Shown here one piece after another: positions 1 through 64,000 of a stretch of DNA of 64,000 nt. Source of the DNA: an uncultured delta proteobacterium. Its GTDB lineage: Bacteria; Myxococcota_A; Polyangia; Polyangiales; Houyiibacteriaceae. A model generated the notes under the pieces. That model had not been told where the DNA came from and did not search any database. It worked only from the letters and a program-made list of their open reading frames with translations. Where the stretch lies: the NCBI GenBank assembly GCA_963845195.1, contig CAWJRH010000004.1, forward strand, positions 1,638,104-1,702,103, in the 5' to 3' direction. A program made the translations under genes and the position numbers. How positions within the stretch are numbered: position 1 is the first letter of the stretch; every line of letters starts with the position of its first letter.

Positions 1-158
1 AGGACCACCGTCGAGGGATAGATCCCCTCCGACAGGTCGAAGAACTCGAACTGGACTTCGTTGAGCTCGAGGCCAACACGGTATTCGGGCGCCTCGCCGC
101 ACGCCCAGACGAGCATCAGCAAACCGATAGCAGCGCGCTTAGTAAGTGAATTGCACAT
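1..158 (-). CDS. putative lipoprotein, N-terminal part only (gene runs off the window start)
   Basis: The minus-strand ATG at 158 opens MCNSLTKRAAIGLLMLVWAC|GEAPEYRVGLELNEVQFEFFDL..., a signal peptide with a lipobox-like VWAC. The frame stays open to position 1. The start overlaps the last codons of the upstream GH-barrel gene. It is absent from the ORF track because it is under 60 aa in this window. Confidence 0.4.
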   Translation of the reverse strand, partial: MCNSLTKRAAIGLLMLVWACGEAPEYRVGLELNEVQFEFFDLSEGIYPSTVV

Positions 159-3100
159 AAGTTTTGATTTCCCATTCGCGACCTTTCCGGCCCGGGTCGG
201 CCGGATCGTATAAGTATCGATTGGAGAAGCGATTCAAGTTGCGGAACTGACCCGCCACCCCGAACCGCGTCGCCGCAGGCGCGTAGAGCGCGGGCGGCAT
301 ATAGGCATACGATAGATCGATGAGCACTTGTAGCGGATAGGTGAGGTTGAAGTCCTTGTGGTAGTCGTAGGGACCCCAGTCGTTGAACTTGAGGAAGTAG
401 TTCGCGGTGAACGAGCCGAGCGAGTACCAGCCATAGGTGCCGAATCGGGAGACGGTACGGGGGTTGTCGCCATTGGCCTGCCCCTGCCCCGCGTAGACCC
501 AGTTCACCAGGCGCATGTTGTAGGTGAAATTCACAATCGTGCGTGCGCTGAGGTCCCAGAGGTTTCGCGCAGGAGCCGACGACGGAAACGCGAAGAGGAA
601 GTCGGGGCCCACTCCGGTGTCGGGCACTCCGATTGCAACCGCCGCGTCCTGGGCCGTTGGAAGAATCCTGTACACGAAGTCGAGCGCGACCGACACGTCC
701 GCATCTTCGCGCTGGGCATTGTCCCAAGCGTACAGAGGCGTCTCAGGTGTGGGGTCCCAGCCGACGAGCAACTCGAAGCCGTAGGTCTCTCGATTGGAGC
801 GAACCCAGAACGGGTCAGAGAGCTGGTTCCGCGCTTGCACCCCGGGAAAGTAGAGGCCGGTGTTCGGGTCGAAGGCGTCTGGGATGAATGGGAGCGGACC
901 TTCGAGTGGCCGCTGCGCCAGGAAGTTTGGCGCAAGGATCACCTTGCCCAGGTAGTAGCCAATGCCGGATGAGACCGCCCAGTGATTGCCCTGGCCGCTC
1001 TCTTTGAGCGACCACCCGGTGATGGTCATCGTATTGTCGACGCCGCCGTCGCTGACGAGCCCGCGCATTCCTCCTTGCACGTACCAGAAGAACGGCGCCG
1101 CGTTATAGGTGAGCTTCACCTTGCCGCCGAGGGTATCGGCGAACCGAACCTTGCCGTCGAGGATGATGTATCCCGAGTCGAGATACGAAGGGCCGTCGGT
1201 CTGCCGGGCAGTCTCGTACGACTCGCCGATGAAGTTCGAGCGGCCCGAGATCACCCCAGCCTCGAGCTTGACTCGCTTCGCGGTGTAGCCGAAGAACAGC
1301 GTGCTCTTGCGGCTTCTCGGCTGGGGAATCACGGAGCTCGCGAACGTGTCCGGCAGTCGCTGGGCAAAGTCCTCTTGATGTATGACCGCGAACGCAAAGT
1401 CGCCGAACTCACGGTAATACTTGCCCAGAATCGTCGGGTTGGCGCCCCACCACAGCTCAGGGCCGAACGCAATGGTAAGGCCCTTGATCTTGTCCTTGCC
1501 CGTGAAGGTGAGCCCGATCGGCGCGTTGGCATTGTAGGTATCGATGTCGAACTGCTGATGGACCTCGGGATAGAGGCCAAAGAAGTCCCCCTCGTACCCC
1601 CAGTGGTAGTGTCCCGGACCTCGGAAGAAGCTTTCCAACAGGAAGTACTTGTTGTCCCAGTCAAAGGCTGCCTCGTAAATCTGGAAGCGCTCGCTCAGGG
1701 CTACGACGTTGCCTTCGACATCTTCGAAGCCAACCGGCTGTCCTCGGTCTTCGTAGAAGATCTCGTTGATCGGGTTGAGGGCGACGTTGCCAAGCCCGTT
1801 GATCACGACCTTGGCCCGAACCCCCTGCGTGGGCCGGACTTCCATCCCGAGGTAGATCGACTCGGTATCGCCGAACCGCGTGCTGTCTCGGTCGGGGTCG
1901 TTCAGCTGCCGGCCGCCCGTGGTGAAGGTCTCGAAGTCGACGCGCACGATCGGTGTAAACTTCTCGAGCTTGGCTAGCTTGCTCTGGGTATCCGCTGAGG
2001 AGCGTGGACCAATCCGCCCGAAGTGCTGTCGAATCACTTCGATGTCAGTGCCAGGCGCGTACGGGTCGAGTTCGAACGCATCCTGAAGGACGTAATAGGC
2101 TTCTCGCGGATAGACGCTGTAGATACCACGTGAGTTCGCACGCCCCTTGGACGTGATCCCGAACCACTCCTCGTTCATGTTGTTCTCGCCTTCGACATAG
2201 TCGAATCGATAGGCGTCGTTGCCCCATGACGCCGTATTGTCGTGCACGTCCAGGTTGACTTCCTGGTCGTACTTCCACCAGCCGTCGCTCCACTGGAAGA
2301 TCATGCCGCCGATGGCGTTCTGCACCCTGCCCTTCCCGTAGCTCTGCTCGTAGATCTCCTGCCAAAGAGACTGCAGGTAGAGTGCTTGTGCGACCGGGTC
2401 TTCGATGCCGCGCTTTGCGTCGTACGCATCGGAGCCAAACTCGGCGTACATGAGCGGCACCCCGAGCTCGCTCTCAACGCGCTCGAAGAGGTCTCGCGAC
2501 GAGGCGCCTCGATAGACGTTCGTGCCGAAGATATCGATGTTTGGACTCTCTTCTTTGATCACCTCGAGAAAGCCCAAATCCCCATTGACGATCGCCACGG
2601 GGTGGTTGGAGTCCATCGCGTGGATTTGCTCCGTGATCTCCCCGAAGAGTGAGTAGAGAAAGACCGCCCTCGCGTCGCCCTGTTCTGCTTCGGGCAAGTC
2701 TTCGATCTCGTTCGACTTCCAGTAGAGGCCGTAGTTGTTCTCATTGCCGAGCATCCACATCAGCAGGCCCGGCGTGTCTTTGTACTCCGCAACGAGTTCG
2801 GCAATTTCCTGCTTCACGAGCTCTCGGAAATGCTCATCGGAGTAATCCACGGGGCTCACCCAGACACCGTCGATCGTCATCCCGTAACGACCCACCGCAT
2901 GATTCAACGCGGTGTAGATCCCGTACTTCTCGTAGATGTAGTTGATCCATCTGGCCGGAACGCCAACGTACTGCCGAACGACATTGACCCCCATCTCTTG
3001 GAGGAGCCGCATGTCGCCTTCGAGCGCTTCAACGATGATTTCGTCGGGCTTATTCCAAAAGTTGTAGGTGTAGTTCTGCCCAATCGGCATGTATCCCCAG

Positions 3101-3498
3101 TTCATACCGAAGACCATTGTGGGCTTTCCGTCGACCAGCAGCTGATAGCCCCGCTCGTCCTTGTAGACCTCGACGGAGTTCGGGCCGTCGGTCTTGATCG
3201 GCGCGACCCTGGTGGACCCGGGCGGAGGTGCCGGCGGCCGCGTCGAGGCCGACCCGGACACACTCGGGTCGTCGGGGGCCACGGGGCTTGGCGCCTGCGT
3301 GGGCGGCGCGGGATCGATCGCCCGTGGCGCGTCAGTTCCGGGCTCTTCAGGAGGAAACTCAGACTCGCCGGGTGGAGGAATCGCATTGGGACCGGACGGA
3401 GCGCCCGAAGGCGTCGGCGCCCGCGTCTCTTCTCCGAACTGCTGTGCGGCCGCCGTTGCCGACCAGAATGTGAAGAGGATCACAAGAGCGACTCTCAT
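139..3498 (-). CDS. secreted clan GH-A TIM-barrel glycosidase (GH2-C/GH158-like, family unresolved) fused to a ~600-aa C-terminal predicted outer-membrane beta-barrel
   Basis: Part of ORF 139..3627(-). The internal ATG at 3498 gives the signal peptide MRVALVILFTFWSATAAAQQ, followed by a ~100-aa Pro-rich linker. Glycosidase motifs are LMWMLGNENNYG (candidate acid/base Glu) and PLMYAEFGSDAY (candidate nucleophile Glu). The C-terminal ~600 aa is rich in Gly/Tyr/Asn/Asp with alternating hydrophobicity and an OMP-style terminus KTYVQFTY. Confidence 0.8.
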   Translation of the reverse strand: MRVALVILFTFWSATAAAQQFGEETRAPTPSGAPSGPNAIPPPGESEFPPEEPGTDAPRAIDPAPPTQAPSPVAPDDPSVSGSASTRPPAPPPGSTRVAPIKTDGPNSVEVYKDERGYQLLVDGKPTMVFGMNWGYMPIGQNYTYNFWNKPDEIIVEALEGDMRLLQEMGVNVVRQYVGVPARWINYIYEKYGIYTALNHAVGRYGMTIDGVWVSPVDYSDEHFRELVKQEIAELVAEYKDTPGLLMWMLGNENNYGLYWKSNEIEDLPEAEQGDARAVFLYSLFGEITEQIHAMDSNHPVAIVNGDLGFLEVIKEESPNIDIFGTNVYRGASSRDLFERVESELGVPLMYAEFGSDAYDAKRGIEDPVAQALYLQSLWQEIYEQSYGKGRVQNAIGGMIFQWSDGWWKYDQEVNLDVHDNTASWGNDAYRFDYVEGENNMNEEWFGITSKGRANSRGIYSVYPREAYYVLQDAFELDPYAPGTDIEVIRQHFGRIGPRSSADTQSKLAKLEKFTPIVRVDFETFTTGGRQLNDPDRDSTRFGDTESIYLGMEVRPTQGVRAKVVINGLGNVALNPINEIFYEDRGQPVGFEDVEGNVVALSERFQIYEAAFDWDNKYFLLESFFRGPGHYHWGYEGDFFGLYPEVHQQFDIDTYNANAPIGLTFTGKDKIKGLTIAFGPELWWGANPTILGKYYREFGDFAFAVIHQEDFAQRLPDTFASSVIPQPRSRKSTLFFGYTAKRVKLEAGVISGRSNFIGESYETARQTDGPSYLDSGYIILDGKVRFADTLGGKVKLTYNAAPFFWYVQGGMRGLVSDGGVDNTMTITGWSLKESGQGNHWAVSSGIGYYLGKVILAPNFLAQRPLEGPLPFIPDAFDPNTGLYFPGVQARNQLSDPFWVRSNRETYGFELLVGWDPTPETPLYAWDNAQREDADVSVALDFVYRILPTAQDAAVAIGVPDTGVGPDFLFAFPSSAPARNLWDLSARTIVNFTYNMRLVNWVYAGQGQANGDNPRTVSRFGTYGWYSLGSFTANYFLKFNDWGPYDYHKDFNLTYPLQVLIDLSYAYMPPALYAPAATRFGVAGQFRNLNRFSNRYLYDPADPGRKGREWEIKTYVQFTY

Positions 3499-3600
3499 GC
3501 CGCATGCTCGCCCGTCAGCGTGGTGCGTCTCGCGATCCGACTGTGCATTGGTCCGGAATCTCCCGCTCAAACAGGCGGCGAAGCTGCCCGGTCGTCGAGT

Positions 3601-3619
3601 TTGTTCGAAGAGCGAACCA
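3601..3619. promoter_or_regulatory. candidate operator palindrome TTGTTC-N7-GAACCA in the divergent GH-barrel/ROK intergenic region
   Basis: The sequence ttgttcgaagagcgaacca was read directly. The same TTGTTC-N7-GAAC(A/C)A architecture recurs at 6864-6882. It resembles TTTGTT..AACAAA-type operators of ROK repressors such as XylR. Confidence 0.35.
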
Positions 3620-3733
3620 ACTATCAATTCATCTTCGAAATGTCAACAGCGTCCGCTATTTACCCGATGTTACTCAGTCTTCTCAAACCTCGGAGTCGCT
3701 TGACATTTTTGGGGCGCCAGAATAGTTGGTTCG
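3613..3733. repeat. perfect 12-nt inverted repeat pair CGAACCAACTAT (3613-3624) / ATAGTTGGTTCG (3722-3733)
   Basis: Read directly. Both copies lie in the relatively AT-rich 369-nt divergent promoter region. The right copy overlaps a TTGACA (3700-3705)-N15-AATAGT promoter-like element upstream of the ROK gene. Confidence 0.5.
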
Positions 3734-3867
3734 GACTGCGAACGAAGCAGAGCGAGCGGCATCCGAATGAAAGGCATCCATCAGACCCAAAGCTCCGCGG
3801 CTGCTCCTGCTTGCCTTGGACGAGCGGCGTCCGCCTACTGCAACGCGCCTCGCGCCCGAGGCCAGTG

Positions 3868-5106
3868 ATGTTGCGTTCGAGCCGCGCCACGGGTGAAGTC
3901 CTCGACGCGTCAGCAGTTCGAGCTCAGCACAGCCGACTAATTCTGAATCTGCTCTGGGCAGAACGTGAGATTTCACGGGCGGAATTGGCACGACGCACAA
4001 GCCTCAGCCGCTCGACGGTATCGGCGATCGTGAGCGATCTCCTGGACACGGGCCTCGTCGAAGAGGCACGCACGGGGGTCTCGAACGGCGGTCGGCGCCC
4101 GATCATGCTCGGCTTCCAAGACCAATCGAGCTTCATCGTGGGGATCGAGCTGGGCGCTACACACGTCTCATGCGTGCTCACAGACCTACGGTGCAACGTG
4201 AGAGCCTCCTGGTCTGCACCCGCCCCGGTTCGCGATAATCCTCAGGTCGCGTTGGAGAAGCTCACACTGGGAGTACGCGCCGTGCTGGCGGGGGATGAAA
4301 TCGAACCGTCGCAGCTCCTCGGCTTCGGTGTGGCTGTCCCAAGCCCCGTGGACGATGCGCACCCAGGCGAGCTATTGCCCCTCGTTCTCCCGAAATGGGT
4401 GGGCTACAACATCACCGAGCATCTCCGGAAGAGCTTCGAACGGCCCGTGTTCGTCGACAACGATGCGAACCTCGGCGCCTTGGCCGAGCTGTGGTGGGGC
4501 GCCGGCTCCGAAGGCAACGACCTCGCGTACATCAAGGTGGCAACCGGAATCGGTGCTGGCCTGATCATCAACGGCCGCATTTTTCGCGGGACTGGCGGCA
4601 TCGCGGGAGAGATCGGACACATGTCGATCGACCCGAACGGCGCCCAGTGCATTTGCGGGCTCAAAGGATGCCTCACGACCTTTATCGGTACGCCTGCCTT
4701 ACTGGAGCGCGCCGCACAAGCGTCGCGATCGAACGGCTCCGGGAGCCGCCCACCGCGAACCATCGACGAGTTGGTCGACTCGGCCTTGGCCGGCGACCCA
4801 GCATCCGTGGAGCTGATTCGCTACGCCAGCGAGAAGCTCGGGGTCGGCGTCGCCAATATGCTCAATCTTCTCAACCCGAAGACGGTAGTGCTCGGAGGTG
4901 GCATCGCGCGCGCGGGCGACCTCGTTCTCGAGACGGTCAACCGGACGATTCGCGGACTGTCTCTCCCCGCCTCGATCTCGAAGACCGAGATTCGGACCAC
5001 CGGCCTCAACGAGTGGGGCATCGCGGTTGGGGGTGCGACCCTGGTTCTGCAGAACGCGCTCGAAGCTCCGGCTCTCTTTCCCACTTTGGTGCGAGAAGTC
5101 GGTTGA
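3868..5106 (+). CDS. ROK-family transcriptional regulator (NagC/XylR-like)
   Basis: This is the 3' part of ORF 2830..5106, with the start taken at ATG 3868 (MLRSSRATGEV...). It has an N-terminal wHTH (ISRAELARRTSLSRSTVSAIVSDLLDTGLV), a ROK core (DNDANLGALAE) and a Cys-rich Zn motif (CICGLKGCL). The upstream part of the ORF is antisense to the GH gene. Confidence 0.85.
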   Translation: MLRSSRATGEVLDASAVRAQHSRLILNLLWAEREISRAELARRTSLSRSTVSAIVSDLLDTGLVEEARTGVSNGGRRPIMLGFQDQSSFIVGIELGATHVSCVLTDLRCNVRASWSAPAPVRDNPQVALEKLTLGVRAVLAGDEIEPSQLLGFGVAVPSPVDDAHPGELLPLVLPKWVGYNITEHLRKSFERPVFVDNDANLGALAELWWGAGSEGNDLAYIKVATGIGAGLIINGRIFRGTGGIAGEIGHMSIDPNGAQCICGLKGCLTTFIGTPALLERAAQASRSNGSGSRPPRTIDELVDSALAGDPASVELIRYASEKLGVGVANMLNLLNPKTVVLGGGIARAGDLVLETVNRTIRGLSLPASISKTEIRTTGLNEWGIAVGGATLVLQNALEAPALFPTLVREVG

Positions 5107-5152
5107 CCATCTCCCGCAGGGTAGCCGGCTTGCCGAACCTCGAGCGTGCGCG

Positions 5153-6643
5153 GTGAGCGGTTCTGGTTCGCAGCCGGCGCACTACGAAACGGCTCCAGAA
5201 GACCGAATCTCTTTTGCGCACAAGCTGATCTACGGCCTCGGCGGGCTCGTGAACAATCTCCTCGCCGCCGCGATCGGTGGCATGGTCATCGTATTGAACC
5301 TCGGGCTCGGCATGAGTCCTTGGCTCGTCGGCATGCTTGGCGCTCTGCCCCGGCTGACTGACGCCTTCACCGACCCGCTGATGGGCTACATCTCGGACCA
5401 CACGCGTTCGAGATGGGGCCGGAGACGCCCGTACATCTTCGTGGGTGCCATTGCCGCAGGCCTCATCTATGCCCTGCTTTGGCAGCTACCCGAAGGACGC
5501 AGCGAGAGCTTCTACTTCTGGTTCTTCCTCGCCGGATCGCTCGTCTTCTACTTGGCGTACACGGTGTTCGCGACGCCATGGGTCGCCCTCGGCTACGAGC
5601 TCACCCCCGACTATCACGAGCGCACCCGATTGATGGGCGTCCAGAACTTCTTCAGTCAGCTGGCCTACGTGATCTCCCCCTGGTTCTTGCTGGTGATGCA
5701 GTACGAGCCGTACTTCGACAACATGGTGACTGGCGCTGCGGGCCTGGCCATTGCGATCGGCTTGCTCACCGCGGTGGTGGGCGTCTTGCCCGCGATCTTT
5801 CTGAAAGAACCGTTCAACCCTGAAGCAATTGCCGAGCTCGACCAACACGACAGCGCCCTTGCCACCGGACCAGCCGACAAGATGTCCCTCGTGGACAGCA
5901 TGCGCGACTTCTTCAAAGGCTTCGCCGCGACGCTTCGCTTTCGGCCCTTCCTCAAGCTGTGCGCGGCAACCTTCCTGGTGTTCAACGGCTTCATGCTGAT
6001 CTCGTCGTTTCAGTTCTACGTGATCATCTACTACGTGTTCGGCGGCGATAAGGTCGCCGGGGCCGAGTACGTTGGCTACTCGGGTACCATCTCGGCCGTC
6101 GCTACGTTCTTCGTCATCGTGTTCATCACATGGCTCGCAACCAGGGTCGGCAAGCGACGCGCGTTCTTCGTGGCGACCGGTGTTTCGGTGATTGGCTACG
6201 GACTCAAGTGGTTTTGCTACGACCCTGAGACGCCCTGGCTGCTCCTCTTGCCTGCGCCGTTGATGGCGTTTGGCTTGGGAGGTCTGTTCACCTTGATGGG
6301 CTCGATGATCGCCGACGTGGTCGACCTCGATGAGCTCAAGACCAACGAGCGCCGAGAAGGCATGTTTGGGTCCATCTATTGGTGGGTCGTGAAGCTCGGG
6401 ATGGCCGCGGCGCTCGCCGGCGGCGGCATCCTTCTCGAAACGACCGGCTTCGACGTTGCACTCGAGGGAGCCCAGACCGACGCAACCCTCCTGTGGATGC
6501 GTCTGTTCGACATCCTGGTGCCGATGATCTCATCGCTCGCGGCCATCTGGATCGTCGCCTCCTACGGACTCACCGAGGCCAAGGCCCACGAGGTTCGGGA
6601 GGAACTCGAGCGCCGACGCGGCGCCGTCCAAGCGGCTCAGTGA
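5153..6643 (+). CDS. glycoside-pentoside-hexuronide (GPH/MelB-like) sugar:cation symporter, MFS superfamily
   Basis: The GPH signature is LTDAFTDPLMGYISDHTRSRWGRRRPY, with ~12 hydrophobic segments. GTG 5153 is the first plausible start after the ROK stop, so the start is uncertain. Confidence 0.85.
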   Translation: MSGSGSQPAHYETAPEDRISFAHKLIYGLGGLVNNLLAAAIGGMVIVLNLGLGMSPWLVGMLGALPRLTDAFTDPLMGYISDHTRSRWGRRRPYIFVGAIAAGLIYALLWQLPEGRSESFYFWFFLAGSLVFYLAYTVFATPWVALGYELTPDYHERTRLMGVQNFFSQLAYVISPWFLLVMQYEPYFDNMVTGAAGLAIAIGLLTAVVGVLPAIFLKEPFNPEAIAELDQHDSALATGPADKMSLVDSMRDFFKGFAATLRFRPFLKLCAATFLVFNGFMLISSFQFYVIIYYVFGGDKVAGAEYVGYSGTISAVATFFVIVFITWLATRVGKRRAFFVATGVSVIGYGLKWFCYDPETPWLLLLPAPLMAFGLGGLFTLMGSMIADVVDLDELKTNERREGMFGSIYWWVVKLGMAAALAGGGILLETTGFDVALEGAQTDATLLWMRLFDILVPMISSLAAIWIVASYGLTEAKAHEVREELERRRGAVQAAQ

Positions 6644-6863
6644 CCTCCGGCGAATCGCCCTAGCGCGGCAACAGATGAGCCCGGCCGGGCGTCCTGGTCA
6701 GCCAAAACCCCAAGAGTCTCGGGCCTGAACCCGCGTTTAGTCCCCGCCGCTCAGCGGGAGCCCGTAGCCCGTGGAGAATCAGGGGATTCGCGGAAATCTC
6801 GCCGCAATAAATTCTTCTTGATCTTTTCTCGGGACTTGGGCACTCAGTAGCCTCCCTGGACCT

Positions 6864-6882
6864 TTGTTCAAGACCCGAACAA
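6864..6882. promoter_or_regulatory. candidate operator palindrome TTGTTC-N7-GAACAA upstream of the CBM lipoprotein gene
   Basis: The sequence t-ttgttcaagacccgaacaa-a gives a perfect 7-nt inverted repeat (6863-6883), about 58 nt upstream of ATG 6941. It has the same architecture as 3601-3619. Confidence 0.35.
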
Positions 6883-6940
6883 ATCCCCCAGCCACTTCTG
6901 GCTTTGTGAATACGCAAGACGAACAGATGGAGATGTTTCG

Positions 6941-9274
6941 ATGAAGTTTATATCAGCTCACCTGGTAGCCGCGCTGGTCGCGGTTGCCGCACTCGCAGGA
7001 TGTGCGAGTGACACCACAAGCTCCGATGCTTCGGGCAGCGTGGCGGTCAGCCTCATCGTCGGAAACACCGACGTGAAGGCGGTCTCGTTCGACGTGACCT
7101 GCGACTCGGGGACCAACCTGAGCGGACAGTTCAACGTCAACGACGAGCAAGATCCGCCGATCTGGTCGACGATCATGGACCTGCCCCCGGGCGATTGCAG
7201 CATCACGCTCACCGCGTCCGACGCGCAGGGCGAAGTCCTCTGCACCGGCTCCGAAGACTTCACGGTCATCGCAGACGAGACCGTCAAGGTGAACGTCGTT
7301 CTACTGTGCCCGGGTGAGGGCGAAGACCCGCTCGGCAACGTCGAGATCGATGCGACCTTCGAAATCGTCGAAGGCAACCTCTGCCCGCGACTCAACTTCT
7401 TCAACGCGGTTCCGGACGAAGTGCCGGCCGAAGGCTCCGACGTGACCGTTCTCGCGAGCGACCCCGATGGCGGCATGCTCTCGATCCTGCTCAGCGCGAC
7501 GGGCGGCAGCTACGCGGACCCAACCGCAGCATCGACCACCTACACCTGTGATGGTGCCGCTGGCACGCAGACACTCTCCGTCACAGTCAGCGACGGCGAC
7601 GCGGCATGCGACAAGAGCAAGAGCTTCGACGTCACCTGCCCCGGCGAGAACCTTTGCGACAACGTCGTCTGTGAAGACGATGGAAACGTTTGCACCGACA
7701 TCGCCTGCAATCCGGCGAACGGCGAGTGCGAGGCCACGAACAACACCAACGAGTGCAACACGGGTGGCGGCGGCGACATCGCCATCAACGGCGGATTCGA
7801 AACCGGTGCGTTCAACGACGGCAGTCCTGATGCGAGCTGGCAGCAGTTCCCGAACGGCGGCACCCAGGCGATCACGACCGACAACCCGTCCGAAGGCACC
7901 TTCGCGGCCAACCTCATCGTACCGGTCCGCACGCAGGGCGCCCCGCCTGTCGACAACCTCATCAAGAACGCCAACCTGCAGGCTGGAAACCTCACGCCTG
8001 GACAGGCGATCACAGTCACTTGGGACATGCGCGGTGAGCTCATCGGCGCGGGTGGCGTCGTATTCGTCGAGCTCTTTTCGGAGTTCGCGGGCGGAGGCGC
8101 GACCGGAGAGATCTACACCGGCGGCCCGATCTTCCCGAACGCAGACTGGGAGTCCTTTACCTGGAACACCAACCTCGGCGCTGACGTCGCCGGCGGCGTG
8201 ACCCTCCAGCTCAAGGTCTCGTGCGGACCGGTCGAAGGCTGTGGCGCGAACGTCTTCTTCGACAACGTAACGATCGTCATCGAAGGCGGACCCGGCGAGC
8301 CCGGCACCTGCAGCGAAGGCATCTGCGTTCCGAACGCGGAATGCACCACCGCCGCAGACTGTCCGGACACCGGCAACGAGTGTGTGGACGCTGTGTGCAA
8401 CGCGGGGACCTGCGGGATCTCCAACAACACCAACGTGTGTGACGGCGGAGCCGGCACCTGCGACGGGCAGGGCAACTGTGTGCCCGACGCAGAGTGCACC
8501 ACCGGGGCGGACTGCCCGGACGACGGCAACGAGTGCACCGACGCGGTGTGCAACGCGGGGACCTGCGGGACCTCGAACAACAGCAACGTGTGCGACGGCG
8601 GTACCGGCATTTGCGAAGCAGGAGCCTGTGAGCCCATCGCTGAAGTCGTTTACTCGCAGGACTTCAACTCGCTCGATGCGGCCAACGGCGGCGCCCTAGG
8701 CGGCGACGGCTGGTTGGTCTTCGGCAACGTGTTCACCGGCGCCGGTGTCTTCAAGTTCGGCTTCGGACCGTTCTCGGCACCCAACGGCGGCCCAGGGTTC
8801 TCGGCAATCGTCGACGACCAGGGCGGCCCTGAGCAGGAACCACAGCAGCTCAGCGTGTACAACGACTACAACTGCTGCCAGTCGACCAACGAGGGCCACT
8901 TCAACGGCACCGACCTGGTCGAGGCCATTGTCCTGCAGGAGCCACGCCCGCTGGGCGCTCCCATCACGGCGTCCGACATCGGCAAGACGTTCACGTTCAG
9001 CTTCGATGCCAAGAACGGCGACATCCAGCCGCCCACCACGGCACGAGCGTTCATCCAGACGCTCATTCCTCCGTCGTTCGGCCAGACCAACTTCGTCGAA
9101 GTTGACATGACCAACATCGGAACCGACTGGAACCGCTACGAGATCTCGTTGGACCTCACGGACCCGGCCCTCCAAGGCCAGATCCTGCAGTTCGGCTTCT
9201 CGAGCAACGCGTCGGACTTCAACAACTCGCAGAACGTCTACGACAACGTCCTCGTGACCTTGTCGGCACCCTAG
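6941..9274 (+). CDS. surface lipoprotein with N-terminal 4-Cys module, CBM4/9-like domain, Cys-rich repeats and a C-terminal CBM-like domain (putative glycan-binding protein)
   Basis: - The lipobox is AALAGC|AS.
- The N-terminal module is shared with genes 9505 and 17032.
- The segment INGGFETGAFNDGS...FFDNVTIV looks like a CBM_4_9 jelly roll.
- There are two near-identical repeats, ECTTAADCPDTGNECVDAVCNAGTCG.SNNTNVCDGG.
- The C-terminal domain AEVVYSQDF... is paralogous to the C-terminus of 17032..19089. Confidence 0.8.
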   Translation: MKFISAHLVAALVAVAALAGCASDTTSSDASGSVAVSLIVGNTDVKAVSFDVTCDSGTNLSGQFNVNDEQDPPIWSTIMDLPPGDCSITLTASDAQGEVLCTGSEDFTVIADETVKVNVVLLCPGEGEDPLGNVEIDATFEIVEGNLCPRLNFFNAVPDEVPAEGSDVTVLASDPDGGMLSILLSATGGSYADPTAASTTYTCDGAAGTQTLSVTVSDGDAACDKSKSFDVTCPGENLCDNVVCEDDGNVCTDIACNPANGECEATNNTNECNTGGGGDIAINGGFETGAFNDGSPDASWQQFPNGGTQAITTDNPSEGTFAANLIVPVRTQGAPPVDNLIKNANLQAGNLTPGQAITVTWDMRGELIGAGGVVFVELFSEFAGGGATGEIYTGGPIFPNADWESFTWNTNLGADVAGGVTLQLKVSCGPVEGCGANVFFDNVTIVIEGGPGEPGTCSEGICVPNAECTTAADCPDTGNECVDAVCNAGTCGISNNTNVCDGGAGTCDGQGNCVPDAECTTGADCPDDGNECTDAVCNAGTCGTSNNSNVCDGGTGICEAGACEPIAEVVYSQDFNSLDAANGGALGGDGWLVFGNVFTGAGVFKFGFGPFSAPNGGPGFSAIVDDQGGPEQEPQQLSVYNDYNCCQSTNEGHFNGTDLVEAIVLQEPRPLGAPITASDIGKTFTFSFDAKNGDIQPPTTARAFIQTLIPPSFGQTNFVEVDMTNIGTDWNRYEISLDLTDPALQGQILQFGFSSNASDFNNSQNVYDNVLVTLSAP
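8339..8640 (+). repeat. two tandem ~50-codon Cys-rich coding repeats
   Basis: The repeats were read from the translation and the DNA. They are near-identical to the repeats on the opposite strand at 17646-18250. Confidence 0.8.
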
Positions 9275-9297
9275 CCAATCGGGGTTCTCACAGTGAG

Positions 9298-9336
9298 GAC
9301 CCGGCCTGTGCACCCCTCCAGGATCCAGGCCGGGTC
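9298..9336 (+). terminator. putative terminator hairpin after the CBM lipoprotein gene
   Basis: GACCCGGCCTG-(17 nt)-CAGGCCGGGTC forms a perfect 11-bp stem starting 24 nt after the stop codon. There is no clear T-tract. Confidence 0.4.
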
Positions 9337-9504
9337 GACTCACTCATGACACGGCGTCAAGTGACGCATGCTGCAGCAGCAGTTCCATCAGGGACTCCAA
9401 CGAAGCAGCCTTACTGAGCGTAGACACGGTGGCGGGGGCAAACGAGCCCACCGCCATCGTGTTTGCCTGATCTTGGGGGAAGTGACTCGCATCTCTCGAA
9501 TTTC

Positions 9505-10653
9505 ATGAATTACTCATTCCTTTTTCTGTCTGCCGCCACGCTCCTACTCGCGACCACGCTTGTCGGCTGCGCCGACGATGCTCCGAGCGAAGAGACCTTC
9601 CGCGGCGTTCGAATCGACCTAGTCATTGGGGATGTCGACGTGCCCGCGCTGACTTTTGATGTCATCTGCGAGGATGGCTTCGAGCTGAGCGGACAGTTCA
9701 ACGTGAACGACGACCTCGATCCGCCCGTCTGGTCCGCGCTCATGGACCTGCCCGTTGGCGACTGCAGCATCACGCTCACGGCGCCCGACGACGAGGGCAT
9801 CCCTATCTGTTCCGGCTCTTCCGATTTCACGGTGCGCCTCAACGAGACGGCGAAGGTCAACGTCGTGCTGACGTGCTTCGTCAACTCGCACGACGAAGGC
9901 GAGCCTGAGTGCGTCACCCTCCCCGACTGCGAGCTGGTCTGGGCCGACGAGTTCAATGGCGATGCCGTGGACCTGACGAAGTGGGAGTTCCAACTCGGCG
10001 ACGGAACTCAGTTCGGCATCCCGCGCTGGGGCAACCAAGAGCTCCAGTGGTACATGTCGAGAAACGCCACCGTGGCAGACGGCGTCTTGACCATCCAGGC
10101 ACGAGAAGAACGTATTGGACGCTTCAACTACACCTCATCGCGTCTTCGCTCTCTCGGCAAAGGTGACTGGACGTACGGTCGCTTCGAGATGCGCGCGAAG
10201 CTGCCGGTAGGGCAAGGCATGTGGCCCGCGTTTTGGATGCTGTCGAGCGACCCCTCAATTTACGGCGAGTGGGCCGCAAGCGGCGAGATCGACATCATGG
10301 AATCAACCGGCGACGACCCGGACAGAATCCTCGCCACGATTCACTACGGCCGCACGGCACCCGAAAACGAGTCTTCTAGCTCCAGCACACGGCTCCCCGA
10401 AGGGGGCGCGAGCGAGTTTCACGAGTACGCCATCGAGTGGAAGGCCGGCCAAATCGACTGGTACCTCGACGGTGAACTCTATGCCACGCGCACTAGCTGG
10501 TACTCGAGCGGCGGGCCCTATCCTGCGCCTTTCGACGTCGACTTTCATCTCCTTCTCAACCTCGCCGTAGGCGGCAATCTGCCGGGCGACCCGGACGCAA
10601 CAACCGTCTTTCCGCAGGACTTCGTCATCGACTACGTGCGGGTCTACCAATAG
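9505..10653 (+). CDS. GH16 endo-beta-1,3-glucanase (laminarinase) lipoprotein with the shared N-terminal module
   Basis: The start is taken at ATG 9505 (MNYSFLFLSAATLLLATTLVGC|ADD). GH16 motifs are WADEFNG and the catalytic ExDxxE in GEIDIMES. The protein ends DYVRVYQ. Confidence 0.9.
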   Translation: MNYSFLFLSAATLLLATTLVGCADDAPSEETFRGVRIDLVIGDVDVPALTFDVICEDGFELSGQFNVNDDLDPPVWSALMDLPVGDCSITLTAPDDEGIPICSGSSDFTVRLNETAKVNVVLTCFVNSHDEGEPECVTLPDCELVWADEFNGDAVDLTKWEFQLGDGTQFGIPRWGNQELQWYMSRNATVADGVLTIQAREERIGRFNYTSSRLRSLGKGDWTYGRFEMRAKLPVGQGMWPAFWMLSSDPSIYGEWAASGEIDIMESTGDDPDRILATIHYGRTAPENESSSSSTRLPEGGASEFHEYAIEWKAGQIDWYLDGELYATRTSWYSSGGPYPAPFDVDFHLLLNLAVGGNLPGDPDATTVFPQDFVIDYVRVYQ

Positions 10654-10655
10654 AG

Positions 10656-11711
10656 ATGATGCGACCAATGCCTCTCGCCGCAATCGCGGTCACTGTCGCC
10701 GGGTGCCACTCGGCACCCGACGAGACGCGCACCACTATCGATGCATCACGTGAGCAAGCACCCAACGGATTGTTGGCCGGAGAAGTCATGGCAGTTGCGT
10801 ATTCGGGCTTTCGCGAGGGCCAGTACCCAGATCGAGGCGACGGTGCGGTGAACCCGAGCCCGGAAGAAATCCTCGAGGACCTCGAGCTCCTCGTCGCTCA
10901 CGGGTTCAGGCTCATCCGCTTGTACGATTCGGGCGACAACTCGTCATTGACCCTGGAGCTCATCAGGAAACACCGACTCCCGATCAAGGTGCTCCTTGGG
11001 ATCTGGCTCGAGGCGGAGGTCAGCAACCACGAAGGCTGTCCGTGGCTTCACGAGCCGATTCCCGAAGAGGCGCTGGAGGCCAACACCTGGGCGAACGCGG
11101 CCGAGCTTCGACGCGGGATCGCGCTCGCGCGGCAATTCGAGGACGTCGTGGTCTCGGTGAATGTGGGAAACGAAGCCTTGGTCGATTGGAACGATCATAT
11201 GGTGCCGGTCAAGAAGGTGATAGCCTACGTTCGCCTCGTGAAAGCCGCTGTCGAGCAACCCGTCACGGTGGCTGAGAACTACGCCTGGTGGATACGCGAC
11301 GGTGCTGCACTGGCAGCCGAAGTGGATTTCCTGGGTGTGCATACGTACCCAGAGTGGGAGGGCAAGACCATCGATGAGGCCCTCCCCTATACCCTCGAAA
11401 ACATCGAAGGTGTTCGGCAGGCGCTACCCGACAAACAGATTGCGATCCTCGAGGCGGGCTGGGCAACCACGGCAGTCGAGTTCGGTGACCGGGCCAACGA
11501 GGCGAACCAGGCGCGCTACTATCTCGAACTCGAGGAATGGGCCCGGAGCACGAACACGACCGTGTTCTTCTTCGAGGCATTCGACGAGCCGTGGAAAGGC
11601 GAGGCGAACGCCCCGCTCGGCGCCGAGAAACACTGGGGACTCTTCAACGTCGATCGAACGCCCAAAGAGTTCCTTCGCACGCGGTCGAACGCAGACGCCG
11701 AAGCACGCTGA
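10656..11711 (+). CDS. GH17-family beta-1,3-glucanase/transglycosylase, lipoprotein
   Basis: The lipobox is TVAGC. GH17-type motifs are VSVNVGNEALV (acid/base) and AILEAGWAT (nucleophile position, equivalent to ETGWPS), followed by FFFEAFDEPWKG...KHWGLF. Confidence 0.85.
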   Translation: MMRPMPLAAIAVTVAGCHSAPDETRTTIDASREQAPNGLLAGEVMAVAYSGFREGQYPDRGDGAVNPSPEEILEDLELLVAHGFRLIRLYDSGDNSSLTLELIRKHRLPIKVLLGIWLEAEVSNHEGCPWLHEPIPEEALEANTWANAAELRRGIALARQFEDVVVSVNVGNEALVDWNDHMVPVKKVIAYVRLVKAAVEQPVTVAENYAWWIRDGAALAAEVDFLGVHTYPEWEGKTIDEALPYTLENIEGVRQALPDKQIAILEAGWATTAVEFGDRANEANQARYYLELEEWARSTNTTVFFFEAFDEPWKGEANAPLGAEKHWGLFNVDRTPKEFLRTRSNADAEAR

Positions 11712-11732
11712 GCGCGAGCACTCTCGAATGAT

Positions 11733-12497
11733 TCATTCGACCAACACGACCGAGCCGAACAGGCCCGCGTCGATCCAGCCGCGGTCCTTCTTGTCCCCGG
11801 GCGCCGACTCAGAGCCAACGAAGTTCTCGCGGAGCTCGCTGCCGTCGTTGTCGCAGTAGGCAAGCATCAGGCCTATCACTTTGCCAGGCACCAGCTTGAC
11901 GGGTTCGTTCTTGTCGGAACCGTCGACGTAGTCGTCTGCGTAGATGTCGATTGCGACCTCCCAGACGATCTTGTTGCCGTACTGCCGCCAGCGGCTCTGA
12001 ACGTGATGCGAGTAGCTGTGGGGCGCCTTGTCGGTACCGATGTCGATGGCCTGGTTGTCGAGCGACACGTGATAGGCGAACGCGTTGTGGTTGTATTGGT
12101 GATCGCCGCCAGAGTAGTCCTCGTCGACGAAGACCTCGAGACAGTCGTCATCCCAGTACTGGACGAGCGGGTCACGGTGGCTGTCGAACAAGATGTCGTC
12201 GACGAACTCGCCGAGAATGTAGATGCGCTCCGAAGTCCAGACCACCTTGAAGCGGCCCTGAAAATCGGTCTTCGAGTACTCCGGGCCGAGCCAACGGTGC
12301 GTGAGCGCCTGCCAGCGAGCGCGCTTCCACACGGCCTCGTCCGCCACGCCATCGACCGTGGGCGCCTGCCGGGCGCGAGGCGCGCGATACTCGGTGCGCC
12401 CCGGGTAATGAGTGGAACCCTTCGCGAAAGCGAGAGGTGTGGCACACAGCCCAAGCGCCGCAAGCGCAACGCACAACATGGCGCCCACACGAAGCAT
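11733..12497 (-). CDS. secreted CBM9-like carbohydrate-binding protein
   Basis: It has a signal peptide ending LAFA|KG. The segment PTVDGVADEAVWKRARW...FKVVWTSERIYILGEFVDD...WDDDCLEVFVDEDYSGG matches the CBM9/DOMON-like pattern by eye. Confidence 0.6.
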   Translation of the reverse strand: MLRVGAMLCVALAALGLCATPLAFAKGSTHYPGRTEYRAPRARQAPTVDGVADEAVWKRARWQALTHRWLGPEYSKTDFQGRFKVVWTSERIYILGEFVDDILFDSHRDPLVQYWDDDCLEVFVDEDYSGGDHQYNHNAFAYHVSLDNQAIDIGTDKAPHSYSHHVQSRWRQYGNKIVWEVAIDIYADDYVDGSDKNEPVKLVPGKVIGLMLAYCDNDGSELRENFVGSESAPGDKKDRGWIDAGLFGSVVLVE

Positions 12498-12536
12498 GCC
12501 TCGACCTAGGTGCTCCGTCCGCTCCGCTCGACGGCG

Positions 12537-13511
12537 TCAGACAAACTTCGGCTCGCCTTCCTCGTTCCAGAGTCCCCAGTAGGCTCCGACATCACCCTCA
12601 TCGCTGGTCTTCCAGGTTTCGTCGAAGGCCGAGAAATAGAACACCTCAATGCCGTCGGCGTTGGCCCATTGATAGGTCCTGATGAAGTACTCGAGCGCAG
12701 CGTCGTAGGACGGCACGGCGGCACCGAAAGCGGACCCCGAAGTAGGCCAGCCCGTTTCACTGATGATGACTGGTTTTCCATCGGCTACGTTTTGCGCGCG
12801 TCGATACATCTCTTTCATATACAGCAGGGCATATTCCGCAGGACAGCTCTCCCAGAACGGATAACAGTTGACCAGCAGCGTGTCGCAGGCCGCAGACACG
12901 CGGGGGTGGTTCTCGAAGAGGAAGTAGGCATCGACGGTCCCCACGGGAACACCGGGGACCGAAGCCTTCGCGCGTTCGATGTACTGGATGAGCTGCGTTT
13001 CGGTGAGGTCTTCGCGAAGCATGACTTCGTTGCCGACCGCGAGAATGTCGGCGTGCCCCGCCCGGGCAACCTCGATGCCATTGCGTAGCTCGACTTCGTT
13101 CGCGTCCAAATCGCCCGACAGGCTGATTCCCACCATCGTCCGAAGCCCGAACTCACGCGCGATACGAGCCGTTTCCTGCTGTCCGTCGATGCATGAGAAA
13201 CTCCGGACCCACCGCGTGTACGGCGCGATGATGCTCATCCGTCCGCGTATCTGGTCGGCGCCGATATCACGCCCAGGAGCCTGTCCCGGCAAATACGGGC
13301 TGAAGGACATGCCATGGATCTTGTGACGCAGGATCGTCTGAAGGAGCGCCACCTTCTTCGCACGCGACATCTGTGAGAAATCGGTACCGAGAAGCCCCGG
13401 AAACCCCGGCAGCTTATAGCCGGAACGTCGGAACGCCACGGCAGCGCTCGACAGGGAGCTGACTGAGAACTCTTTGTGGTTGACTCCGGACACGATTCTC
13501 GCGTGGTGCAC
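12537..13511 (-). CDS. GH17-family beta-1,3-glucan hydrolase/transglycosylase without detectable signal peptide
   Basis: Motifs are ILAVGNEVML, the canonical VIISETGWPTSG, and FYFSAFDETWK...YWGLW. No hydrophobic N-terminal segment appears for any candidate start (M1 or the internal MSRAKK). Confidence 0.85.
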   Translation of the reverse strand: MHHARIVSGVNHKEFSVSSLSSAAVAFRRSGYKLPGFPGLLGTDFSQMSRAKKVALLQTILRHKIHGMSFSPYLPGQAPGRDIGADQIRGRMSIIAPYTRWVRSFSCIDGQQETARIAREFGLRTMVGISLSGDLDANEVELRNGIEVARAGHADILAVGNEVMLREDLTETQLIQYIERAKASVPGVPVGTVDAYFLFENHPRVSAACDTLLVNCYPFWESCPAEYALLYMKEMYRRAQNVADGKPVIISETGWPTSGSAFGAAVPSYDAALEYFIRTYQWANADGIEVFYFSAFDETWKTSDEGDVGAYWGLWNEEGEPKFV

Positions 13512-13541
13512 ACCACGCCCCAGCGCCGGACATTAGCACGC

Positions 13542-13561
13542 CGGTTCGCCTGATTGAACCG
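13542..13561. promoter_or_regulatory. inverted repeat CGGTTC-N8-GAACCG upstream of the cytoplasmic GH17 gene
   Basis: Read directly in the 65-nt gap between the GH16 stop (13577) and the GH17 start (13511). The half-site GGTTCG/CGAACC also occurs in the 3601-3733 region. Confidence 0.3.
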
Positions 13562-13576
13562 TGAAACTTCGCGCGT

Positions 13577-14986
13577 TCAGTCTGACGGGTCGACCCGCCT
13601 ATAGACCCTGACGTAGTCCACAAGCATCGTCTGGGGATAGGTCTCGGTGCCCGTGGGCGGTTGGTTGTTGCTGCCCAGTGTCCCGCCCATCGCGACGTTG
13701 AAGATCATGTAGAACTCTTCGAGGAACTCGCTCATCGTCTCTGGATTGATCGACTTGACAAAGTAAGTAATCCCGTCGATTTTGCCGACGATCTTGCTCT
13801 CGTCCCATTCGGCCCCGAAGAGGTGAAAGTCATCGCCAAGTGAGGTGTCGAAGGACTTGTTGGCGCTGACGAAGACCCGCCCTTCAGGAAACGAACAGGT
13901 CTCCGGAGCCTGGATCGACTCGTCGCACCAGTGGATCGTGAAATGCGTCGTTCTCTCGTTTGAGAACGCGTTGTGAAGCTCCATGAAGTCGATTTCGCCC
14001 GAGCGTGGCCACCCCACGGTCGGGAAGTTCGCTCCGAGTGCCCAGAACGCGGGCCACGCGGCCCTCCCAACGGGGGCCTTGATCCGGGCCTCTACTTTGC
14101 CGAACTTGAAATTGACCTTGTTGAGGGAATTGATCTTTCCTGATGTAATCGTTCCATCGCGGACACCGCAGGGCGGCGCAGGACACAACGCGGAGAGCAC
14201 CAGGTTGCCATCTTCGACGCGCACGTTGTCTGGCGACTCCGTATAGAGCTGCCACTCGTTGTTGCCCCATCCTTCGTTGCCGTATCCGGTCTCGATGGTC
14301 CAGTTGGTCGGATTCGGAGCCGTTCCCGAATCAAAGCCATCCTCGAAAACCAGCTCGTACTCGACATCGCTTGGCGGGCAGCCGTCTGACTGCGTGATCC
14401 CGTCGTAGTAGAATGTCCAGTCATCCGGATCGTTGCCCGCATCGCCGGTGACTCCCAGGTCAAAGATGACCGTGATTGCCGTAGCTTCGTCCCCGTCGGT
14501 GCCATCCGCGAAGTCGAAACATAGCTCTTCCCAGGCACCGCTCCCGCCATGCGCGGCCGGTCGCTCTTGCTCCAACCCCTCGAGCTTGAACAGTACGTCT
14601 GCGGGACGTGTGGACCAGACCTTCATCGTGAAGGCCGTGCCCGACCCCCAATCGACCGAATCGTCGAGCATGAGCGTGCTTCCGCCAAACACCTCGCCGG
14701 GGAATTTCTGCATTCTTGCAGCCTTGGGCGTCGCGTTGATTCCGCTCGGATCGGGATTGTCGACCACTCTCGACACGCCCCCGCCGAAATCAACGAAGGT
14801 GAACGGACCGCACGCGTCCTCGAACTCGACCGCGTCTGCGCAGTTCGCTGGTGGGGGTTCAGGGCGCTCAGGGCGCTCAGGCTCCTCGGTGGAGCCGACG
14901 CTTTCGTTGCTACAGCCGACCAAGCCGGCAATCAGCAAGAGAGAAACGCACACGCGCGGAAGCGGCGAGCGGTGTTTGGTGTACAT
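13577..14986 (-). CDS. GH16 endo-beta-1,3-glucanase (laminarinase) lipoprotein with an N-terminal CBM-like domain
   Basis: The lipobox is IAGLVGC|SNE. A ~170-aa beta-sandwich-like N-terminal domain precedes the GH16 catalytic ExDxxE in GEIDFMEL. The protein ends DYVRVYR. Confidence 0.9.
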   Translation of the reverse strand: MYTKHRSPLPRVCVSLLLIAGLVGCSNESVGSTEEPERPERPEPPPANCADAVEFEDACGPFTFVDFGGGVSRVVDNPDPSGINATPKAARMQKFPGEVFGGSTLMLDDSVDWGSGTAFTMKVWSTRPADVLFKLEGLEQERPAAHGGSGAWEELCFDFADGTDGDEATAITVIFDLGVTGDAGNDPDDWTFYYDGITQSDGCPPSDVEYELVFEDGFDSGTAPNPTNWTIETGYGNEGWGNNEWQLYTESPDNVRVEDGNLVLSALCPAPPCGVRDGTITSGKINSLNKVNFKFGKVEARIKAPVGRAAWPAFWALGANFPTVGWPRSGEIDFMELHNAFSNERTTHFTIHWCDESIQAPETCSFPEGRVFVSANKSFDTSLGDDFHLFGAEWDESKIVGKIDGITYFVKSINPETMSEFLEEFYMIFNVAMGGTLGSNNQPPTGTETYPQTMLVDYVRVYRRVDPSD

Positions 14987-15148
14987 GAAAAAACTCCAAG
15001 GAAACGTGCAGCCAAGAGCATAGTTCTATTGCCCGGTCGGGGTAGCCCCACGGCCACCCTTTTCCAAGCAAACTCAGGCTTTTTAGGCCAAATCCACAGT
15101 ACGAGAGATGGGCCGCGTCGTACAGGACGCCGTGCTAGGCAGTAGCCG

Positions 15149-16975
15149 ATGGGGCGCGTGAGGAAACATGACTGGGCCGCTACGTTGCGCGTGGTCGCGC
15201 GCGCGCTCGTACTCTCGTGCGCCTGCCTGGCCTTGTGGCCATCCGCCGGTGCGGCAGAGCCCATCCCCGTCGAGCTACGTCGCACAGAGGAAGGCTGGCA
15301 GCTACTGCGGGGCGGCAAGCCGTATTTCATTCGCGGCGCGGGCGGCGACGCTTCCCTCGAGCAACTTGCAGCCGCCGGCGCCAACTCTGTGCGCACCTGG
15401 GGATCGGACGACCTCGAAGCGAGTCTCGACGCGGCCCACGCGCTTGGCCTGTCGGTGACCGTTGGCATCTGGCTTGGCCACGAACGCCATGGGTTCGACT
15501 ACGGCGAAGAGGCCCAGGTGCGCGAGCAGCTCGAACGCGCCCGCAAGACGGTGCTCCGCTACAAAGACCATCCGGCGGTTCTTCTCTGGGGCATCGGCAA
15601 CGAGATGGAGGGCTTCGACTCGGGTGACAACCCAGCCATCTGGCGTGCAGTCAACGACATTGCCAGTATGGTCAAGAAGCTCGACCCGCACCATCCGACC
15701 ATGACCGTCACCGCCGAGCTTGGGGGCGGACGGATCGAAGGCGTTCACAAGCACTGCCCGGCGATCGACATTCACGGCATCAACTCCTACGGCGGTGCGA
15801 CCAGCGTCGCCGAACGCTACCGCGCCGCCGGAGCAACCAAGCCGTACATACTCACGGAGTTCGGGCCACCTGGCGTCTGGGAAACCCCGAAGACCGATTG
15901 GGGCGCACCCCTCGAGCCAACGAGTTCAGAGAAGGCGGCGTTCTACCGACGCAGCTATCAGCGTGGCATCCTCGACGCCCGGGGCCTTGCGCTCGGTTCG
16001 TACGTCTTTACCTGGGGCTCCAAGATGGAGGCAACCCCGACCTGGTACGGCATGTTTCTCGATGACGGCGCTCCACTTGGAGCAGTCGACGTCATGACCG
16101 AGCTCTGGTCGGGCACCCCCCCGAAAAACCTCGCGCCCACGATAGACCCCCTGGTGATAGACGCTCAACCAGAGCTCGACGCAGGCCAGGAGCTGCGCGT
16201 GCGGGCCGTGGTCACCGATCCAGAACGTTCGGCGCTCCGTGCGCGCTGGGTGCTGCGGCGCGAGCCCGGCGAATACTCGACCGGGGGCGACGCCCGGCCC
16301 GTGCCACCGGAGGTGACAGGCGCGATCCTCGAGGCGCGCACCGACGGAGCGCGCGTGCGCATGCCGAACGAGCCGGGCCCCTATCGGCTGTTCCTGACTG
16401 CCTACGACGCCGAAGGTAAAGCCGCCACGGCGAACGTGCCGCTCCGCGTGAAGGGCCAAGTGCGCACACCGATGCCTTTCTACGTGTACCAAAACGGTTT
16501 CGAGGGCATGCCCTGGACGCCCTCGGGCTGGATGGGTTCGACCGAATCGTTGACTCTCGATGGCAGCCATACCGTCAACCCGTACGATGGTGACGCCTGC
16601 ATCGAGGTTCGCTTCGAGGGCGACATCGGAACCTGGGTCAGCGTCGCCTGGCAGCACCCTCCCAACAACTGGGGAGATCAGGAAGGTGGCTACGACCTCA
16701 CGGGGGCGGGTTACCTCGAGTTCTGGGCTCGAGGCAAGTTCGGTCCGGAACAGATCAGCATCGGTGTCGGACTCCTTGGCGCCGACAAGGCACACCCCGA
16801 TTCAGCGAAGACTACGGTCGACGATATGCGGCTGACGCACGAGTGGAAGCGGTACCGCGTTCGTCTCAAGCGACTCGACCTCTCCAGCATCAAGACGGGC
16901 TTTGTCGTGACGCTCACCGGGCAAGGCTCGCCTGTGACGGTCTACCTCGACAGCATTCGCTTCGTCGCCAGGTGA
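15149..16975 (+). CDS. secreted clan GH-A TIM-barrel glycosidase (paralogous in layout to the 139..3498 catalytic domain) with a C-terminal CBM-like domain
   Basis: A signal peptide is present (...CLALWPSAGAAEP). Motifs are LLWGIGNEMEG and PYILTEFGPPG. The C-terminal ~170 aa, FYVYQNGFEG...VYLDSIRFV, looks like a jelly-roll CBM. Confidence 0.75.
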   Translation: MGRVRKHDWAATLRVVARALVLSCACLALWPSAGAAEPIPVELRRTEEGWQLLRGGKPYFIRGAGGDASLEQLAAAGANSVRTWGSDDLEASLDAAHALGLSVTVGIWLGHERHGFDYGEEAQVREQLERARKTVLRYKDHPAVLLWGIGNEMEGFDSGDNPAIWRAVNDIASMVKKLDPHHPTMTVTAELGGGRIEGVHKHCPAIDIHGINSYGGATSVAERYRAAGATKPYILTEFGPPGVWETPKTDWGAPLEPTSSEKAAFYRRSYQRGILDARGLALGSYVFTWGSKMEATPTWYGMFLDDGAPLGAVDVMTELWSGTPPKNLAPTIDPLVIDAQPELDAGQELRVRAVVTDPERSALRARWVLRREPGEYSTGGDARPVPPEVTGAILEARTDGARVRMPNEPGPYRLFLTAYDAEGKAATANVPLRVKGQVRTPMPFYVYQNGFEGMPWTPSGWMGSTESLTLDGSHTVNPYDGDACIEVRFEGDIGTWVSVAWQHPPNNWGDQEGGYDLTGAGYLEFWARGKFGPEQISIGVGLLGADKAHPDSAKTTVDDMRLTHEWKRYRVRLKRLDLSSIKTGFVVTLTGQGSPVTVYLDSIRFVAR

Positions 16976-17031
16976 CGGCCAGCAGAAAGACACATGGGAA
17001 CCCGTCCTTCGCCGGCCGAAGCCCTGCCGGG

Positions 17032-19089
17032 CTAGGGTGTTGGCGCCGAGGTAAGCACGAGGTTGTCGTAGAACACCCCGGACGGCTGGTTGTTCGTCGT
17101 CGTCGCCGAGAATCCAAACTGAAGAATTTGGCCTACGAGCGCTGGGACGATTGGGAGTGAGATGGAGTAGGTGTTCCAGTCTGTCGAAATGCTGGTCGTA
17201 TCGACCGTCACCAAGTTGGTTTGGTCGAAGGCGGGCGGGGCCAGCGTTTTGATGAACGCATACGCCTCGCTTGTGCCCGAGATGTCGCCACGTTTCGCCT
17301 GGAACTCGAACGTGAGCGTATTCCCCACATCGGTCCCTGCGATCGTGAATTCCTGGAACGTAAGCCCCTCGACGTTGTTGCCAGCGGTCTGATTGGCCTG
17401 GTTCTGGTAGTCGCTGATGATGACCAGCTGCTGAGCACCCTGCTCAGGACCACCTTCCCCCGCTGCGATGAGCGAGAAGGCAGCCTGCGGTGGGTTGTTT
17501 GGCGCAGGAAACGTTCCGTAGAAGGCGATGACCGTATCCGTCATGCCCTCGAACACGTTGCCGAACACCAGGAATCCGACATCACCCAACGCGGTCAGGC
17601 TCGCTTGGTTGAGCGATTCGAAGTTCTGCGAGTAGACGACCTCAGCATTCGGCTCACAGACCCCAGCGCTGCAGGTGCCCGTGCCGCCCTCGCACGAATC
17701 GGTGTTGTTCGAGGTTCCGCAGTTCCCTGCGTTGCACACCGCGTCCACACACTCGTTGCCTGTGTCAGGGCAGTCCGCGTTCACCGTGCATTCCGGGTCC
17801 GGTACGCAAAGGCCTCCGTCGCAGGTACCGTTCCCGCCGTCGCACACGTTCGTGTTGTTCGAGGTCCCGCAGGTCCCCGCGTTGCACACTGCGTCCACAC
17901 ACTCGTTGCCGGTGTCCGGACAGTCCGCGTTCACCGTGCATTCCGAGTCCGGTACGCAAACGCCTCCTTCGCAGGTGCCGTTCCCGCCGTCACACACGTT
18001 GGTGTTGTTCGAGGTTCCGCAGGTCCCCGCGTTGCACACCGCGTCCACACACTCGTTGCCCGTGTCCGGGCAGTCCGCCGCGGTGCTGCATTCCGCGTCG
18101 GAGACGCAGTTGCCCTGCCCATCGCAGGTTCCGTTGCCGCCGTCGCAGACGTTGGTGTTGTTGGAGGTCTCGCAGGTCCCCGCGTTGCACACCGCGTCCA
18201 CACACTCGTTGCCCGTGTCCGGGCAGTCCGCCGCGGTGCTGCATTCTGGCGGCGCTTCGATACACATCCCGTCAACGCAGGTCTCGCCCGCATCGCAGTC
18301 GTCATCGACCGTGCACTCGGGAGGGGCTCCCCCGACGCCTGCCATGCCGCCCGCGCCGCCGGTTCCGCCGGTTCCGCCGGTTCCGCCGGTTCCGCCGGTT
18401 CCGCCACCATCGACGCAGCGCACTGCGACTGTCCATCCGCTTACGCAGACGTCGAAGTCGTCATCAGACACCTTGATCGTCACTGACTGATCGCCCGCCG
18501 TTCCGCAGGTGTATGTGGTCGAGCTTGCGCCCGGGTCGGCAATCGTGCCGCCGGTCGCGCTCCACATGTACCGGCTCGCGTCGCCTTCCGCATCGACGGC
18601 GGTTGCCATGAGATCGATGTCGTTTCCGACCGAGGTCTGTAGTGGAGAGACGACCACTTTGGTCAGCTCGGCGCAGATGTTGAGCTTCCCGTTTACGCGA
18701 ACCGAACCGAACTGCGGAGGCCGAGTGCAGCGAAGCATCACGTGCACCTCGGTCGCAGCGCCGACCTCGACTCCGAACGGAGCCGATCCTCGGCAGACTG
18801 TGCCGTCCGCCGCCGCCGCAGCCATCTCGATTTCGTAGTCGTCGCAGGCCGGTAGCCCGAACACCTCGACCGAGGCTGTCGCCTCCGGAGCGCTGACATC
18901 GATGGTGCCGACCATGGACGGCATGTCGCAGCCGCTGATCTCCCAATCGACCTCCGCGATCTCGACTCCGTCGGCAAGGGTGAGGTTCAGCGCAAGCGAC
19001 CCTGTGTCCGGGTCGGCATCGGTCGAGCAAGCACCGACCCCCATGAGACTGGCTACACCGAAAACGAGAGCGAACGTGGAGCGGTTCAT
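17032..19089 (-). CDS. surface lipoprotein, paralog of 6941..9274: 4-Cys N-terminal module, (GGT)n linker, four Cys-rich repeats, C-terminal CBM-like domain
   Basis: The lipobox is MGVGAC|ST. There are four copies of EC(S/T)xxADCPDTGNECVDAVCNAGTCGTSNNTNVCDGGNGTC. The C-terminal AEVVYSQNFESL... is homologous to the C-terminus of 6941..9274. Confidence 0.8.
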   Translation of the reverse strand: MNRSTFALVFGVASLMGVGACSTDADPDTGSLALNLTLADGVEIAEVDWEISGCDMPSMVGTIDVSAPEATASVEVFGLPACDDYEIEMAAAAADGTVCRGSAPFGVEVGAATEVHVMLRCTRPPQFGSVRVNGKLNICAELTKVVVSPLQTSVGNDIDLMATAVDAEGDASRYMWSATGGTIADPGASSTTYTCGTAGDQSVTIKVSDDDFDVCVSGWTVAVRCVDGGGTGGTGGTGGTGGTGGAGGMAGVGGAPPECTVDDDCDAGETCVDGMCIEAPPECSTAADCPDTGNECVDAVCNAGTCETSNNTNVCDGGNGTCDGQGNCVSDAECSTAADCPDTGNECVDAVCNAGTCGTSNNTNVCDGGNGTCEGGVCVPDSECTVNADCPDTGNECVDAVCNAGTCGTSNNTNVCDGGNGTCDGGLCVPDPECTVNADCPDTGNECVDAVCNAGNCGTSNNTDSCEGGTGTCSAGVCEPNAEVVYSQNFESLNQASLTALGDVGFLVFGNVFEGMTDTVIAFYGTFPAPNNPPQAAFSLIAAGEGGPEQGAQQLVIISDYQNQANQTAGNNVEGLTFQEFTIAGTDVGNTLTFEFQAKRGDISGTSEAYAFIKTLAPPAFDQTNLVTVDTTSISTDWNTYSISLPIVPALVGQILQFGFSATTTNNQPSGVFYDNLVLTSAPTP
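17646..18250 (-). repeat. four tandem ~49-50-codon Cys-rich coding repeats plus a degenerate half repeat
   Basis: The repeats are visible in both the translation and the DNA. Segment 17865-17922 is the reverse complement of 8360-8417 with 57/58 identity by manual alignment. Confidence 0.85.
18361..18405 (-). repeat. perfect 9-bp tandem repeat (ggttccgcc) x5 encoding (GGT)5
   Basis: Read directly from ggttccgccggttccgccggttccgccggttccgccggttccgcc. It is in frame inside gene 17032..19089. Confidence 0.9.
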
Positions 19090-19204
19090 AAAGGCCTCCC
19101 AAAGACCGACGAGGATCGAAAAACGTGAGCGACGCTACCATTCTCGGACCCTCGTTTGCAACGGTCATCGAGGAGGCCTCGGGGCTCAATCTTTGTGAGT
19201 TTCC

Positions 19205-20662
19205 TCACAAAACGAAGGCCACGGGCCACCCGCGTCGGAAGAGTGCGTCTACTTTCCCTCGCAGGCCGCGATGTCGTCCTGAGTGACTCCCGAGATCCGC
19301 TGCGGCCGCTTTGAGCTCCTGGGCAGTCGCGTCCGCGCTCTGTGCCTCGTTTACCGCCTCGCCGACCTCCGCGACCCCCGCCCGCCCCGCGCTCTTCGAC
19401 GCGACGCTGAGAAGTCGTCCAAGACCCCTCTTCCGCTTCTTCGCGGCCTCGGCGGCAGCCATTCGCTCTTTCAGGCAGGCCTCTTGTGCTGGCGTCATCG
19501 AGCTCGACGCGCCGGCTGAGGGTGCTGCCCCGGCAGGGGTTGCCGAACGCTGGCTGTCCGAAACGGCGGCCGGCACCTTGGCCGCAGGGGGTCCGCCGTT
19601 GCACCGAATGCTGATGATACGGGACTCGATCTCCATCCCGCCGCCTGCGGCAAGGCTCTCGAGCATCTTTCGCTGCGGTCCCATCTGATTCATGACCATC
19701 TCACGCTGCTCGGGCGGCATCGAGGCCATCTGCTTGTCGAAATCTGCGAGCTTGGCTCGGGCCTCCTCAAGCTGGGCTTTGTCTTCAGCGTTCAGCATGC
19801 CGGACATCTTCATCACGGAGACGAAGGGTTCGTACATGCCGCCGCAGCCGGGGACCTCTCGATAGTCCCTGTCGTTCCGCTCGAGGACGATCGGGCGCGT
19901 CTCGGTACCCTGGCGCATCGTGCCTTCGATTCTCATTCGCACCGGTACGTACCGCTTCGCGTCGACCCACATCCGTACACGATCCACTTCAAACTCGCCC
20001 TCGTCGACGCGTTGCTTCGTCCCCTCACCCTTTGACTCGACAACGATCGTCTTCTTGCCATCAACGGTCTCCCGACCGACGACCTTCGACCGCGCCTTCA
20101 TCCTCTGAAGGTCTTTCGACAACTGTTTTGAATCCGCCTTGGCGTCGGCGGAGCGCTGACGCTCGCCCTCGGCCGCGCCGCCGAGCATCGTCGCGTACAT
20201 GCCGGTCATGTCGCTCGGGTTCGCCGAAAGCCAGGGCTCGTCCTCATTCGACGCGATCAGCATGTCGCCCACGCCTGGTGGCAGCCCTGCGGACTGCATC
20301 TCCTGGTGCATCCCCTGTTCCATCTGCGCCCCTGCCCCAGGCATCGCCGCTGCGGCGCGATCGAGGTCCCCGGCGGTCGCACCGGTGGTTGAGGATCCGC
20401 TCACCGGAACGCTCCGCATCACGTACGCGGTTTGTCCGTTGCTCAGCCGCACCTGCGCCTCCTTTTCGAAGTACGAGAGCGTCTCAACCCCCATCACCTC
20501 GACTTGCATCACGTAATTGTCGATGCCCTCGAGGGCTTCGTTGTCGGCGCGGATCATCTTGTCGATTACCTGCTCGGCCGACTGCCCGTGGGCCGACCCA
20601 GAGGCCGCAACAACGGCAAAAAGCGACGCTGCGACGGCTACAAGGTTCCGAGCTGTTCGCAT
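19205..20662 (-). CDS. secreted Met-rich hypothetical protein (possible 3'-end frameshift)
   Basis: It has the signal peptide MRTARNLVAVAASLFAVVAASGSAHG. Met-rich stretches include AQMEQGMHQEMQ and MASMPPEQREMVMNQMGPQRKM. The last ~27 codons are Arg-rich with low GC3. The +1 frame reads GVTQDDIAACEGK* with high GC3 and ends at 19249. Confidence 0.6.
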   Translation of the reverse strand: MRTARNLVAVAASLFAVVAASGSAHGQSAEQVIDKMIRADNEALEGIDNYVMQVEVMGVETLSYFEKEAQVRLSNGQTAYVMRSVPVSGSSTTGATAGDLDRAAAAMPGAGAQMEQGMHQEMQSAGLPPGVGDMLIASNEDEPWLSANPSDMTGMYATMLGGAAEGERQRSADAKADSKQLSKDLQRMKARSKVVGRETVDGKKTIVVESKGEGTKQRVDEGEFEVDRVRMWVDAKRYVPVRMRIEGTMRQGTETRPIVLERNDRDYREVPGCGGMYEPFVSVMKMSGMLNAEDKAQLEEARAKLADFDKQMASMPPEQREMVMNQMGPQRKMLESLAAGGGMEIESRIISIRCNGGPPAAKVPAAVSDSQRSATPAGAAPSAGASSSMTPAQEACLKERMAAAEAAKKRKRGLGRLLSVASKSAGRAGVAEVGEAVNEAQSADATAQELKAAAADLGSHSGRHRGLRGKVDALFRRGWPVAFVL

Positions 20663-20878
20663 GGTCAGGTCCTCCAGCTACGCTCGACGCTGCTCTGGTT
20701 GCGCCGCAGTGTCAATACCGGGGCTCGGGACACCAGAGTCGCCCCAAAGGCGAGGCAGCCCTCGAGCCATGTGTTTACTGGGCTTTTGGACAGAGCTGAT
20801 AGGGCGTGGCGATGTTGCGACTGGCGCATTCATGCTACACGCCGCTCGGGAAACAATTCCTTAGGGAAAGGGAAATCA

Positions 20879-21520
20879 ATGATGAAGAGTTCAAGTCTAC
20901 GAATCGGGGCCACACTTGCGCTGTGCTCCGGGCTGCTGCTGTCGACCGGATGTGTGAAGAAGTCCGAGTACAACGCGCTCATGGACCAGTACAACGAAGC
21001 AGTCGCCAAGCAGGAGAAGCTTACCGGAGTCGTCGTGGAGCAGGACGCAGAGCTCGCCTCGCTTGAAAGCGACTACAACCGACTGGCAACCCTGTTTGCG
21101 GCGGAAATCGCAGCGCAGGAGCTTCAGGTCGAGCAACTGGTAGACGGCATCGAGGTCGAGATTCCTTCTGACGTCATGTACGCGTCCGGGTCGGCGACCG
21201 CGACGGTCGGCAGCGACGGGCTCGAGTACGCCGAGAAGCTCGCCGGTTTCCTCGCCGACACCGACTACATCGTCAGCGTGATCGGTCACACGGACAATCA
21301 GAAAATCTCGAAGGCTCTCGCGCAGAAGTACCCGACGAACTGGGAGCTGGCCGGGGCCCGGGCCGCGAACGCCGCGCGCTTCTTGGTCTCGAAGGGCGTC
21401 GACCCGGAGAACGTGCTCGCCGTCTCACGCGGACAGTTCGATCCGGTTGCCTCGAACAAGACCGCCGAGGGCCGAGCGCAGAACCGCCGCATCGAGATCG
21501 TTCTTCGTAACCTTCCCTAG
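20879..21520 (+). CDS. OmpA/MotB-family peptidoglycan-binding lipoprotein with a coiled-coil N-terminal region
   Basis: The start is ATG 20879 (MMKSSSLRIGATLALCSGLLLSTGC). OmpA-like C-terminal motifs are VIGHTDN, NWELAGARAANAARFL and NRRIEIVL. Confidence 0.85.
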   Translation: MMKSSSLRIGATLALCSGLLLSTGCVKKSEYNALMDQYNEAVAKQEKLTGVVVEQDAELASLESDYNRLATLFAAEIAAQELQVEQLVDGIEVEIPSDVMYASGSATATVGSDGLEYAEKLAGFLADTDYIVSVIGHTDNQKISKALAQKYPTNWELAGARAANAARFLVSKGVDPENVLAVSRGQFDPVASNKTAEGRAQNRRIEIVLRNLP

Positions 21521-21534
21521 GCAGCGAGGGGTGG

Positions 21535-21559
21535 GGAGGCAGCCGTTGGCGCTGCCTCC
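21535..21559 (+). terminator. putative terminator hairpin after the OmpA-like gene
   Basis: GGAGGCAGC-cgttggc-GCTGCCTCC forms a perfect 9-bp stem 15 nt after the stop codon. Confidence 0.45.
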
Positions 21560-21718
21560 TCGTCCGGAATCTCCTATGATTCCGCGCCCCGATTCGCCCT
21601 CACACCGGCCCGAGACCAGGAATCGCACCCGCGCGAGTGAAGCCTCGTACTTGCGTCGATGTCACGGCTCTGACAGCGGGTTTTTGACACCGCCTGCCTG
21701 CCTTGTTTTGGTGTAACC

Positions 21719-22321
21719 ATGGCGCCGAGTTCCCCTTCCTCACGACCGTATTGGACAGTCAGGCTTCTGACATGTCTCGCGGTGGCTCTTTGTGGCGTCG
21801 TGGCCACAGAGGGAGCGGTTCGCGCGGACCGTGCAATCGGTGGACCTTGGATTCTCATCGATACCCAGGCGCGAAGCCTCTCTGTGTACGACGGGGACGC
21901 CCTGCTGGACCGATTCGAGAACATCGCCATTGGCCGCAACGGATTCGCCGAGGATCGAGTACGGGGCGACGGAACAACGCCGCTCGGAACCTTCCACATC
22001 AATCGTATTCGACGCAGTTCGCGGTTCTTGAAGTTTTTTCGAATCGACTACCCGCTCCCCGAGCACGCCGAACGGGCCCTCGAAACCGGTCGCATCAGCA
22101 CCGCCGACTACGAGCGCATCGTCCGGGCCTTCGAGGAGAACCGACCTCCGCCTCAGAATACCCCCCTTGGGGGCCAGCTCGGATTGCACGGCGTCGGTGG
22201 CGGGGACCCACGGATTCACGAGGCCTTCGACTGGACCAAGGGCTGCGTCGCTCTGACGAACGCCCAGGTCGAGAGGCTCTCCCAGTGGATGTATCTCGGG
22301 ATGCCGGTCCAGATTCGCTGA
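21719..22321 (+). CDS. YkuD-domain protein of the YafK (DpaA/LdtF)-like type
   Basis: It has a signal peptide. Motifs are GDGTTPLGTFHI, QLGLHG and DWTKGCVALTNAQVERL...GMPVQI, which match the YafK-type layout (HG...DWTxGC(I/V)A). This was recognised by eye only. Confidence 0.75.
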   Translation: MAPSSPSSRPYWTVRLLTCLAVALCGVVATEGAVRADRAIGGPWILIDTQARSLSVYDGDALLDRFENIAIGRNGFAEDRVRGDGTTPLGTFHINRIRRSSRFLKFFRIDYPLPEHAERALETGRISTADYERIVRAFEENRPPPQNTPLGGQLGLHGVGGGDPRIHEAFDWTKGCVALTNAQVERLSQWMYLGMPVQIR

Positions 22322-22354
22322 CCGCTCGATCTCGCATGCTCGCCTAAACGGCTG

Positions 22355-22382
22355 TTGTCTCGGTCTCGTCGCTGGATATACT
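22355..22382 (+). promoter_or_regulatory. sigma70-like promoter candidate for the lpp-like gene (TTGTCT-N16-TATACT)
   Basis: Read directly, about 50 nt upstream of the start codon. The RBS AGGAGAGG lies at 22416-22423. Confidence 0.3.
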
Positions 22383-22428
22383 CGCCCGGCTGCGGGCAGC
22401 TCTCGCGGCCCAAGCAGGAGAGGAACAA

Positions 22429-22740
22429 GTGATGACGAGGAAAGCACTGAACTGTCTCATGGCAGCAACCCTACTTACCGCTTCGGCGTCGTTGGTGGGA
22501 TGCGCTTCATCAGACATCGATCAGCTCCGCTCGGAGCTGGCAGACGTCCGGACGCTCGCCAACCAGGCGAACACGACCGCGGACCAGGCGCTTCAAGAAG
22601 CGCGCGCCGCAAACACGACCGCCGGCGAGGCCAAAGCGTCGGCCGATCGAGCCAGCGCTGCGGCGGCTCAGGCGCAATCGGCGTCGGCGGCTACCAATGA
22701 GAAGCTCGACGCGATGTTCGAAAAGAAGATGCGCAAGTAG
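22429..22740 (+). CDS. lpp: Braun lipoprotein (Lpp)-like alanine-zipper lipoprotein ending in C-terminal Lys
   Basis: The lipobox is SLVGC|ASS. The N-terminus of the mature protein, CASSDIDQLRSELADVRTL, compares with E. coli CSSNAKIDQLSSDVQTL. The C-terminus NEKLDAMFEKKMRK compares with NQRLDNMATKYRK. The start could be GTG 22429 or ATG 22432. Confidence 0.7.
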   Translation: MMTRKALNCLMAATLLTASASLVGCASSDIDQLRSELADVRTLANQANTTADQALQEARAANTTAGEAKASADRASAAAAQAQSASAATNEKLDAMFEKKMRK

Positions 22741-22777
22741 TACGCGCCCTCTTCGGTCGATACGGGGCCGACACCCG

Positions 22778-23746
22778 TCAGGGCGCTGCAACCGCTTTTA
22801 CTGCCGTTGCTTGTGCGATGGGTGTCGGTATTCCCGTCCTCCGTTCGACGGCGCGCTTCAGCGCGTTCGCATTGAGTTCGAACGGTCGGCGCCGCGACTC
22901 AGCTTCAATCACCAGACGTGCGCGCTCCTGCAACGCCGCCAAGCTTTCGGTCTGGCCGGCGACAGCATGTACCTCGATGTACAGCAGGTCGTTTAGCCAA
23001 CCGATCTTGATCGGCTGATCGACAATCGCAACGCGCGTTCCGACGGACACCAATCCGTATAGCTGCTCGATATCGTCTGGATACATTCGAACGCAGCCGT
23101 GAGTCACACTCATGCCGATCCCCGAAGGCCGGTTGGTCCCGTGAATGAGGTATCCCGGCAACCCAAGCCGGATGGCGAACTTGCCGAGCGGGTTGTCCGG
23201 GCCCGGAGGAACGACCTGCGGCAGCTCGTCCCCGTCGTTGGCATGTTCCTCGATGATCGACTCCGGCGGCCGCCAGCTCGGGTCTTCGGTCTTGCGGACC
23301 ACCGCGGTTTCCCCAAGCGGCGTGGCCCAGTCCATGCGGCCGATGCTCACGGCGTACGTATGCACGATGTTTGGCAGACCGGGTACGGGCGGAGGGTAGT
23401 AGTAAAGCCTCATCTCCGGAACGTTGAGCACGAGGCCCCTGCGTTCGCTGCGCGGAAGGATGTACGCAGTAGGTAGCGTAATCCTCGCACCGTCATCGAC
23501 GAGCCATCGATCGACCGAAGGGTTTGCGAAGACGAGTTCGTCCTGGCCGACCTTGTGCTGTACAGCAATGTCGACGAGCGTTTCGTCCGGCGCCGCAGAG
23601 ACGACGAAAAGTGCACCGACGACTTCGGCCGGCGCGGCGGGGACGGTCAGGCGCTGGGCGAGCGCCGGCGCCACGGAGGCCAAAATCAAGAGGGTGGCGA
23701 CGCACAGCCCTGCACTTCGTATCGTCGTCCCCGTAGCTCGTCGCAT
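22778..23746 (-). CDS. LysM + YkuD L,D-transpeptidase (ErfK/YbiS/YcfS/YnhG family)
   Basis: A signal peptide is followed by a LysM-like segment (DETLVDIAVQHKVGQDELVFANP). The catalytic motif is YLIHGTNRPSGIGMSVTHGCVRM. Confidence 0.85.
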   Translation of the reverse strand: MRRATGTTIRSAGLCVATLLILASVAPALAQRLTVPAAPAEVVGALFVVSAAPDETLVDIAVQHKVGQDELVFANPSVDRWLVDDGARITLPTAYILPRSERRGLVLNVPEMRLYYYPPPVPGLPNIVHTYAVSIGRMDWATPLGETAVVRKTEDPSWRPPESIIEEHANDGDELPQVVPPGPDNPLGKFAIRLGLPGYLIHGTNRPSGIGMSVTHGCVRMYPDDIEQLYGLVSVGTRVAIVDQPIKIGWLNDLLYIEVHAVAGQTESLAALQERARLVIEAESRRRPFELNANALKRAVERRTGIPTPIAQATAVKAVAAP

Positions 23747-23775
23747 CGCGAACGCACCATGGCGCGATTCCCGAA

Positions 23776-23817
23776 CGACGACCAGTATTCGATCGCATCA
23801 GTAGACTCTGGTCGTCG
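23776..23817. promoter_or_regulatory. 10-nt perfect inverted repeat CGACGACCAG-(22 nt)-CTGGTCGTCG in the ldt/comEC divergent region
   Basis: Read directly. Its function is unknown; it could be an operator or a 5'-UTR hairpin. Confidence 0.25.
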
Positions 23818-23847
23818 AAAAGAACGTGGCGCTCACGTCGAACGTCG

Positions 23848-26271
23848 GTGGCGGCCGCCGACCTGCGAGGCGGCCCGCCGAAAGCCCCAGAATGGAATTC
23901 CGAGGGGGTAGCATCGACCCCGAGCCGGCATGGCCTTTGCTCACTACACGCCGTGCTCGTCTGGATCGCTTGCGCCTGGGTCTTGGGACTGTTCGTTCGA
24001 GTCTACGGTTCGGGCGGACACGCCGAAGCGCTTGCCGGGGTCGGTCTCGTGCTTGCGCTGTTCTTGTTCCGGCATGGGCGACAGCTCCGCGCTCAGCTCT
24101 GGGCTGCCCCCATGGCCGTCCTGGCTCTGCTCGGTGCGCTTGGGACGGCCCGTCCCGACGCGCCTGCATGCCCAGGGAGGGGCACCCTCCATGCTGACGC
24201 CCAAGTCACCCGCGTGCGCTTCGGAGCAGAAGAAACCCGTGTCCGCCTGGCAGTCATCAGGGGTAGATGGCAGCCGGGGAACCAGCGAGTCCCGCCGGGC
24301 CTCGCAGTCGACGTCAGTGTGCCGCTCGCTGAAGCCCCGGCCAATGGAAGTGTCGTGCGGTTCGAAGGCCTGGTTCGACCGCGCGCAGCCCTTCGTAATC
24401 CATCTCTTCAGCCCCCGAATGACGTCGCCACTGGCGGCTGTTGGGGCCGGCTCGTCGACCGTTCGACGCTCCGTCCGATTCGAGTCACCGGAACGCAGCA
24501 GGCAACCCTCGACGTTCGACAACACGTTCGCGCGCGTCTGGTCGAGGGTCTCCCTGCAGAGGTCTCAGCCGTGGCGCGCGCGCTGGTTCTCGGAGACGGC
24601 AGCGCCCTACCCAACGACCTTCGCCGCAGGATCGCCGACGTGGGCCTTGCGCACCTATTCGCAGTTTCGGGACTTCACATCGCGCTGGTGAGCGGCACCC
24701 TGGTACGGCTGCTTCGGTGGTTCCTATGCGGACTGCTGGTCCGTGCCGACCCGTCGCGAGTCGCAGCGGCGCTTGGGGTTCCGATCACCCTGCTGCACGC
24801 GGTCCTCGCAGGCGGCGCGCCAAGCGCGTGGCGCGCCGCGATGACCGCGGCGATCACGTGGACCATCGTCGTCTTCAATCGACGCCCTTCTGCTGCGGCG
24901 GTCACCGGGGCGGCGGCCCTCCTTCTCTCGGCACCCGACCCGACGATGGCGACCCGGCCTGCGTTCCTGCTCTCGATCGTCTCCACCTCGGCAATTCTGG
25001 CATCGCCGACAGTCCGCTCGGGTCGTCTTCGTTGGCTTCGGTCCGCATCGACGATCAGCGCCCGCACGTTGGTTGCCACTACGCCGATGGTCTGGTGGTG
25101 GTTCGGCTCCGTGCCGCTGATCGGCTGGGTGACCAACATCATCGTTCTCCCATTTGGGAGTCTCGTCGTCATTCCGCTCGCACACCTGTTCGCGATCTTC
25201 GGAAGTACGCCGTCCGTTGGTACGGCTCTCGGGCTGCTGCTCACGGGCGCCACGCAGTTCTTGCTCCAAGTCTGTGCCGCGTTCGCGCCGCTGGCGCTCT
25301 CAAACCGTCTCCCTCCGCTAGACGCGGCGCAGGGGCTCATCGTCCTCTGCGCCTGCACACTCCTGCTCGTCGTACGCAGGTGGCGCGCGCGGGTAGCGGT
25401 GCTGAGCGTCGCGGCCTTCCTGTGGCTTGCAGCCGAACGTCGCATCGTGGCCCGTGAACAACCGAGCGGCCTGGTACGCGCCACCTTTGTCGACGTGGGC
25501 CAGGGGGATGCAGCGCTGCTGGACTTTCCGGACGGGAGCCTCACCCTGATCGACACGGGCCAAGGCGGCAGTCATCCGGCGGGCCGCGCAGTAACGCGTT
25601 TGCTCCGCGAGCGCCGGCGCGGCCGTATCGATCGGGTAATCATCACTCACGGCCACCCGGACCACTTCGGCGCACTTCCGCAACTACTTAGCGAAGTGCG
25701 AATCACCGAACTCTGGCTCAACGGACAGCTTCTCGCTGAAGAGGACGATGCGACCATGCGTAGTCTCGTCGAAGAAGCGCGCCGCCGCGGAACCCGCGTG
25801 CGGTTCGCGCCGGAACTCTGCGGGACTCACGACATCGGAGGCGCCTTCCTCGACGTGCTCTGGCCTTGCCCGCGCTACGACCCGACGCTGGACCTCAACG
25901 ACAATTCGATTGTGGTGCGGCTGCGGTTCGGCCGCCACAGGTTCGTATTCACCGGCGACCTCGAAGCCGAAGGCGAAACGCGCCTGGTGCACGCCACCGA
26001 CGTGGGTCGAGCCGACGTCCTCAAGGTGCCGCACCACGGATCCAAGACCTCGAGCACGGCGCTACTCGTCGACGCGCTCGAACCTGGAGTGGCGGTGGTC
26101 AGCCTGGGTGCCGCGAACTCGTACGGGCATCCGAGCGACGCGGTCATCGATCGGCTGCGCTCCTCGGGGGCGCTGGTTCTTCGCACCGACGACCAGGGCG
26201 CCATCATCGTCGAGACCGATGGCGAGCGGATGCAGGTCCGCACCGCCGTCGGACCGGTGCGTTTGCGCTAG
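23848..26271 (+). CDS. comEC: DNA internalisation competence protein ComEC/Rec2 with a C-terminal metallo-beta-lactamase domain
   Basis: It has a multi-TM competence domain (GLAHLFAVSGLHIALV) and an MBL motif (VIITHGHPDHFGAL...LKVPHHGS). The start is uncertain (GTG 23848, alternatively GTG 23953). Confidence 0.85.
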   Translation: MAAADLRGGPPKAPEWNSEGVASTPSRHGLCSLHAVLVWIACAWVLGLFVRVYGSGGHAEALAGVGLVLALFLFRHGRQLRAQLWAAPMAVLALLGALGTARPDAPACPGRGTLHADAQVTRVRFGAEETRVRLAVIRGRWQPGNQRVPPGLAVDVSVPLAEAPANGSVVRFEGLVRPRAALRNPSLQPPNDVATGGCWGRLVDRSTLRPIRVTGTQQATLDVRQHVRARLVEGLPAEVSAVARALVLGDGSALPNDLRRRIADVGLAHLFAVSGLHIALVSGTLVRLLRWFLCGLLVRADPSRVAAALGVPITLLHAVLAGGAPSAWRAAMTAAITWTIVVFNRRPSAAAVTGAAALLLSAPDPTMATRPAFLLSIVSTSAILASPTVRSGRLRWLRSASTISARTLVATTPMVWWWFGSVPLIGWVTNIIVLPFGSLVVIPLAHLFAIFGSTPSVGTALGLLLTGATQFLLQVCAAFAPLALSNRLPPLDAAQGLIVLCACTLLLVVRRWRARVAVLSVAAFLWLAAERRIVAREQPSGLVRATFVDVGQGDAALLDFPDGSLTLIDTGQGGSHPAGRAVTRLLRERRRGRIDRVIITHGHPDHFGALPQLLSEVRITELWLNGQLLAEEDDATMRSLVEEARRRGTRVRFAPELCGTHDIGGAFLDVLWPCPRYDPTLDLNDNSIVVRLRFGRHRFVFTGDLEAEGETRLVHATDVGRADVLKVPHHGSKTSSTALLVDALEPGVAVVSLGAANSYGHPSDAVIDRLRSSGALVLRTDDQGAIIVETDGERMQVRTAVGPVRLR

Positions 26272-27404
26272 TCGCCGATCGGCTTTTCGTAGATGCGGTA
26301 GACCTTGTCGACCTCCGCGCCCATGCCACGAATGCCCGCGTTGATGAGACGATTGTCTTCGAGGGTCCAGCCTAGTTCGGCCCATTCGTAGCCTGCCGCG
26401 AGGCCGCGTTTGGAAACTTCGGCGAACAGAGCCGTCGACAGGGGTGCGTAGCGACGGGAGCCCCGGTACTTCTTTCGAATCCCCAGCAGCATCAAGCGGG
26501 CCGACTTCACGCCGCGGACCTTCAGGCGCCAAACGAGCTTGGTCGCGGTCACCGGGTTGAGCTTGCCGTTGAAGTCGTAGGTGGCCTCGTTGACGTTCGG
26601 GAGGCAGATGCACATCGCAGCGGGCTCTCCGTCGATGTCTGCGAAAAACGAAATCCGTTTGTCGATGATCATCGACAGGTCCTTCGCCATCTTCACCGCC
26701 TCTGCGTCGGTCGATGGCACGAAGCCCCAGTTCTCATGCCAGGCGTCGTTGAAGATGCCGAGCAGCTCGTCGATCTCGGTCTTGAGGTCCTTGGGTCGGA
26801 TCGAGCGAAACCGGACTTCCGGCATCTCCATAATGGCCTCCCAGGCCCTCTGCGGTCGGGGCGGGGGCGGCGCGACCTCGTACCTCCATCCCCAAAGGTC
26901 CTTCACCTTGGAGAGCCCCGCCCCTTCGGCCAGTGCGCCCTGATACGGCCGGTGGTGAGGGTTCATGAGACAGGGCGGCCGGTGGAAGCCGTCGACGAGA
27001 AGACCCGACTCTTCGTTGATCGAGAGCGAAAACGGCCCCCGCATCACGCTCATCCCGCGCTGTGCGAGCCACTGCTCCGCGGCAGCCACGAGGGCGCCAG
27101 CAACCTCGGGGTCGTCCATCGTGTCGAAGAACCCGAAGAACCCGGCCTCGTCTTGATGGATGCGTAGATGCTCGTGATCGACCTGCGCAGAGATTCTCCC
27201 GACCAGTTCTCCGTCGCGACGCGCCGTGAAGAGCGCGGCCTCAGCATGGTCGAAGAAAGGGTTCTTCTTTGGGTTCAGGCGCTCGCGGAGTTCCATCTCG
27301 AGCGGCGCGATCCACTGGGGATCATCGCGATAGACTCGATAGGCAACCTCGAGGAAGTCGTCGACGTGCTCGCCTGGCCTATGCTCCTCGACCTCGATAG
27401 TCAT
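26268..27404 (-). CDS. GNAT-fold N-acetyltransferase-like protein (~380-aa family, function unknown)
   Basis: The start is ATG 27404 ([12 protein letters not shown]...). The pattern DDPQWIAPL...[27 protein letters not shown]...GFFGFFD...[19 protein letters not shown] matches a widespread putative acetyltransferase family by eye. The ATG overlaps the fumC stop codon (ATGA). Confidence 0.6.
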
Positions 27405-28795
27405 GCCTTGAGGGGTCCCACCATCTCTTCGGGCTTGATCGCCGCGTCGAACTGCTCCCCCGTCAAGAGCCCGAGCTCGATCGCGGCCTCGCGCAGCGTC
27501 GTATTGTTCTTGTACGCGTGCTTGGCCACCTTCGCCGCGTTGTCGTAGCCGATACTGGGATTGAGGGCGGTGACGAGCATCAACGAACGGTGGAGTTTCT
27601 CGTCGATCGTGTCGACGTTCGGCTCGATCCCGATCGCACAGTGGTCGTTGAAACTCTTCGACGCGTCCCCGAGCAGGCGCACCGACTGCAGCAGGTTGTA
27701 GGCCATGACGGGCTTGTAGACGTTGAGCTCGAAGTTGCCCTGCGATCCCGCAACGCCGATCGTGACGTCGTTTCCGAACACCTGCGTACAGGCCATCGTG
27801 AGTGCTTCGCACTGCGTCGGGTTGACCTTACCCGGCATGATCGAGCTACCCGGTTCGTTTTCGGGAATTCGAATCTCCCCAATGCCCGAGCGCGGCCCTG
27901 AGGCGAGCCACCGCACGTCGTTCGCGACCTTCATCAGCGCTGCAGCCAACTGCTTGAGCGCGCCGCTCGTCCCAACCATCGCATCGTGCCCCGCAAGAGC
28001 CGCGAACTTGTTGGGCGCTGTGACGAACTCCGTCCCAGAGAGCTCGGCGATTTTCTCGGCGACGAGCGTTGCGTAGCGAGGGTGCGTGTTGAGACCCGTA
28101 CCAACTGCCGTACCTCCGAGCGCAAGCTCGCGCAGCTGCGGAAGCGTCGCCTCAATCGCGGCAAGAGCATGGTCGAGCTGCGAGGCCCAACCGCTCACCT
28201 CCTGGCCGAGGGTCAACGGAGTCGCATCCTGTAGATGCGTACGGCCGATCTTGACGATGTGGGCAAAGTCTTCGGACTTGTTCGCGAGGGTGTCGCGCAG
28301 CTCGCGCACCTTTGGAAGCAGCTGCCGCTCAATGTCGACCACTGCCGCGATGTGCATCGCGGTCGGAAACGTATCGTTCGAAGACTGGGAGCGATTGACG
28401 TGGTCGTTCGGGTGCACCGGTTTTTTGGAACCCATCTCGCCACCCGCCATTTCGATGGCGCGATTCGAGATGACCTCGTTCACGTTCATGTTCGACTGCG
28501 TGCCGGACCCCGTCTGCCAGACCACGAGAGGAAACTGATCGTCGAGTTTCCCCGCAATCACCTCGTCTGCCGCCTTTACGATCAAGTCGCAGATCTCAGC
28601 CTCGAGATTGTCGAGATCTCGATTGGTAAGCGCAGCTGCCTTCTTCAGGATGCCGAACGCCCGGATGACCCCGATTGGCATCAGCTCGCCACCGATCTTG
28701 AAATTCATGCGCGACCGCATGGTCTGGGCGCCGTAGTATTTGTCCGCGGGCACTTGGATCTCGCCCATCGAATCGGTCTCTACACGCGTGTTCAT
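27401..28795 (-). CDS. fumC: class II fumarate hydratase
   Basis: The start is ATG 28795 ([25 protein letters not shown]). The lyase signature [15 protein letters not shown] is present, and the protein is 464 aa. Confidence 0.95.
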
Positions 28796-28851
28796 CTCGC
28801 CTCCGGGCGGGAGCTTTACCCCGTCCTTGACCCGATGTCGATTCCTCGTAC

Positions 28852-31065
28852 GTGCTGAGAATGCGGCCGGAACGCCCTCAGATTCGTGCGCGCCCATGCC
28901 CCGCATGCGGGGGCGACGTGGATCCGATCCGCGCTCCCCGCGTGCTCTGGCTCGACGACGGCGTGCGTTTTCTCTGTGGAGACGCCTGTCGCGACCGATT
29001 CCTTCACGGGGACCGCGATCACGACCTACCGCATGATGACGTCCAGGCTGACCCCGAGCAGGGCGATGATGGCGAGGAACGCCCTTCGCTCCCCGACCTG
29101 GTCCGAGAGGCGACCCATACCCACCAAGGCGACGAAGTACCCAAGCGAGACCGGTCGGAACACGCCCGATACGATTTCTGGGCGGCGGTCGCTCTTTCGT
29201 GCGCCACCGTGGCCTTCGGTGCCGCGAGCGAACGAATGCAGACCGGTTGGGTCGCCGGGATCTTCGCGATAGGGGCCGCCTGGGCCATCGCGCGCAACCC
29301 TCTGCCGACCGTCGGCGCGCGGCGTCTGGTCCAATGGGTTGCGCCCGTGGGCCTCGCGTTGGCAGGGCTTGCAGCGGTTTCGATGCCGATCGAATCGGTT
29401 TCATCATGGGAGCTCATGGGTCTTGGCGGCGCCGCGTTGGTCCTTTCCCTCCGCCACCTCCTGCATGACGCGATCCTTGCTCCCATCGAGACCAACGCAC
29501 TTCGACTGTCGCGCACGCTTCCGACACACGTCCGAGTCCCATCACCGGCAAGCGTTCCCTCGACCCGCCCCAACGAACCTACCGCGTCGTTCGAAGAGGT
29601 CCCGCTCTCGGACGTGGGTCCGGGAGAACTCATCGGCGCACTCGAGGGAGAACTCATCGGCGCCGACGGAGTGGTCGAGAGTGGACGCGCAGTGGGGCTC
29701 CACTACCCGGGCGCCGCTCTGAGTCGAACCTACGAGGAAGGCGATTTCATTCTCGCAGGCACTCGCGTGCTCGAAGGTGCGCTCACCATTCGCGTACGGC
29801 GCACGGGCCGAGAGCGGAGCGTCGCCCGCACCCTGAGCCTCGGCGCGCATCGAGGGGAAGCCTGGAGCAGCGCACCGTTTCGTCTGCCGTGGGTGCTCAA
29901 CTATTGGAGCTGGGCTGCGCTGTTGCCCCTCACCATGGTTGCCGGCGTCATCGGAGGACTCGATGCCGCGGGCACATTCCTTCTCGGTGTCCCTGTCATC
30001 GCAGCGCTGGGAGCATTCGACACTCCTCTGCGCGCGGCGGCCTTGGCTTTGGTGCGGCGCGGAATGCTGTTCGGAAGCACCAAGACGCTTCGCGACGCAG
30101 GGCGGGTGACGAGCACGGCGATTCTCTTGCGGGGGGCGCTGAGTGCTGGGCATCCGAGCGTGCAACAGGTCCATCGATTCGGTCGTCTCGACCCCGACGC
30201 GGTGCTCCGCGCGGCAGCGGCGGCAGAGCGTAGCGCTGGAGATCATCCAGTCGCCATCGCAATCCGAGGGTATGCCGCCGCGCGCCACCAGGGGGACGAC
30301 TCGGTTCGTCGGGCAAGCGTGCATCCGGGCCTTGGCGTGACCGCCGTCGACCAGGACGGCTCCGCACTCGTCATCGGGCGCCGGCAGATGCTCCTCGACG
30401 AAGGCATCAGCGTCGCAGCCGCCGATGCCGATGCAGCGCTCATCGAAAACGCCGGACTGACACCGGTCTTTATCGCGGTCGACCGCCAACTCGAGGCCCT
30501 CGTCGCCGTCGACGACCCTACCCACGTAGGGGCCCCCGACGCCGTGCGCCGTATCGCCGAACTCCCGAGCGAAGTGCTGATTCTCTCAGGGGACGATCGC
30601 CGCACCGTCGAACGCGTCGCGGAGCGGCTCGGCGCAGGCCAGGTCAAGGCGCCCCTCCTCCCGGGGGAACGCATCGATGAGGTGCGTGCGCTTCGTGAGA
30701 CCGGAGGCATCGTCGCCGCCGTTGGGCGCGGAGGAGACGACGATGACGTGCTCGCGGCAGCCGACGTCCCGATCAGCGTTAGGCTGGTCGGTTCCGCGCT
30801 GGAAGACCGGGGAGTGGCGATCGCGAGCCAGGACATCCGGGACGCCGCGGGCGCACTCTGGATCGCGCGAGCCACGCACCGCACGACGCTTCGCGCCGTC
30901 ATCGCCGTCTTCCTCGCGGCGCTCGTCGCGTTCTTCGGAGCCGTGTTCGGCTGGACCACCCCCGTCACGGCCGCGTTGCTGAGCCTCGCCGCAGACGCCT
31001 GGGCCCTCAGGGCTGGCTCCCGACTCCTTCGGCGTGTAGACCTCCGAGTGCCAGTGCAGGAGTAG
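28852..31065 (+). CDS. TRASH-domain P1B-type ATPase homolog lacking all catalytic motifs (pseudo-ATPase)
   Basis: - The N-terminus carries CPAC-x22-CGDAC, a TRASH pattern (C-x2-C-x19-22-C-x3-C).
- The body aligns by eye to CopA/ZntA.
- The CPC motif is absent ([11 protein letters not shown]).
- DKTGT is replaced ([10 protein letters not shown]).
- TGES is absent.
- GDGINDAPAL is replaced by [10 protein letters not shown].
- The HP motif is kept (GDHPVAIAI).
- The start is GTG 28852 or ATG 28861. Confidence 0.75.
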
Positions 31066-31079
31066 CGGAGAAGACCACG

Positions 31080-32471
31080 ATGAGCGACAAGGCATGGGGC
31101 GGGAGATTCGAAGAAGAACTCGACGCCATTGCGGCGAGATTCAGCGCGAGCGTCGACGTCGACAAGCGCCTGTGGCCTCAAGACATTGAAGGCTCGATCG
31201 CACACGTGCGAATGCTCGCGGACCAGGAAATCGTCTCGGAGGAAGATGCTCAGGCGATCGTCGCGGGCCTCGAAGCCATTCGCGGCCAGATAGAGCGCGA
31301 CGAGTTCTCCTGGGACGCGGCCAAGGAAGACGTTCACATGAACATCGAGTCCGCTCTCACCAAGGCCATCGGCGAGGCGGGCGGTCGATTGCACACTGCC
31401 AGGAGCCGCAACGACCAGGTGGCTACCGACATGCGGCTTTGGACGCGCACCGCTTGTACGTCGGTTGCGGCGGACATCGACGCCCTGCTCCTCGTGCTCG
31501 CCAAGAAGGCCGACACACACATCGATCATCTCATGCCGGGCTACACCCATCTGCAGCGGGCGCAGCCCACCCGCTTGGCGCACCACCTGCTGGCGTGGTC
31601 CGAGATGCTCGAGCGCGATCGCTCCAGAGTCGTCGACGCGGCACGACGCATGAATCAGAGCCCTCTTGGAAGCGCTGCCCTCGCGGGCACGACTTTCCCG
31701 ATCGATCGACAGGCCACCGCCGCGGCCTTGGGCTTCGACGGAGCGATGACCAATTCACTCGACGCGGTGAGCTCACGCGACTTCTTGCTCGAAGCAGTCA
31801 GCGCGCTTGCGATCTGCGCCGTGAACCTGTCTCGTATCGCGGAGGAACTGGTTCTCTGGTCTAGCCAAGAGTTTGGGTTCGTTCAGATGAGCGATGCCTT
31901 CACCACCGGCTCGTCGATCATGCCGCAGAAGAAGAACCCGGACATGCCCGAATTGGTGCGCGGCAAGACGGGGCGCGTCGTCGGCTCACTGATGAACCTG
32001 ATGATGATGCTCAAGGGTCTTCCCCTGGCGTACAATCGCGACCTCCAAGAAGACAAAGCTCCGGTGTTCGAAGCTTTCGACACGGTGCGAGATAGCCTCG
32101 CCGTTCTCACGGGAGCGATCGAGAGCGCCTCCTTCAATCGAGACGCCATGGCGGACGCGCTGCGGTCCGGATTTCTGGACGCGACCGAGGTCGCCGATTG
32201 GCTCGCTGCGCGAGGCGTACCCTTTCGGGACGCGCACCACGTGGCCGGCTCACTGGTGAAGCGCGCAAGCGAACTCGGGAAAACGCTTGGGGAGCTTCCT
32301 CTCGAGGCCTACCAAGAGGCCCACGCTTCGTTTGACGCATCGGTATTCGATGCGCTCGACATGGAAACCGCCATCGAACGCCGCAACGTGCTCGGGGGTC
32401 CCTCGCGACAGCGCGTCGCCGAGGCAATCGCCGAGCTCCACGGTCGACTCGCGGGGCGACAAGACGCATAA
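31080..32471 (+). CDS. argH: argininosuccinate lyase
   Basis: The N-terminus is MSDKAWGGRFEE, and the signature GSSIMPQKKNPD is present. The protein is 463 aa. Confidence 0.95.
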   Translation: MSDKAWGGRFEEELDAIAARFSASVDVDKRLWPQDIEGSIAHVRMLADQEIVSEEDAQAIVAGLEAIRGQIERDEFSWDAAKEDVHMNIESALTKAIGEAGGRLHTARSRNDQVATDMRLWTRTACTSVAADIDALLLVLAKKADTHIDHLMPGYTHLQRAQPTRLAHHLLAWSEMLERDRSRVVDAARRMNQSPLGSAALAGTTFPIDRQATAAALGFDGAMTNSLDAVSSRDFLLEAVSALAICAVNLSRIAEELVLWSSQEFGFVQMSDAFTTGSSIMPQKKNPDMPELVRGKTGRVVGSLMNLMMMLKGLPLAYNRDLQEDKAPVFEAFDTVRDSLAVLTGAIESASFNRDAMADALRSGFLDATEVADWLAARGVPFRDAHHVAGSLVKRASELGKTLGELPLEAYQEAHASFDASVFDALDMETAIERRNVLGGPSRQRVAEAIAELHGRLAGRQDA

Positions 32472-32481
32472 CGGTCGGCGC

Positions 32482-33777
32482 ATGTCCACTCCACACATCC
32501 CAGAGTCCCCGTGGTTCTCCTACCGAGACGGCATGCTCTGCTGCGAAGGTGTCCCGCTCTCGAGCGTCGCCGCAGAGGTCGACACGCCTACCTTCGTGTA
32601 TTCGGGCGGCGCAATCGACGAAGCGTATCGGGAGATCGACGCAGCATTGAGCTTCGCGCCCCACATGATCGCCTACGCCGTGAAGGCCAACGGCAACCTC
32701 TCGATTTTGGCGCGTCTCGCGAGTCAGGGCTCGGGTGCCGACATCGTGTCCATTGGCGAGATGCAGCGCGCTCTCAAGGCAGGATTCCCTCCAGACCGAA
32801 TCGTGTACACGGGGGTTGGCAAGCGGCGCGAAGAAATCGTCGCCGCAGCGCAGGCCGGAGTGCGCGCCATCCACGTCGAAAACCTCCAAGAGATCGACGT
32901 CATCGAGAGCGTCGCCCGTGAGCTCGGCCGGCCTTTGGCCATTGGGCTGAGGGTCAACCCGGACGTGGACGCGAAGACACACCCGTACATCGCCACGGGA
33001 CTCCGCGAGTCGAAGTTCGGCCTATCCATTCCGACCGCAGAGGCGCTGGTGCCACGCATCCTCGAGAGCTCTCACCTCGAGCTGGAGGCGGTTGCCTGTC
33101 ACATCGGGTCGCAGCTCGGCTCCCCGGAGCCACTGCGAGAGGCCATCGAGATCCTCGGCATCTTCGCCAAGCAGTGCCTCGATCGCGGCGCGCGTCTCCG
33201 TGCGATCGACGTCGGCGGCGGATGGCCAATGCACTACGGACGCGAAGACGCCCCCTACCCGCCGGCCGCGCGATTCGGCGAAGCGATCCGCGGGGGCCTC
33301 GAGGCGGCGGGAGTGCTCCGGCCAGACATCGAGATCGTAACCGAACCGGGCCGGGCGATCGTCGGGGATGCCGGCGTGCTTCTAACCCGTGTGCTCTATA
33401 CGAAGCACCAAGGAGAGCGGCGCTTCGTGATCGTCGATGCGGCGATGACCGAGCTGATCCGGCCTGCTCTGTACGGTGCGTATCATGCGATCGTGCCTGT
33501 CCAAGACCCAGGACCCGACGCGATTGCAGCTGCCGTGGACGTGGTCGGGCCGGTTTGCGAGTCCGGAGACTTCGTTGCGCAAGACCGCCCTCTGCCGCCT
33601 CTGGTGCCGGGCGACCTGCTTGCGATCCGCGGAGCAGGCGCTTACGGACGAGAGATGCAGAGCATGTACAACGCGCGACCTCTGCCGCCGGAGGTTCTCG
33701 TCGACGGAACACGCTCCCGAGTGGTTCGACGACGCAGCGGACCCGAAGCGCTCTGGCAAGGGGAGGTCCTCGCTTGA
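32482..33777 (+). CDS. lysA: diaminopimelate decarboxylase
   Basis: The start is ATG 32482 (MSTPHIPESPWFSY...). It shows PLP-dependent fold-III decarboxylase patterns (YAVKANGN, DVGGG, CESGD). Confidence 0.95.
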   Translation: MSTPHIPESPWFSYRDGMLCCEGVPLSSVAAEVDTPTFVYSGGAIDEAYREIDAALSFAPHMIAYAVKANGNLSILARLASQGSGADIVSIGEMQRALKAGFPPDRIVYTGVGKRREEIVAAAQAGVRAIHVENLQEIDVIESVARELGRPLAIGLRVNPDVDAKTHPYIATGLRESKFGLSIPTAEALVPRILESSHLELEAVACHIGSQLGSPEPLREAIEILGIFAKQCLDRGARLRAIDVGGGWPMHYGREDAPYPPAARFGEAIRGGLEAAGVLRPDIEIVTEPGRAIVGDAGVLLTRVLYTKHQGERRFVIVDAAMTELIRPALYGAYHAIVPVQDPGPDAIAAAVDVVGPVCESGDFVAQDRPLPPLVPGDLLAIRGAGAYGREMQSMYNARPLPPEVLVDGTRSRVVRRRSGPEALWQGEVLA

Positions 33778-34832
33778 ACGGGATCGCGATCGTCGGGACC
33801 GGCCACTTCGTTCCTGGCGAACCCGTCACGAACGACGCGCTGGCGAAGGTCATGGAGACGAGCGACGAGTGGATCGCGAAACGAACGGGAATCCGTCAGC
33901 GGCACTACGCAGTCGACGGACAAGGGGCGAGCGACCTTGCGGTCGAGGCGAGCCGGCGGGCCGTAGCCGATGCCGGGCTCGCACTCGGGGACATCGACTA
34001 CATCATCTTCTGCACGATGACGCCCGACTATTTTTTTCCGGGGTCTGGGCCTCTGCTGGGGGCGAAGCTTGGCATTCCGGGAGTTCCCGCACTCGACATT
34101 CGCCAACAGTGCGCCGCGATTCCGTATGCCCTGCAGCTAGCCAACGGCCTCGTCGCCACCAACGCGGCGACGACGATCCTTCTTGTGGGGGCCGAAGCTC
34201 ACGCTGGCTTCATGCCATGGTCCGACTGGGACGTGGTGCGGTCGTCGGTCGAGCGCGAGGTGCCCACCGAGGACTTCGCGCGTGCCACGAAGCACCGCGG
34301 TCTCGCCGTGATTTTCGGCGACGGTGCAGGAGCGATGGTACTGCGCAAGAGCACGCAACCCGACCAGGGCTTCATTGGCGCCGAGCTTCACAGCGACGGG
34401 AACGCCTACGATCACCTGTTCGTCGACGGGGTTGGCTTCCGCCAGGTGCCCTACGTCACCTCGGAGCGCGTCGCGCAGGACCTCCACCTACCGCAGCTGC
34501 GGGGGCAAGCTCTCCTCAAAAAGGCGGTCCGCACCTTGACGGCGACCGTGCGCTCTATTTGCGAGAACTACGACATCGCTCAAGACGACATCGACTGCTT
34601 CATCGCTCACCAGGCCAACGACCGCATCAACAATGCCGTCCGTCGATCGCTGAACATCGACCCCGCAAAGATCCCGTCAAACATCGCACGCTACGGAAAC
34701 ACCTCGGCAGCGACGATCGGGATTCTCACCGACGAACTCCGCAAGGAAGGAAAGATCGTCGAAGGGGACCTCCTTTGCTTCCTCGCCCTCGGGGCCGGCC
34801 TCAACTGGGGCGCCGCTCTCCTGCGGCTCTAG
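33774..34832 (+). CDS. fabH: 3-oxoacyl-ACP synthase III (FabH-family)
   Basis: A TTG start at 33774 overlaps the lysA stop codon (TTGA). Patterns are IVGTGHFVPGEPVTNDAL...SDEWIAKRTGIRQR, AHQANDRI and GNTSAATI. Confidence 0.8.
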   Translation: MNGIAIVGTGHFVPGEPVTNDALAKVMETSDEWIAKRTGIRQRHYAVDGQGASDLAVEASRRAVADAGLALGDIDYIIFCTMTPDYFFPGSGPLLGAKLGIPGVPALDIRQQCAAIPYALQLANGLVATNAATTILLVGAEAHAGFMPWSDWDVVRSSVEREVPTEDFARATKHRGLAVIFGDGAGAMVLRKSTQPDQGFIGAELHSDGNAYDHLFVDGVGFRQVPYVTSERVAQDLHLPQLRGQALLKKAVRTLTATVRSICENYDIAQDDIDCFIAHQANDRINNAVRRSLNIDPAKIPSNIARYGNTSAATIGILTDELRKEGKIVEGDLLCFLALGAGLNWGAALLRL

Positions 34833-34862
34833 CAGGATCGCACGCCACGCGCGGCGATGCAT

Positions 34863-35939
34863 TCAGCCCCGAAGCACGTCCGGCCGTTCGCCGATCTTCG
34901 GATGCACGACCCCGCGCTCGGTGTAAATCGAATCGACCAAGGCCGCAGGAGTGATGTCAAACGCGGGGTGCCGGCAATGGATGCCGTCGGGAACGAGGCT
35001 GCGCCCGGCCATCGTAGCGACTTCCTCGTGCGAGCGCTCCTCGATGGGGATATCGGCCCCCGAACCCATTCTGAGGTCCACGGTGCTCCAGGGTGCGGCG
35101 ACCGTGAAAGGAACCGCGTGGTGGTTTGCCAGCACCGCAACCGGGTACGTGCCGATCTTGTTGGCGACATCGGCATTGGCCGCAATACGGTCGCTGCCGA
35201 CGACGACGAACTGAATCTCGCCGCGCTGAAAGAAGTGGCCGGCCATGTTGTCGGTTATCACCTCGACGGGAACCCCGTCCTGGTGGAGTTCCCAGGCGGT
35301 CAGTCGGGCGCCCTGAAGGTACGGTCGGGTCTCGTCGGCAAGCACGCGGATGCCTTTGCCCTGTGCGTGCGCCGCCCGAATGACGCCGAGAGCGGTGCCA
35401 TAGCCGCCGGTCGCGAGCGCCCCCGCATTGCAATGCGTCAACACCACCGCGCCCTCGGGAACATCGGCTGCGCCAAGCTCGCCCATCCTGCGACAGGCCG
35501 CGACGTCTTCGCGGTGGATGTCTTCGGCCTCTGCAAGCATCGCAGCGAAACGGGAGGCGGGAGCCTGCTCCGCGACTTGCCCGGCTCTGCGGGACATGCG
35601 TGCGATCGCCCAGCCGAGGTTGACCGCGGTCGGCCGGGTTTCGTTGAGAATCCTTCCGGCCATCCCGTTGGCGACCAAGAAGATCCGGGCGTCGCCCTCT
35701 TCTCCTCGCGCCAGGAGCGCCAGTCCGTAGGCGGCGGCAATGCCAATCGCGGGCGCGCCTCGAACGACCATGGATCGGATCGCATTCGCGACTTCGTCCG
35801 GCGTTCGATATCGGTGGTAGACGACGGCTTCGGGAAGCTGCCGCTGGTCGAGCATCACGACCTCGTCGGTCGCAGGATCGTATTCGACGGCGAACCAGTC
35901 GGCGCCGCTCAATGGGTCCCGGCCGAGACGATGGGTCAT
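34863..35939 (-). CDS. mtnA: S-methyl-5-thioribose-1-phosphate isomerase
   Basis: It shows the eIF-2B-like family pattern LDQRQLP...[19 protein letters not shown]. The ATG overlaps the gatB stop codon (ATGA). Confidence 0.9.
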
Positions 35940-37399
35940 GGGGTGTTCAAGAGCCGCCGAAGAATTTCGTTCACGATCCTCGGGTTCGCTGAGCCTTGGG
36001 TAGCTTTCATCACCTGGCCAACGAAAAAGCCGAGCACGCTGGTCTTGCCGCCGCGGTACTGATCCACCTGCCCTGGGTTCGCCTCGAGGATCTCCCGCAC
36101 GGTTTGCTCGATTGCACCCTCGTCGGTGACCTGCGCAAGGCCCTGCTCCTCGATGATGGTACTCGCGGACCGGCCGCTCTCGACCATCGAGGCGAAGACC
36201 TTCTTAGCGATCTTCCCGTTGATGGTCCCATCCTCGACCGCAGTGAGAAGCTCACCAATCGCTTCTGGCGAGATGGGAAAGCTCGCGGACAGCCCGTCGG
36301 TTTCCACGTGACGCATCACTTCAGACTGAATGAAGTTCGCGGCCTTCTTGCCCGCCTGCGCGGCACCAAGGGCAGACGACAGGTCGAGAGCATGGACGGC
36401 CCGCTCGAAGTAATCAGCAATCGCCGGGTGGGCGCTCAATACGCCCGCGTCGTAGTCCGTCAGGCCGAGTTCGCTCTGCCAACGAGTTCGCTTGGCCTCC
36501 GGCAGCTCGGGCAATGCATCACGAAGTGCTCGTATTCGCGCCTCATCGACCACGATCGGCGGCAGATCGGGGTCGGGGAAATAGCGGTAGTCGTGCGCTT
36601 CTTCCTTGCTCCGCATGGACACCGTCTTGCCCTGCTCCTCGAGCCAGGTTCGGGTCTCCTGCACCACCGTACCGCCCCCCTGGAGCACCGCCTCTTGGCG
36701 CGCGATCTCGTGGTCGATGGCCTTCTTCACGAATCGAAAAGAGTTGATGTTCTTGAGTTCGGCGCGGGTGCCGAGTTCTTCTTGTCCGACCGGCCGGATC
36801 GACACGTTGGCATCACATCGAAACGAGCCCTCTTCGAGGTTGCCGTCGTTGACGCCGATGAACATCAGAATGTCGCGAAGCTTCTTCAGATAGGCTTCCG
36901 CCTCGTCGGCGCTTCGGAGATCGGGCTCGCTGACGATCTCGATGAGCGGCGTACCGGCGCGATTGAAATCGACGAGCGTGGCGTCCGTGCTCGCTCCGCC
37001 GTGAATGTTCTTGGCGGCATCTTCTTCGACGTGGATCCGCGTAATCCCAATGGACCGCGTCTCGCCGTCGACTTCGATGTCGAGCCGACCCGCCTCGTTC
37101 AACGGCAGCGCGAATTGCGAAATCTGATAACCCTTTGCGAGATCCGGATAGAAGTAGTTCTTGCGGGCGAAGCGACTCATCTGCGCCACCTCGCAGCCAA
37201 GAGCGAGTCCGGCCTGGACTGCAAACTCGATCGCGGCACGGTTCGTCACGGGAAGCGACCCCGGGAGGCCCAAGCATACTGGACAAGTGTGCTCGTTCGG
37301 CGGGGCTCCGTAGTCTGCAGGGCAACCGCAGAAGAGCTTCGTTCGCGAGCGCATCTGCGCGTGTACTTCGAGCCCAATCACGGCCTCATAGGCGGTCAT
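35936..37399 (-). CDS. gatB: Asp/Glu-tRNA amidotransferase subunit B
   Basis: The pattern [19 protein letters not shown]...[12 protein letters not shown] is present. The protein is 487 aa. Confidence 0.95.
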
Positions 37400-37496
37400 G
37401 CGTGCGGGTTATAGCGCACCCCGGACGGATGGCCACGACGTGTAACGGGCGAGATCGATTGGCAATCTACGATGGCATTACCCAATATGAAGGGGG

Positions 37497-38996
37497 GTGG
37501 ATATACCTGCTGCAGAGTACGAGCGGAGTAGCACCGCGCCCGAACGGTTTCGGGCGCTGGTGGTGGACGACAGTCCGACGATCCGAAAGCTCGTCGTCGG
37601 CAAGCTCACTGAGCTCGATCTCGACGTGACCGAGGCAGGCTCCGGCGAAGAAGCACTCCAGGCGACTCTCGACCAAACGTTCGACCTCGTGGTGAGCGAC
37701 ATCGAGATGGGCGCGATCACTGGAGTCCAGCTCTGCCGAGTGCTGCGTCGAGACCCGGTGATGGCGGACGTAGCCTTCATCTTGCTGACCGCAGCCAAGG
37801 AAGCGAAGACCCGCTTCTGGGGTCGCAACGCGGGGGCGGACGCCTACCTTGCGAAGGAACACATGAGCACCGATTTGGTGCCTGCGGTGCGCGGCCTGCT
37901 CGAAGGGCGCAGACCGCGCAAGAGCGCGCGCCCGGAGTTCACCGGCACCCCGATTGAGCGCGTGAGCGCGGTTCTCGACGATCACCTCTTCGATGTCGTC
38001 GTGGCTTCCGAGGTCCGAAAGCTGATGGACCACGTCCACGATCGCATCGAGTTCGGTGCCAAGACGCTCCAGCTCGCTGCAGAGGTGATCGGTTGCCCCT
38101 ACCTCGTCCTCAAGCTCCACGGACCCGGTGGGCCCAGCTACTCGGTGCTGGCGCGAGGCCCGTGGCCCGAGGACGAGTCCACCGCGGGATTGGCAGCGCT
38201 CGCCATCCCAGAGACCTCGATCCCCGCAACACATACCGTGGTCGCGCGTGAGCCGCGCTTCGGCGACGGCATTCACGCCGTGGCAGGGAAGGCACAGGTC
38301 TGCGACATCCGGGTCGGCGACGAAGTGCTCGGGAGTCTGCAGCTCTTTTCGGGACCGACTGAATGCGCACCGGCTGACGTGCAGAGCGCCACCTTGGTTG
38401 CAAGCGCGCTCGGCATCGTCGTGAAATCCCTCTTCCTCATCGAAGAAACGCAGCTTTTGGCGCTCACCGACGGGCTCACGGGGCTCTACAATCGTCGACA
38501 CGCGACGAAGAGACTCGGAGAAGAGATCGCACGCGCACGCAGAAACGGCACGGGGCTTTGCGTGGCCATGTGCGACGTCGACCACTTCAAGGCGATCAAC
38601 GACGAGTTTGGACACGGCGCCGGAGACCGGGTGCTTCAGCAGATCGCCGCCTCTCTGACGGAGTACGTGCGTCGAAACGACGTCGTGGCGCGCTGGGGCG
38701 GCGAGGAGTTCTTGGTGATCTTCTCCGAGATCAAGCTCACTGCAGCGCGCATCGTGGCCGAGCGACTCCGAGGACGGCTTGCCAACACCCCGAAGGTCGA
38801 AGGCGGGCCAGATCAGATCACCGTGAGCGTCGGGCTCTCGATGCTCGATTCCGACACCGATGCGGAGACGCTGATCGAGCAAGCGGATCAGGCCCTCTAT
38901 CGCGCGAAGGCGCGAGGTCGCAACCGCGTCGAGATCGCCGGCGAAGAGCGCCGGACGGAGTCGGGCGTCATGCAAACGCAGGCGGACGGGACGTGA
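37497..38996 (+). CDS. response-regulator diguanylate cyclase (REC + middle domain + GGDEF with I-site)
   Basis: The REC domain shows ALVVDDSPTIRKL. The GGDEF domain shows DGLTGLYNRR...RRNDVVARWGGEEF, with RxxD five residues before GGEEF. It uses a GTG start. Confidence 0.9.
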   Translation: MDIPAAEYERSSTAPERFRALVVDDSPTIRKLVVGKLTELDLDVTEAGSGEEALQATLDQTFDLVVSDIEMGAITGVQLCRVLRRDPVMADVAFILLTAAKEAKTRFWGRNAGADAYLAKEHMSTDLVPAVRGLLEGRRPRKSARPEFTGTPIERVSAVLDDHLFDVVVASEVRKLMDHVHDRIEFGAKTLQLAAEVIGCPYLVLKLHGPGGPSYSVLARGPWPEDESTAGLAALAIPETSIPATHTVVAREPRFGDGIHAVAGKAQVCDIRVGDEVLGSLQLFSGPTECAPADVQSATLVASALGIVVKSLFLIEETQLLALTDGLTGLYNRRHATKRLGEEIARARRNGTGLCVAMCDVDHFKAINDEFGHGAGDRVLQQIAASLTEYVRRNDVVARWGGEEFLVIFSEIKLTAARIVAERLRGRLANTPKVEGGPDQITVSVGLSMLDSDTDAETLIEQADQALYRAKARGRNRVEIAGEERRTESGVMQTQADGT

Positions 38997-40431
38997 CGAG
39001 CCCGCAGGCGTCCTCGACGACCTGCGCTGCGCTGCACATACGCTCTTCCTCGAACGCAGGCGCGGTAATCTGAACCCCGATGGGAAGCCCGTCGGAAGAA
39101 AGCCCACACGGCGTGCTCAGCGCTGGCAGGCCAGCGAGGCTCGCCGGGAGCGTGAAGACATCGGCAAGGTACATCTCGAGCGGATCGCTCTTCTTTTCAC
39201 CGAGCGCGAAGGCGGGCGTCGGCGTGGTCGGACTGCAAATGACGTCGCAGGACTCGAACGCGGTCTGGAAGTCTTCGCGTATCAGGGTCCTCGCGCGCTG
39301 CGCTCGCAGATAGAACGCGTCGTAGTACCCCGCCGACAGCGCGTAGGTGCCCAGCATGATGCGGCGACGAACCTCAGGCCCGAAGCCTTCGGCACGCGTT
39401 GCCGTATAGGTTTCGGTGAGATCGGAGCCCGATACGCGGAGGCCATACCGCATGCCGTCGAAACGAGCGAGGTTGCTCGACGCCTCGGCGGGCGCGATCA
39501 GATAGTAGACCGACACCGCGTGCTTGGCGCGAGGGAGGGTCACATCGACGAGGGAGGCGCCCTCCTGCTCGAGCGCCGCGAGTGCCTTTTCGATCGCCTG
39601 ACGAACCTCAGCGTCCTGGAGCCCATCGATCTGATCGCGTACGACGCCGACACGCATCCCTTGGATCTCTCTGCCGCACGACGCTTCATAGGACGAAACC
39701 GGTCGGTCGGAGGAGGTTGCGTCGCGAGGATCGTGTCCGGCAACGACTTCGAGCAGCAGCGCGGCCTCTCGGACCGTACGCGCCATCGGGCCAACCTGAT
39801 CGAGCGAAGACGCGAAGGCGATGAGGCCGTAGCGTGAAACGCGACCATAGGTCGGCTTCATCGCGGTCAAGCCGCAGAACGCGCCGGGCTGGCGAACCGA
39901 GCCGCCGGTATCGCTCCCAAGGGAAAGCACGGCGAGACCGGCTGCCGTCGCGGCCGCCGATCCCCCTGACGACCCACCCGGAGCACGGTCGAGGTTCCAC
40001 GGATTGTGGACGTCTCCGAACGCGGAGTTTTCGTTCGACGAACCCATGGCGAACTCGTCGAGGTTGGTCTTGCCAAGAATCACCGCACCCGCTTGGCGCA
40101 GTCTTTCGACGACGTGCGCGTCGTAGGGAGGCACATATCCAGCCAGAATCTTCGAGGCACAGGTCGTCGGGACGCCGCGCGTGCAGAGGTTGTCTTTGAC
40201 CGCGATCGGCACTCCCGCGAGTGGACCCAGGTCGCGGCCCGCTTCACGCTCCCGATCGACTTGCGCTGCGGCCGCGAGCGCGCCCTCGTGGTCGACGTAG
40301 AGGAACGAGCCGAGTTGCGGGTTCAGCGCCTCGATGCGATCGAGGTAGGCTCGCGTGGTTTCGACGGCGCTGACCGTGCCGTGCGCGACGTCCTCACGAA
40401 TCTCGAACGCCGTTTGCCAGCCGATATTCAT
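38968..40431 (-). CDS. gatA: Glu-tRNA(Gln) amidotransferase subunit A
   Basis: The amidase signature GGSSGGSAAATAAG is present. The protein is 487 aa. Its 3' end overlaps the convergent GGDEF gene by 29 nt. Confidence 0.95.
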   Translation of the reverse strand: MNIGWQTAFEIREDVAHGTVSAVETTRAYLDRIEALNPQLGSFLYVDHEGALAAAAQVDREREAGRDLGPLAGVPIAVKDNLCTRGVPTTCASKILAGYVPPYDAHVVERLRQAGAVILGKTNLDEFAMGSSNENSAFGDVHNPWNLDRAPGGSSGGSAAATAAGLAVLSLGSDTGGSVRQPGAFCGLTAMKPTYGRVSRYGLIAFASSLDQVGPMARTVREAALLLEVVAGHDPRDATSSDRPVSSYEASCGREIQGMRVGVVRDQIDGLQDAEVRQAIEKALAALEQEGASLVDVTLPRAKHAVSVYYLIAPAEASSNLARFDGMRYGLRVSGSDLTETYTATRAEGFGPEVRRRIMLGTYALSAGYYDAFYLRAQRARTLIREDFQTAFESCDVICSPTTPTPAFALGEKKSDPLEMYLADVFTLPASLAGLPALSTPCGLSSDGLPIGVQITAPAFEEERMCSAAQVVEDACGLVTSRPPAFA

Positions 40432-40733
40432 CCGTCGACCTCGAGCACGCGCGGGACCGCGAAGCCTCCCGCCTCCGACTCCGGCGCTTCGGCGAGGATC
40501 TCCTGGCGGTCGGTGCAGGGTACCGGCACGTCGGGTCTCAACGTCGCGCCGGTGTCGACGGCATGCAGAGTCGGCTCAGCGCCGGTGCAGTCGAGGGCAT
40601 CGAGTTCGGCGATGTATCCGAGGATCGCATCGAGCTGCGCCTGCATCTGACCGGCTTCCTCGGCCGAGAGCTGGAGGCGCGCTAGCTTGGCGACGCGAAG
40701 CACCTCGTCCACACTGATTTTTGGGTCGGCCAC
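40428..40733 (-). CDS. gatC: Asp/Glu-tRNA amidotransferase subunit C
   Basis: The sequence ISVDEVLRVAKLARLQLSAEEA is typical of GatC. A GTG start at 40733 gives 101 aa. The ORF also stays open up to ATG 40781. The stop codon overlaps the gatA start. Confidence 0.85.
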   Translation of the reverse strand: MADPKISVDEVLRVAKLARLQLSAEEAGQMQAQLDAILGYIAELDALDCTGAEPTLHAVDTGATLRPDVPVPCTDRQEILAEAPESEAGGFAVPRVLEVDG

Positions 40734-40818
40734 GGCGGCCGAAAGTAGCAGATCCGCCCTGGGGCGCGAGGACTGCGCCATGGCTCACGAAAAGCGCCCT
40801 TTTGATTGACGAAGCTAC

Positions 40819-42273
40819 TTGGTCCGTCGTACGTTTTCATTGAAACGGACGTTTGCGGTGACATTAGAACTAATTCGTTGGCTGGCTCACCAACTCCATC
40901 TCGCGCTTCTCGAGGAGAGCCGCGATGGACAGCTCAGCGCCAACGTCGACGCGCTCGACCGACTCGGCAAGCCGCAGCTGGAAGAGATCGGGCGCGACCT
41001 TGCCACCTTGGTCGATCTCGACGACCCGGGAGAGCTGCTCGAAGCGCTCGCCGACGCGCGTGCCGGGCAGCAGGTAGCCTTCGAGGTACGTCCGGGGGTC
41101 GAGCTGCTCGCCATGCCCACCGAGGGCGGGGGGCTCGCGGTCTTGGTGCCCCCGAGCAAAGCCGCTGCGGGGGCGATGCAGGCCAAGGCGGCAGCCGCCG
41201 ATCTCGCCGCAGGGGTCTCGCACGAGGTGGCAAACGCACTCAGCGCGATCGTCGGTTGGGCACAGGTTGCGCGGGAGCGCCCGGACAAGGCGTCGCCCGA
41301 AGAAGCCCTGAGCCTCATCGAGAAGAGCGCACAGGTTGCCCGTGATGCAACGCAGGACCTCTTGCGGATGGTACGCAATACCAACCACGAAAAAAGCCGC
41401 GCGGATCTCGCCACCGTTCTCAACGACGTAGCGCGCCTTCTCCGGCCCGAAGCGCAGCAAAAGCGAGTCACCGTGCATGCCAACTCCGACGAGGCCTGCT
41501 GGGTGGATGCGAAGCGGTCTCAGCTCTTTTCGATCGTTTGGAACCTCGCACACAACGCCGTGCAAATGGTGCCGTCTGGGGGTCAGGTGCGTCTCGAAGT
41601 GCGCCATCGTGGGGACCTCGTTGAACTCGAGGTCCAGGACGACGGCCCCGGAATGTCGACCGCCCAGCGGGACAAGGTGTTTGAGCCCTACTACACGACG
41701 CGCGCCGAAGGCACGGGACTCGGACTTGCGATCGTACGCGGAACGGTCGAGTCGCTCGGAGGTCGCATTCGGCTCGATAGCTCTCCGGGACAGGGAGCCA
41801 CGTTTCGGATCCAACTTCCGGCGGTCGGCGCCCGGCGAGAATCTGAGCTCATCCAGCGAACCCCCCGCATCAGCCGCGTGATGAGACCCGAAGAGGCCGA
41901 GCGCGTGCACATGCTCGTCGTCGAAGACGACGAAGGGGTACGCGGATTGATCTCGACGGCGCTGGCGCTCGGGGGAGTGACCTCGACCTGTGTCGCGTCC
42001 GCGGACAAGGCGCTCGAACGCAAGGAAAGGTTCTCCGCAGCGCTGATCGATCTCACTTTGCCCGATTCACGAGGCGACATCCTGCTCGCTGCCCTCCGGG
42101 CAAACGGTACGGTCTCGACCGCGGCGATCATGAGCGGCGCGCCTCCCCCGGACGACACCGATCCGGGCGGGCAGCCCGATCGCTGGCTTCGAAAGCCGTT
42201 CGACCCGTCGGACCTGATGGTCTGCGTGCGCGAGCTGACCGAACTAGACCTGAAGAACGCCGCCAACTCCTGA
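40819..42273 (+). CDS. hybrid sensor histidine kinase (HisKA + HATPase + C-terminal receiver)
   Basis: Motifs are the H-box GVSHEVANAL, the G-box GTGLGLAIVRG, and the receiver segment MLVVEDDEGVR...LIDLTLPD. The start is uncertain (TTG 40819 or GTG 40858). Confidence 0.85.
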   Translation: MVRRTFSLKRTFAVTLELIRWLAHQLHLALLEESRDGQLSANVDALDRLGKPQLEEIGRDLATLVDLDDPGELLEALADARAGQQVAFEVRPGVELLAMPTEGGGLAVLVPPSKAAAGAMQAKAAAADLAAGVSHEVANALSAIVGWAQVARERPDKASPEEALSLIEKSAQVARDATQDLLRMVRNTNHEKSRADLATVLNDVARLLRPEAQQKRVTVHANSDEACWVDAKRSQLFSIVWNLAHNAVQMVPSGGQVRLEVRHRGDLVELEVQDDGPGMSTAQRDKVFEPYYTTRAEGTGLGLAIVRGTVESLGGRIRLDSSPGQGATFRIQLPAVGARRESELIQRTPRISRVMRPEEAERVHMLVVEDDEGVRGLISTALALGGVTSTCVASADKALERKERFSAALIDLTLPDSRGDILLAALRANGTVSTAAIMSGAPPPDDTDPGGQPDRWLRKPFDPSDLMVCVRELTELDLKNAANS

Positions 42274-43087
42274 GCCCCACCGCGCGGCGAGGGTACGGAT
42301 GTGTTGCGGCCCAGTCCCGCAGCACCCGCCGACGACCGTGGCACCGAGGTCGACCCATCGTTCCGCGAGAATCGGCGTATCGGCGGGCAGCCTCCTCTGC
42401 TGGAGCGTCCCAGCCCAAACCCTCGTCGGGACTCCCCGCGTTGGCGTAGACCCCGATCGGAGCGCCGACCGATGCGAGTGCGTCGACGAACGGAGCGGTG
42501 CGCGTCGCTGCGATGCAGTTGACGAGCAGACGCCCGGCACCGAGCCGCATCGCTCGCTCACCAATGCGCGCGAAGTCTTTGGGTTCGAGCAAGTCACCCC
42601 GGGGGCCCGCAGTCATCGCGAGCCACACCGGACGTCGGGCATCGACCGCCGCGCGCACTGCAGCCAACGCCTCGGCCTCGTGAGCGAACGTCTCGCAGAG
42701 CAGGATGTCCGCCCCGGCGTCGACGAGCGCATGAGCGACCTCCGCGTGCTCGGCATACGCGGCATCGCCGGGGCTGAGGTCCGGTCGATAGCAGTCTGCC
42801 AGCGGCGCAATGCTGCCAAGCACCCGATCGTCCCTGCCGATCGACGCGCGGGCGATCCGCACAGCCGCGTGAAGATCATCTCGCCACGTCGACCCGAGAA
42901 CGGGACGTTGAGTCCGAAAGGTGTTGGCAGTGTGCAGCGTGGCGCCGGCCGCCGCATAGTCGGCGTGAACTTGAGCCAGGGTCTTAGGCGCATTCCGAAT
43001 CGCCTCCGCGCTCCAGGCGGGCGGCTCGAGCGCAACGCCGCGAAGGCCGAGCTGAGTTCCAAGGGCGCCGTCGAGAATCTGCATCAC
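42244..43087 (-). pseudogene. mmuM: homocysteine S-methyltransferase (MmuM/YbgG family) interrupted by a +1 frameshift near 42371-42380
   Basis: The N-terminal ~235 aa lie in frame 42128..43087 (MMQILDGALGTQL...GVYANAG...AEEAARRYAD). The conserved C-terminus ILAERWVDLGATVVGGCCGTGPQHIRTLA lies in the frame of ORF 42244..42597. Either frame alone gives Arg-rich nonsense on the other side of the junction. Confidence 0.7.
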
Positions 43088-43154
43088 TGGTGTCTCTCAG
43101 TCTGGGTGTACTGCACCCACTGACCCGCTGGAAGAGAGCTGTTAGGCTCCGCCG

Positions 43155-45293
43155 GTGGACGCAAGAACTCAGACGTCGTTCATCGCGGCGCTCCTATGCC
43201 TCGCGCTCGCAGCGAGCGTTCTCCTGCGTCCGGAGCGCCGACGGGCCCACTGGCTGTTCGGCATCCTCGCGATCAACATGGGGCTCTGGTACCTGAGCAC
43301 CTTCATGGTGGGGGTCAGCGGCAACCTTCCGTTTTGGAGGCGCGCGAATCTCATCTGCGCGGTGCTTCTGCCGCTATCCGCGGTCCGTTTCTTCGGCGTC
43401 ATGGCGCCATCGGAAAGCCACCGCACCCGCCTGGTGGGGCGCGCGGCCGTGGTGGGCGCAGTCGTTCTGCTCGGAGCCATGCTCACCCCGTTCTACGATC
43501 ACACGATCGTGGTCGCGGGACTCTTGCTCTACGTCATCGTGTTCCTGACCCTCGCCCTCCTCTATCTCTTTCAGCTCGGATTCGAGGCCAGCTCTCGCGC
43601 GGAGGGTGCTCGCCTTCGCTACATCGCACTCGTCGGCGGGCTCGGCGGCGTGTTCACCCTGATCGAATATCTGCCGTATTTCGGACTCGATATCCCGCCG
43701 GTGGGCACCGTGCTCATCCTGGTGTTCCTCTATGCCCTGTCGCAGTCGATCATGCTGTATCGTCTGATCGATCTCTACGAGGTGGCGGGACGCCTTGGTG
43801 TCCTGACCGCGCTTGCGTTCATGCTTGCCGTGCTTCTGTGGCTGATGCGCCTCGTGTCCGGCGAGCAGCTTTTCTTGCATGTCGTCGTGTCGGCGTTCGT
43901 GGTGCTCATTTTGTTCGACCCGGTCCGCGCGCGAGTGCAGCAGTGGATTTCGCAAGTGTTCTTCCACGAACGCTTCGAGCTCGAGCGCTCCGTAGGCGCT
44001 CTTCGGCGGTCTCTCACGCACATTCTCGACGTCGACGAGCTCGGAGGGGCGCTGATGAAGGGCCTGTCTGACTCACCCCGCTTCACTCAGGGCGCGCTCT
44101 ACCTAATCGCTCCCGACGGGCTGCATTTCGCAACGCACAGCTCCTTTGGCCCAAAGGCCCCCGAGCGAGTCGAGATGGCGCCCGTTCGCCCGCTGCTCGA
44201 CCGTCTTGGCAGTAGCGGCGTGGCCGTGCTCGAGAGTCTGGAACGGGAACTCGAGGACAGCAGGCTCGCGGGGGAGGACCGTGAGGCCGAAACCGCACAC
44301 GACGTCGCGGTCATCCTTCGCGCGCTTCAGGCCTCCGTTTGCCTTGGCATCAGGGGCGAAGGCGGCGATGTCTACGGACTGCTAACCGTCCGCGACGATC
44401 GGCTGCGCGATGCGTTCTCTAGCGAGGAGATTCAGCTCTTGGCGGGACTCGCAGCGCAGGTTGCGGTGACCGTGGAGAACTCCGAGCTCTACCGGCAGAT
44501 GAAGGACAAGGACCGCCTCGCAGCGCTCGGCGAGATGGCCGCAGGACTCGCCCACGAGATTCGAAACCCGCTCGGATCGATCAAGGCTAGCGCCCAGTTC
44601 CTGGGCGAGACAGACCGCGACTTCGAGCAGGCCCGAGAGTTTCTCGACATCATCGTAGACGAGGTCGACCGGCTGAATCGGGTCGTCGGCTCGTTCCTCG
44701 ACTACGCGCGCCCTGCCGGCACGAATCCAGAAGCCATCTACGTGAACTCCGCCGTGCAGCGGACGCTTCAGCTACTGCGGCCCGAGTGCGACGCCGCCTC
44801 GGTCGCATTGCACATCACGCTCGATCACGACTTGCCCAAGGTCCGCATCGAAATCGAATACCTGCGGCAGGTGCTAATCAACCTGGTTCAGAACGCAGTG
44901 CAAGCAATGGACACCGGGGGGGATATCTATGTCGAGACGCGCACACAGGATCGGTTTCGCATCGGTGGCGGCGCCGATCGCTGGGTCCAGATCAGCGTCC
45001 GCGATACCGGCCCCGGCATCGCCCCAGCACTGCTCACGAACTTGTTCGTGCCATTCGTGACGACCAAACAGCAGGGAACGGGGCTCGGCCTCGCCATCTC
45101 TCAACGCATCGTCAGCGAAGCGGGCGGTCGAATCGACGTTCGGAGTCGACAGGGCTACGGCACCACGTTCGTCGTACTCCTGCCCTCAGAAGAGCCGGAA
45201 CCCACCTTCGACTCGCTTGCACCGGACGGAGCCGCGGAGTCCGCCGGCGATGCCGACAATCCGTCCGCTCGACTCGAAGCGGTCGAACCGTAG
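43155..45293 (+). CDS. multi-TM sensor histidine kinase (membrane N-domain + GAF-like + HisKA + HATPase)
   Basis: There are about 7-8 hydrophobic segments at the N-terminus. Motifs are the H-box LAHEIRNPLGSI and GTGLGLAISQRIV. It uses a GTG start. Confidence 0.85.
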   Translation: MDARTQTSFIAALLCLALAASVLLRPERRRAHWLFGILAINMGLWYLSTFMVGVSGNLPFWRRANLICAVLLPLSAVRFFGVMAPSESHRTRLVGRAAVVGAVVLLGAMLTPFYDHTIVVAGLLLYVIVFLTLALLYLFQLGFEASSRAEGARLRYIALVGGLGGVFTLIEYLPYFGLDIPPVGTVLILVFLYALSQSIMLYRLIDLYEVAGRLGVLTALAFMLAVLLWLMRLVSGEQLFLHVVVSAFVVLILFDPVRARVQQWISQVFFHERFELERSVGALRRSLTHILDVDELGGALMKGLSDSPRFTQGALYLIAPDGLHFATHSSFGPKAPERVEMAPVRPLLDRLGSSGVAVLESLERELEDSRLAGEDREAETAHDVAVILRALQASVCLGIRGEGGDVYGLLTVRDDRLRDAFSSEEIQLLAGLAAQVAVTVENSELYRQMKDKDRLAALGEMAAGLAHEIRNPLGSIKASAQFLGETDRDFEQAREFLDIIVDEVDRLNRVVGSFLDYARPAGTNPEAIYVNSAVQRTLQLLRPECDAASVALHITLDHDLPKVRIEIEYLRQVLINLVQNAVQAMDTGGDIYVETRTQDRFRIGGGADRWVQISVRDTGPGIAPALLTNLFVPFVTTKQQGTGLGLAISQRIVSEAGGRIDVRSRQGYGTTFVVLLPSEEPEPTFDSLAPDGAAESAGDADNPSARLEAVEP

Positions 45294-46264
45294 TCGACGG
45301 CAATCGTCTGCATTCTGAACCGGTAGAGCCGCAGGTCGTTTCGTTCGAAGCTCTCTTCGGGCAGATCGTTCTGTCTAAACAGGAGTCGATAGGCTGCGGT
45401 CGGGCTTTCCTGCAGATGGGTCGTGACCGGCAGTAAATAGCGCCATCTCGATGGCTGCTCATACGCCACGCCGTGCGCTGGCTGCACGAACGGGTCGATG
45501 AGAGAGGTTGCCGCCGGATCGAAGGTCCCGTCGTCGAACAAGAGTGCGACCTCCACATCCAATCCCGCGAGCCGTTCATCGAGTGCGCCTCCCATCGACG
45601 TAGAGCGCTCTTCCCATCGTTTCCGCGCGGCCAGCGCGGCCGTGTTCAGCCCTTCGGCGATCGACTCCGCCCGCGCAGATCGCCAGAGCCGCAGCCCCTG
45701 CGGGCCGCGAAGCAGCACGAGGACCTCCACGGGCTGCCGCCGCGCGAGCCCCTCTGGATAGGCGTCGATCGGTGGAGGCTCCCCGCCGTCGAGAATCTGG
45801 CGGGCCACGCGCCCGAGCGCTTCGTTTCCAAGCGCTTCAGGCCACTCTGTTTGCTCGGGGACGTATAGAATGCCCCGCACGCTTAGATAGCGACCGCGAA
45901 AACCTCGAACGACCATGCCCGCCGAAAGTCGTTCCCCGACCGAGCGCTCCGGTCCAGCGCCGGCGTCCGGCGTCGCGGGAACCCACACCCCTTCGAGGTC
46001 GGCACCCCGAAGCGCTGCCGCGACCGCATCGGGATCCGTGCCGGCAAGCGCTTCGGCAATTTCCGGCACCTCGGCAGCCTGCACCCAGTCCACGCCGCCT
46101 GGCGCCGGGGCGACCGCGACGATCCGGGTCGCAGTCGCCAGGGCGGGCGGCGTAGGCAGGGGTCGGCCGAAGCGGAAGAACCCCACTGCCACCAGCCCCG
46201 CCACTGCAATCAGAAACGCGATCCGCTTTGCCACCTTGGTAGGCTGTATCGTAAGAACGTCCAT
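45155..46264 (-). CDS. membrane-anchored hypothetical protein
   Basis: ATG 46264 opens MDVLTIQPTKVAKRIAFLIAVAGLVAVGFF, a single TM anchor. I recognised no family. The last 139 nt overlap the convergent kinase gene, so the true 3' end is uncertain. Confidence 0.45.
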   Translation of the reverse strand: MDVLTIQPTKVAKRIAFLIAVAGLVAVGFFRFGRPLPTPPALATATRIVAVAPAPGGVDWVQAAEVPEIAEALAGTDPDAVAAALRGADLEGVWVPATPDAGAGPERSVGERLSAGMVVRGFRGRYLSVRGILYVPEQTEWPEALGNEALGRVARQILDGGEPPPIDAYPEGLARRQPVEVLVLLRGPQGLRLWRSARAESIAEGLNTAALAARKRWEERSTSMGGALDERLAGLDVEVALLFDDGTFDPAATSLIDPFVQPAHGVAYEQPSRWRYLLPVTTHLQESPTAAYRLLFRQNDLPEESFERNDLRLYRFRMQTIAVDYGSTASSRADGLSASPADSAAPSGASESKVGSGSSEGRSTTNVVP

Positions 46265-46772
46265 GCCCCAAGGCCTCAAGCTACGTGCACCCGCGCTCGA
46301 GCCACCATTTCACGTCGTCCTGGTGGAGCCCGAGATCCCGCCGAACACCGGGGCGGTGGCGAGGACATGCGCGGCCACGCAGTGCCCCCTGCATCTGGTG
46401 GGACCCCTCGGCTTCTCGATCGATGAGCGCGCGGTGCGCCGAGCGGGCGTCGACTACTGGCATCTGGTGGACCTGCATCGCCACGAATCGTTTGAAGCCT
46501 TCGAGGAAAACCACTCAGACACTCGGATTCATTTGTTTTCCGCTACCGCAACAAACTCCTATCTCGACGCGGATTTCCAGCCCGGCGATGCACTTGTGTT
46601 CGGATGCGAGTCCGTTGGACTGCCCCCGAAACTGCTCGAAGGTCGCGAACGGGTCTGGGGCATCCCGACTTTGGGCCCGGTCCGGAGCCTGAATCTCAGC
46701 AATGCGGCGGCGATCGTCGTCTACGAAGCCCTGCGTCGCGCGGGCGCTCTCGATACGACCTTTCTGGGCTGA
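46263..46772 (+). CDS. trmL: tRNA (cytidine/uridine-2'-O)-methyltransferase TrmL (SpoU family)
   Basis: The sequence VVLVEPEIPPNTGAVARTC resembles the E. coli TrmL N-terminus. The pattern SLNLSNAAAIVVYEALR is also present. ATG 46263 is the only good start. Confidence 0.85.
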   Translation: MPQGLKLRAPALEPPFHVVLVEPEIPPNTGAVARTCAATQCPLHLVGPLGFSIDERAVRRAGVDYWHLVDLHRHESFEAFEENHSDTRIHLFSATATNSYLDADFQPGDALVFGCESVGLPPKLLEGRERVWGIPTLGPVRSLNLSNAAAIVVYEALRRAGALDTTFLG

Positions 46773-46862
46773 GACGACCCGGAGGGAGGCGCGCAGCCCT
46801 CGAACGCGCACCGCGCGGCCGCTGACCATGAATACCGGTGCCCGAGGGTCCGTCCCAGCACC

Positions 46863-47816
46863 ATGGTCACCCGACAAATCCTTTGGCTGGTCCCGACGAT
46901 GATCCTGCTCGTCGGATGCCCGATCTACGGCTCGGACAGCGAGGGGCAACGCCCCCCCGTGCCGCTCGGCGGCTGCGTCGACGACTTCGACTGCTCCCAA
47001 GACGCCTTCTGTGATCGATCAACGGGAGTCTGCGAAGCCTTCGACTACGGGGGCATCTGTCTGACCGACGGAGACTGCTCGCGCGGCAGCTACTGCGAAC
47101 GCGCGGACGGCACCTGCTGGATCCCGAACCTGTCCGAGTGTCGGCAAGACGTCGACTGCAGCTTTGGGTTCGAATGCGACTTCCGCGGCGGATGCAGACC
47201 CGAGGTCGAGGGCAACTGCAGTTTGGATTCGGACTGCAGGGTGGACGAACTATGCATCGAGAACGAATGCCTCGCCGTGAGCGCAACCTGCCAGTTCGAC
47301 TTCCAGTGCGCGGCGGGCTTCACCTGCGCAAACAATCGGTGTCGGCTCATCTGCGCGAGCAACACCCGATGCCCAAGCGGGACCACGTGCAGCGGAGGGC
47401 TTTGCGAACCGCGAACCGGCGAGTGCATCGACAGCAGCGATTGCGTGGACCTCGACACCAACTGCGTCGAAGGAATCTGCCTCAGACGATGCGAGGTGGG
47501 TTGCGCCGAGTCGACCGAGCAATGCGACGGCGAAGGCTTTTGCCGCCCGCGAAGCACCCCAGACCCGAACGCTCCCAGCCCGACGTGCCGTGTCGATGGA
47601 GACTGCACTGGGAGCCTCTGCGTCGAAGGAATCTGTCGGGCTACGTGCGACTCGAGCCTGCCACACCCAGACACGATGTGCGCCTCGTTCGACGGGCAAG
47701 TGCCGATCTGCGGCCACGACGACCTTTGCTACGCCGAGAGTGAAGCGCTCAGCGACTGCCAGACGCGGACCGATTGCGCCGAAGGTCAGAGCTGCATCGA
47801 CGGGCGATGCCGATGA
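46863..47816 (+). CDS. Cys-rich repeat lipoprotein (~45 Cys in 317 aa)
   Basis: The lipobox is ILLVGC|P. The motif C-x2-3-D-x-DC-x4-7-C-x5-7-C is reiterated, for example CVDDFDCSQDAFCDRSTGVC, CRQDVDCSFGFECDFRGGC and CQTRTDCAEGQSCIDGRC. Confidence 0.7.
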   Translation: MVTRQILWLVPTMILLVGCPIYGSDSEGQRPPVPLGGCVDDFDCSQDAFCDRSTGVCEAFDYGGICLTDGDCSRGSYCERADGTCWIPNLSECRQDVDCSFGFECDFRGGCRPEVEGNCSLDSDCRVDELCIENECLAVSATCQFDFQCAAGFTCANNRCRLICASNTRCPSGTTCSGGLCEPRTGECIDSSDCVDLDTNCVEGICLRRCEVGCAESTEQCDGEGFCRPRSTPDPNAPSPTCRVDGDCTGSLCVEGICRATCDSSLPHPDTMCASFDGQVPICGHDDLCYAESEALSDCQTRTDCAEGQSCIDGRCR

Positions 47817-47826
47817 GCGTCTGTGT

Positions 47827-48972
47827 TCAGACCGTATACCGCAAGCGGCGCACGTCGCGCACGATCCGGTCGATCGAATAGGCCGGCTGATAGTCGAGCT
47901 CTTCACGCGCCTTGGTGTCGTCGACCATGCACACGTAGCGCAGATGGTCGAGCTCCTCCGCAGGAAAGCTGCTGAGTCGAAGCCGCCAAAGCTGGTCGAG
48001 AGTGAGCTTGGCGACTGTCGACGGCAGCACGCGTGGTCGACCGCCAGCCCGTCGCACGAGGTGCGAAAGCGGCATCTCACCGGGACCGCGGATGTTGAAG
48101 ATACCGCGGGCGCCCGGACGGAGCGCGAGCTGAATCGCGCGCACGACGTCCCTCTCGTGAACGACCTGGATCATCGGATCAAACCCGAGAATCATGACGG
48201 GCCGATCGAGCCGGAGATAGTTGCTTGCCGCGTTGTGGACCCGACCCACGATGTGACAGGGGCGAAGAACGACCGTTTCAGTTGCGGGATGCTTCCAGAA
48301 AAAGCTCTGAGCCAGCATGTCGAGTTCGACGAGGTCGCGCATCTGCCCGTAGTGCTGGGCGCCGAGGAGCGGGGCATCCTCTCCGAGAAACTGAGGGTTG
48401 TTGGACTGGGGCCCGTACACGTTGGCGCCTGAAAGTACAATGAGCTTCGGCACCTCGTACTGGCTCATGTACTCGAGCAGCTTCTGGAACGCGACGATGT
48501 TCCAGGAGTGGCGCTCTCGGGGGCTCTGCCGCGGGTCGTGAAGCACCCCGAGGTGAATCACCGCCTTGATGTCGCGGCTCCGGAAGATGTCTTTCATCTT
48601 CTTGCGGCGCATGTCGATGCGGTGATGGATGATGTCTTTGGGCCGTCCCTCGAACGCCCGCCGGTCGACGCCAACCACGGGATCGCTTCGATGAAGCTCG
48701 CGTGCGAGAAGTTGCCCGAGCCGGCCACAGATACCGGTGATGAGCACGCCGCCATCGGGCATCGCGCCGGTCTTCGGGATGACCCCGCTCTTCCGGGTCT
48801 CGCCGGAAGCTTGGGGCTGCTGCGCCTGAATATTGCCGAACACGCCGCGGGCGACGGGCGCGCGGGCGGCAGGCGCGCGGGCGGCAGGCGCCGAGTCGTC
48901 CGAGACGCGCTTTCGGCGCGCCTTGGGTTTGTACCGTTCGTGGGACTCGGGGCCGGCCATGGGGTTCACCAT
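47827..48972 (-). CDS. NAD-dependent epimerase/dehydratase (extended SDR) with a basic low-complexity N-terminal extension
   Basis: The Rossmann motif is VLITGICGRLGQ. ATG 48972 is coupled to the upstream stop codon (TAATG). An alternative start is ATG 48762. Confidence 0.8.
   Translation of the reverse strand: MVNPMAGPESHERYKPKARRKRVSDDSAPAARAPAARAPVARGVFGNIQAQQPQASGETRKSGVIPKTGAMPDGGVLITGICGRLGQLLARELHRSDPVVGVDRRAFEGRPKDIIHHRIDMRRKKMKDIFRSRDIKAVIHLGVLHDPRQSPRERHSWNIVAFQKLLEYMSQYEVPKLIVLSGANVYGPQSNNPQFLGEDAPLLGAQHYGQMRDLVELDMLAQSFFWKHPATETVVLRPCHIVGRVHNAASNYLRLDRPVMILGFDPMIQVVHERDVVRAIQLALRPGARGIFNIRGPGEMPLSHLVRRAGGRPRVLPSTVAKLTLDQLWRLRLSSFPAEELDHLRYVCMVDDTKAREELDYQPAYSIDRIVRDVRRLRYTV
48858..48892 (-). 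repeat. 15-nt tandem duplication (gcgcgcgggcggcag x2.3) encoding APAARAPAARAP
   Basis: Read directly. It lies within the N-terminal extension of the epimerase ORF. Confidence 0.8.
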
Positions 48973-49904
48973 TAGATGAAGACGCCCTTCCGTTCGCGCA
49001 AGCCGCGGTTGACCATGCTTTGAATCGTGCTCTTCACGAGCCAGACCTTTTCTTCTATCGCCGAGTCGTCGTCGTCCGGATCGCCGTCGAAGAGGAAGGG
49101 CTCGCCGAAGTAGAGTCGATACTTGGTTGGCAGCGGCGCGACCATGCCGAAGAAAACCTGCGGTACGACCGGAAATGCCGGCATTCCAAGGAGCTTTGCG
49201 AGCGGCTTGAGGTCGGCGATCGAAGGGTACTGTTCCTCGCCGCCGATCACGGCGACCGGTACGATTGGGGTTTGGGTCTCGAGGGCCAGGCGGACGAACC
49301 CGAGCCCGAAGTCTGCCAGCTGATACCGCTGGTCGAAGGTTTTGCTGATGCCGCGCGCGCCCTCGGGAAAGACGATGAGGGATTCTTCCTGGCGAAGGAG
49401 TCGGCGAGCGTTCTCGGGCGAGCCGACGACCTGCCCGAGCCGTGGGTAGAGGGTCGAGATGAAGGGAAGCTCGGCGGTCCAGGTCTCGACCATGCTTCGC
49501 GGAAACCGAGGTGGATCGGCATCCAGCATGAGGGCGCTAGCGATGAGAACCGCGTCGATCGGAAGCTGGCCCGAGTGATTGGGTACGATGAGCACACGGC
49601 CTCGCGGAATGCGATCGATGCCGAAGACCTGAGTCCGGAAGTACCGGCGATGCAAGAGACCTGCGAGGGCGAGCGCATAGCGGCTGGTCCCCGGATCGAA
49701 CCCGAACGGGTCGTGACCCACCTCGTTGGGGTGCGTCTTGATCCCTGCGATCCGCGCATCGATGTCCTGGCCGACAACCTCTTCTGCGATGCGGACCACG
49801 CGATCGCCGACGGAGCGGAGTGTTGCTCTCCAACCCGAATCACCACGCATCTTGGGCCGCCGCCAGCCGGCGAACGGCACGATCGACCCCCCCCTGGAAG
49901 ACAT
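48972..49904 (-). CDS. lysophospholipid/glycerol-3-phosphate acyltransferase-family protein (PlsC-like)
   Basis: The start is ATG 49904 (MSSRGGSIVPF...). Motifs are LIVPNHSGQLPID (an H..D block) and LIVFPEGARG. Confidence 0.8.
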   Translation of the reverse strand: MSSRGGSIVPFAGWRRPKMRGDSGWRATLRSVGDRVVRIAEEVVGQDIDARIAGIKTHPNEVGHDPFGFDPGTSRYALALAGLLHRRYFRTQVFGIDRIPRGRVLIVPNHSGQLPIDAVLIASALMLDADPPRFPRSMVETWTAELPFISTLYPRLGQVVGSPENARRLLRQEESLIVFPEGARGISKTFDQRYQLADFGLGFVRLALETQTPIVPVAVIGGEEQYPSIADLKPLAKLLGMPAFPVVPQVFFGMVAPLPTKYRLYFGEPFLFDGDPDDDDSAIEEKVWLVKSTIQSMVNRGLRERKGVFI

Positions 49905-50008
49905 GAGCCCATCGTGAGCAAGAAGCCTGTGGAGGTCAATGCAAAAGCGGGGTGAAGAGCGACCGATTCGCGCTACCGGGAAACGCGAGGAGCGGTCATC
50001 CTTGTGCG

Positions 50009-50812
50009 ATGGCAGACCCATTTGACGTAGATCGGATCGGCGGTGCGCAAGCGCTCGCAGACTTGACGCAGACCGTCGTTCGCGCCGGAGACACGGCACG
50101 GGAACGTTTTCATGCTGGGATCTCGATCGAAACGAAGCCCGATCGCAGCCCTGTCACTGCGGCAGATCGGGAGGTCGAAGACGTGGTGCGCGCCTACGTT
50201 TGCGGTAGATATCCCGACGCCGAGTTCTTCGGAGAGGAGACCGGCCGTCACGGAGACAACCCGGCGCTACGGTTCATCGTCGATCCGATCGACGGCACCC
50301 GCGCATTCATTCGCGGGCTGCCAACCTGGTCTGTGCTGCTGGCGATCGAGGTCGACGACGATCCGGTTGTCGGTATTGCCTACATGCCCGCCGCAGACGA
50401 TCTCTTCGTCGGGGTGCGTGGGGAAGGAGCGACCCACAACGGAACGCCGGTACGGGTCTCGAAGGTGCAATCCCTCGCAGACGCGACGGTCATGCACGGG
50501 AGCCTCCAGCAGTTCACGGAGTCCGGCGTGGAGGAAGCCCTTGGCGCCTTGGCACGAAGCTGCGATTCGGCGCGTGGCTATCCCGACTTCGATGGCTACC
50601 GCCAGGTGCTCCTCGGACGCGCGGACGCGATGGTCGACCCCGGGGTCAAGCCCTACGACGTAGGTGCCGCAGCAGTCCTGGTCCGCGAGGCTGGCGGACG
50701 CTTCAGCGCGATGAATGGTGAGCCGACGATCTACGGAGGCAGCTTCGTCGCAAGCAACGGCGCGATCCACGACAGCCTGATCGCCGCACTCGCCCCAACA
50801 TCTAAGGGTTAA
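50009..50812 (+). CDS. inositol monophosphatase-family phosphatase (possibly HisN-type histidinol-phosphatase)
   Basis: The start is ATG 50009 (MADPFDVDRIG...). Motifs are KPDRSPVTAADREVE, FGEE and VDPIDGT. Confidence 0.85.
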   Translation: MADPFDVDRIGGAQALADLTQTVVRAGDTARERFHAGISIETKPDRSPVTAADREVEDVVRAYVCGRYPDAEFFGEETGRHGDNPALRFIVDPIDGTRAFIRGLPTWSVLLAIEVDDDPVVGIAYMPAADDLFVGVRGEGATHNGTPVRVSKVQSLADATVMHGSLQQFTESGVEEALGALARSCDSARGYPDFDGYRQVLLGRADAMVDPGVKPYDVGAAAVLVREAGGRFSAMNGEPTIYGGSFVASNGAIHDSLIAALAPTSKG

Positions 50813-50897
50813 TCGTCCTCGGACGTAACGACTTGCGATCGGGGCCGTCTTGCGGAAGGTTCCCCCGCCCCAGCAAGAGCAGAAGCAGGAGAGAGGT

Positions 50898-53264
50898 ATG
50901 ACGAAACCAGTACGGCGAGCAGGCGTAATCGGAGCGGGTGTGATGGGAAGCGGCATCATGGCGCACTTTGCGAACGCCGGCATCGAGGTCGTGATGCTCG
51001 ACATCGTGCCACCTGGCTTGAGCGAGGATGACAAGAAGGACCGCTCGAAGCGGAACGCCTTCGCGGCAGGGGGGCTCAAGGCCGCGCTCAAGGCAAAGCC
51101 GGCCGCGTTCTTCTATCCGAAGTACGCCAATCGGATCACCGTCGGGAACCTCGAAGACGACATCGGGCTGCTCAAGGGCTGCGACCTAGTCATCGAAGCG
51201 ATTATCGAGAACCTCGATATCAAGCGGAACCTGCTCGAGAAGCTCGAGCAGACCGTCGACGAAGATACCGTCATCGCGTCGAACACCTCAGGCCTGCGAA
51301 TCCAAGACATGCTCGAGGGCCGAGCGGATTGGTTCCGAAAGAACTTCCTGGTGATGCACTTCTTCAACCCGGTGCGGTACATGAAGCTCCTCGAGCTCGT
51401 CGCCGGCGAAGAAACCGACCCTGCGGTCATGCAGCGCATAGCGACCTTCGGCGAGAACCAGCTCGGCAAGGGCATTGTCGTCGGAAAAGACACCCCCAAC
51501 TTCGTGGGAAATCGCATCGGGACGTACTCGATGTCGCTCGGCATGCATCAGATGCTCGAGGACAAGCTCACGCCCGAGGACGTCGACGCGATCACCGGCC
51601 CCCCGATGGGTCATCCGAAGAGTGCAAGCTTCCGAACCGCCGATATCGTCGGCCTCGATACGATGAGCCACGTGGCGCAGAACTGCTACGAGGCGCTCCC
51701 CGACGATCCGGAGCGCGACGTCTTCAAGCTGCCGCCGTTCATCACCCAGATGGTCGAGCAGAAACTCCTGGGAAACAAGACCAAGGGCGGCTTCTACAAG
51801 AAGACCAAAGAGGGCATACAGACCTTCGACCCATACACGAGCGAGTACCGCCCCAAGGGCGGCAGCGACGAGATCAAGAAGTTCTGCAAGAGCCTCAAGG
51901 GCTCGGCTGCCGAGCGCGTCAAAGCACTCGTCGCGAACGACGGGCCGGCCGGCCAGTTCGCCTGGAAGGTACTCTCAAAGACCCTCGCCTACTCTGCCAA
52001 CAAGATCCCGGAGATCACCGACGACGTCGAAGCGATCGATAACGCGATGAAGTGGGGCTACAACTGGGACCTCGGCCCCTTCGAGACCTGGGACGCAATC
52101 GGTTTCAAGACGGCATACGACCGCATGAAGGCCGACGGACTCCCGATCCCTGCTTCGGTCGACGCGATGGTCGCATCGGGGGCGGAAAGCTTTTACACCG
52201 ACGACGGTCGAGTCTTTAGTCTCGTCACAGGCGAGTATCAGGCGCGGGACATCGATCCACGCGACGCGACGCTCTCGGTGCTGCGACAGGGTGAAGCCCC
52301 TGTGTTCAGCAATCGCGGCGCCGAGGCGTGGGACCTCGGGGATGGCGTGCTCGGGCTGACCTTCACCACCAAAGCCAACAGCATCGACGACCAGGTGATC
52401 GCCGCGCTCGGCGAGGCCGTGACGATCGCCGAACGCGATTTCCGCGGACTGCTCATCTTCAACGAGGGCGACCACTTCTGCGTCGGCGCGAATCTCTTCG
52501 CCGTCGTGATGGCGGCCCAGCAGAAGGCGTGGGACCAGATCGGGGACATGATCAGCGGGCTGCACAACTCCGTGCAGCGCATGAAGTACTCCACGATTCC
52601 AGTCGTCGCCGCGCCGTTCGGCATGTCGGTTGGCGGTGGACTCGAAGTCTGCCTCGGATCGAATTCGGTGCAGGCGGGCGCCGAGACCTACGCCGGCCTC
52701 GTCGAGGTGGGCGTCGGCCTGCTTCCCGGAGGCGGCGGCAACATGAACATGCTCTGGCGGGCCCTCGAAGGCATTCCGGACGGCACCGACGTCGATCTGC
52801 TGCCCTTCGTCTCTCGTACCTTCCAGAACATCGCGATGGCACGGGTCGCTACGAGCGCCGCCGAAGCCCAAGAGTTCGGCTACTTCCGAAAGAGCGACGG
52901 CATCTCGTTCGACAAGGCGCGACTCCTGACAGAGGCCAAGGGCCGCGTGATCGGCATGGCGGAGTCGGGCTACCATCCGCCCGCGCCAAGAGCGTACCGA
53001 CTCCCGGGCGAAAGCGGAATCGCGACACTCGACATGATGATCGACACGCTCCAGGCGGGCGGCTACGCGAGCGACCACGATGCGCTGATCGCGCGGAAGG
53101 TGGCCCACGTCCTGTGCGGCGGGCCCTCGGGCAACGCGCACGAGGTCACCGAACAGCAGATGCTCGACCTCGAGAAGGAAGCGTTCATCAGCCTTTGCGG
53201 CGAGCCCAAGAGCCAGGAACGCATGCAGCACATGCTCACCACCAACAAGCCTCTTCGTAACTAG
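50898..53264 (+). CDS. multifunctional 3-hydroxyacyl-CoA dehydrogenase / enoyl-CoA hydratase (dehydrogenase-first, FadN-like order)
   Basis: ATG 50898 follows the RBS AGGAGAGAGG. The NAD motif is [18 protein letters not shown] crotonase-like C-terminal domain is present (FCVGANL). Confidence 0.9.
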
Positions 53265-53293
53265 ACCCCTTCTGCCGGATCCAGGAGAAAACA

Positions 53294-54463
53294 ATGACCG
53301 ATATCGTAGTCGTAGATGCCGTTCGCAGCGCCGTCGGGCGCGCCAAGAAGGGGTCGCTTGCCAACCGTCGTCCGGACGAACTCGCCGGAGAGGTCGTTCG
53401 CAACCTGCTCGCGCGAAACCCCGGTGTGAAGCCTGAGCTCGTCGAAGACTTCATTCTTGGGTGCGCGTTTCCGGAGGGCGAGCAAGGCATGAACGTCGCA
53501 CGCATGGTCGGCATGCTCGGCGGGTTGCCTGAAGAAACCTCCGCCATGACGATCAACCGCTTTTGTTCGAGCGGCCTTCAGGCGATCGCGCTCGGAGCCG
53601 GGTCGATTGCCGCTGGCTACAACGACGTCGTCATCGCTGGAGGGGTCGAGTCCATGACGATGGTCCCGATGACCGGGAACAAACCAAGTGCCTCGCCCGA
53701 GGTGATGGCAGAGTACCCGGATGCCTACACGCCGATGGGCATCACCGCTGAGAACGTCGCCAACAAGTTCGGCATCAGTCGTGACCAGCAGGATGCGTTT
53801 GCCGCGCGTAGCCACGAGCGAGCGCTTGCGGCAATCGAGAACGGCGCCTTCGTCGACGAGATAGTACCGGTTCACGGCGTTCGCTTCGACTCGAAGGGCG
53901 AGCGCGAACTGTTCGAGTTCAAGGTTGACGAAATGCCGAGGCCGGGCACCACCGTCGAAGCGCTCGCCAAGCTTCGACCGGTGTTCGCAATGAAGGGCAG
54001 CGTCACCGCCGGCAACTCTTCGCCACTCTCGGACGGCGCCGCCGCGGCGATCATCATGAGCGCGGACAAGGCCGAGGAGCTCGGCGTCACCCCCCTCGCC
54101 TACTTCCGCTCTTTCGCGACGGCCGGCGTAGATCCGTCGATCATGGGCATCGGGCCGATTCCCGCGGTTCGGAAACTGCTCGCCAAGAACAAGCTCACCA
54201 TCGACGACATCGACGTCATCGAGCTCAACGAGGCCTTTGGAAGCCAAGCAGTGTACGTGGCGAAGGAGCTCGGCCTCCAGGAGGACAAGCTCAACGTCAA
54301 CGGAGGTGCCATTGCGCTTGGCCATCCTCTTGGTTGCACCGGAGCCAAGCTGACCGCGACCGCGCTCAACGAACTCAAGCGACGCGGTGGCAAACGGGCC
54401 ATCGTCACCATGTGCATTGGCGGCGGCATGGGTGCTGCGGGCCTCTTCGAGGCAATCGGCTAG
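53294..54463 (+). CDS. fadA: acetyl-CoA C-acyltransferase (thiolase)
   Basis: Motifs are the active-site Cys in [26 protein letters not shown] and CIGGGMG. Confidence 0.95.
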
Positions 54464-54496
54464 GTCCGACGGGCACCGCTCCTCGGAGCGCCGCGC

Positions 54497-54937
54497 CTAC
54501 CAGGTTCCGGTGTTCGGCATCGACGCCCAAGGTTCCTTCGGCGCCAGCGCCTCGCCCCGCTGCAGTAGTTCGACGGAAATCTCGTCGGGTGACCGCACGA
54601 ACGCCATTCTGCCGTCTCGCGGCGGACGAAGAATCGTCACTCCCCCGTCCGTCAAGCGCTGGCACAGCGCGTAGATGTCTTCGGTCTCGAAGGCGAGGTG
54701 TCCAAAGTTCCGGCCACCTTCGTAGTCCTCGGGGTCCCAGTTGTAGGTGAGCTCGACCAGGGGCGACGCGTCGGCTTCGGCACGACCACGATCGTCGGGT
54801 GCGGTCAGAAACACTAGCGTGAAGCGACCCTTGTCGCTCTCGCGGCGCCGGTGCTCGACGAGTCCGAGCTTGTTGCAGTAGAAGTCGAGCGAGGCCTCGA
54901 GATCGCTCACCCGTACCATCGTGTGGAGGTATCGCAT
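54497..54937 (-). CDS. gloA: lactoylglutathione lyase (glyoxalase I, VOC family)
   Basis: Patterns are [20 protein letters not shown] and ELTYNW...FGHLAF. The protein is 146 aa. Confidence 0.9.
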
Positions 54938-55023
54938 GGTTGCCGGACCCTAGCACCGTCGGGCGATTCGTCCGTCCCGACCCCGATTGACGCCCGCCCG
55001 GCTCGCCACCAGACTCCCGTGCG

Positions 55024-56436
55024 ATGGCCAAAGAATACGAAGCGATTGTGATTGGTGGGGGTCCCGGCGGCTACGTGGCCGCGATTCGTCTGGCGCAGCT
55101 GGGGGTCAAGACCCTCTGTGTCGAAGAAGAGGCGATGGGTGGCGTCTGCCTCAACTGGGGCTGCATCCCATCCAAGGCGCTCATCGCGGCAGCGAATCTC
55201 GCCAACAAGGTGCGCAATGCGCAGCACATGGGCATCACCGTCAAAGACCTCGAGGTCGACGTCTCGAAGATGCAGGAATGGAAAGAGGGCATCGTCAAGA
55301 AGCTCACGAGCGGCGTGGCGAGTCTAGTCAAAGGCAACGGCGGCGACATCGCGATGGGCAGAGCGACCCTTCTCGACCCGAATACGGTCGAAGTCACCGA
55401 CGCAGCAGGCAAGAAAGAAGCCTACACGGCCACCAAAGGCATCATCGTCGCGACGGGCACGCAGATGATTCAGATCCCGGGCTTTGAGCCGGATGGCGAG
55501 ATCGTCATCACGGCTCGTGAAGCCGTGAGTCTACAGGAAGCGCCGAAGAGCATGGTGCTGATCGGCGGCGGCGTCATCGGACTCGAGCTGGGCATGGTGT
55601 ACCAAAAGCTCGGGACCAAGATCACCGTCGTCGAACTGATGGACCAACTGCTGCCTGGGACGGACCGCGACCTGGTCCGTGTGGTCGAGAAGCATCTCAA
55701 GAAGGGCGAGCCAGCAGCGGAGGTGCATCTCGAGAGCAAGGCGATCAAGCTCGACAAGACCGGACCGCTCGTCCAGGTGACCATCGAAACCAAGGGCAAA
55801 CAGCAGGTCGTCGAAGCCGAGAAAGTACTGGTCGCCGTCGGGTTCCGGCCCAACTCCGCGGGCCTCGGTCTCGAGAAGCTCGGTGTCGCGCTCGACGAGC
55901 GAGGCCACATCAAGACCGATGACCAGTTCCGGACCAATGTGCCGACCGTCTTCGCGATCGGAGACGTCGCGGGTGCGCCCTACCTGGCGCACAAAGCCTC
56001 GAAAGAGGGAGAGGTCGCCGCCGAGGTCATCGCAGGCCATAAGACCGTACGCGATTGGCGCGGGATGCCGGCGGCTATCTTCACCGACCCGGAAATCGCC
56101 ACGGTCGGTCTCACCGAAAACGAGGCCAAGGCGCAGGGCAAGAAGATCAAGATCGGGAAGTTCCCATTCGCGGCCTCGGGTCGCGCGATGGCGGTCAGCG
56201 AAACCGACGGATTCGTCAAGACGATCATCGACGCCGACGACAACCAACTCCTCGGGGTCGCAATCGTCGGGCCCGAAGCGAGCGATCTGATCAGCGAGTC
56301 GACCTTGGCGCTCGAGATGAGCGCCTTTGCCGAGGACGTGGCGCTCACTGTGCATCCGCATCCGACGCTCGGCGAGAGCGTCATGGAAGCCTTCAAGAGC
56401 TCGCTTGGCGAAGCGATTCACATCATGAACCGCTAG
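55024..56436 (+). CDS. lpdA: dihydrolipoyl dehydrogenase
   Basis: Motifs are GGGPGGYVAAIR and the redox-active GGVCLNWGCIPSK. The protein is 470 aa. Confidence 0.95.
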   Translation: MAKEYEAIVIGGGPGGYVAAIRLAQLGVKTLCVEEEAMGGVCLNWGCIPSKALIAAANLANKVRNAQHMGITVKDLEVDVSKMQEWKEGIVKKLTSGVASLVKGNGGDIAMGRATLLDPNTVEVTDAAGKKEAYTATKGIIVATGTQMIQIPGFEPDGEIVITAREAVSLQEAPKSMVLIGGGVIGLELGMVYQKLGTKITVVELMDQLLPGTDRDLVRVVEKHLKKGEPAAEVHLESKAIKLDKTGPLVQVTIETKGKQQVVEAEKVLVAVGFRPNSAGLGLEKLGVALDERGHIKTDDQFRTNVPTVFAIGDVAGAPYLAHKASKEGEVAAEVIAGHKTVRDWRGMPAAIFTDPEIATVGLTENEAKAQGKKIKIGKFPFAASGRAMAVSETDGFVKTIIDADDNQLLGVAIVGPEASDLISESTLALEMSAFAEDVALTVHPHPTLGESVMEAFKSSLGEAIHIMNR

Positions 56437-56445
56437 GCCACGATC

Positions 56446-57102
56446 GTGCTGTTCTGCAAGCTCGGAACCGTCGACTACGGAACCGCACACGACCTACAGC
56501 AGCGCCTGCAACGGCTGCGCATCGCGGGCGAGATTCCGGACACGGTGCTTCTGCTCGAACACGAACCCGTCATCACACTCGGCCGATCCGCACACGAGCA
56601 GAACATGCTCGTTCCACAAGACGCACTTCGGGCACAGGGCATCGGAGTCTACGAGGTCGGACGCGGCGGCGACGTGACCTATCACGGACCCGGCCAACTG
56701 GTTGCCTATCCGATCCTCGACCTCAGCCCCGACCGGCGAGACGTCCGCAAGTACGTCTGGTCGCTCGAAGAAGCGATGATTCGCACCTGCAACACCTTCA
56801 GCGTCACGGCTTCGCGTATCCATGGCCTCAACGGTGCATGGGTGGAGGACCGCAAGATCGGAGCCGTCGGCGTTCGCATCAGCCGCTGGGTGACGATGCA
56901 CGGTCTCGCCTTGAACGTCAGCACCGACCTCTCCGCCTTCGATCTCATCGTTCCGTGCGGCATCGTCGACAAGGAGGTCACCTCCCTAACGCGGGAACAC
57001 GCAGCCCCCGTGGAAGTGGAGGCCGTGTTCGAGCCGCTCGCCGGACATCTTGCATCTCTCTTCGAAGCCCCGGTCGAATGGCAGGACGGGCCGCCCGCCT
57101 AG
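56446..57102 (+). CDS. lipB: lipoyl(octanoyl) transferase
   Basis: The pattern RGGDVTYHGPGQLVAYPILDL...KIGAVGVR is present. It uses a GTG start. Confidence 0.95.
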   Translation: MLFCKLGTVDYGTAHDLQQRLQRLRIAGEIPDTVLLLEHEPVITLGRSAHEQNMLVPQDALRAQGIGVYEVGRGGDVTYHGPGQLVAYPILDLSPDRRDVRKYVWSLEEAMIRTCNTFSVTASRIHGLNGAWVEDRKIGAVGVRISRWVTMHGLALNVSTDLSAFDLIVPCGIVDKEVTSLTREHAAPVEVEAVFEPLAGHLASLFEAPVEWQDGPPA

Positions 57103-57112
57103 TAGGCCGAGT

Positions 57113-58171
57113 TCACCCTGAACTCGGTCCAGTCCGCAAGAAGTACTGCACGGCACTCTGCCCCATCGCCGTGGTCCCGGCTCCGGCGACGCCCGCAGAG
57201 ATGGCGTTACCCGCCCCCGGAATGAACTTTGCGACAGTCTGTGCGGCGAATCTCAGGCCCATTCCCATGCCGCCTACGATCCCGAGACCCGCGATCCACT
57301 CGGCTACCGTCCGCGGCCCGAGTGTCCGGCCACTGAGATACGCAAGCGCACTCACCATCATCGCCTGCAGCGGGCCGAGCACCACCATGTCGGAAAACGG
57401 AATCGGGGTGACGCCGATGGTGACCGAGATCGCCGTGCAGGTCTGGACGATCTCGTTCCCGATTCGAATGCGCGCCTGCTTGGCACGGGTAAGCGCCCGC
57501 GCCGTTTCGATCTGCGCCTCGTCCGGGAGCGCCGAGACGATCGCCTCCGAAAGCCCCGTGAGTCCGTGCTCGGAGATCGCCGAGACCGTACGCGGCGGAT
57601 CGGCCTGGATCGACGAGGCGCGAATGGCGCTTGCCAACTGTCGCCGGGCGCTCTCGATGTCGCCCTCGTCGGTACCGATCAGGTCGCAGTGGGTGAGCAA
57701 CGGGAAAATCCGCGTCTTCGACTCCCCCGGTGGGAGGCTCCGAAGCAGGGGTCTACAGCGGTCGAGGATCTCCGATGCCCGCGGCAGCTTCGACGGCTCC
57801 ACCATCAGTAGTACCAGATCGGGGGTGTGTTGATCGAGGGCCGCCTCCCATCGTGCCTGGACGTCGGGCGCATCGACGTCGACTTCCATCCAGTCGATCT
57901 TCGCGCCGACGTGCTCGATATGGACCCATTGCCCATGTTCGGCGTGGAGCGCGTCTTGGGCCGCACCGCGCTGGACGAGCGAGCGCAGCAGGGATGACCG
58001 ACCGCTACTTGGAAGGCCCAACGCGACGATGCGCGGCGGGCGACGATCGTAGAGTAGCGAGCGAAGGCGGGTGAGGTCGTTCTTGATACTGGATACGATC
58101 GGAACTCGGTCGAGCACCTTGACGAGCTGATCGAGCGCGAACCTCTTGAGCGTGCGTGCCATAGGGGCCAA
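57113..58171 (-). CDS. GTPase-like domain + DUF697-type membrane domain protein (degenerate P-loop)
   Basis: The G1-like motif GLPSSGRSS has Arg in place of the P-loop Lys. The G4-like motif is THCD. The C-terminal Gly/Ala-rich hydrophobic region (IPFSDMVVLGPLQAMMV...GAGNAISAGVAGAGT) looks like YcjF/DUF697. Confidence 0.65.
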   Translation of the reverse strand: MAPMARTLKRFALDQLVKVLDRVPIVSSIKNDLTRLRSLLYDRRPPRIVALGLPSSGRSSLLRSLVQRGAAQDALHAEHGQWVHIEHVGAKIDWMEVDVDAPDVQARWEAALDQHTPDLVLLMVEPSKLPRASEILDRCRPLLRSLPPGESKTRIFPLLTHCDLIGTDEGDIESARRQLASAIRASSIQADPPRTVSAISEHGLTGLSEAIVSALPDEAQIETARALTRAKQARIRIGNEIVQTCTAISVTIGVTPIPFSDMVVLGPLQAMMVSALAYLSGRTLGPRTVAEWIAGLGIVGGMGMGLRFAAQTVAKFIPGAGNAISAGVAGAGTTAMGQSAVQYFLRTGPSSG

Positions 58172-58208
58172 TTGATTCGTCGTACGCGCTAGGCGCGCAA
58201 CCCGAGTC

Positions 58209-59379
58209 GTGTTAATCTCGCCGGCGGGGGCAAGGGTGAGCTGGGTCGAGGCTTTGAAGAAGGTCGGGGGGCGTCTCGTCGAGGGCGCGAGCGAGTTCGT
58301 GCGCTGGCAGGCTCTCGATTCACCGGAAGCGGGCCCCTCGGGCGTTCGATGGCTCGCCGAACGAATTGATTGGTTTCTCGAACAGGAGCCCGACGACGAG
58401 GTCGACGGCCGCTTTGTCGAGGGTGCCGGGGCGTTCCTCGGGGTTCTGCTGATCGACCATCTGGGCGGCCGTGCCCAGATTCACGAGGGGGCCCACCGCG
58501 TTCAGCTCGGTCGATACGGCTGGTTCGATCCTTTCCACGCGATCGAGCAGGCGCTGGACGCCGAAAACCCACGGCAGAGCCTCTCGGAGTCCCTGGTCGC
58601 TGCGGAGCGCGAGGCGACCGGAACCGGCGACATCTCTCGGGTGGTTTCGCTATTCGCGAAGGTACTCGCCGACGAGCGTCCGGGGGTCGAAATCGAGTCT
58701 CAGGTCGGTCTCGCGGTCGACCTGAGCAACGGTGCGACAGTCGATTCTCGCAAGGCTCGAGAAGGTCTCCCAGGCGGGAGAGGCCCACGTCGCCGTCGAG
58801 GCGGCAAGACGTATCGTGAGTATGATGCCAGGCGCATCCGGACCCGAGGAGACCGATTGGTCGGAAGCACGGCTGCGCATCCTTCCGCGATTGGTGTCTC
58901 AGAGCTTCCTCGGCACGATCCCCCACGAAGAGGGTCTCTTTCGTCAGGCCCTCGGACACGATGTCCACATCACCCTGCAGCTTCGCTACGGAACACGCGC
59001 GCGCTATGTGCGACGCGCCGAGGTCGAGCACTGGGGACTTGGCGAAGGCGCGATCGGACATGCGGTACTCAACCTTGCCGAACGCACCCGAGAACTCCGC
59101 GTCGAGCCCGTCGAAGACGGCCTCCTGCGCGTGCGCCAGGGCGACGGGCTGGACGGGTCGCGACTGATCCTCCCCGATCTCGCTGCGCGACTCCAAACCC
59201 TCGGTGGCGGGGACTGGCTGGCCGCCGCGCCCCATCGCGACGTTCTGCTCCTCGCCCGTGCAGAGCAACTCCCGACGCTCGCTGCGCGCGCGCAGGACGC
59301 GTCTGAGCGCGCACCGCACCCAATCTCAGCAGCGGTTTTCGCCGTGCGCGAAAACCAGCTTCGTCCGGTCACTGCTTGA
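58209..59379 (+). pseudogene. conserved hypothetical protein (C-terminal half tentatively DUF1444/UPF0354-like) split by a +1 frameshift near 58742-58751
   Basis: Frame 58209 (alternative start GTG 58236) reads sensibly to ...LAVDLSNGATVD and then turns into 190 aa of Arg-rich nonsense. Frame 58732..59379 reads ILARLEKVSQAGEAHVAVEAARRIV... to a clean stop. That frame is closed by a TGA at 58723-58725 just upstream. Confidence 0.5.
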
Positions 59380-59452
59380 GGCAGCTACGGGTTACCGGGC
59401 TCCGCGCGCCGCAGCGTGTGCATCGAACCGAGAACGGGTCACACTACCGGCT

Positions 59453-62251
59453 GTGGCCGAAATCGTCTCCCTGCGCGACCACCCGTACGCGCCTTTCGTC
59501 GACCGGGTGCGCAAACCTGCGCAGTACCTAGGCGGCGAGCAGGGCGAGGTCCGAAAAGACTGGGACGCGGTGGACTGCCGTCTCTGTCTCGCGTTTCCCG
59601 ACCTCTACGAGATCGGCATGAGCCATCTCGGCTACAAGATCCTCTACGACGTCGTCAATCGCGACCCGAGATTCACCGCAGAGCGAGCCTACGCAGCATG
59701 GCCGGACATGGAAGCCGAACTCCGCGCTCATAGGCAGCCGCTGTGCTCCCTCGAGAGCGCACACGCCCTCCGTGAGTTCGATATCGTGGGCTTCTCCCTG
59801 CAGTACGAACTCACCTATACCAACGTCCTGCAGATCCTCGACCTCGGACAGATCCCCCTTCTTGGAAGCGACCGCACCGAAGGCGACCCGCTGATTGTCG
59901 CGGGCGGTCCGACGGCGACTCACGCCGAGCCCATGGCGCCGTTCATCGACGCGTTTCTCATCGGCGACGGGGAGAAAAAGCTGCCTGAACTGATGGAAGC
60001 CTGGGCAACGATGCGCGACCAAGGACTCACTCGGCACGAGCGATTGGTGCGCATCGCCTCACTTGACGCCTTCTACGTCCCCTCGCTCTACCGGACCGAA
60101 CGTTGTCCCGAAACTCAGGTGGACGTAGTGGTTGCCGATCATCCCGACGCACCCTTCCCGGTTCGACGGGAAATCCTCGAAAGCCTCGATGACCACCCCT
60201 TCCCCGTCGACGGGCCGGTCCCGCACTGTGACACCGTCTTCGACCGTGCCTCAGTCGAGATTGCGCGCGGGTGTACCGAAGGATGTCGCTTCTGCCAGGC
60301 GGGGATGATCTATCGACCCGTTCGTGAGAGGTCGCCCACGGCAATCGTCGATGCGATGGTCGAAACCGTCTCGGAAGCAGGCTATGACGAAGCCTCTCTC
60401 ACGTCGCTCTCGACCGCAGACTACAGCGCCATTGCTCCGCTTGTACGGCGGGCGGTCGAAGCGCTGGGGCCTAAGCAGGTCTCTCTCAGCGTTTCTTCAC
60501 TTCGAGCCTACGGACTCGGCGAGGAAGTGCTCGACGACCTCAAGAGCCAGCGCGCCGGAGGCCTGACGTTCGCGCCCGAAGCGGGCAGTCAACGGATGCG
60601 GGACGTCATCAATAAGAACGTCACCGACGCCCAGCTCATGGAGACCGCCGAACGCGTGTTTTCTCGTGGCTGGAGCAAGATGAAGCTCTACTTCATGATC
60701 GGCCTTCCGACCGAAGAAGACGAGGACGTCGCGGCAATCGTCGATTCGGGGGCACGCGCACTCGGGGTCGCCCGCCGGGTTCAGGGGAACCGCCGCGCCA
60801 AGGTCACGGTGAGCGTATCGACTCACGTCCCAAAACCGCACACCCCCTTCCAATGGTGTGCGATGGACACTCACGACGAGATCCTCCGCAAGCAGGCGCT
60901 CCTGACCGCCCAGGCGACGAGCACCGGGGTGAGGCTCAGGATGCACAGCTCCCGGGGGTCTTGGCTCGAAGGAATGCTCGCCCGGGGCGACCGACGTCTC
61001 GCGCCGGCGATTGCGTCTGCCTTTCGACACGGCGCGCGCTTCGACTCGTGGGACGAACACCTCAATCTCGACGCCTGGAACGAAGCGATTCGCGAGACCA
61101 AGGTGCGGCCGGATCTCTACCTCGGAACCATTCCAGTGACGGCGAGGCTCCCCTGGGATCACATCGACGTCGGTCTCGCGCCGGGCTTTCTCGCGCGTGA
61201 ATACCGCAAGGCCCTTCGCAACCGGCTAAGTCCTCCCTGCGGCAAGACATTCGGCAGCTTCGTGCACGCCACCAACATCGAAGACGCACGGGCCGACGCG
61301 CGGCCTCTGGTTTGCTACCAATGCGGCGTCGCCTGCGACCTTTCGCAGATGCGTGAAGAGCGCGTCGACTTTCTTCGCGACATGGAGGCGCTGACTCCGC
61401 GGACGCGGCTCCCGCTGGCCGAGCAGCACGACCACGCGCTCGAGGTCGACCGACGACCGTTCCGCAACGTCAATCAGGGTCCTGCGGTGAGACTCCGTCT
61501 CGGGTACACCAAGCTAGGGCGCGCTGCATACGGGTCCCACCTCGATATGGTGCGGAACTTTCCCCGTATGTTGCGTCGGGTGGGCCTGCCACTCTACTAC
61601 AGCGAAGGGTTTCGTCCGCTCCCGAAAATGACGTTCGGTCCCGCCCTGCCCGTCGGTACGTCGAGTCTTGCAGAGCACGTCGACATTCGACTCCGGGGCG
61701 ACGAACTCGGTGACATCGAGCAACTCACTGAGCGCCTGAATGCCGTGGCTCTGTCGGGGCTCGAGTTCTTCGGGCACGCCTTCCTGGGAACGCGCGACCG
61801 TGCCCTCAACCGGGTCATTGACGAAATCGAATATATCGTGGGCCTTTCCCCGAACGAGCTCCACCAGCTTGGCGCCGAGAACGCCGCCGAGCTGTCGACG
61901 CGGCTCGCCGTCACCCCGCAACCCCTCAGCGTGTGGAGGGACCTCAACGGCCTCGGCAAGCGCATCGACGTGGGGGCCGCACTGGCCGAGATCGCCGTGG
62001 GCGAAGGAGGCCGGGAACTCTCTGCTGCCGGGCTTCGGGGCGACCTGACTCCGGTACGCATACTGCTTCGTCTCGGCGGCGCAACGACGCCCCGCCCACG
62101 GGAAGTCCTCACTGCGCTCACCGGGGTCGACGACATTTTTCCCCGCGTGGTGCGGACCGCCTTCTACAGCCGCCAGGACGCACGGCGCGTCTCCCCCCTC
62201 GACCTCCAGGGTTTGCGGCAACCGCGAGCAGAGCAGGAGGCGACGCCGTGA
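59453..62251 (+). CDS. B12-binding-like/radical SAM protein fused to a DUF2344-like C-terminal domain (TIGR03960+TIGR03936-type fusion)
   Basis: GTG 59453 opens AEIVSLRDHPYAPFVDRVRKPAQYLGGE. The radical SAM cluster motif is RGCTEGCRFCQAG. The C-terminal part RLRLGYTKLGRAAYGSHLDMVRNFPRMLRR resembles DUF2344. The upstream part of ORF 59204.. overlaps the previous gene. Confidence 0.85.
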   Translation: MAEIVSLRDHPYAPFVDRVRKPAQYLGGEQGEVRKDWDAVDCRLCLAFPDLYEIGMSHLGYKILYDVVNRDPRFTAERAYAAWPDMEAELRAHRQPLCSLESAHALREFDIVGFSLQYELTYTNVLQILDLGQIPLLGSDRTEGDPLIVAGGPTATHAEPMAPFIDAFLIGDGEKKLPELMEAWATMRDQGLTRHERLVRIASLDAFYVPSLYRTERCPETQVDVVVADHPDAPFPVRREILESLDDHPFPVDGPVPHCDTVFDRASVEIARGCTEGCRFCQAGMIYRPVRERSPTAIVDAMVETVSEAGYDEASLTSLSTADYSAIAPLVRRAVEALGPKQVSLSVSSLRAYGLGEEVLDDLKSQRAGGLTFAPEAGSQRMRDVINKNVTDAQLMETAERVFSRGWSKMKLYFMIGLPTEEDEDVAAIVDSGARALGVARRVQGNRRAKVTVSVSTHVPKPHTPFQWCAMDTHDEILRKQALLTAQATSTGVRLRMHSSRGSWLEGMLARGDRRLAPAIASAFRHGARFDSWDEHLNLDAWNEAIRETKVRPDLYLGTIPVTARLPWDHIDVGLAPGFLAREYRKALRNRLSPPCGKTFGSFVHATNIEDARADARPLVCYQCGVACDLSQMREERVDFLRDMEALTPRTRLPLAEQHDHALEVDRRPFRNVNQGPAVRLRLGYTKLGRAAYGSHLDMVRNFPRMLRRVGLPLYYSEGFRPLPKMTFGPALPVGTSSLAEHVDIRLRGDELGDIEQLTERLNAVALSGLEFFGHAFLGTRDRALNRVIDEIEYIVGLSPNELHQLGAENAAELSTRLAVTPQPLSVWRDLNGLGKRIDVGAALAEIAVGEGGRELSAAGLRGDLTPVRILLRLGGATTPRPREVLTALTGVDDIFPRVVRTAFYSRQDARRVSPLDLQGLRQPRAEQEATP

Positions 62252-62862
62252 GCGATCGGCTCAACGTGCTTCGCAGCCTCCTCCGGGGCGCCGCCGATCG
62301 GGTGCTCGATCGAGCCGGCGACACACGGATCGCGCGAGCAACCCGTGACGTGCTCGAGCGCATGACCCAACAGCGCTGGCGCCTGAGCGACGATGCGCTG
62401 ACGACTGCCGCCGCGCACGCCGAGGGCGTCGATTCGGCCATGGTGATTTGTCGAAGCGGACGGATTTTCGTCGACGCTTCGCTTGCTACCGGTCGCGACG
62501 TGCAGTTCAGTCTCGGGCCACTGCCGGTTCGGTTCGCACCCCGAGGCGCGAAAGAAATCTCGTTTGACGTAGAGCCGCCCGGCGCGATGGATGGATCGAT
62601 CGTGGGCGCTCTTGGCGCATGCATCGCGCGCGCGACCTGGCCGATGATCATGCCTCCCGACACCCGCGACGTGGGATGCGCCATCGTGGAACGTGAAGCA
62701 CCGGACCGCGTGCGAATCGATCTGCGAACGGTCCCAGCCGTGCGGCGCTTCGCATCGAGCGGTCCAGCATCGATGATTTTCGACGTGCTCGAGCTCGAGT
62801 CGATTCAGGTGGAGACCGGCAGCCTCACTCTCAAACTGAAGCTTCCGCAGATGGCGCCATGA
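62248..62862 (+). CDS. hypothetical protein, translationally coupled to the radical SAM gene
   Basis: GTG 62248 overlaps the upstream stop codon (GTGA). The 204-aa product has no family I recognise. Its 3' end overlaps convergent glpD by 32 nt. Confidence 0.5.
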   Translation: MSDRLNVLRSLLRGAADRVLDRAGDTRIARATRDVLERMTQQRWRLSDDALTTAAAHAEGVDSAMVICRSGRIFVDASLATGRDVQFSLGPLPVRFAPRGAKEISFDVEPPGAMDGSIVGALGACIARATWPMIMPPDTRDVGCAIVEREAPDRVRIDLRTVPAVRRFASSGPASMIFDVLELESIQVETGSLTLKLKLPQMAP

Positions 62863-64000
62863 CGGCAGCGCTCGATTCGCCGCGCCACCGTCGAGACAGG
62901 GCGACCTCGGCGCGATAGTCCGCGATCGACCTCTCTTTTTCGGCCCCACTCCACCCGATGAGCACTGCCATTCGGTCGGCCACGCGATCGACGGCACCGA
63001 GACCCTGATCGACGTCACGATAGAACAGCTGGGTGCGGCGCACCATGACGTCGGACACGTTGGCGGCGAACTCTTCTTCGACGCCCCAATCAACCTGGGC
63101 CATGATTTCAGGCCGGCCGCGTACGATTGGCTCGCAAAGCGACTGGTCCTGCGCACAGCGCGTCGCGATCTCCAACGCACGCATGCCGTAGGTCTCGGCC
63201 AAATGCAGACACACCCGGTCTTCGAGTCGTCCCTGCGAAAGGGTCGCGACCTCTCCCGCGACCTTCGCCTTGGCGTCTTCCTCAGGCCAGCCGACGCCCC
63301 CCGGAAGAGGGAATTTGAAGGTCTGGGCGGAGTGGAGGTCGGCAGGCAGCTCGTCGCAGAGCTTTAGAAGCTGGACCGCCGTATCCACCGCCTCTTTGGC
63401 CATCTTGCGGTACGTCGTGAGCTTGCCGCCGGCAATCGTGATCAACCCGTCCTCTCCGACGACGATCCGGTGCTCGCGGCTGATCTTCGATTCGGCGACG
63501 TCGCCGATCTCGGGCGATGGAGCGATGAGCGGCCGGAGCCCGGCCCACGTGGATATCACGTCTTCGGGCCCGATGGGGTTGTCCGGGAAGTGATGGTTCG
63601 CGGCAGCGATGAGATAGTCGACGTCTCGTTGCGTCGCATGGACTTCCGAAGGCGACGCGTCGTCATCGGTGTCGGTCGTTCCAATGTAGGCACGATCGCC
63701 CCAAGGGAGCGCGAACAGCACTCGACGGTCCTCTGGGTGGAAAAGCACGACGACGTGCTGCACTGGGAGCCGCTTGGCGTCGACCACGATGTGTACGCCC
63801 TTGGTCGGTCGCAGGAGGCGCCCGGAGCGGGGTCCGCTCATCCCAAGCACTTCGTCCGTCCAGGGGCCGGTCGCGTTGATGACCGCGCTGGCCGCGACTT
63901 CCACGACCTGACCGGTGCGGTGGTCGTTCACCACCACTCCCGACACGCGACCGCGATCGTCTTTGCGGATCGCGTCGACGCGCGCCCAGCTAACGATGCT
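62831..64000 (-). CDS. glpD: FAD-dependent glycerol-3-phosphate dehydrogenase, C-terminal ~390 aa (N-terminus beyond the window end)
   Basis: Patterns are INATGPWTDEV, TKGVHIVV, WAGLRPLI and GGKLTTYRKMAKEAVD. The frame remains open upstream of M63946 to position 64000. Confidence 0.85.
   Translation of the reverse strand, partial: SIVSWARVDAIRKDDRGRVSGVVVNDHRTGQVVEVAASAVINATGPWTDEVLGMSGPRSGRLLRPTKGVHIVVDAKRLPVQHVVVLFHPEDRRVLFALPWGDRAYIGTTDTDDDASPSEVHATQRDVDYLIAAANHHFPDNPIGPEDVISTWAGLRPLIAPSPEIGDVAESKISREHRIVVGEDGLITIAGGKLTTYRKMAKEAVDTAVQLLKLCDELPADLHSAQTFKFPLPGGVGWPEEDAKAKVAGEVATLSQGRLEDRVCLHLAETYGMRALEIATRCAQDQSLCEPIVRGRPEIMAQVDWGVEEEFAANVSDVMVRRTQLFYRDVDQGLGAVDRVADRMAVLIGWSGAEKERSIADYRAEVALSRRWRGESSAAVMAPSAEASV

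Follow-up and report, generated by a model that had tools for sequence, protein, structure and literature searches.

A predicted glucanase-outer-membrane barrel fusion protein in a probable beta-1,3-glucan utilisation locus without SusC/SusD from an uncultured Myxococcota bacterium

An island of genes at the left end of the window (the whole 64-kb stretch of DNA analysed) is probably a locus by which an uncultured Myxococcota bacterium utilises beta-1,3-glucan of the laminarin type, with an undescribed machine for the outer-membrane step that replaces a TonB-dependent transporter. We put the probability of this reading at roughly 0.6. The machine involves gene G1, which encodes an undescribed protein that, judged from structure models, joins a glucanase-like enzyme and a very large predicted outer-membrane pore in one chain. 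The family to which G1 belongs is very large, spans multiple phyla and has no existing name.

Gene content and extent of the island

The interval 1-19089 holds 11 complete genes and one gene cut by the window edge:

1-19089, both strands: the island, G1 to G11, 11 complete genes, left edge cut
1-158, minus strand: N-terminus of the partner lipoprotein, MCNSLTKRAAIGLLMLVWAC followed by GEAPEYRVG...; VWAC lipobox; gene cut by the window edge
139-3498, minus strand: G1 fusion gene, 1119 aa; signal peptide, Pro-rich disordered linker, GH158-like TIM barrel and predicted 26-strand outer-membrane beta-barrel
3868-5106, plus strand: ROK-family regulator; winged HTH and ROK domain, CxCGxxGC motif (CICGLKGC)
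~5153-6643, plus strand: GPH/MFS_2 sugar:cation symporter of the inner membrane; Pfam MFS_2 E 8e-58
6941-9274, plus strand: G4 lipoprotein, 777 aa; Ig-like N-module, Cys-rich repeats, ~190-aa C-terminal domain; LAGC lipobox
9505-10653, plus strand: G5 GH16 laminarinase lipoprotein; EIDIME; Pfam GH16 E 1e-23; LVGC lipobox
10656-11711, plus strand: G6 GH17-like lipoprotein; VGNE and EAGWAT; VAGC lipobox
11733-12497, minus strand: G7 secreted CBM9_1-domain protein; Pfam CBM9_1 E 1.5e-37
12537-13511, minus strand: G8 GH17; VGNE and ETGWPT; Pfam GH17 46.6 bits; start codon uncertain
13577-14986, minus strand: G9 GH16 lipoprotein; EIDFME; Pfam GH16 E 5e-10; LVGC lipobox
15149-16975, plus strand: G10 GH158 endo/processive-type beta-1,3-glucanase; TIM barrel, Ig-like domain and extra ~170-aa C-terminal module
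17032-19089, minus strand: G11 lipoprotein, 685 aa; Gly-Gly-Thr run and 3.5 copies of a 50-aa Cys-rich repeat; VGAC lipobox

Pfam was searched with 26 long ORFs of the window and NCBIfam with the first ten of them; none of these ORFs carries a TonB-dependent receptor, Plug, CarboxypepD_reg or SusD domain. A polysaccharide utilisation locus (PUL) in the strict sense contains a pair formed by a SusC-like TonB-dependent transporter and a SusD-like lipoprotein, and no such pair was found among the scanned ORFs. Clustered lipoprotein glycoside hydrolases and glycan-binding proteins directed at one glycan are present (two GH16, two GH17, GH158 and CBM9_1), and the initial annotation was correct for the window in calling the island PUL-like without SusC/SusD.

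Two GH16 enzymes had been proposed, and both G5 and G9 carry the ExDxxE motif of the family and match Pfam GH16. The best solved relatives of G5 are laminarinases (4dfs, 3azx and 2vy0, E down to 8e-58), in line with the laminarinase subfamily. Its N-terminal module is common to G4, and G9 begins with a ~160-aa module that has no family match. The proposal of two GH17 enzymes stands at the level of motifs, which are present in both G6 and G8, but only G8 passes the Pfam cut-off of 28.2 bits (G6 scores 25.1). G8 also has the clan GH-A NE/E motifs and is related to the beta-1,3-glucanosyltransferase 4wtp (E 1e-26). Homologues of G6 are paired with G8-like genes in related loci. G8 has no signal peptide and is probably cytoplasmic; its homologues of ~300 aa in loci L019 and L075 also lack one. 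G10 is a GH158 enzyme that aligns with GH158(Pro) 9oro_A over residues 29-434 (E 1.3e-104) and with BuGH158 6pal (E 1.7e-58), with IGNE and TEFG aligned, and its C-terminal module has only a weak CBM30 match (E 0.002). Together with the more distant N-domain of G1, it accounts for the two clan GH-A TIM barrels recognised earlier.

The CBM9-like protein, the ROK regulator and the GPH symporter named in the initial annotation all have the corresponding Pfam matches (CBM9_1, ROK and MFS_2). Assignment of the symporter to the GPH cation symporters comes from MFS_2, as its TIGR00792 score is 175 bits against a curated cut-off of 231; homologues are found in 36 of the 80 related loci (38-71% identity). 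Among the related loci compared, only L001 has a homologue of G7, which we therefore regard as a lineage-specific accessory gene. G4 and G11 had been described as large CBM/Cys-repeat lipoproteins; the Cys repeats are present, but the CBM label is at most putative: the profile search gave only weak Big_9/PKD matches. Neither has a solved protein of similar sequence. G11 contains a 150-bp tandem repeat at 17701-18231 and shares its C-terminal domain with G4. This domain recurs beside G1 homologues (in Krumholzibacteriota and others) and in a 289-aa lipoprotein of locus L081, to which that of G11 is 55% identical. G4 is a candidate surface glycan-binding protein. At least six lipoboxes had been counted, and six are read from the sequences (G4, G5, G6, G9, G11 and the cut gene). 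The VWAC in the cut gene, on the minus strand from 158 to 1, corresponds to the lipobox previously written WAC.

The island almost certainly extends past the left window edge (position 1). The right boundary at 19089 is reasonable because the next gene, G12 (19205-20662), has a homologue in none of the 80 related loci, and the genes with family matches beyond it are housekeeping genes. A relative whose fusion protein is 80% identical additionally encodes a GH149 beta-1,3-oligosaccharide phosphorylase and a GH1. The beta-1,3-glucan substrate proposed from the outset holds given these two genes, the resemblance of the GH16 proteins to laminarinases and of the GH17 proteins to beta-1,3-glucan-active enzymes, and the GH158 assignment of G10. 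The polymer may be laminarin or the glucan of fungal walls, and the sequence fits marine foraging as well as predation on fungi.

A GH158-like domain fused to a predicted outer-membrane barrel

The protein encoded by G1 is 100% identical to the 1119-aa protein P0001. It starts with a signal peptide (MRVALVILFTFWSATAAA, followed by QQ), and its full-length AF2 model has a pLDDT of 80 and a pTM of 0.70. Two domains follow the linker:

2002-3174, minus strand: GH158-like clan GH-A TIM-barrel domain; acid/base in LGNENNYG, nucleophile in YAEFG
142-1959, minus strand: outer-membrane beta-barrel domain; ~600 residues, 26 predicted strands, C-terminus ...YVQFTY

In profile searches G1 is weakly GH2_C/GH158-like. 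Its N-domain is 25% identical to G10 over 310 aa (BLASTP, pair E 1e-13) with both catalytic motifs aligned, matches GH158 9oro_A (HMMER, E 1.6e-4) and has GH158 as its best fold match (Foldseek, E 2e-12). The catalytic residues E254 and E354 (query numbering) are invariant among 41 homologues. In the BuGH158 structure, a C-terminal Ig-like domain supplies a loop of the active-site cleft (PMC7157763). Residues 400-514 of G1 form only short strands and helices in the model, leading directly to the barrel, and the Ig-like domain of GH158 is not seen there. Sequence and model thus point to a distant GH158-like TIM barrel, predicted to be a glucanase without the Ig-like domain.

No Pfam or NCBIfam model fits the barrel, which has zero Pfam matches at E<=1. 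The model of the isolated domain reaches a pLDDT of 85.8 and a pTM of 0.83, and all top 50 PDB fold matches are outer-membrane barrels, including AlgE, usher barrels and, among the best, chitoporin. As TM-scores to solved barrels are low (0.3-0.39), the count of 26 strands comes from the AF2 model alone. The strands have a dyad hydrophobic pattern. Conservation is higher at residues facing the lumen than at those facing the lipid, and the long loops are also conserved. The signal peptide, even strand number, aromatic C-terminus and OMP fold matches are consistent with an outer-membrane beta-barrel. G1 does not look like a TonB-dependent transporter: no Plug or TonB_dep_Rec match appears even at E<=1 and the N-domain is a TIM barrel, with which Bacteroidota homologues start directly. 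In the model, the end of the barrel that faces the N-terminus carries the tight turns, which under canonical OMP topology would place the GH domain in the periplasm. We infer a periplasmic GH domain, transport through the barrel and independence of TonB.

The ATG of the lipoprotein gene cut by the window edge overlaps the fusion-gene stop codon by 20 nt, and the same kind of overlap (-19 nt) is found in other Myxococcota loci. Over 53 aa, its product shares 41.5% identity with the 202-aa lipoprotein encoded directly downstream of the L081 fusion gene. A homologous lipoprotein also follows a stand-alone barrel, so the pair occurs without any enzyme domain; the stand-alone barrel homologues have signal peptides and a C-terminal Phe. 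The fusion family has a conserved lipoprotein partner, which may act as a cap or plug.

Distribution and gene neighbours of the fusion family

More than 4,500 homologues of the G1 fusion were found, and 594 genome loci. The family includes members from Myxococcota, Gemmatimonadota, Bacteroidota, Ignavibacteria, Krumholzibacteriota and others, and the barrel is ~45% identical across phyla. Current annotations call these proteins only 'GH2 TIM-barrel protein', 'beta-galactosidase' or 'hypothetical'. Cultured carriers are Myxococcus sp. Y35, Algoriphagus, Chryseobacterium aquaticum, Flavobacterium terrisoli, Cloacibacterium rupense and Bacteroides cellulolyticus.

Laminarinase genes adjoin G1 homologues in at least eight bacterial phyla. 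Linkage was counted in 43 long loci, again from at least eight phyla: GH16 lies within 10 kb of the G1 homologue in 41, and GPH (25), GH149 (24), GH17 (23) and ROK (19) are also neighbours. None of these loci, examined for large ORFs, encodes another outer-membrane transporter. The initial annotation had suggested uptake by the glycosidase-barrel fusion and the GPH symporter, and with the outer-membrane barrel fold and the cross-phylum linkage this is the best-supported reading.

The gene order in Bacteroidota is a BguR-type regulator, the G1 homologue, a CBM lipoprotein and a GH16 lipoprotein. In Formosa agariphila, SusC/SusD are encoded directly downstream of BguR (preprint 10.64898/2026.01.10.698779). 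As both follow a BguR-type regulator, the G1 homologue and lipoprotein occupy the SusC/SusD position in Bacteroidota.

ROK regulator and candidate operators

The regulator matches Pfam ROK (E 1.8e-54) and HTH_24 (E 2.7e-9), and its sequence combines the winged HTH, ROK domain and Cys-rich zinc motif of ROK-family repressors. It is NagC/Mlc-like but not an equivalog (NagC model 197 bits, cut-off 650; Mlc model 166 bits, cut-off 530). Three candidate operators were found:

3600-3620, no strand assigned: palindrome 1, TTTGTTCGAAGAGCGAACCAA; divergent G1/ROK promoter region
3726-3746, no strand assigned: operator 2, TTGGTTCGGACTGCGAACGAA; also in the G1/ROK intergenic region
6863-6883, no strand assigned: operator 3, TTTGTTCAAGACCCGAACAAA; 58 nt upstream of G4

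These are the only sites of the palindrome TTGTTC-N7-GAACAA in the window, and all three lie in island promoters. Across 1.48 Mb of related loci, 53 sites were observed where ~3 are expected, most of them ahead of G1 homologues or of the operons to which these belong, including in other phyla. The protein that binds them would be the ROK regulator. The regions upstream of G9-G7, G10 and G11 yielded no candidate operator, so the evidence for co-regulation covers only part of the island.

Comparison with known systems

Laminarin PULs of Bacteroidota (Bacteroides uniformis 1,3GUL; Formosa, Gramella and Christiangramia; PMC7157763, PMC6246565 and preprint 10.64898/2026.01.10.698779) have GH16_3, GH17, GH158, GH149, GH30 and GH3 in common with the system described here. 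They are also alike in their lipoprotein endo-glucanases, glycan-binding lipoproteins, MFS/GPH inner-membrane transporter and pathway logic. However, they have a SusC-like transporter and SusD where the island has the fusion protein and a lipoprotein, and are regulated by HTCS or BguR instead of ROK. Outside the Bacteroidota, Alteromonadales Type II GH149 clusters (Kuhaudomlarp et al. 2018, PMC5827456) similarly combine extracellular GH16, cytoplasmic GH17, an MFS_2 transporter and a GH149 phosphorylase, but with a TonB-dependent receptor and a histidine-kinase/response-regulator in place of the GH158-like barrel fusion and ROK.

Chitoporin ChiP with chitodextrinase (Vibrio/E. coli) and LamB with periplasmic amylase are TonB-independent, substrate-specific oligosaccharide channels, as proposed for G1. 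Their barrels have 16-18 strands, are unrelated to G1 in sequence, are not fused to an enzyme and have no dedicated lipoprotein partner. LptD, which exports lipopolysaccharide, has an N-terminal periplasmic domain and a C-terminal 26-strand barrel, with the ~200-aa lipoprotein LptE as its partner. The predicted strand count and the partner size match those of G1 and its lipoprotein, a likeness that is architectural only, as no sequence or close fold similarity between LptD and G1 was detected and LptD is absent from the top 50 fold matches. Among myxobacterial proteins, GluM is homologous to Oar of M. xanthus, which is of the TonB-dependent type. GluM of Corallococcus sp. EGB, described as an outer-membrane beta-barrel beta-1,6-glucanase (cited in PMC10800785), would resemble G1 as a myxobacterial outer-membrane barrel tied to glucanase activity and fungal predation. 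The G1 barrel matches no TonB-receptor model. A Formosa GH17-MFS fusion joins a laminarin-active glycoside hydrolase to a transporter of the pathway, and a coupling of hydrolysis to uptake has been suggested for it (Unfried et al. 2018, PMC6246565). It resides in the inner membrane, in contrast to G1 with its outer-membrane beta-barrel and GH158-like domain, but is a precedent that we count in favour of an enzyme-transporter fusion.

Proposed mechanism and alternative readings

Our best reading of G1, held at the same rough probability as that of the locus, is a channel for laminari-oligosaccharides that works independently of TonB and carries its own periplasmic glucanase. From the computed family assignments, barrel fold, conserved catalytic residues, gene linkage and motif conservation, we propose that the lipid-anchored GH16 proteins G5 and G9, the GH158 G10 and the putative glycan-binding proteins G4, G11 and G7 would bind the extracellular polymer and cleave it. 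Fragments would pass the outer membrane through the predicted 26-strand barrel of G1, whose conserved aromatic-rich loops may form a sugar-specific constriction and which the small partner lipoprotein may cap or plug. The GH158-like domain at the periplasmic mouth would cleave the incoming chain, making entry effectively one-way without TonB energy. The GH17 lipoprotein G6 could then trim the products, the GPH symporter would carry di- and trisaccharides into the cytoplasm, and the signal-less G8 would complete breakdown, with contributions from a GH149 phosphorylase and a GH1 in relatives and, probably, from such genes just left of the window. Of the six transcription units, at least three would be repressed by ROK via the TTGTTC-N7-GAACAA operators.

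Against this channel stands the possibility that the barrel only anchors and exports the glucanase, which would act on the cell surface, in an autotransporter-like manner while oligosaccharides enter by another route. G1 shares with type Va autotransporters the order of an N-terminal enzyme, a short helix (503-514) and a C-terminal barrel, and Bacteroides GH158 enzymes are surface lipoproteins (PMC7157763). We nevertheless consider surface display unlikely. Type Va barrels have 12 strands against ~26 in the G1 model, and the helix before strand 1 is only ~12 residues long, too short for a membrane span. A domain that served only as an anchor would have no need of the strong cross-phylum conservation seen at the lumen face and in the long loops. 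The surface step is already served by three CBM- or lipid-anchored endo-glucanases. No other outer-membrane transporter was seen among the large ORFs of the 43 long loci, and the barrel-lipoprotein pair also occurs free of any enzyme. Import could instead fall to a TonB-dependent transporter or general porin encoded elsewhere, with G1 as a membrane-tethered glucanase of the periplasm and a barrel that takes no part in transport. Our analysis covers 64 kb of the genome, and the Alteromonadales GH16/GH17/MFS/GH149 clusters do use a TonB-dependent receptor (PMC5827456). This seems to us improbable, as a ~600-residue barrel so well conserved across phyla would be an expensive tether, G1 and the lipoprotein replace SusC and SusD in Bacteroidota loci, and linkage to GH16 is nearly invariable.

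Exopolysaccharide secretion systems often couple a porin to a glycoside hydrolase, and with AlgE and usher barrels among its fold matches, G1 might be likened to BcsC with BcsZ, PelB with PelA or PgaA with PgaB, as an outer-membrane porin of beta-glucan secretion with a built-in trimming hydrolase. We regard export as highly improbable: neither the island nor related loci encode a glycosyltransferase, co-polymerase or TPR scaffold, and the neighbours of G1 homologues are catabolic (GH16, GH17, GH3, GH30, GH1, GH149 and the GPH-family importer).

Returning to the channel reading, a bolder version is conceivable, although we hold it only tentatively and think it rather doubtful. G1 and its lipoprotein may represent a third class of glycan importer in the outer membrane, one independent of TonB, beside the SusC/SusD type and simple sugar porins. 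The periplasmic GH158-like domain would cleave beta-1,3-glucan as a hydrolysis-driven ratchet that rectifies diffusion and pulls the chain, and for laminarin the system would stand in for SusC/SusD in at least eight phyla, some of the Bacteroidota among them. The barrel-lipoprotein core might also serve other substrates without the enzyme. Processive action was recently shown for the GH158 family (PMC13195107).

Significance

Current models explain how Gram-negative bacteria take up glycans by SusC/SusD or other TonB-dependent transporters. In the marine carbon cycle, laminarin ranks among the largest fluxes, and beta-1,3-glucan forms the core of fungal and oomycete walls. An outer-membrane component of the G1 type would be invisible to PUL-prediction tools because these require a SusC/SusD pair, and laminarin-degrading capacity would be missed or mis-assigned in Myxococcota, Gemmatimonadota, Ignavibacteria, Krumholzibacteriota and some Bacteroidota. 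With several carriers in culture, the coupling of hydrolysis to an energy-independent import of polymer can be tested on G1.

Gene content of the island

The gene map of window positions 1-19089 is clean, with long ORFs and high third-position GC (the GC content of the window is 60-67%).

Genes of the island, with window position, strand and assignment
158 to 1 (-): partial lipoprotein gene, cut at the window edge
139-3498 (-): G1, fusion of a GH158-like TIM barrel and a beta-barrel
3868-5106 (+): ROK, regulator; ROK with winged HTH (Pfam, NCBIfam)
~5153-6643 (+): GPH, symporter; MFS_2/GPH (Pfam, NCBIfam)
6941-9274 (+): G4, Cys-repeat lipoprotein; lipobox LAGC
9505-10653 (+): G5, GH16; EIDIME; lipobox LVGC
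10656-11711 (+): G6, GH17-like; VGNE and EAGWAT; lipobox VAGC; Pfam GH17 just below threshold
11733-12497 (-): G7, CBM9_1 protein (Pfam)
12537-13511 (-): G8, GH17 above the Pfam threshold; VGNE and ETGWPT
13577-14986 (-): G9, GH16; EIDFME; lipobox LVGC
15149-16975 (+): G10, GH158
17032-19089 (-): G11, Cys-repeat lipoprotein; lipobox VGAC

The initial annotation described two GH16 and two GH17 enzymes, a CBM9-like protein, a ROK regulator and a GPH symporter. All of these are found with Pfam or NCBIfam (G6 being just sub-threshold), and every GH16, GH17 and lipobox motif that was quoted is present in the translations, the "WAC" lipobox being the VWAC of the gene cut at the left edge of the window. 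Solved laminarinases match G5 (E down to 8e-58), and G8 matches a GH17 beta-1,3-glucanosyltransferase (E 1e-26) as well as the Formosa GH17. G8 has no signal peptide, nor do its homologues elsewhere (~300 aa), which form a conserved adjacent pair with G6-like GH17 proteins. Cytoplasmic GH17 enzymes are described from Alteromonadales clusters (PMC5827456).

The two GH-A TIM barrels that had been claimed are G10 and, as a more distant GH158-like domain, the N-terminal part of G1. By sequence, the assignment of G10 to GH158 is unambiguous (E 1.3e-104 across 406 residues to GH158(Pro), 9oro; E 1.7e-58 to BuGH158). Processive beta-1,3-glucan hydrolysis was recently described for GH158(Pro) (PMC13195107), and BuGH158, with N136/E137 and E220 as catalytic residues, acts strictly as an endo-laminarinase (PMC7157763). 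G1 is further from the family than G10 (GH2_C, 20.5 bits; GH158, E 1.6e-4). The two proteins share 25% identity over a 310-residue alignment in which LGNENNYG pairs with IGNEMEGF and YAEFG with LTEFG, and both catalytic-motif glutamates of G1 are kept without exception in 41 aligned homologues (45-83% identity). Overall, the island is very probably a beta-1,3-glucan utilisation locus, and its enzyme set and pathway are already known.

The G1 barrel and its partner lipoprotein

The outer-membrane component of the island is absent from Pfam and NCBIfam: the barrel domain of G1 has no Pfam match even at E<=1, and whole G1 has no NCBIfam match. The full-length AlphaFold2 model (pLDDT 80, pTM 0.70) comprises a signal peptide, a disordered Pro-rich stretch at ~20-105, an (alpha/beta)8 barrel at 110-500, and two short helices, after which ~26 long antiparallel strands make up the rest of the protein. 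In a Foldseek search of whole G1 against the PDB, GH158 structures rank first (E 2e-12), followed by chitoporin, TonB-dependent transporter barrels, OprC, porins, ushers and AlgE. For the C-domain modelled alone (pLDDT 85.8, pTM 0.83), the best 50 fold matches are all outer-membrane barrels (E 4e-11 to 5e-9), and their TM-scores of 0.3-0.39 and identities of 6-11% place it in the outer-membrane-barrel class without a close solved relative. The strands alternate hydrophobic and polar residues, as in membrane barrels, and the protein ends in ...YVQFTY. Membership of the TonB-dependent transporters was rejected because G1 has no plug.

The Pro/Ala/Ser-rich disordered stretch before the TIM barrel (~85 residues, G1 residues ~20-104, window 3187-3441, minus strand) is kept in the Myxococcota versions; Bacteroidota and Gemmatimonadota homologues lack it, their alignments beginning at about residue 105. 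It could be a periplasm-spanning tether. One metagenomic contig (L086, 3-2127) encodes the GH domain and the barrel in two ORFs with a 50-nt overlap, and GH149 comes next; either the gene is truly split here or the sequence has a frameshift error.

When 1.84 billion representatives were scanned in full with HMMER, the G1 barrel was found in 372 clusters at E<=1e-3, mostly 1000-1100-aa fusions in which the barrel is C-terminal. A few barrels stand alone, each with a signal peptide of its own and Phe as the last residue, and no Pfam family covers them. Of P0170, P0243 and P0193, the last alone is a clean stand-alone barrel with the partner lipoprotein; P0170 was rejected as a split or frameshifted fusion, and the P0243 barrel has a non-carbohydrate gene context.

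The lipoprotein gene at the left edge (158 to 1, minus strand) starts 20 nt before the G1 stop codon and translates to MCNSLTKRAAIGLLMLVWAC followed by GEAPEYRVG... Other Myxococcota loci show the same overlap together with a homologous lipoprotein of ~200 aa. In L081, a relative, a 202-aa lipoprotein is 41.5% identical to that of the window. In P0193 the stand-alone barrel is likewise followed by a lipoprotein, with the common motif YYLWA...TGENQFY. Given this recurrent pairing, the barrel and the lipoprotein look like the conserved core, with the GH domain as an apparent addition.

Distribution and gene linkage of G1 homologues

More than 4,586 homologues of G1 were found at E<=1e-3. Almost all of the best 120 are full length, and where they have names, these are "hypothetical", "GH2 TIM-barrel domain protein" or "beta-galactosidase". 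Species-representative genomes gave 594 loci when scanned, and 80 of these were kept (G1 identity 43-80% over about 1,010 residues). They come from Myxococcota, Gemmatimonadota, Bacteroidota, Rhodothermales/Balneolales, Ignavibacteria, Krumholzibacteriota, Latescibacterota, Eisenbacteria and Delongbacteria, the Bacteroidota being represented by Flavobacterium, Chryseobacterium, Cloacibacterium, Algoriphagus, Bacteroides cellulolyticus, Saprospiraceae and Chitinophagaceae. Neighbours were counted within 10 kb of the G1 homologue, using tblastn with the window proteins.

Families near G1 homologues (all loci; loci of >=20 kb)
GH16: 58/80; 41/43
GPH: 36/80; 25/43
GH17: 32/80; 23/43
ROK: 25/80; 19/43
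GH149: 37/81; 24/43

The gene order in Chryseobacterium, Flavobacterium and Algoriphagus is a Y_Y_Y/LuxR regulator, the G1 homologue, a lipoprotein (450-1300 aa, with CBM11/CBM30/Big_2 matches) and a GH16 lipoprotein, then GH149, GH17 and GH30 or GH3. This regulator is of the BguR type. In the laminarin PUL of Formosa agariphila, BguR lies directly upstream of the SusC/SusD pair (preprint 10.64898/2026.01.10.698779); G1 and a lipoprotein thus occupy the slot of SusC and SusD. In 28 Bacteroidota loci, none of the large ORFs looked SusC-like.

A candidate operator

The palindrome GTTC-N7-GAAC occurs three times in the 64-kb window, twice in the divergent G1/ROK region and once 58 nt upstream of G4, and all three sites extend to TT(T/G)GTTC-N7-GAAC(A/C/G)AA. 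This count (1.4 expected) is by itself non-significant, and the case for an operator comes instead from the placement of the sites and their conservation in other genomes. In 1.48 Mb from 81 loci, TTGTTC-N7-GAACAA, allowing up to one mismatch, has 53 sites against ~3 expected, most of them either 150-600 nt upstream of a G1 homologue or where its operon begins. The carriers are Myxococcota, Gemmatimonadota, Ignavibacteria, Rhodothermales and Delongbacteria; the BguR-bearing Bacteroidota among these loci have none. No candidate operator was found upstream of G9-G7, G10 or G11. These phylogenetic footprints point to a conserved regulon centred on G1, and from co-occurrence we infer that the ROK protein reads the sites.

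Accessory lipoproteins

No solved protein resembles in sequence the conserved C-terminal domain of G4 and G11 or the middle domain of G4, and the CBM label of both lipoproteins is a guess. The ~190-aa C-terminal domain (G4 8690-9274, G11 17035-17607, L081 14656-15525) also occurs at L024, L028, L041, L043, L053, L054 and L012, in lipoproteins encoded ~2 kb away from the G1 homologue; these loci belong to Krumholzibacteriota and other phyla. The domain has no Pfam match and is a candidate for a new beta-glucan-binding module.

A 150-bp tandem repeat in G11 (17701-18231, 3.5 copies at 88% match) codes for a 50-aa Cys-rich unit (...ADCPDTGNECVDAVCNAGTCGTSNNTNVCDGG...), and a 9-bp GGT-type repeat lies at 18356-18405. 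Nearly identical units in G4, at about 8300-8700, suggest that duplication or gene conversion has recently taken place between the two genes. Directly after the lipobox, G4 (6990-7300), G5 (9590-9900) and, more distantly, G11 (18700-19000) have a ~100-aa Cys-containing Ig/PKD-like module (FNVNDEQDPPIWSTIMDLPPGDCSITLTA in G4, FNVNDDLDPPVWSALMDLPVGDCSITLTA in G5), probably a common stalk for surface lipoproteins.

Edges of the island

To the right of 19089, the family-matched genes are housekeeping genes (OmpA, YkuD, ComEC, fumarase, argininosuccinate lyase, LysA, GatB, an amidase, two-component sensors, FadB-like and radical SAM genes). No TonB-dependent receptor or SusD is among them. Between the island and the OmpA-family gene lies G12 (19205-20662, minus strand), a 485-aa secreted, Met-/Ala-rich protein without a Pfam family; it was excluded from the island because none of the 80 related loci has a homologue.

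The island runs past the left edge of the window, and this flank was read from L081, whose G1 is 80% identical. The order there is GH1, G1, lipoproteins of 202, 232 and 289 aa, and GH149, a beta-1,3-oligosaccharide phosphorylase (E = 0 to 6hq6). The C-domain of the 289-aa lipoprotein matches that of G4 and G11. GH149 and GH1 are absent from the window and probably lie just to its left.

Three further features of the window were observed.
37497-45293: signalling genes (response-regulator diguanylate cyclase, hybrid histidine kinase, GAF histidine kinase) interleaved with GatA/GatB-type amidotransferase genes; this cluster appears unrelated to the island
46863-47816 (+): 317-aa Cys-rich protein with weak matches to DUF7107 and the Dickkopf N-terminal cysteine-rich region, unusual in bacteria
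59204-62251 (+): 1015-aa fusion of Radical_SAM_N2, B12-binding, Radical_SAM and DUF2344

Proposed mechanism

We propose a Sus-like division of labour with a different gate, a mechanism to which, taken in full, we give a probability of about 0.6. G5, G9, G10, G4, G11 and G7 would capture and endo-cleave the glucan at the surface, and the fragments would pass through the G1 barrel, with the lipoprotein as gate, to be cut at once by the tethered periplasmic GH158-like domain. The GH17 lipoprotein would then trim the products, GPH would symport them into the cytoplasm, and GH17, GH149 and GH1 would form the cytoplasmic stage. A GH17-MFS fusion from Formosa (PMC6246565) is a precedent, in the same pathway, for the coupling of hydrolysis to transport. 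The Alteromonadales "type II" GH149 clusters (PMC5827456) have the same gene set, but with a TonB-dependent receptor.

The tight 2-3-residue turns of the modelled barrel sit on its N-terminal side, which under canonical OMP topology would make the GH domain periplasmic. In the barrel, lumen-facing positions are more conserved than lipid-facing ones (0.67 vs 0.56, p 2e-4), and the long loops opposite the N-terminus are unusually conserved and aromatic-rich (for example RGPGHYHWGYEGDFFGLYPE...), a pattern that fits better with a substrate-specific constriction than with a passive anchor. Other roles for G1 were considered. An autotransporter-like display of the GH domain at the surface is unlikely. 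That an unlinked transporter does the import, with G1 as a mere tether, seems quite improbable. An exopolysaccharide export porin was rejected as very improbable, because the gene context is catabolic and there is no synthase.

In open-access full text we found no published description of the GH-barrel fusion, which does not in itself prove novelty. "GH2" appears in the laminarin-associated CAZymes of a benthic metagenome study (PMC10811738), and these might be G1-type proteins. Beyond the proposed Sus-like division of labour, a more radical reading is that the G1 system would represent a new class of TonB-independent, hydrolysis-coupled glycan importers.

Follow-up and report, generated by a model that had tools for sequence, protein, structure and literature searches.

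A 1119-residue protein encoded in the window, i.e., the whole 64,000-nucleotide stretch of DNA that was analysed, joins a GH158-like glucanase domain and a predicted outer-membrane β-barrel in a single chain. Our preferred reading, to which we assign a probability of about 0.55, is that it forms the outer-membrane component of a laminarin-type locus independent of SusCD and TonB, in which the barrel would act as a glucan channel and the GH158-like endo-glucanase would be tethered to it, most likely at the periplasmic mouth. The enzyme appears to be a catalytically intact, retaining GH-A glucanase and is, as modeled, attached to the N-terminus of the barrel through a helical linker of 20–26 residues. 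The fusion gene is surrounded by a conserved β-1,3-glucan (laminarin) catabolic locus and occupies the place of the usual outer-membrane sugar importer in laminarin-degrading clusters. All structural statements on the glucanase-barrel protein derive from predicted models.

Domain architecture and the glucanase domain

The gene consists of a single ORF (139–3627, minus strand), in which the ATG at 3498 yields a product of 1119 residues and the stop codon occupies positions 139–141; a database protein of the same length (P0001) matches it with 100% identity and coverage. A chain of four parts, i.e., signal peptide, Pro-rich spacer, GH-A TIM barrel and C-terminal β-region, had been described in the first-pass annotation, and all four are confirmed, as are the positions of the motifs GNENNYG (residues 251–257) and YAEFG (351–355) and of the C-terminal YVQFTY (Table 1). 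The full-length AlphaFold model has a pLDDT of 82.5 and a pTM of 0.77, the latter value implying a defined predicted arrangement of the enzyme and barrel domains.

Table 1 Features of the fusion gene and its surroundings, in window coordinates
Feature	Position	Strand	Basis
Whole gene, 1119-aa GH158-like glucanase with predicted outer-membrane barrel	139..3498	-	ORF, homologues, AlphaFold model
Type I signal peptide, residues 1–19, cleavage AAA/QQ	3442..3498	-	Sequence reading; helix 2–12 in model
Pro-rich disordered spacer, residues 20–105	3184..3441	-	Pro content, low pLDDT
Clan GH-A (β/α)8 domain, GH158-like, residues 106–480	2059..3183	-	Foldseek, profile, invariant residues
N252-E253, predicted catalytic acid/base motif	2740..2745	-	Invariant (n = 63); aligns to BuGH158 N136-E137
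E353, predicted catalytic nucleophile	2440..2442	-	Invariant (n = 63); aligns to BuGH158 E220
Helical linker from enzyme to barrel strand 1, residues 481–513	1960..2058	-	Helices 486–495 and 504–513 in model
Predicted 24–26-stranded outer-membrane β-barrel, residues 514–1119	142..1959	-	Model, Foldseek, hydrophobicity
Overlapping partner lipoprotein gene, C9 type, 5' end (52 codons in window)	1..158	-	Lipobox LVWAC
Divergent ROK-family regulator and MFS_2 sugar transporter	3850..6643	+	Pfam ROK 1.8e-54, MFS_2 8e-58
Rest of β-1,3-glucan locus	6941..19089	.	Pfam, lipoboxes, signal peptides

The N-terminus (MRVALVILFTFWSATAAA, followed by QQ) combines a positive start and a hydrophobic core with an AxA cleavage motif, and homologues in other phyla possess equivalent, non-lipoprotein signal peptides. 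Proline accounts for 28% of residues 21–105, and the AlphaFold pLDDT is below 50 over residues 13–96. This spacer is specific to the Myxococcota clade, homologues from other phyla matching only from about residue 107 onwards.

Residues ~105–480 fold as a (β/α)8 barrel in the AlphaFold model, for which Foldseek returned GH158 first (9p26 and 6pal; E 5e-13), followed by GH157 and GH2. The profile of the domain matches 6pal (2.8e-7) and GH158(Pro) (7.5e-7) in the PDB, and only a weak GH2_C match is obtained against Pfam. The GH-A signature residues R175, N252, E253, Y329, E353 and W403 are invariant in an alignment of 63 sequences, and the hallmark of GH158, a catalytic Asn-Glu after β4 and a Glu nucleophile after β7, is present. 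The corresponding residues in BuGH158, for which catalytic roles have been established, are N136/E137 and E220 (PMC7157763); both glutamates singled out earlier are invariant, align to the proven E137 and E220 and are therefore predicted to be catalytic. Of the two outcomes that the first-pass annotation had named as refuting, i.e., glutamates at non-conserved positions and a soluble C-terminal fold, neither was observed. Sequence identity to the solved GH158 structures is only ~15%, and 25% (E 3e-13) to the canonical GH158 of the same locus, which is encoded separately at 15149–16972 and matches PDB entry 9oro at 1e-104. The domain branches deeply, close to GH158, and the database names 'beta-galactosidase' and 'GH2 TIM-barrel protein' are probably misleading. 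β-1,3-Glucan is the likely substrate, as suggested by the GH16, GH17, GH30 and GH149 genes of the locus.

The fusion shares the GH-A TIM barrel, the NE and Glu positions and the occurrence in laminarin loci with GH158 (BuGH158, 6pal; GH158(Pro), 9oro/9p26), but its TIM barrel has long extra loops, and the C-terminal Ig-like domain of GH158, which in BuGH158 shapes the active-site cleft (PMC7157763), is replaced by the linker and a 600-residue barrel. A full GH158 architecture was rejected, the Ig-like domain being absent and the helical linker and barrel following residue ~480 in the model. The sequence of the linker (residues 481–513) is poorly conserved across the family; F493 and strand 1 are separated by 26 residues in most family members, but by 20 in the clade of the window gene.

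The predicted C-terminal barrel and its structural relatives

In the AlphaFold model, residues 514–1118 form 26 DSSP strands at high confidence, each of 11–17 residues and connected as strict next-neighbour hairpins, with turns of 2–3 residues all on one side of the barrel and long loops on the opposite side. The family-averaged hydrophobicity alternates clearly in 22 of the 26 strands. The chain ends in a β-signal with hydrophobic residues at positions −1, −3 and −5, the terminal residue being Tyr in the window gene and mostly Leu or Ile, i.e., not aromatic, in the wider family. Together with the signal peptide, the even number of amphipathic antiparallel strands, the asymmetry of turns and loops and the β-signal are generic features of BAM-assembled barrels. 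Furthermore, when the barrel was modeled by itself, every one of its best 50 Foldseek matches in the PDB was an outer-membrane barrel (lowest E 5e-11), with TonB-dependent transporters, MOMP and AlgE among them. The earlier proposal that the C-terminal ~600 residues constitute an outer-membrane barrel is therefore upheld, with 24–26 long amphipathic strands predicted.

It is very improbable that these 600 residues instead form a soluble β-rich domain (sandwiches, a propeller or a β-helix) of a secreted multidomain glucanase. Such a fold would agree with the low TM-scores to real barrels, which are only 0.3–0.4 (0.31–0.39; rmsd 12–17 Å) at significant local 3Di E-values; however, no soluble sandwich or propeller, or any other soluble fold, occurs among the best 50 matches. 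The hydrophobic/polar alternation typical of membrane strands, the strict hairpins with two-residue turns on one side and the C-terminal β-signal likewise argue against a soluble domain, as does the lack of a Pfam domain match, the barrel region matching no model in either Pfam or NCBIfam.

TonB-dependent transporters, including SusC, provide the best structural matches, and resemble the fusion in their large outer-membrane barrel and in gene position in Bacteroidota. They have 22 strands, however, as opposed to 24–26, and the position of their plug is taken by the enzyme in the fusion. Neither Plug nor TonB_dep_Rec matches the fusion in Pfam at E ≤ 1, and there is no TonB box; on these grounds, and with the strand number and TM-scores of 0.31–0.39, assignment as a TonB-dependent transporter or SusC was rejected. 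Oar of M. xanthus is a TonB-dependent-transporter-type protein. GluM, another myxobacterial outer-membrane protein with glucanase activity, has been described as a homologue of Oar (PMC6971385). Compared with the fusion by its description only, it differs in having no separate GH-A domain, whereas the fusion is devoid of TonB-dependent transporter features and matches no plug or TonB-receptor model; the contrast with GluM drawn in the first-pass annotation is correct.

Near-invariant positions amount to 27% in the long loops versus 17% in the strands. Aromatic and polar residues are frequent in the conserved long loops, and the short periplasmic-side turns are variable in sequence. Stand-alone homologues of the barrel (~590 residues, with their own signal peptides and no enzyme) retain the long-loop motifs. 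LamB and ChiP are sugar-specific diffusion channels with inward-folded, aromatic-rich loops; such porins differ in having 16–18 strands and no fused enzyme, and a chitoporin occurs among the Foldseek hits of the fusion protein. The unusually conserved long loops of the barrel may line or constrict a glucan-specific channel.

Family distribution, locus and partner lipoprotein

More than 4,236 homologous protein clusters were identified, nearly all full length, and the 63-sequence alignment contains 149 invariant columns at a mean identity of 50%. Among the representative genomes scanned, one per species, at least 594 contain a member of the family, which occurs in Bacteroidota, Myxococcota, Gemmatimonadota and several candidate phyla, with Algoriphagus, Chryseobacterium, Cloacibacterium, Flavobacterium, Bacteroides cellulolyticus and Myxococcus strains as cultured carriers. 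The fusion itself is retained in more than 4,000 of the protein clusters, which span seven or more phylum-level groups, and is not a myxobacterial oddity. A literature search found no prior description of the glucanase-barrel architecture, which had not been recognised as a described one at first reading either, and the family is apparently both widespread and undescribed.

In 80 loci, which represent seven or more phylum-level groups, the genes flanking the fusion encode GH16, GH17, GH30, GH149, MFS_2 and GH3 or GH1 proteins, with a regulator of either the Y_Y_Y+LuxR or the ROK type; the MFS_2 gene is retained beside the fusion in different phyla, and the GH149 phosphorylase matches 6hq6 at E = 0. 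In the window, the region beyond the transporter encodes a 777-residue lipoprotein, GH16, GH17, a CBM9-like protein, GH17, GH16, the canonical GH158 and a 685-residue lipoprotein. In Bacteroidota, the fusion gene directly follows the regulator and precedes genes for a lipoprotein and a GH16 lipoprotein, i.e., it takes the SusC-SusD position. No SusC or TonB-dependent transporter is encoded within about 8 kb of the fusion gene in the loci examined, nor is either encoded in positions 1–21 kb of the window. The setting is laminarin catabolism in many phyla, and not a weapon of myxobacteria against fungi.

This context bears on two further explanations. The barrel could be a porin for exopolysaccharide export that carries a periplasmic hydrolase domain, comparable with AlgE/AlgL, PgaA/PgaB and BcsC/BcsZ; in synthase-dependent export, a glycoside hydrolase accompanies the barrel, and AlgE is among the structural matches. 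However, the conserved neighbours include no glycosyltransferase or synthase genes and are all catabolic or import genes (GH16, GH17, GH30, GH149, GH3/GH1 and MFS_2), and we regard an export function as highly unlikely. Alternatively, the barrel might be a mere anchor, or have an unrelated function, and hold the glucanase at the outer membrane with no passage of glucan. Members of the barrel family do occur outside glycan loci, e.g., beside type II secretion genes, as in locus L082, but the conserved loci contain no other candidate outer-membrane importer, the gene occupies the SusC slot, aromatic and polar residues abound in the conserved loops, and a 600-residue barrel is a costly anchor where the neighbouring enzymes use plain lipid anchors; a purely anchoring role is therefore improbable.

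The partner gene starts at an ATG at position 158 and overlaps the last 20 nucleotides of the glucanase-barrel gene; its product begins with MCNSLTKRAAIGLLMLVWAC, which constitutes a lipobox. An 80%-identical locus (L001) encodes the full orthologue, a lipoprotein of 202 residues with 44% identity to the window partner (tblastn), with the same 20-nucleotide overlap. The overlapping lipoprotein gene and the pairing of barrel and lipoprotein noticed earlier are thereby confirmed, and since the same C9 lipoprotein family is also encoded directly downstream of stand-alone barrels, the pairing is older than the enzyme fusion: barrel and lipoprotein, which are translationally coupled, constitute a module that predates the fusion and also occurs with no enzyme attached. 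A lipoprotein gene adjoins downstream in about half of the loci, and in Gemmatimonadota GH3 takes its place. The partner in Bacteroidota has a CBM-like domain to which C10 is homologous (95.7% probability in hhalign, E 9e-9). In contrast to the lipoprotein of SusCD systems, the partner lipoproteins show no likeness to SusD; they match no Pfam or NCBIfam model, and with the barrel they are hence unclassified in those two libraries. LptD-LptE, a 26-strand barrel with a lipoprotein plug, likewise has a barrel of very large size and a lipoprotein of ~200 residues encoded alongside it, but LptD is absent from the top structural matches, and neither LptDE nor the sugar porins are related to the fusion in sequence.

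Placement of the enzyme and a possible route for glucan

Strand 1 starts on the short-turn, i.e., periplasmic, side of the predicted barrel, which places the glucanase most likely at the periplasmic mouth. The first-pass annotation had instead envisaged cleavage at the cell surface, coupled to translocation of the products; this finds no support in a topology with a periplasmic attachment point. In an autotransporter-like form of that reading, the linker would run through the lumen, the enzyme would be displayed outside on the conserved long loops, and the products would pass into or past its own barrel. Type V autotransporters such as EstA comprise a signal peptide, an enzyme passenger, a helix and a C-terminal barrel in one chain, and their barrels have 12 strands, or 16 in type Vd; type V secretion is uncommon in Bacteroidota. 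The fusion has the same order of parts, with enzyme, helix and strand 1 arranged as in type Va, and its helical linker, of constant length (26 residues) in most members, is reminiscent of the helix that spans the pore in autotransporters, which makes surface display possible. The high conservation of the long-loop side, the variability of the periplasmic turns, which is contrary to what is expected for tight periplasmic docking of the enzyme, the defined two-domain arrangement implied by the pTM, and the loss of confidence in the conserved loops 628–659, 682–686 and 1043–1048 in the model built without the enzyme domain would also agree with it.

The drop in loop confidence may, however, reflect only a shallower alignment (15 versus 63 sequences), and the stand-alone barrels keep the conserved loops, which argues that these are not primarily a docking site. 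Furthermore, the 20-residue linker of the window gene's clade barely spans a barrel with strands of 11–17 residues, and the family is abundant in Bacteroidota. A type V barrel was itself rejected, there being no Pfam match or sequence relation to an autotransporter barrel, and ~600 residues with 24–26 strands being far from 12. Surface display is, on balance, rather doubtful.

With the enzyme at the periplasmic mouth, as we favor, GH16 lipoproteins and CBM-like lipoproteins, both presumed to be at the surface, would nick and hold the polymer, and oligosaccharide chains would enter via the barrel and be cleaved by the tethered glucanase on emergence, so that entry would become effectively one-way without TonB energy. 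The products would be trimmed by the GH17, GH30 and GH16 enzymes and taken up by the MFS_2 permease, and GH149 phosphorylase with GH1 or GH3 would complete the breakdown. We hypothesize that the fusion couples hydrolysis to transport. FbGH17b of Formosa is a GH17-MFS fusion, i.e., a laminarin-active hydrolase covalently joined to a membrane transporter, for which such coupling was proposed (PMC6246565), although it involves an α-helical permease of the inner membrane and not an outer-membrane β-barrel. More tentatively, the tethered and possibly processive glucanase might work at the exit of the channel as a hydrolytic ratchet, by which β-1,3-glucan is pulled in and trapped in the periplasm without TonB energy; passive porins and the TonB-powered SusCD/TBDT systems would then be joined by a third class of importers of glycans at the outer membrane.

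To our knowledge, SusCD/TBDT systems are the only ones for which the passage of laminarin-type glucan across the outer membrane is understood. SusCD-less GH149 CAZyme clusters without an identified outer-membrane transporter have been noted (PMC5827456), and the glucanase-barrel family is a concrete candidate for their missing outer-membrane step; with its occurrence in Bacteroidota, Myxococcota, Gemmatimonadota and candidate phyla, it could account for such laminarin clusters. Should transport be driven or gated by the enzyme of the fusion, the family would represent an energy-independent route for polymer import.

The fused gene and its catalytic domain

The six-frame list of open reading frames in the window contains a single long frame for the fused gene. 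The ATG at position 3498, from which 1119 residues are encoded in agreement with the length, identity and coverage of the database copy (P0001), is the favoured start, backed by this copy and by homologues; the frame runs 43 codons further upstream to a TTG, and this added stretch does not look like a signal peptide. Read from the ATG, the N-terminus (MRVALVILFTFWSATAAA/QQ) is built like a type I signal peptide, Pro accounts for 28% of residues 21–105, and residues 13–96 are predicted to be disordered (pLDDT <50 in the AlphaFold model). A search around the gene for a sigma-70-like promoter, a terminator or an inverted repeat found none, and no terminator-like site was found in window positions 1–4000, which is consistent with co-transcription of the fused gene and the lipoprotein gene that overlaps its end.

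Pfam yielded just a sub-threshold GH2 TIM-barrel match for the enzyme domain (residues 157–261). Compared with the PDB, a profile of 63 family members ranks BuGH158 (PDB code 6pal, E = 2.8e-7) and GH158(Pro) (9oro, 7.5e-7) above GH2 enzymes, and Foldseek with the AlphaFold model places GH158 first (E = 5e-13), then a GH157 laminarinase and GH2. N252-E253 and E353, invariant in the family, are aligned by HMMER with N114-E115 and E198 of the 6pal chain, which correspond to N136/E137 and E220 of BuGH158 once the numbering offset of 22 residues in that construct is added; mutation of these BuGH158 residues abolishes activity (PMC7157763). The Glu pair proposed in the first-pass annotation is thus invariant in the family (E253/E353) and aligned with E137/E220, and the motifs that it cited, GNENNYG, YAEFG and the C-terminal YVQFTY, lie where it had read them. 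Based on these rankings and on the invariant residues at the BuGH158 catalytic positions, the domain is, at the level of sequence, an intact retaining glycosidase near GH158, though a distant one, with ~15% identity to the solved GH158 structures and 25% to the true GH158 whose gene lies 12 kb from the fused gene in this locus. It has the fold and catalytic residues of GH158, but not its domain architecture, since the Ig-like domain that is a feature of GH158 is absent. Further invariant residues in the family alignment (R175, Y329 and W403/W407) resemble what we take to be conserved signature positions of clan GH-A.

The nearby canonical GH158 (phmmer E = 1e-104 against GH158(Pro) and 1.7e-58 against BuGH158) starts with a type I signal peptide and ends in an unexplained C-terminal extension of ~170 residues.

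Coordinates of features in the fused protein, the window and related loci
Feature	Location	Strand	Source
GNENNYG motif	fused protein, residues 251-257	-	read from sequence
YAEFG motif	fused protein, residues 351-355	-	read from sequence
YVQFTY motif	fused protein, C-terminus	-	read from sequence
Conserved loops, presumed extracellular	fused protein, residues 626-660, 682-688, 813-838, 865-904, 1042-1052 (window ~340-1623)	-	
Conserved long loop (DPTPxT..WDN..EDA)	fused protein, residues 915-934		
Open reading frame of the fused gene	window 139..3627	-	six-frame ORF list
Upstream extension to TTG 3627	window 3499-3627	-	
777-aa lipoprotein	window 6941-9274	+	
CBM9-like protein, 254 aa	window 11733-12497	-	
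Canonical GH158, 608 aa	window 15149-16975	+	
685-aa lipoprotein	window 17032-19089	-	
GH1 beta-glucosidase gene	L001 8625-10004		
C10 lipoprotein	L001 13892-14590		
Matches to the ~190-aa lipoprotein domain	L001 14656-15525 and 19067-20272		tblastn
Bacteroidota lipoprotein with repeated CBM-like domain	L075 11088-12974		
CBM9_1 + DUF5916 protein, 1,008 aa	L019 1973-4999		
Stand-alone barrel and C9 lipoprotein	L082 4165-7206		
Stand-alone barrel and C9 lipoprotein	L083 2296-4636		

The predicted C-terminal barrel and the probable location of the enzyme

In the full-length AlphaFold model (pLDDT 82.5, pTM 0.77), two helices (residues 486–495 and 504–513) precede 26 strands within residues 514–1118. 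Family-averaged hydrophobicity alternates clearly in 22 of these strands, every turn of 2–3 residues lies on one side with all long loops except one on the other, and the C-terminal strand has hydrophobic residues at positions −1, −3 and −5. A barrel-only model (residues 485–1119), made with a shallower alignment than the full-length model and with a pLDDT of 72.7, had 384 hits in Foldseek (E ≤ 0.001), of which the best 50 are all outer-membrane barrels (OprC, BtuB, FepA/PfeA, ZnuD, Cir, PirA, ChuA, MOMP and AlgE); TM-scores to the matched barrels are only 0.3–0.4, a range to be expected should no solved barrel have this number of strands. Pfam and NCBIfam gave no matches for this barrel, its stand-alone relatives or the partner lipoproteins. 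The amphipathic strands, the one-sided turns and the best Foldseek matches agree with the initial assignment of the region as an outer-membrane barrel, and we predict a barrel that we infer to be closed. The intact GH158-like catalytic domain and this predicted outer-membrane barrel are covalently linked in a single polypeptide.

Near-invariant positions make up 27% of the long loops, where W, Y, H, D, E and N are frequent, versus 17% of the strands; within the barrel, conservation is lowest in the short periplasmic turns. This order of conservation is opposite to the usual pattern in outer-membrane proteins. The loop with the motif DPTPxT..WDN..EDA is long and conserved, yet lies on the periplasmic side. 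A full scan with a profile of the barrel alone gave 540 representatives at 50% clustering, among them ~590-residue stand-alone barrels with their own signal peptide and no enzyme domain (P0197, P0205, P0211, P0249 and P0233), in which the signature loops HWGYEGDFFGL, YWGA, DPFxVxxNR, DPTPxT…WDN..EDA and GPYDY are kept.

An even strand count, a periplasmic C-terminus and short turns on one side would place the start of strand 1 at the periplasmic rim, which makes the periplasm the default location of the N-terminal extension; on this modeled topology we assign the enzyme domain to the periplasm with a probability of roughly 0.55–0.6. Display on the cell surface in the manner of an autotransporter appears less likely; in its favor, the helical linker, fixed at 26 residues in most members, lies directly before strand 1 as in autotransporters. 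The weakly conserved periplasmic turns also fit such display, as does the lower confidence of several conserved loops in the barrel-only model, itself made with the shallower alignment; however, the retention of the long loops in stand-alone barrels indicates that they are intrinsic to the barrel, and in the Myxococcota clade of the fused protein the linker has just 20 residues. For the same reasons, namely the start of strand 1, the intrinsic loops and the 20-residue linker, the surface placement in the first-pass annotation is doubtful, while the fusion itself is real and its structural interpretation is supported. The drop in pLDDT of the barrel-only model was considered as a sign of loop–enzyme contact and rejected, given the shallower alignment and the loops kept in stand-alone barrels.

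Partner lipoproteins and the beta-1,3-glucan locus

A conserved lipoprotein gene is coupled to the fused gene at the level of translation. The partner gene, with 52 codons inside the window and a lipobox (…LMLVWAC), starts at ATG 158, 20 nt within the 3' end of the fused gene, and the 80%-identical relative locus L001 contains the complete 202-residue lipoprotein with an identical overlap, as the early reading of an overlapping lipoprotein gene had it. Downstream sequence was usable for 65 loci. In 32 of them an adjacent same-strand lipobox gene follows the homologue; four more have a Bacteroidota-type lipoprotein whose lipobox does not fit the strict pattern, a GH3 takes the place of the lipoprotein in five, most of them from Gemmatimonadota, and 19 have no downstream lipoprotein gene by crude ORF calling.

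The partner in the window belongs to a Myxococcota family of ~200 residues (C9) with the common motifs DPNNPF and FYxWATAL..PTGENQYYTA. Because C9 lipoproteins also follow enzyme-less barrels, on two unrelated contigs, sequence comparison identifies barrel and lipoprotein as the ancestral module and the enzyme as a later addition. One of these pairs, in L082, adjoins type II secretion genes. The Bacteroidota partner has 460–1,300 residues, with acidic residues after the lipid-anchor Cys that presumably resemble the Bacteroidota surface-export signal; homology between it and C9 was rejected, as the alignment is limited to the signal peptides. A second Myxococcota lipoprotein (C10, 232 residues) is homologous to the CBM-like domain of the Bacteroidota partner (hhalign probability 95.7%, E = 9e-9), in which this domain is repeated. 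This domain may be the same as modules, CBM103-like and unclassified, that a 2026 preprint mentions for a hypothetical protein encoded in the laminarin locus of Formosa.

The fused gene lies within a beta-1,3-glucan catabolic locus without a TonB-dependent importer. In the window, a ROK regulator and an MFS_2 permease are encoded divergently from it, followed in order by the 777-residue lipoprotein, GH16, GH17, the CBM9-like protein, GH17, GH16, the canonical GH158 and the 685-residue lipoprotein, with housekeeping genes from ~21 kb onward. In L001, the position of the divergent ROK and MFS_2 genes is held by a GH1 beta-glucosidase gene with a 4-nt overlap with the start of the fused gene, so the upstream operon end differs between close relatives. 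Clustering of neighbors from L001 and 80 genome loci, with annotation of cluster representatives, gave a conserved set of a Y_Y_Y+LuxR regulator, the fused gene, the lipoprotein, a GH16 lipoprotein, GH149, GH17, MFS_2 and GH30, joined in some loci by GH3, GH1 or GH81. The GH149 neighbor is a beta-1,3-oligoglucan phosphorylase (PDB code 6hq6, E = 0); the regulator is similar in domain content to the laminarin regulator BguR (2026 preprint).

None of the loci examined has a SusC/TBDT within about 8 kb of the homologue; large unannotated neighbors, considered as hidden SusC/TBDT candidates, are AcrB, GEVED, TPR, GH81 and CBM9+DUF5916 proteins and were rejected. In Bacteroidota loci, the fused gene and its lipoprotein occupy the slot of susC–susD in canonical loci. 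Bacteroidetes 'CAZyme clusters lacking susCD-like pairs' appear in the founding paper on GH149, where the outer-membrane transporter is not named (PMC5827456).

The two large lipoproteins in the window have in common a ~190-residue C-terminal domain, also present in a 289-residue Gly-rich lipoprotein of L001, with 47–55% identity in tblastn; no Pfam or NCBIfam family matched this domain, which may be an uncharacterized glycan-binding module. In Gemmatimonadota loci, the CBM9_1 + DUF5916 protein (L019) is encoded directly upstream of the fused gene.

Distribution, known systems and proposed function

A word-indexed search gave at least 4,236 homologous clusters at E ≤ 0.001; among the matches listed, nearly all have 1,000–1,130 residues and 90–100% query coverage, with names such as 'hypothetical', 'beta-galactosidase' or 'GH2 TIM barrel-domain protein'. 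When a single genome from each species was scanned, 594 fused-gene loci were confirmed. According to record titles, the best 80 of these come from Myxococcota, Gemmatimonadota and Bacteroidota, the last including cultured Algoriphagus, Flavobacterium, Chryseobacterium, Cloacibacterium and Bacteroides cellulolyticus, and also from Ignavibacteria, Rhodothermales, Balneolales, Krumholzibacteriota, Latescibacterota, Eisenbacteria and Delongbacteria. Homologues outside Myxococcota have no Pro-rich spacer, and the signal peptide directly joins the enzyme domain. Among the variants, P0207 (1218 residues) has a CBM4_9 before enzyme and barrel, P0094 (1351 residues) two tandem TIM domains before the barrel, and the divergent P0250 (1123 residues) a much longer enzyme–barrel linker.

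The fused protein resembles SusC/TBDTs as a proposed outer-membrane importer in glycan utilization, but has neither plug nor TonB box and differs in strand count; it has the same order of parts as an autotransporter, but not its barrel. The architecture of GluM/Oar is unrelated, in line with the contrast to GluM drawn at the outset. No prior description of a GH158 or other GH domain fused to an outer-membrane barrel was found in the literature searched, which omits most subscription journals, and within it the first-pass annotation was right not to recognize a described architecture. A precedent is the Formosa GH17–MFS fusion, in which a laminarin hydrolase is joined to an inner-membrane transporter (PMC6246565).

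We propose that the barrel would serve as a glucan entry channel, that the conserved long loops would form a specificity filter or constriction, and that the tethered glucanase would cut chains at the channel mouth and thereby bias flux inward. The recent report of an endo-processive GH158 enzyme (PMC13195107) makes a hydrolytic ratchet conceivable for the fused enzyme. We rate the protein as part of a glycan-utilization system whose outer-membrane component is of a new type, and there is an appreciable, though less than even, chance that the mechanism is categorically new. The biology of the fusion is broader than first described, extending across many phyla and to laminarin catabolism.

Follow-up and report, generated by a model that had tools for sequence, protein, structure and literature searches.

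Organization of the Locus

All positions given below refer to the window, i.e., the whole stretch of 64,000 nucleotides that was analysed. In this genome of a marine member of the Myxococcota, two convergent genes for paralogous lipoproteins, called here A and B, bracket a cassette for the degradation of laminarin (beta-1,3-glucan). The original prediction had placed six glycan genes between the arms of an inverted repeat formed by A and B, and the Pfam matches agree with it, giving in order GH16, GH17, CBM9, GH17, GH16 and a GH2_C-like protein. The genes are the following:

6941..9274, plus strand: gene A, an ORF of 777 aa coding for a predicted lipoprotein (lipobox LAGC)
9463..10653, plus strand: GH16 gene, with an N-terminus homologous to the N-terminal module of A
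10656..11711, plus strand: GH17-like gene (GH17a), 78% identical in amino acids to its L008/L010 orthologs
11733..12497, minus strand: gene for a CBM9_1 domain protein (Pfam)
12537..13511, minus strand: GH17 gene (GH17b; Pfam)
13577..14986, minus strand: GH16 gene (GH16b; Pfam)
15149..16975, plus strand: gene for a glycosidase with a GH2_C-like TIM barrel, which adjoins B in most relatives
17032..19089, minus strand: gene B, an ORF of 685 aa coding for a predicted lipoprotein (lipobox VGAC)

The putative lipoboxes were read from the translations (...VAALAG-C21 in A, ...LMGVGA-C21 in B), and Cys21 is invariant among 18 orthologs of A. In protein A, two Ig-like domains precede a partial cysteine-rich (Cys) unit and a CBM4/22-like beta-sandwich; two full Cys units come next, followed by a beta-sandwich at the C-terminus. 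The matches of A to Big_9/PKD are weak. The AF2 model of A (pLDDT of 73.5) gave fold matches in the PDB with CBM22, CBM4, CBM16 and SGBP-B (7kwb), and, as regards the middle domain, the model matched structures of CBM22, CBM4, CBM16 and CBM61 with a Foldseek probability of 1.00 and a target-normalised TM of 0.56 to 0.66. The family CBM4_9 (PF02018) is present in orthologs of A; residues 279-455 of the A protein of the window gave no Pfam match. The homology between A and the first GH16 gene is visible in the DNA, where 9685-9869 is 78% identical to 7118-7302. In protein B, the two Ig-like domains are followed by a (GGT)n linker and a short partial unit; then come four Cys units and, at the C-terminus, a beta-sandwich.

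Structure of the Cysteine-Rich Repeats

The unit measures about 50 aa and contains 8 Cys, and within the 64-kb window it is carried by genes A and B only. Its copies lie where they had been predicted (8339-8641 on the plus strand for A and 17644-18246 on the minus strand for B), among the following features:

7664..7771, plus strand: divergent partial Cys unit of A, where the N-terminal module meets the CBM (aa 242-277; unit HMM score of 9-11)
8293..8674, plus strand: left arm of the inverted repeat at its widest extent, with a core at 8339-8622 (87%) and including 8360-8417
8339..8641, plus strand: full Cys units A1 (8339-8491) and A2 (8492-8641), with unit HMM scores of 88 and 84, also aligned by codon
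8642..9271, plus strand: C-terminal beta-sandwich (CBM-like) domain of A, 49-52% identical in amino acids to its counterpart in B and 78% to the L001 ortholog
17035..17643, minus strand: C-terminal beta-sandwich domain of B, of a type different from that of A
17611..17989, minus strand: right arm, in the register extending as far as the beginning of the C-terminal domain of B, with the stretch 17865-17922 in unit B3
17644..18246, minus strand: the four full Cys units of B (B1 18246-18094, B2 18093-17944, B3 17943-17794, B4 17793-17644)
18356..18405, minus strand: perfect 9-nt tandem repeat (5.6 copies) coding for the GGT-repeat linker of B

The units of B form a tandem array with a period of 150 nt and 88% matches; they are in frame and 86-94% identical to each other. 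Direct and inverted repeat matches were also found for the partial unit of A at 7664..7771. Searches of A, B and the four-unit block against Pfam, including Dicty_CTDC (PF00526) and DUF4215 (PF13948), gave no match to the unit at E <= 10, and those against NCBIfam, including the Myxococcus cysteine-rich repeat, gave none at E <= 0.1. Weak precomputed matches to PF00526 exist in some homologs, and among PDB sequences the unit produced a marginal match with CD5 only (E = 0.027). Cys units are present at every module junction.

The DNA of the units had been described as almost identical in A and B, in inverted orientation. The inverted repeat is real: the best pair of arms extends over 284 nt at 87% identity (8339-8622 versus 18246-17963, the best-matching register of the right arm being 17963-18246; blastn E = 3e-95, far above chance) and the widest over 382 nt at 78% (8293-8674 versus 17611-17989). 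The arms are 8.9-9.5 kb apart and their codons are in phase, since positions 8339 and 18246 are each the first of a codon. The near-identity was overstated, since the best pair reaches 87%, units compared one against another are 74-90% identical in nucleotides, and the longest exact run common to both arms is 35-37 nt. The example put forward, 8360-8417 against the reverse complement of 17865-17922, does show 57 matches out of 58; it constitutes a local maximum at the top of the unit identity distribution and codes for CPDTGNECVDAVCNAGTCG, a sequence that five of the six units carry unchanged. Beyond 8674 the identity drops from 97% to about 50-60%, and blastn of A versus B found no match past this position.

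Divergence of A and B in the Window

The domains flanking the units are far more diverged than the units themselves, as had been proposed, and this holds for both identity and dS. The N-terminal domains of A and B are 33% identical in amino acids and 49% in nucleotides, the C-terminal domains 52% and 61%, and the units 79% and 79%. Between A and B, dS amounts to 0.375 for the units (A1+A2 versus B1+B2) and to 1.20 for the N-terminus as well as for the C-terminus. The units of the window compared with the orthologous units of other genomes gave a dS of 0.55-0.63, so that the value between A and B lies below every orthologous comparison of the same units.

This last result bears on a first alternative, in which no exchange occurred in the lineage of the window, the likeness of A and B reflects a family-wide conservation of the unit (by purifying selection on the 8-Cys fold together with some force that conserves synonymous sites) and the conversion seen in other lineages is irrelevant. 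Besides the dS, the relationships of individual copies speak against it. The nearest relatives of the first unit of A in the window (wA1) are wB2 and wB1 (89-90% in nucleotides), wA2 (84%) and orthologous units elsewhere (80-84%) being more distant; wA1 and wB1 have in common a 51-aa DGQGNC tail, and the residues V16, N21 and V33, specific to the window, occur in units of both A and B. Other observations are favourable to it: wA2 retains the signature of orthologous second units, CPDDGNECTD, and thus was not converted, and in the unit tree the group of wA1, wB1 and wB2 obtained a bootstrap of 67% only, while the six units of the window as one clade obtained only 7%.

Coalescence is about equally deep for the units A1, B1, B2 and B3 (dS of 0.26-0.54). 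Such a pattern would also be produced by one transfer of a module from A to B (or the reverse) through duplication and insertion, followed by tandem expansion and no later exchange, and module shuffling is rife in this family. We consider this scenario extremely improbable, because the B orthologs of every other lineage have unit arrays at the same position, from which it follows that the array is ancestral to B, and because homogenisation occurred independently and at different ages in three lineages, which argues for a recurrent process.

The closest relatives of the window organism that were found are distant: the best matches in the protein database, in which the exact B protein is absent, were 65% for A and 51% (full-length) for B, and a scan of metagenome contigs gave 55% at best, so that the nearest relatives stand at 65% (A) and 55% (B).

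Conservation of the Unit across Genomes

Units of different genomes are about 80% identical in nucleotides, synonymous sites included. The fraction of residues coded by the same codon is 0.73-0.77 for units of different genomes and about 0.53 (0.46-0.62) for orthologous enzymes; for the A and B units of the same genome it is only 0.79, with an identity of 85%. Since units of different genomes already reach about 80% in nucleotides, most of the signal behind the original prediction represents conservation across the family, and the comparison of 0.79 and 85% within the genome with 0.74-0.77 and about 80% between genomes leaves an excess specific to the window of about a dozen sites per unit. 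For the same reason we rejected as a proof of recent conversion the same-codon fraction of 0.72-0.79 obtained against a codon-usage null of 0.48, units of different genomes giving 0.74-0.77.

The conservation extends to non-preferred codons, which are kept position by position across genomes (GAA at Glu1, GGA or GGG at Gly23). Both this and the same-codon fraction of 0.74-0.77, against about 0.53 in orthologous enzymes, are points in favour of the absence of exchange in the window. Set against the low dS between A and B units, the residues that they have in common, and the conversion directly shown in two other lineages whose locus is built alike (see below), they leave this explanation rather unlikely in our judgement. 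Two candidate causes for the conservation of synonymous sites were also considered. An RNA structure was unsupported, with an MFE z-score of only -2.2, an RNAalifold covariation term of -1.4 kcal/mol and compensatory changes in 2 of 23 pairs. Plain GC3 or codon bias is a partial explanation at best, the GC3 being 0.80-0.88 in the units and 0.69-0.84 in the rest of the gene.

Exchange between A and B in Related Genomes

The bracket formed by A on the plus strand and B on the minus strand is present in the window and in two related genomes, called here MAG m and MAG d. In MAG d, which is MFD09964.bin.1.42, both genes are on contig_20795, A near 146973-149330 and B near 164780-166927. In these proteins the N-terminal domains group by gene (58-72% amino acid identity in the A group, 47-89% in the B group and 25-32% between A and B), while the C-terminal domains group by genome, with 99% identity between A and B of MAG d, 87% between those of MAG m, and 38-55% between genomes. 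The orthology of the unconverted N-termini, together with the conserved bracket, places the duplication before the species split. Paralogs are thus more similar than orthologs for the C-termini of MAG d and MAG m; in the window this applies to the units only, and weakly.

In MAG d, A and B are 97% identical over 928 nt in inverted orientation, with an exact run of 782 nt, and dS is 0.000 for the C-terminus and 1.51 for the N-terminus; in MAG m, they are 84% identical over 969 nt, with a dS of 0.152 and 1.46, respectively, all these relatives being MAG assemblies in which polishing or collapse could inflate the identity of paralogs. The edge of the tract in MAG d is located inside the repeats, where about 120 nt suffice for identity to climb from 52% to 100%, and the tract ends about 30 nt before the stop codon. 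At all 32 variable sites of this tract (32/32), A and B of MAG d agree with each other and differ from gene A in a sister strain with 98.7% identity. In MAG m, both paralogs carry a circularly permuted C-terminal domain, a permutation found in only 3 of 200 proteins of the family. The protein P0015, which has an A-type N-terminus and a C-terminus like that of the window B (see below), is a further point in favour of exchange.

The number of units varies as well, and a change in repeat number, which had been proposed on the basis of the window, is supported by the comparison of orthologs. Orthologs of B contain 2-4 canonical units plus divergent ones. A difference of exactly two units separates proteins with 99% identity, and assembly collapse is a possible cause of it.

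Taken with the results on the window, these data make it probable that the likeness of the two arms combines a clade-wide conservation of the unit with episodic interlocus gene conversion between A and B, which starts in the repeats and is old in the window. In this mechanism, A and B would exchange sequence non-reciprocally, and unequal exchange would take place within the B array as well (the enzymology of the A/B recombination is what we infer). Conversion tracts would start where A and B first have sequence in common, namely in the block of repeats, and could extend as far as the 3' end, thus replacing the C-terminal glycan-binding-like domain. In the window the last exchange would be old (dS of about 0.4) and limited to the unit DNA at 8293-8674, the types of C-terminal domain still being different; in the relatives, the same process is recent and long. 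Gene conversion or concerted evolution, suggested earlier as an ongoing process, is supported for the locus by the dS contrast and by MAG d and MAG m; as a process ongoing in the window it is unsupported.

Orientation of the Cassette

Inverted repeats can also be regarded as a substrate for RecA-mediated inversion of the enclosed cassette, which had been suggested. In this reading, homologous recombination would invert the 9-kb segment. An in-register crossover would turn the six genes around and, with the reading frame kept, exchange the C-terminal domains of A and B, thereby switching the lipoproteins from one variant to the other. The inverted arrangement of the arms in the same codon register fits such a switch, as does the occurrence of N-terminal and C-terminal types in all combinations across the family, e.g., in P0015, where an A-type N-terminus is combined with a C-terminus that has 81% amino acid identity with that of the window B and is its nearest relative. 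Moreover, the 782-nt perfect inverted repeat of MAG d would be an efficient substrate.

The comparison of synteny gave a different result. The order and orientation of the genes relative to the N-termini of A and B do not differ among the lineages examined: starting from the N-terminus of B, GH2-like (-), GH17b (+), CBM9 (+) and GH17a (-) follow one another in the window, MAG d, L015 and L019, and L020 matches this order as far as its sequence extends. MAG m does not have the GH2-like gene next to B, and the remaining order is the same. No inverted isomer was found among the lineages with enough context, and the relatives show homogenisation without reciprocal swapping. In the window itself, arms at 87% identity whose exact runs do not exceed 37 nt are a poor RecA substrate; in Escherichia coli, divergence of such degree cuts RecA recombination by orders of magnitude. 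Finally, no recombinase, invertase or integrase was detected by Pfam in the 20 ORFs between 139 and 31065, which code for glycosidases and for MFS, ROK, OmpA, YkuD, ComEC and other proteins. With a single orientation in all lineages examined, diverged arms and no recombinase nearby, inversion of the cassette is unsupported, and we hold a switch of this kind to be very unlikely. A composite transposon with the inverted repeats as its ends was rejected as well, since both arms lie in frame within conserved paralogs, there is no transposase and the bracket is conserved across lineages.

Comparison with Known Systems

Recurrent concerted evolution is reported to be rare in prokaryotes, where it was described for 19 bacterial and 7 archaeal genes, mostly genes of core complexes, with tuf as the classic case (PMC6053082). 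Like tufA and tufB, A and B derive from an ancient duplication, occupy distinct conserved contexts and are more similar within a genome than to their orthologs, and the process recurs in several lineages. Unlike tufA and tufB, they are homogenised in their 3' part only (the repeats, with or without the C-terminal domain), their N-terminal halves being 25-32% identical in amino acids; they are accessory surface lipoproteins and not subunits of a core complex; the boundary of the tract coincides with an internal tandem repeat; and homogenisation has largely decayed in the window. The mechanism is thus not new, and the signal in the window is old and modest. What the three lineages provide is a replicated case of partial-gene concerted evolution in bacteria, with a dS of 0.00, 0.15 and 0.38 (the last for the units only).

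B resembles bacterial surface proteins whose tandem repeat domains evolve in concert, through unequal crossing-over and conversion inside and between arrays: its units are in frame and 86-94% identical, and their number varies by whole units. It differs from them in that the exchange between A and B spans 9 kb in inverted orientation, and that a non-repeat domain is carried along in the relatives. Programmed invertible segments (Hin, Gin and Piv invertases, shufflons, the invertible promoters of Bacteroides) also have inverted repeats flanking surface-related genes; unlike these short conserved sites, the arms in A and B are long diverged coding repeats, at a locus with no recombinase gene and with one orientation in all relatives.

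With the SusE/F-like SGBPs of Bacteroidota, A and B have in common a lipoprotein signal, Ig-like stalks, beta-sandwich CBM-like domains and a glycan locus containing GH16, GH17 and an MFS transporter. Their host belongs to the Myxococcota, however, there is no SusC/D pair, and the Cys-rich spacers do not occur in the Bacteroides proteins; A and B are not SGBP members by sequence, the likeness concerns fold and context, and binding is putative. A and B may bind laminarin at the cell surface, and the Cys units could serve as disulfide-bonded spacers.

The conservation of synonymous sites and of non-preferred codons, the position of the units at module junctions and the existence of all combinations of N- and C-terminal types led us to consider one further role: the unit DNA might be kept alike because it offers a common stretch of homology by which the surface lipoproteins of the locus exchange their C-terminal glycan-binding domains. 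We regard this role as unlikely; were it true, domain exchange based on recombination would be a means of adapting to glycan diversity.

On the practical side, inferences of orthology and of glycan specificity are not transferable over the full length of A/B-like proteins, and short-read assemblies of such loci are at risk of collapse. The locus documents in Myxococcota a beta-1,3-glucan system with SGBP-like lipoproteins made of shuffled modules, among them the Cys-rich unit, which neither Pfam nor NCBIfam contains, and the circularly permuted CBM-like domain.

Architecture of the two genes

The predicted reading frames of A (6941..9274, plus strand, 777 aa) and B (17032..19089, minus strand, 685 aa), the paralogs facing each other across the laminarin cassette, were found to be correct, and both N-termini carry lipoprotein signals (LAG-C21 in A and VGA-C21 in B). 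They enclose six genes (GH16, GH17, CBM9, GH17, GH16 and a GH2_C-like glycosidase), and a ROK regulator and an MFS_2 sugar transporter lie upstream of the bracket. GH16 and GH17 serve as marker families for the breakdown of laminarin (PMC10811738). Homologs derive from Myxococcota / Polyangiales MAGs of marine origin.

Modules of A and B, in order
A (+), module 1: two Ig-like domains, with weak Big_9/PKD hits
A (+), module 2: divergent partial unit, aa 242-277
A (+), module 3: beta-sandwich; orthologs carry PF02018 (CBM_4_9)
A (+), module 4: two full units, 8339-8491 and 8492-8641
A (+), module 5: C-terminal beta-sandwich, 8642-9271
B (-), module 1: two Ig-like domains
B (-), module 2: GGT-repeat linker, 18356-18405, a perfect 9-nt tandem repeat
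B (-), module 3: short partial unit
B (-), module 4: four full units, 18246 down to 17644, period 150 nt, 88% matches
B (-), module 5: C-terminal beta-sandwich, 17035-17643

The unit, of about 50 aa with eight Cys, is absent from every other gene of the 64-kb window. Neither Pfam nor NCBIfam yielded a matching model when thresholds were relaxed, and no PDB sequence matched. The AlphaFold2 model of A (pLDDT 73.5, and 80-93 in the C-terminal domain) resembles CBM22, CBM4, CBM16 and CBM61 modules and the Bacteroides SGBP-B by structure matching. It also matches reelin repeats, in which, as in A, a beta-sandwich is followed by a small Cys-rich module and then by another beta-sandwich. We infer that A and B are putative glycan-binding lipoproteins at the cell surface, belonging to a beta-1,3-glucan locus, and that the units serve as disulfide-bonded spacers. 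The linker of B consists of 5.6 perfect copies of the 9-nt CCGCCGGTT; this in-frame repeat is a candidate for slippage, which would change the linker length.

Similarity of the inverted repeats in the window

The original prediction described the repeat DNA of A and B as almost identical. The match of 57 of 58 nucleotides between 8360-8417 and the reverse complement of 17865-17922 was confirmed and the similarity is well above chance (blastn E = 3e-95), but near-identity does not extend to the whole arms:

8339-8622 vs 17963-18246, inverted: best arm pair, 284 nt, 87%
8293-8674 vs 17611-17989, inverted: widest arm pair, 382 nt, 78%

The longest exact stretch common to both arms is 35-37 nt, and nucleotide identity between pairs of units ranges from 74% to 90%. 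The flanks are far more diverged than the repeats, as had been proposed: identity is 33% aa / 49% nt at the N-terminus and 52% / 61% at the C-terminus, against 79% / 79% in the repeat block.

dS between A and B within each genome (Nei-Gojobori; units, A1+A2 vs B1+B2)
Window: N-terminal 1.20; C-terminal 1.20; units 0.375
MAG m: N-terminal 1.46; C-terminal 0.152
MAG d: N-terminal 1.51; C-terminal 0.000

The low dS of the units in the window on its face supports a younger common ancestor for the repeat DNA than for its flanks. Most of this contrast is nevertheless clade-wide. In the control comparison, units from different genomes are also about 80% identical in nucleotides, and orthologous unit pairs have a dS of 0.55-0.63, against 0.92-1.47 for their flanks.

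Fraction of identical residues encoded by the same codon
Units, different genomes: 0.74-0.77
Units, same genome, A vs B: 0.79
Orthologous MFS, GH17, CBM9 and ROK genes of the same loci: 0.46-0.62 (about 0.53)

Since both controls show that unit likeness is general across the clade, most of the signal first noticed is a clade-wide property of the unit. The excess similarity of A and B peculiar to the window genome is real but small. Unit wA1 (the first of A) is nearest to wB2 and wB1 (89-90%), then to wA2 (84%) and orthologous units (80-84%); there are window-specific residues common to A and B units, and wA1 and wB1 share a 51-residue form with a DGQGNC tail. Against exchange specific to the window count the bootstrap of 67% for the wA1+wB1+wB2 grouping and the orthologous signature retained in wA2.

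Exchange between A and B in related genomes

The convergent bracket, A(+), cassette, B(-), is also present in MAG m (Myxococcales 21_Jan_SF_Bin46; loci L004/L006/L010) and MAG d (MFD09964.bin.1.42; L008/L017; 15 kb from A to B). Across genomes, N-terminal domains cluster by gene (58-72% aa within the A group, 47-89% within the B group, 25-32% between A and B), and therefore the A/B duplication is old. The C-terminal domains cluster by genome, with 99% identity between the A and B genes of MAG d (dA/dB) and 87% between those of MAG m (mA/mB).

In MAG d, where the two genes are inverted, they share a tract of 928 nt at 97%, including a 782-nt exact run, which starts within the repeat block and ends about 30 nt short of the stop codon (compared regions: L008 10001-12358, L017 10001-12148, L003 10001-12358). 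The sister strain L003 is 98.7% identical over 12 kb; its A gene departs from dA at 32 positions of the tract, all 32 of which are identical in dA and dB. Because a B ortholog from another lineage is 84% identical to the tract from end to end, the donor was B. In MAG m, the C-terminal domains of both paralogs present an identical circular permutation (L004 11657-12259 for the A ortholog, L006/L010 for the B ortholog), in which the match to residues 130-205 of the window A C-terminal domain precedes the match to residues 2-128. The permuted form occurs in 3 of 200 family proteins (P0014, P0072 and P0138), and is evidently a rare structural change copied between paralogs. The A-type protein P0015, from another metagenome (L018 463-2736), has an N-terminus 69% identical to that of window A (dS 1.21, saturated), and its C-terminus is 81% identical in amino acids to window B (17035-17643; dS 0.56) and just 48% to window A; this is either a C-terminal swap within its own lineage or a module transfer between lineages.

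Together, the relatives settle the mechanism as non-reciprocal exchange between A and B. Exchange starts in the repeats, the first sequence common to both genes, and proceeds 3'; in the window its trace survives in the repeat part only. Gene conversion, proposed as ongoing, thus holds as a process on the C-terminal dS of MAG d and MAG m, but in the window its trace is restricted to the repeats and to a small excess. The pattern belongs with that of tufA/tufB, as concerted evolution through interlocus gene conversion. Recurrent concerted evolution is rare in prokaryotes according to a phylogenomic survey (PMC6053082); unlike the cases described there, homogenisation of A and B is partial and concerns the 3' half only, the genes encode accessory surface lipoproteins, and the tract boundary falls within an internal tandem repeat.

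Inversion of the cassette and unit number

An in-register crossover would preserve the reading frame, since 8339 and 18246 each fall on a first codon position; if it occurred, the six genes would be flipped and the C-terminal domains of A and B swapped. From the N-terminus of B, the order GH2-like(-), GH17b(+), CBM9(+), GH17a(-) was found in the window, MAG d and the relatives' loci L015 and L019; L020 agrees with it up to its end, and in MAG m no GH2-like gene occupies the B-proximal position, with the remaining order unchanged. The inverted isomer, GH17a(+), CBM9(-), GH17b(-), was found in none of these. A programmed inversion system was rejected, because Pfam scans of 20 ORFs between 139 and 31065 revealed no recombinase gene and the loci compared show no second orientation. 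At 87% identity and with no exact run above 37 nt, the arms in the window would probably recombine poorly in RecA systems. No close relative of the window organism exists in the collections searched. The best place to look for true inversion isomers is MAG d, with its 782-nt exact inverted run.

Change in repeat number, also anticipated, is borne out by unit counts that differ among orthologs: A orthologs nearly always have two units, with one in a few, while the canonical units of B orthologs number 2-4, with divergent ones in addition. The B orthologs P0033 (5 units) and P0054-56 (3 units) (L015) are 99% identical save for an exact 100-residue gap of two units, which is either a natural copy-number polymorphism or a short-read assembly collapse.

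Codon conservation in the unit

Synonymous sites of the unit are kept from genome to genome, as compared across the window units (8339-8641 and 17644-18246) and those of L001-L018. Codon choice is position-specific and includes non-preferred codons: Glu1 is GAA in 19/24 units, Glu14 is GAG in 23/24, Gly12 is GGC in 24/24, and Gly23 is GGA or GGG, never GGC. Where a residue is invariant among six A orthologs, the fraction encoded by the same codon is 0.53 in the N-terminus, 0.60 in the CBM, 0.73 in the units and 0.72 in the C-terminus; thus the codon-conserved regions are those undergoing conversion. RNA structure was unsupported as a cause, and simple GC3 bias accounts for it at best in part, the GC3 of the unit being raised only slightly over the rest of each gene. 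GC-biased conversion may contribute, but leaves the conserved A-ending and T-ending codons unaccounted for.

Module shuffling and neighbouring reading frames

A direct repeat (7118-7302 vs 9685-9869, 78% nt) shows that A and the GH16 gene next to it share their N-terminal Ig-like lipoprotein module. Family members have this anchor fused to GH16, to C-domain+GH17 or to CBM+units+C-domain, so that modules have been shuffled extensively. The ORF immediately upstream of B (19205-20662, 485 aa) is likewise on the minus strand and matches neither a Pfam nor an NCBIfam model. Beyond B, each relative has a different flank (ABC transporter, SBP, rubredoxin cluster), which makes B the variable edge of the locus. 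The exact window B protein (17032-19089) is absent from a collection of 15 billion proteins that does include A (P0001), encoded on the same 1.9-Mb contig; the source annotation may have called B with another start or left it uncalled. Finally, the 758-aa ROK ORF (2830-5106, plus strand) probably starts too far upstream: its similarity to ROK/NagC spans residues ~370-745, the relatives' proteins have 362-412 aa, and its first ~244 residues are antisense to the 1162-aa GH2_C-like ORF (139-3627, minus strand), a stretch whose tblastn matches in other loci lie on the opposite strand.
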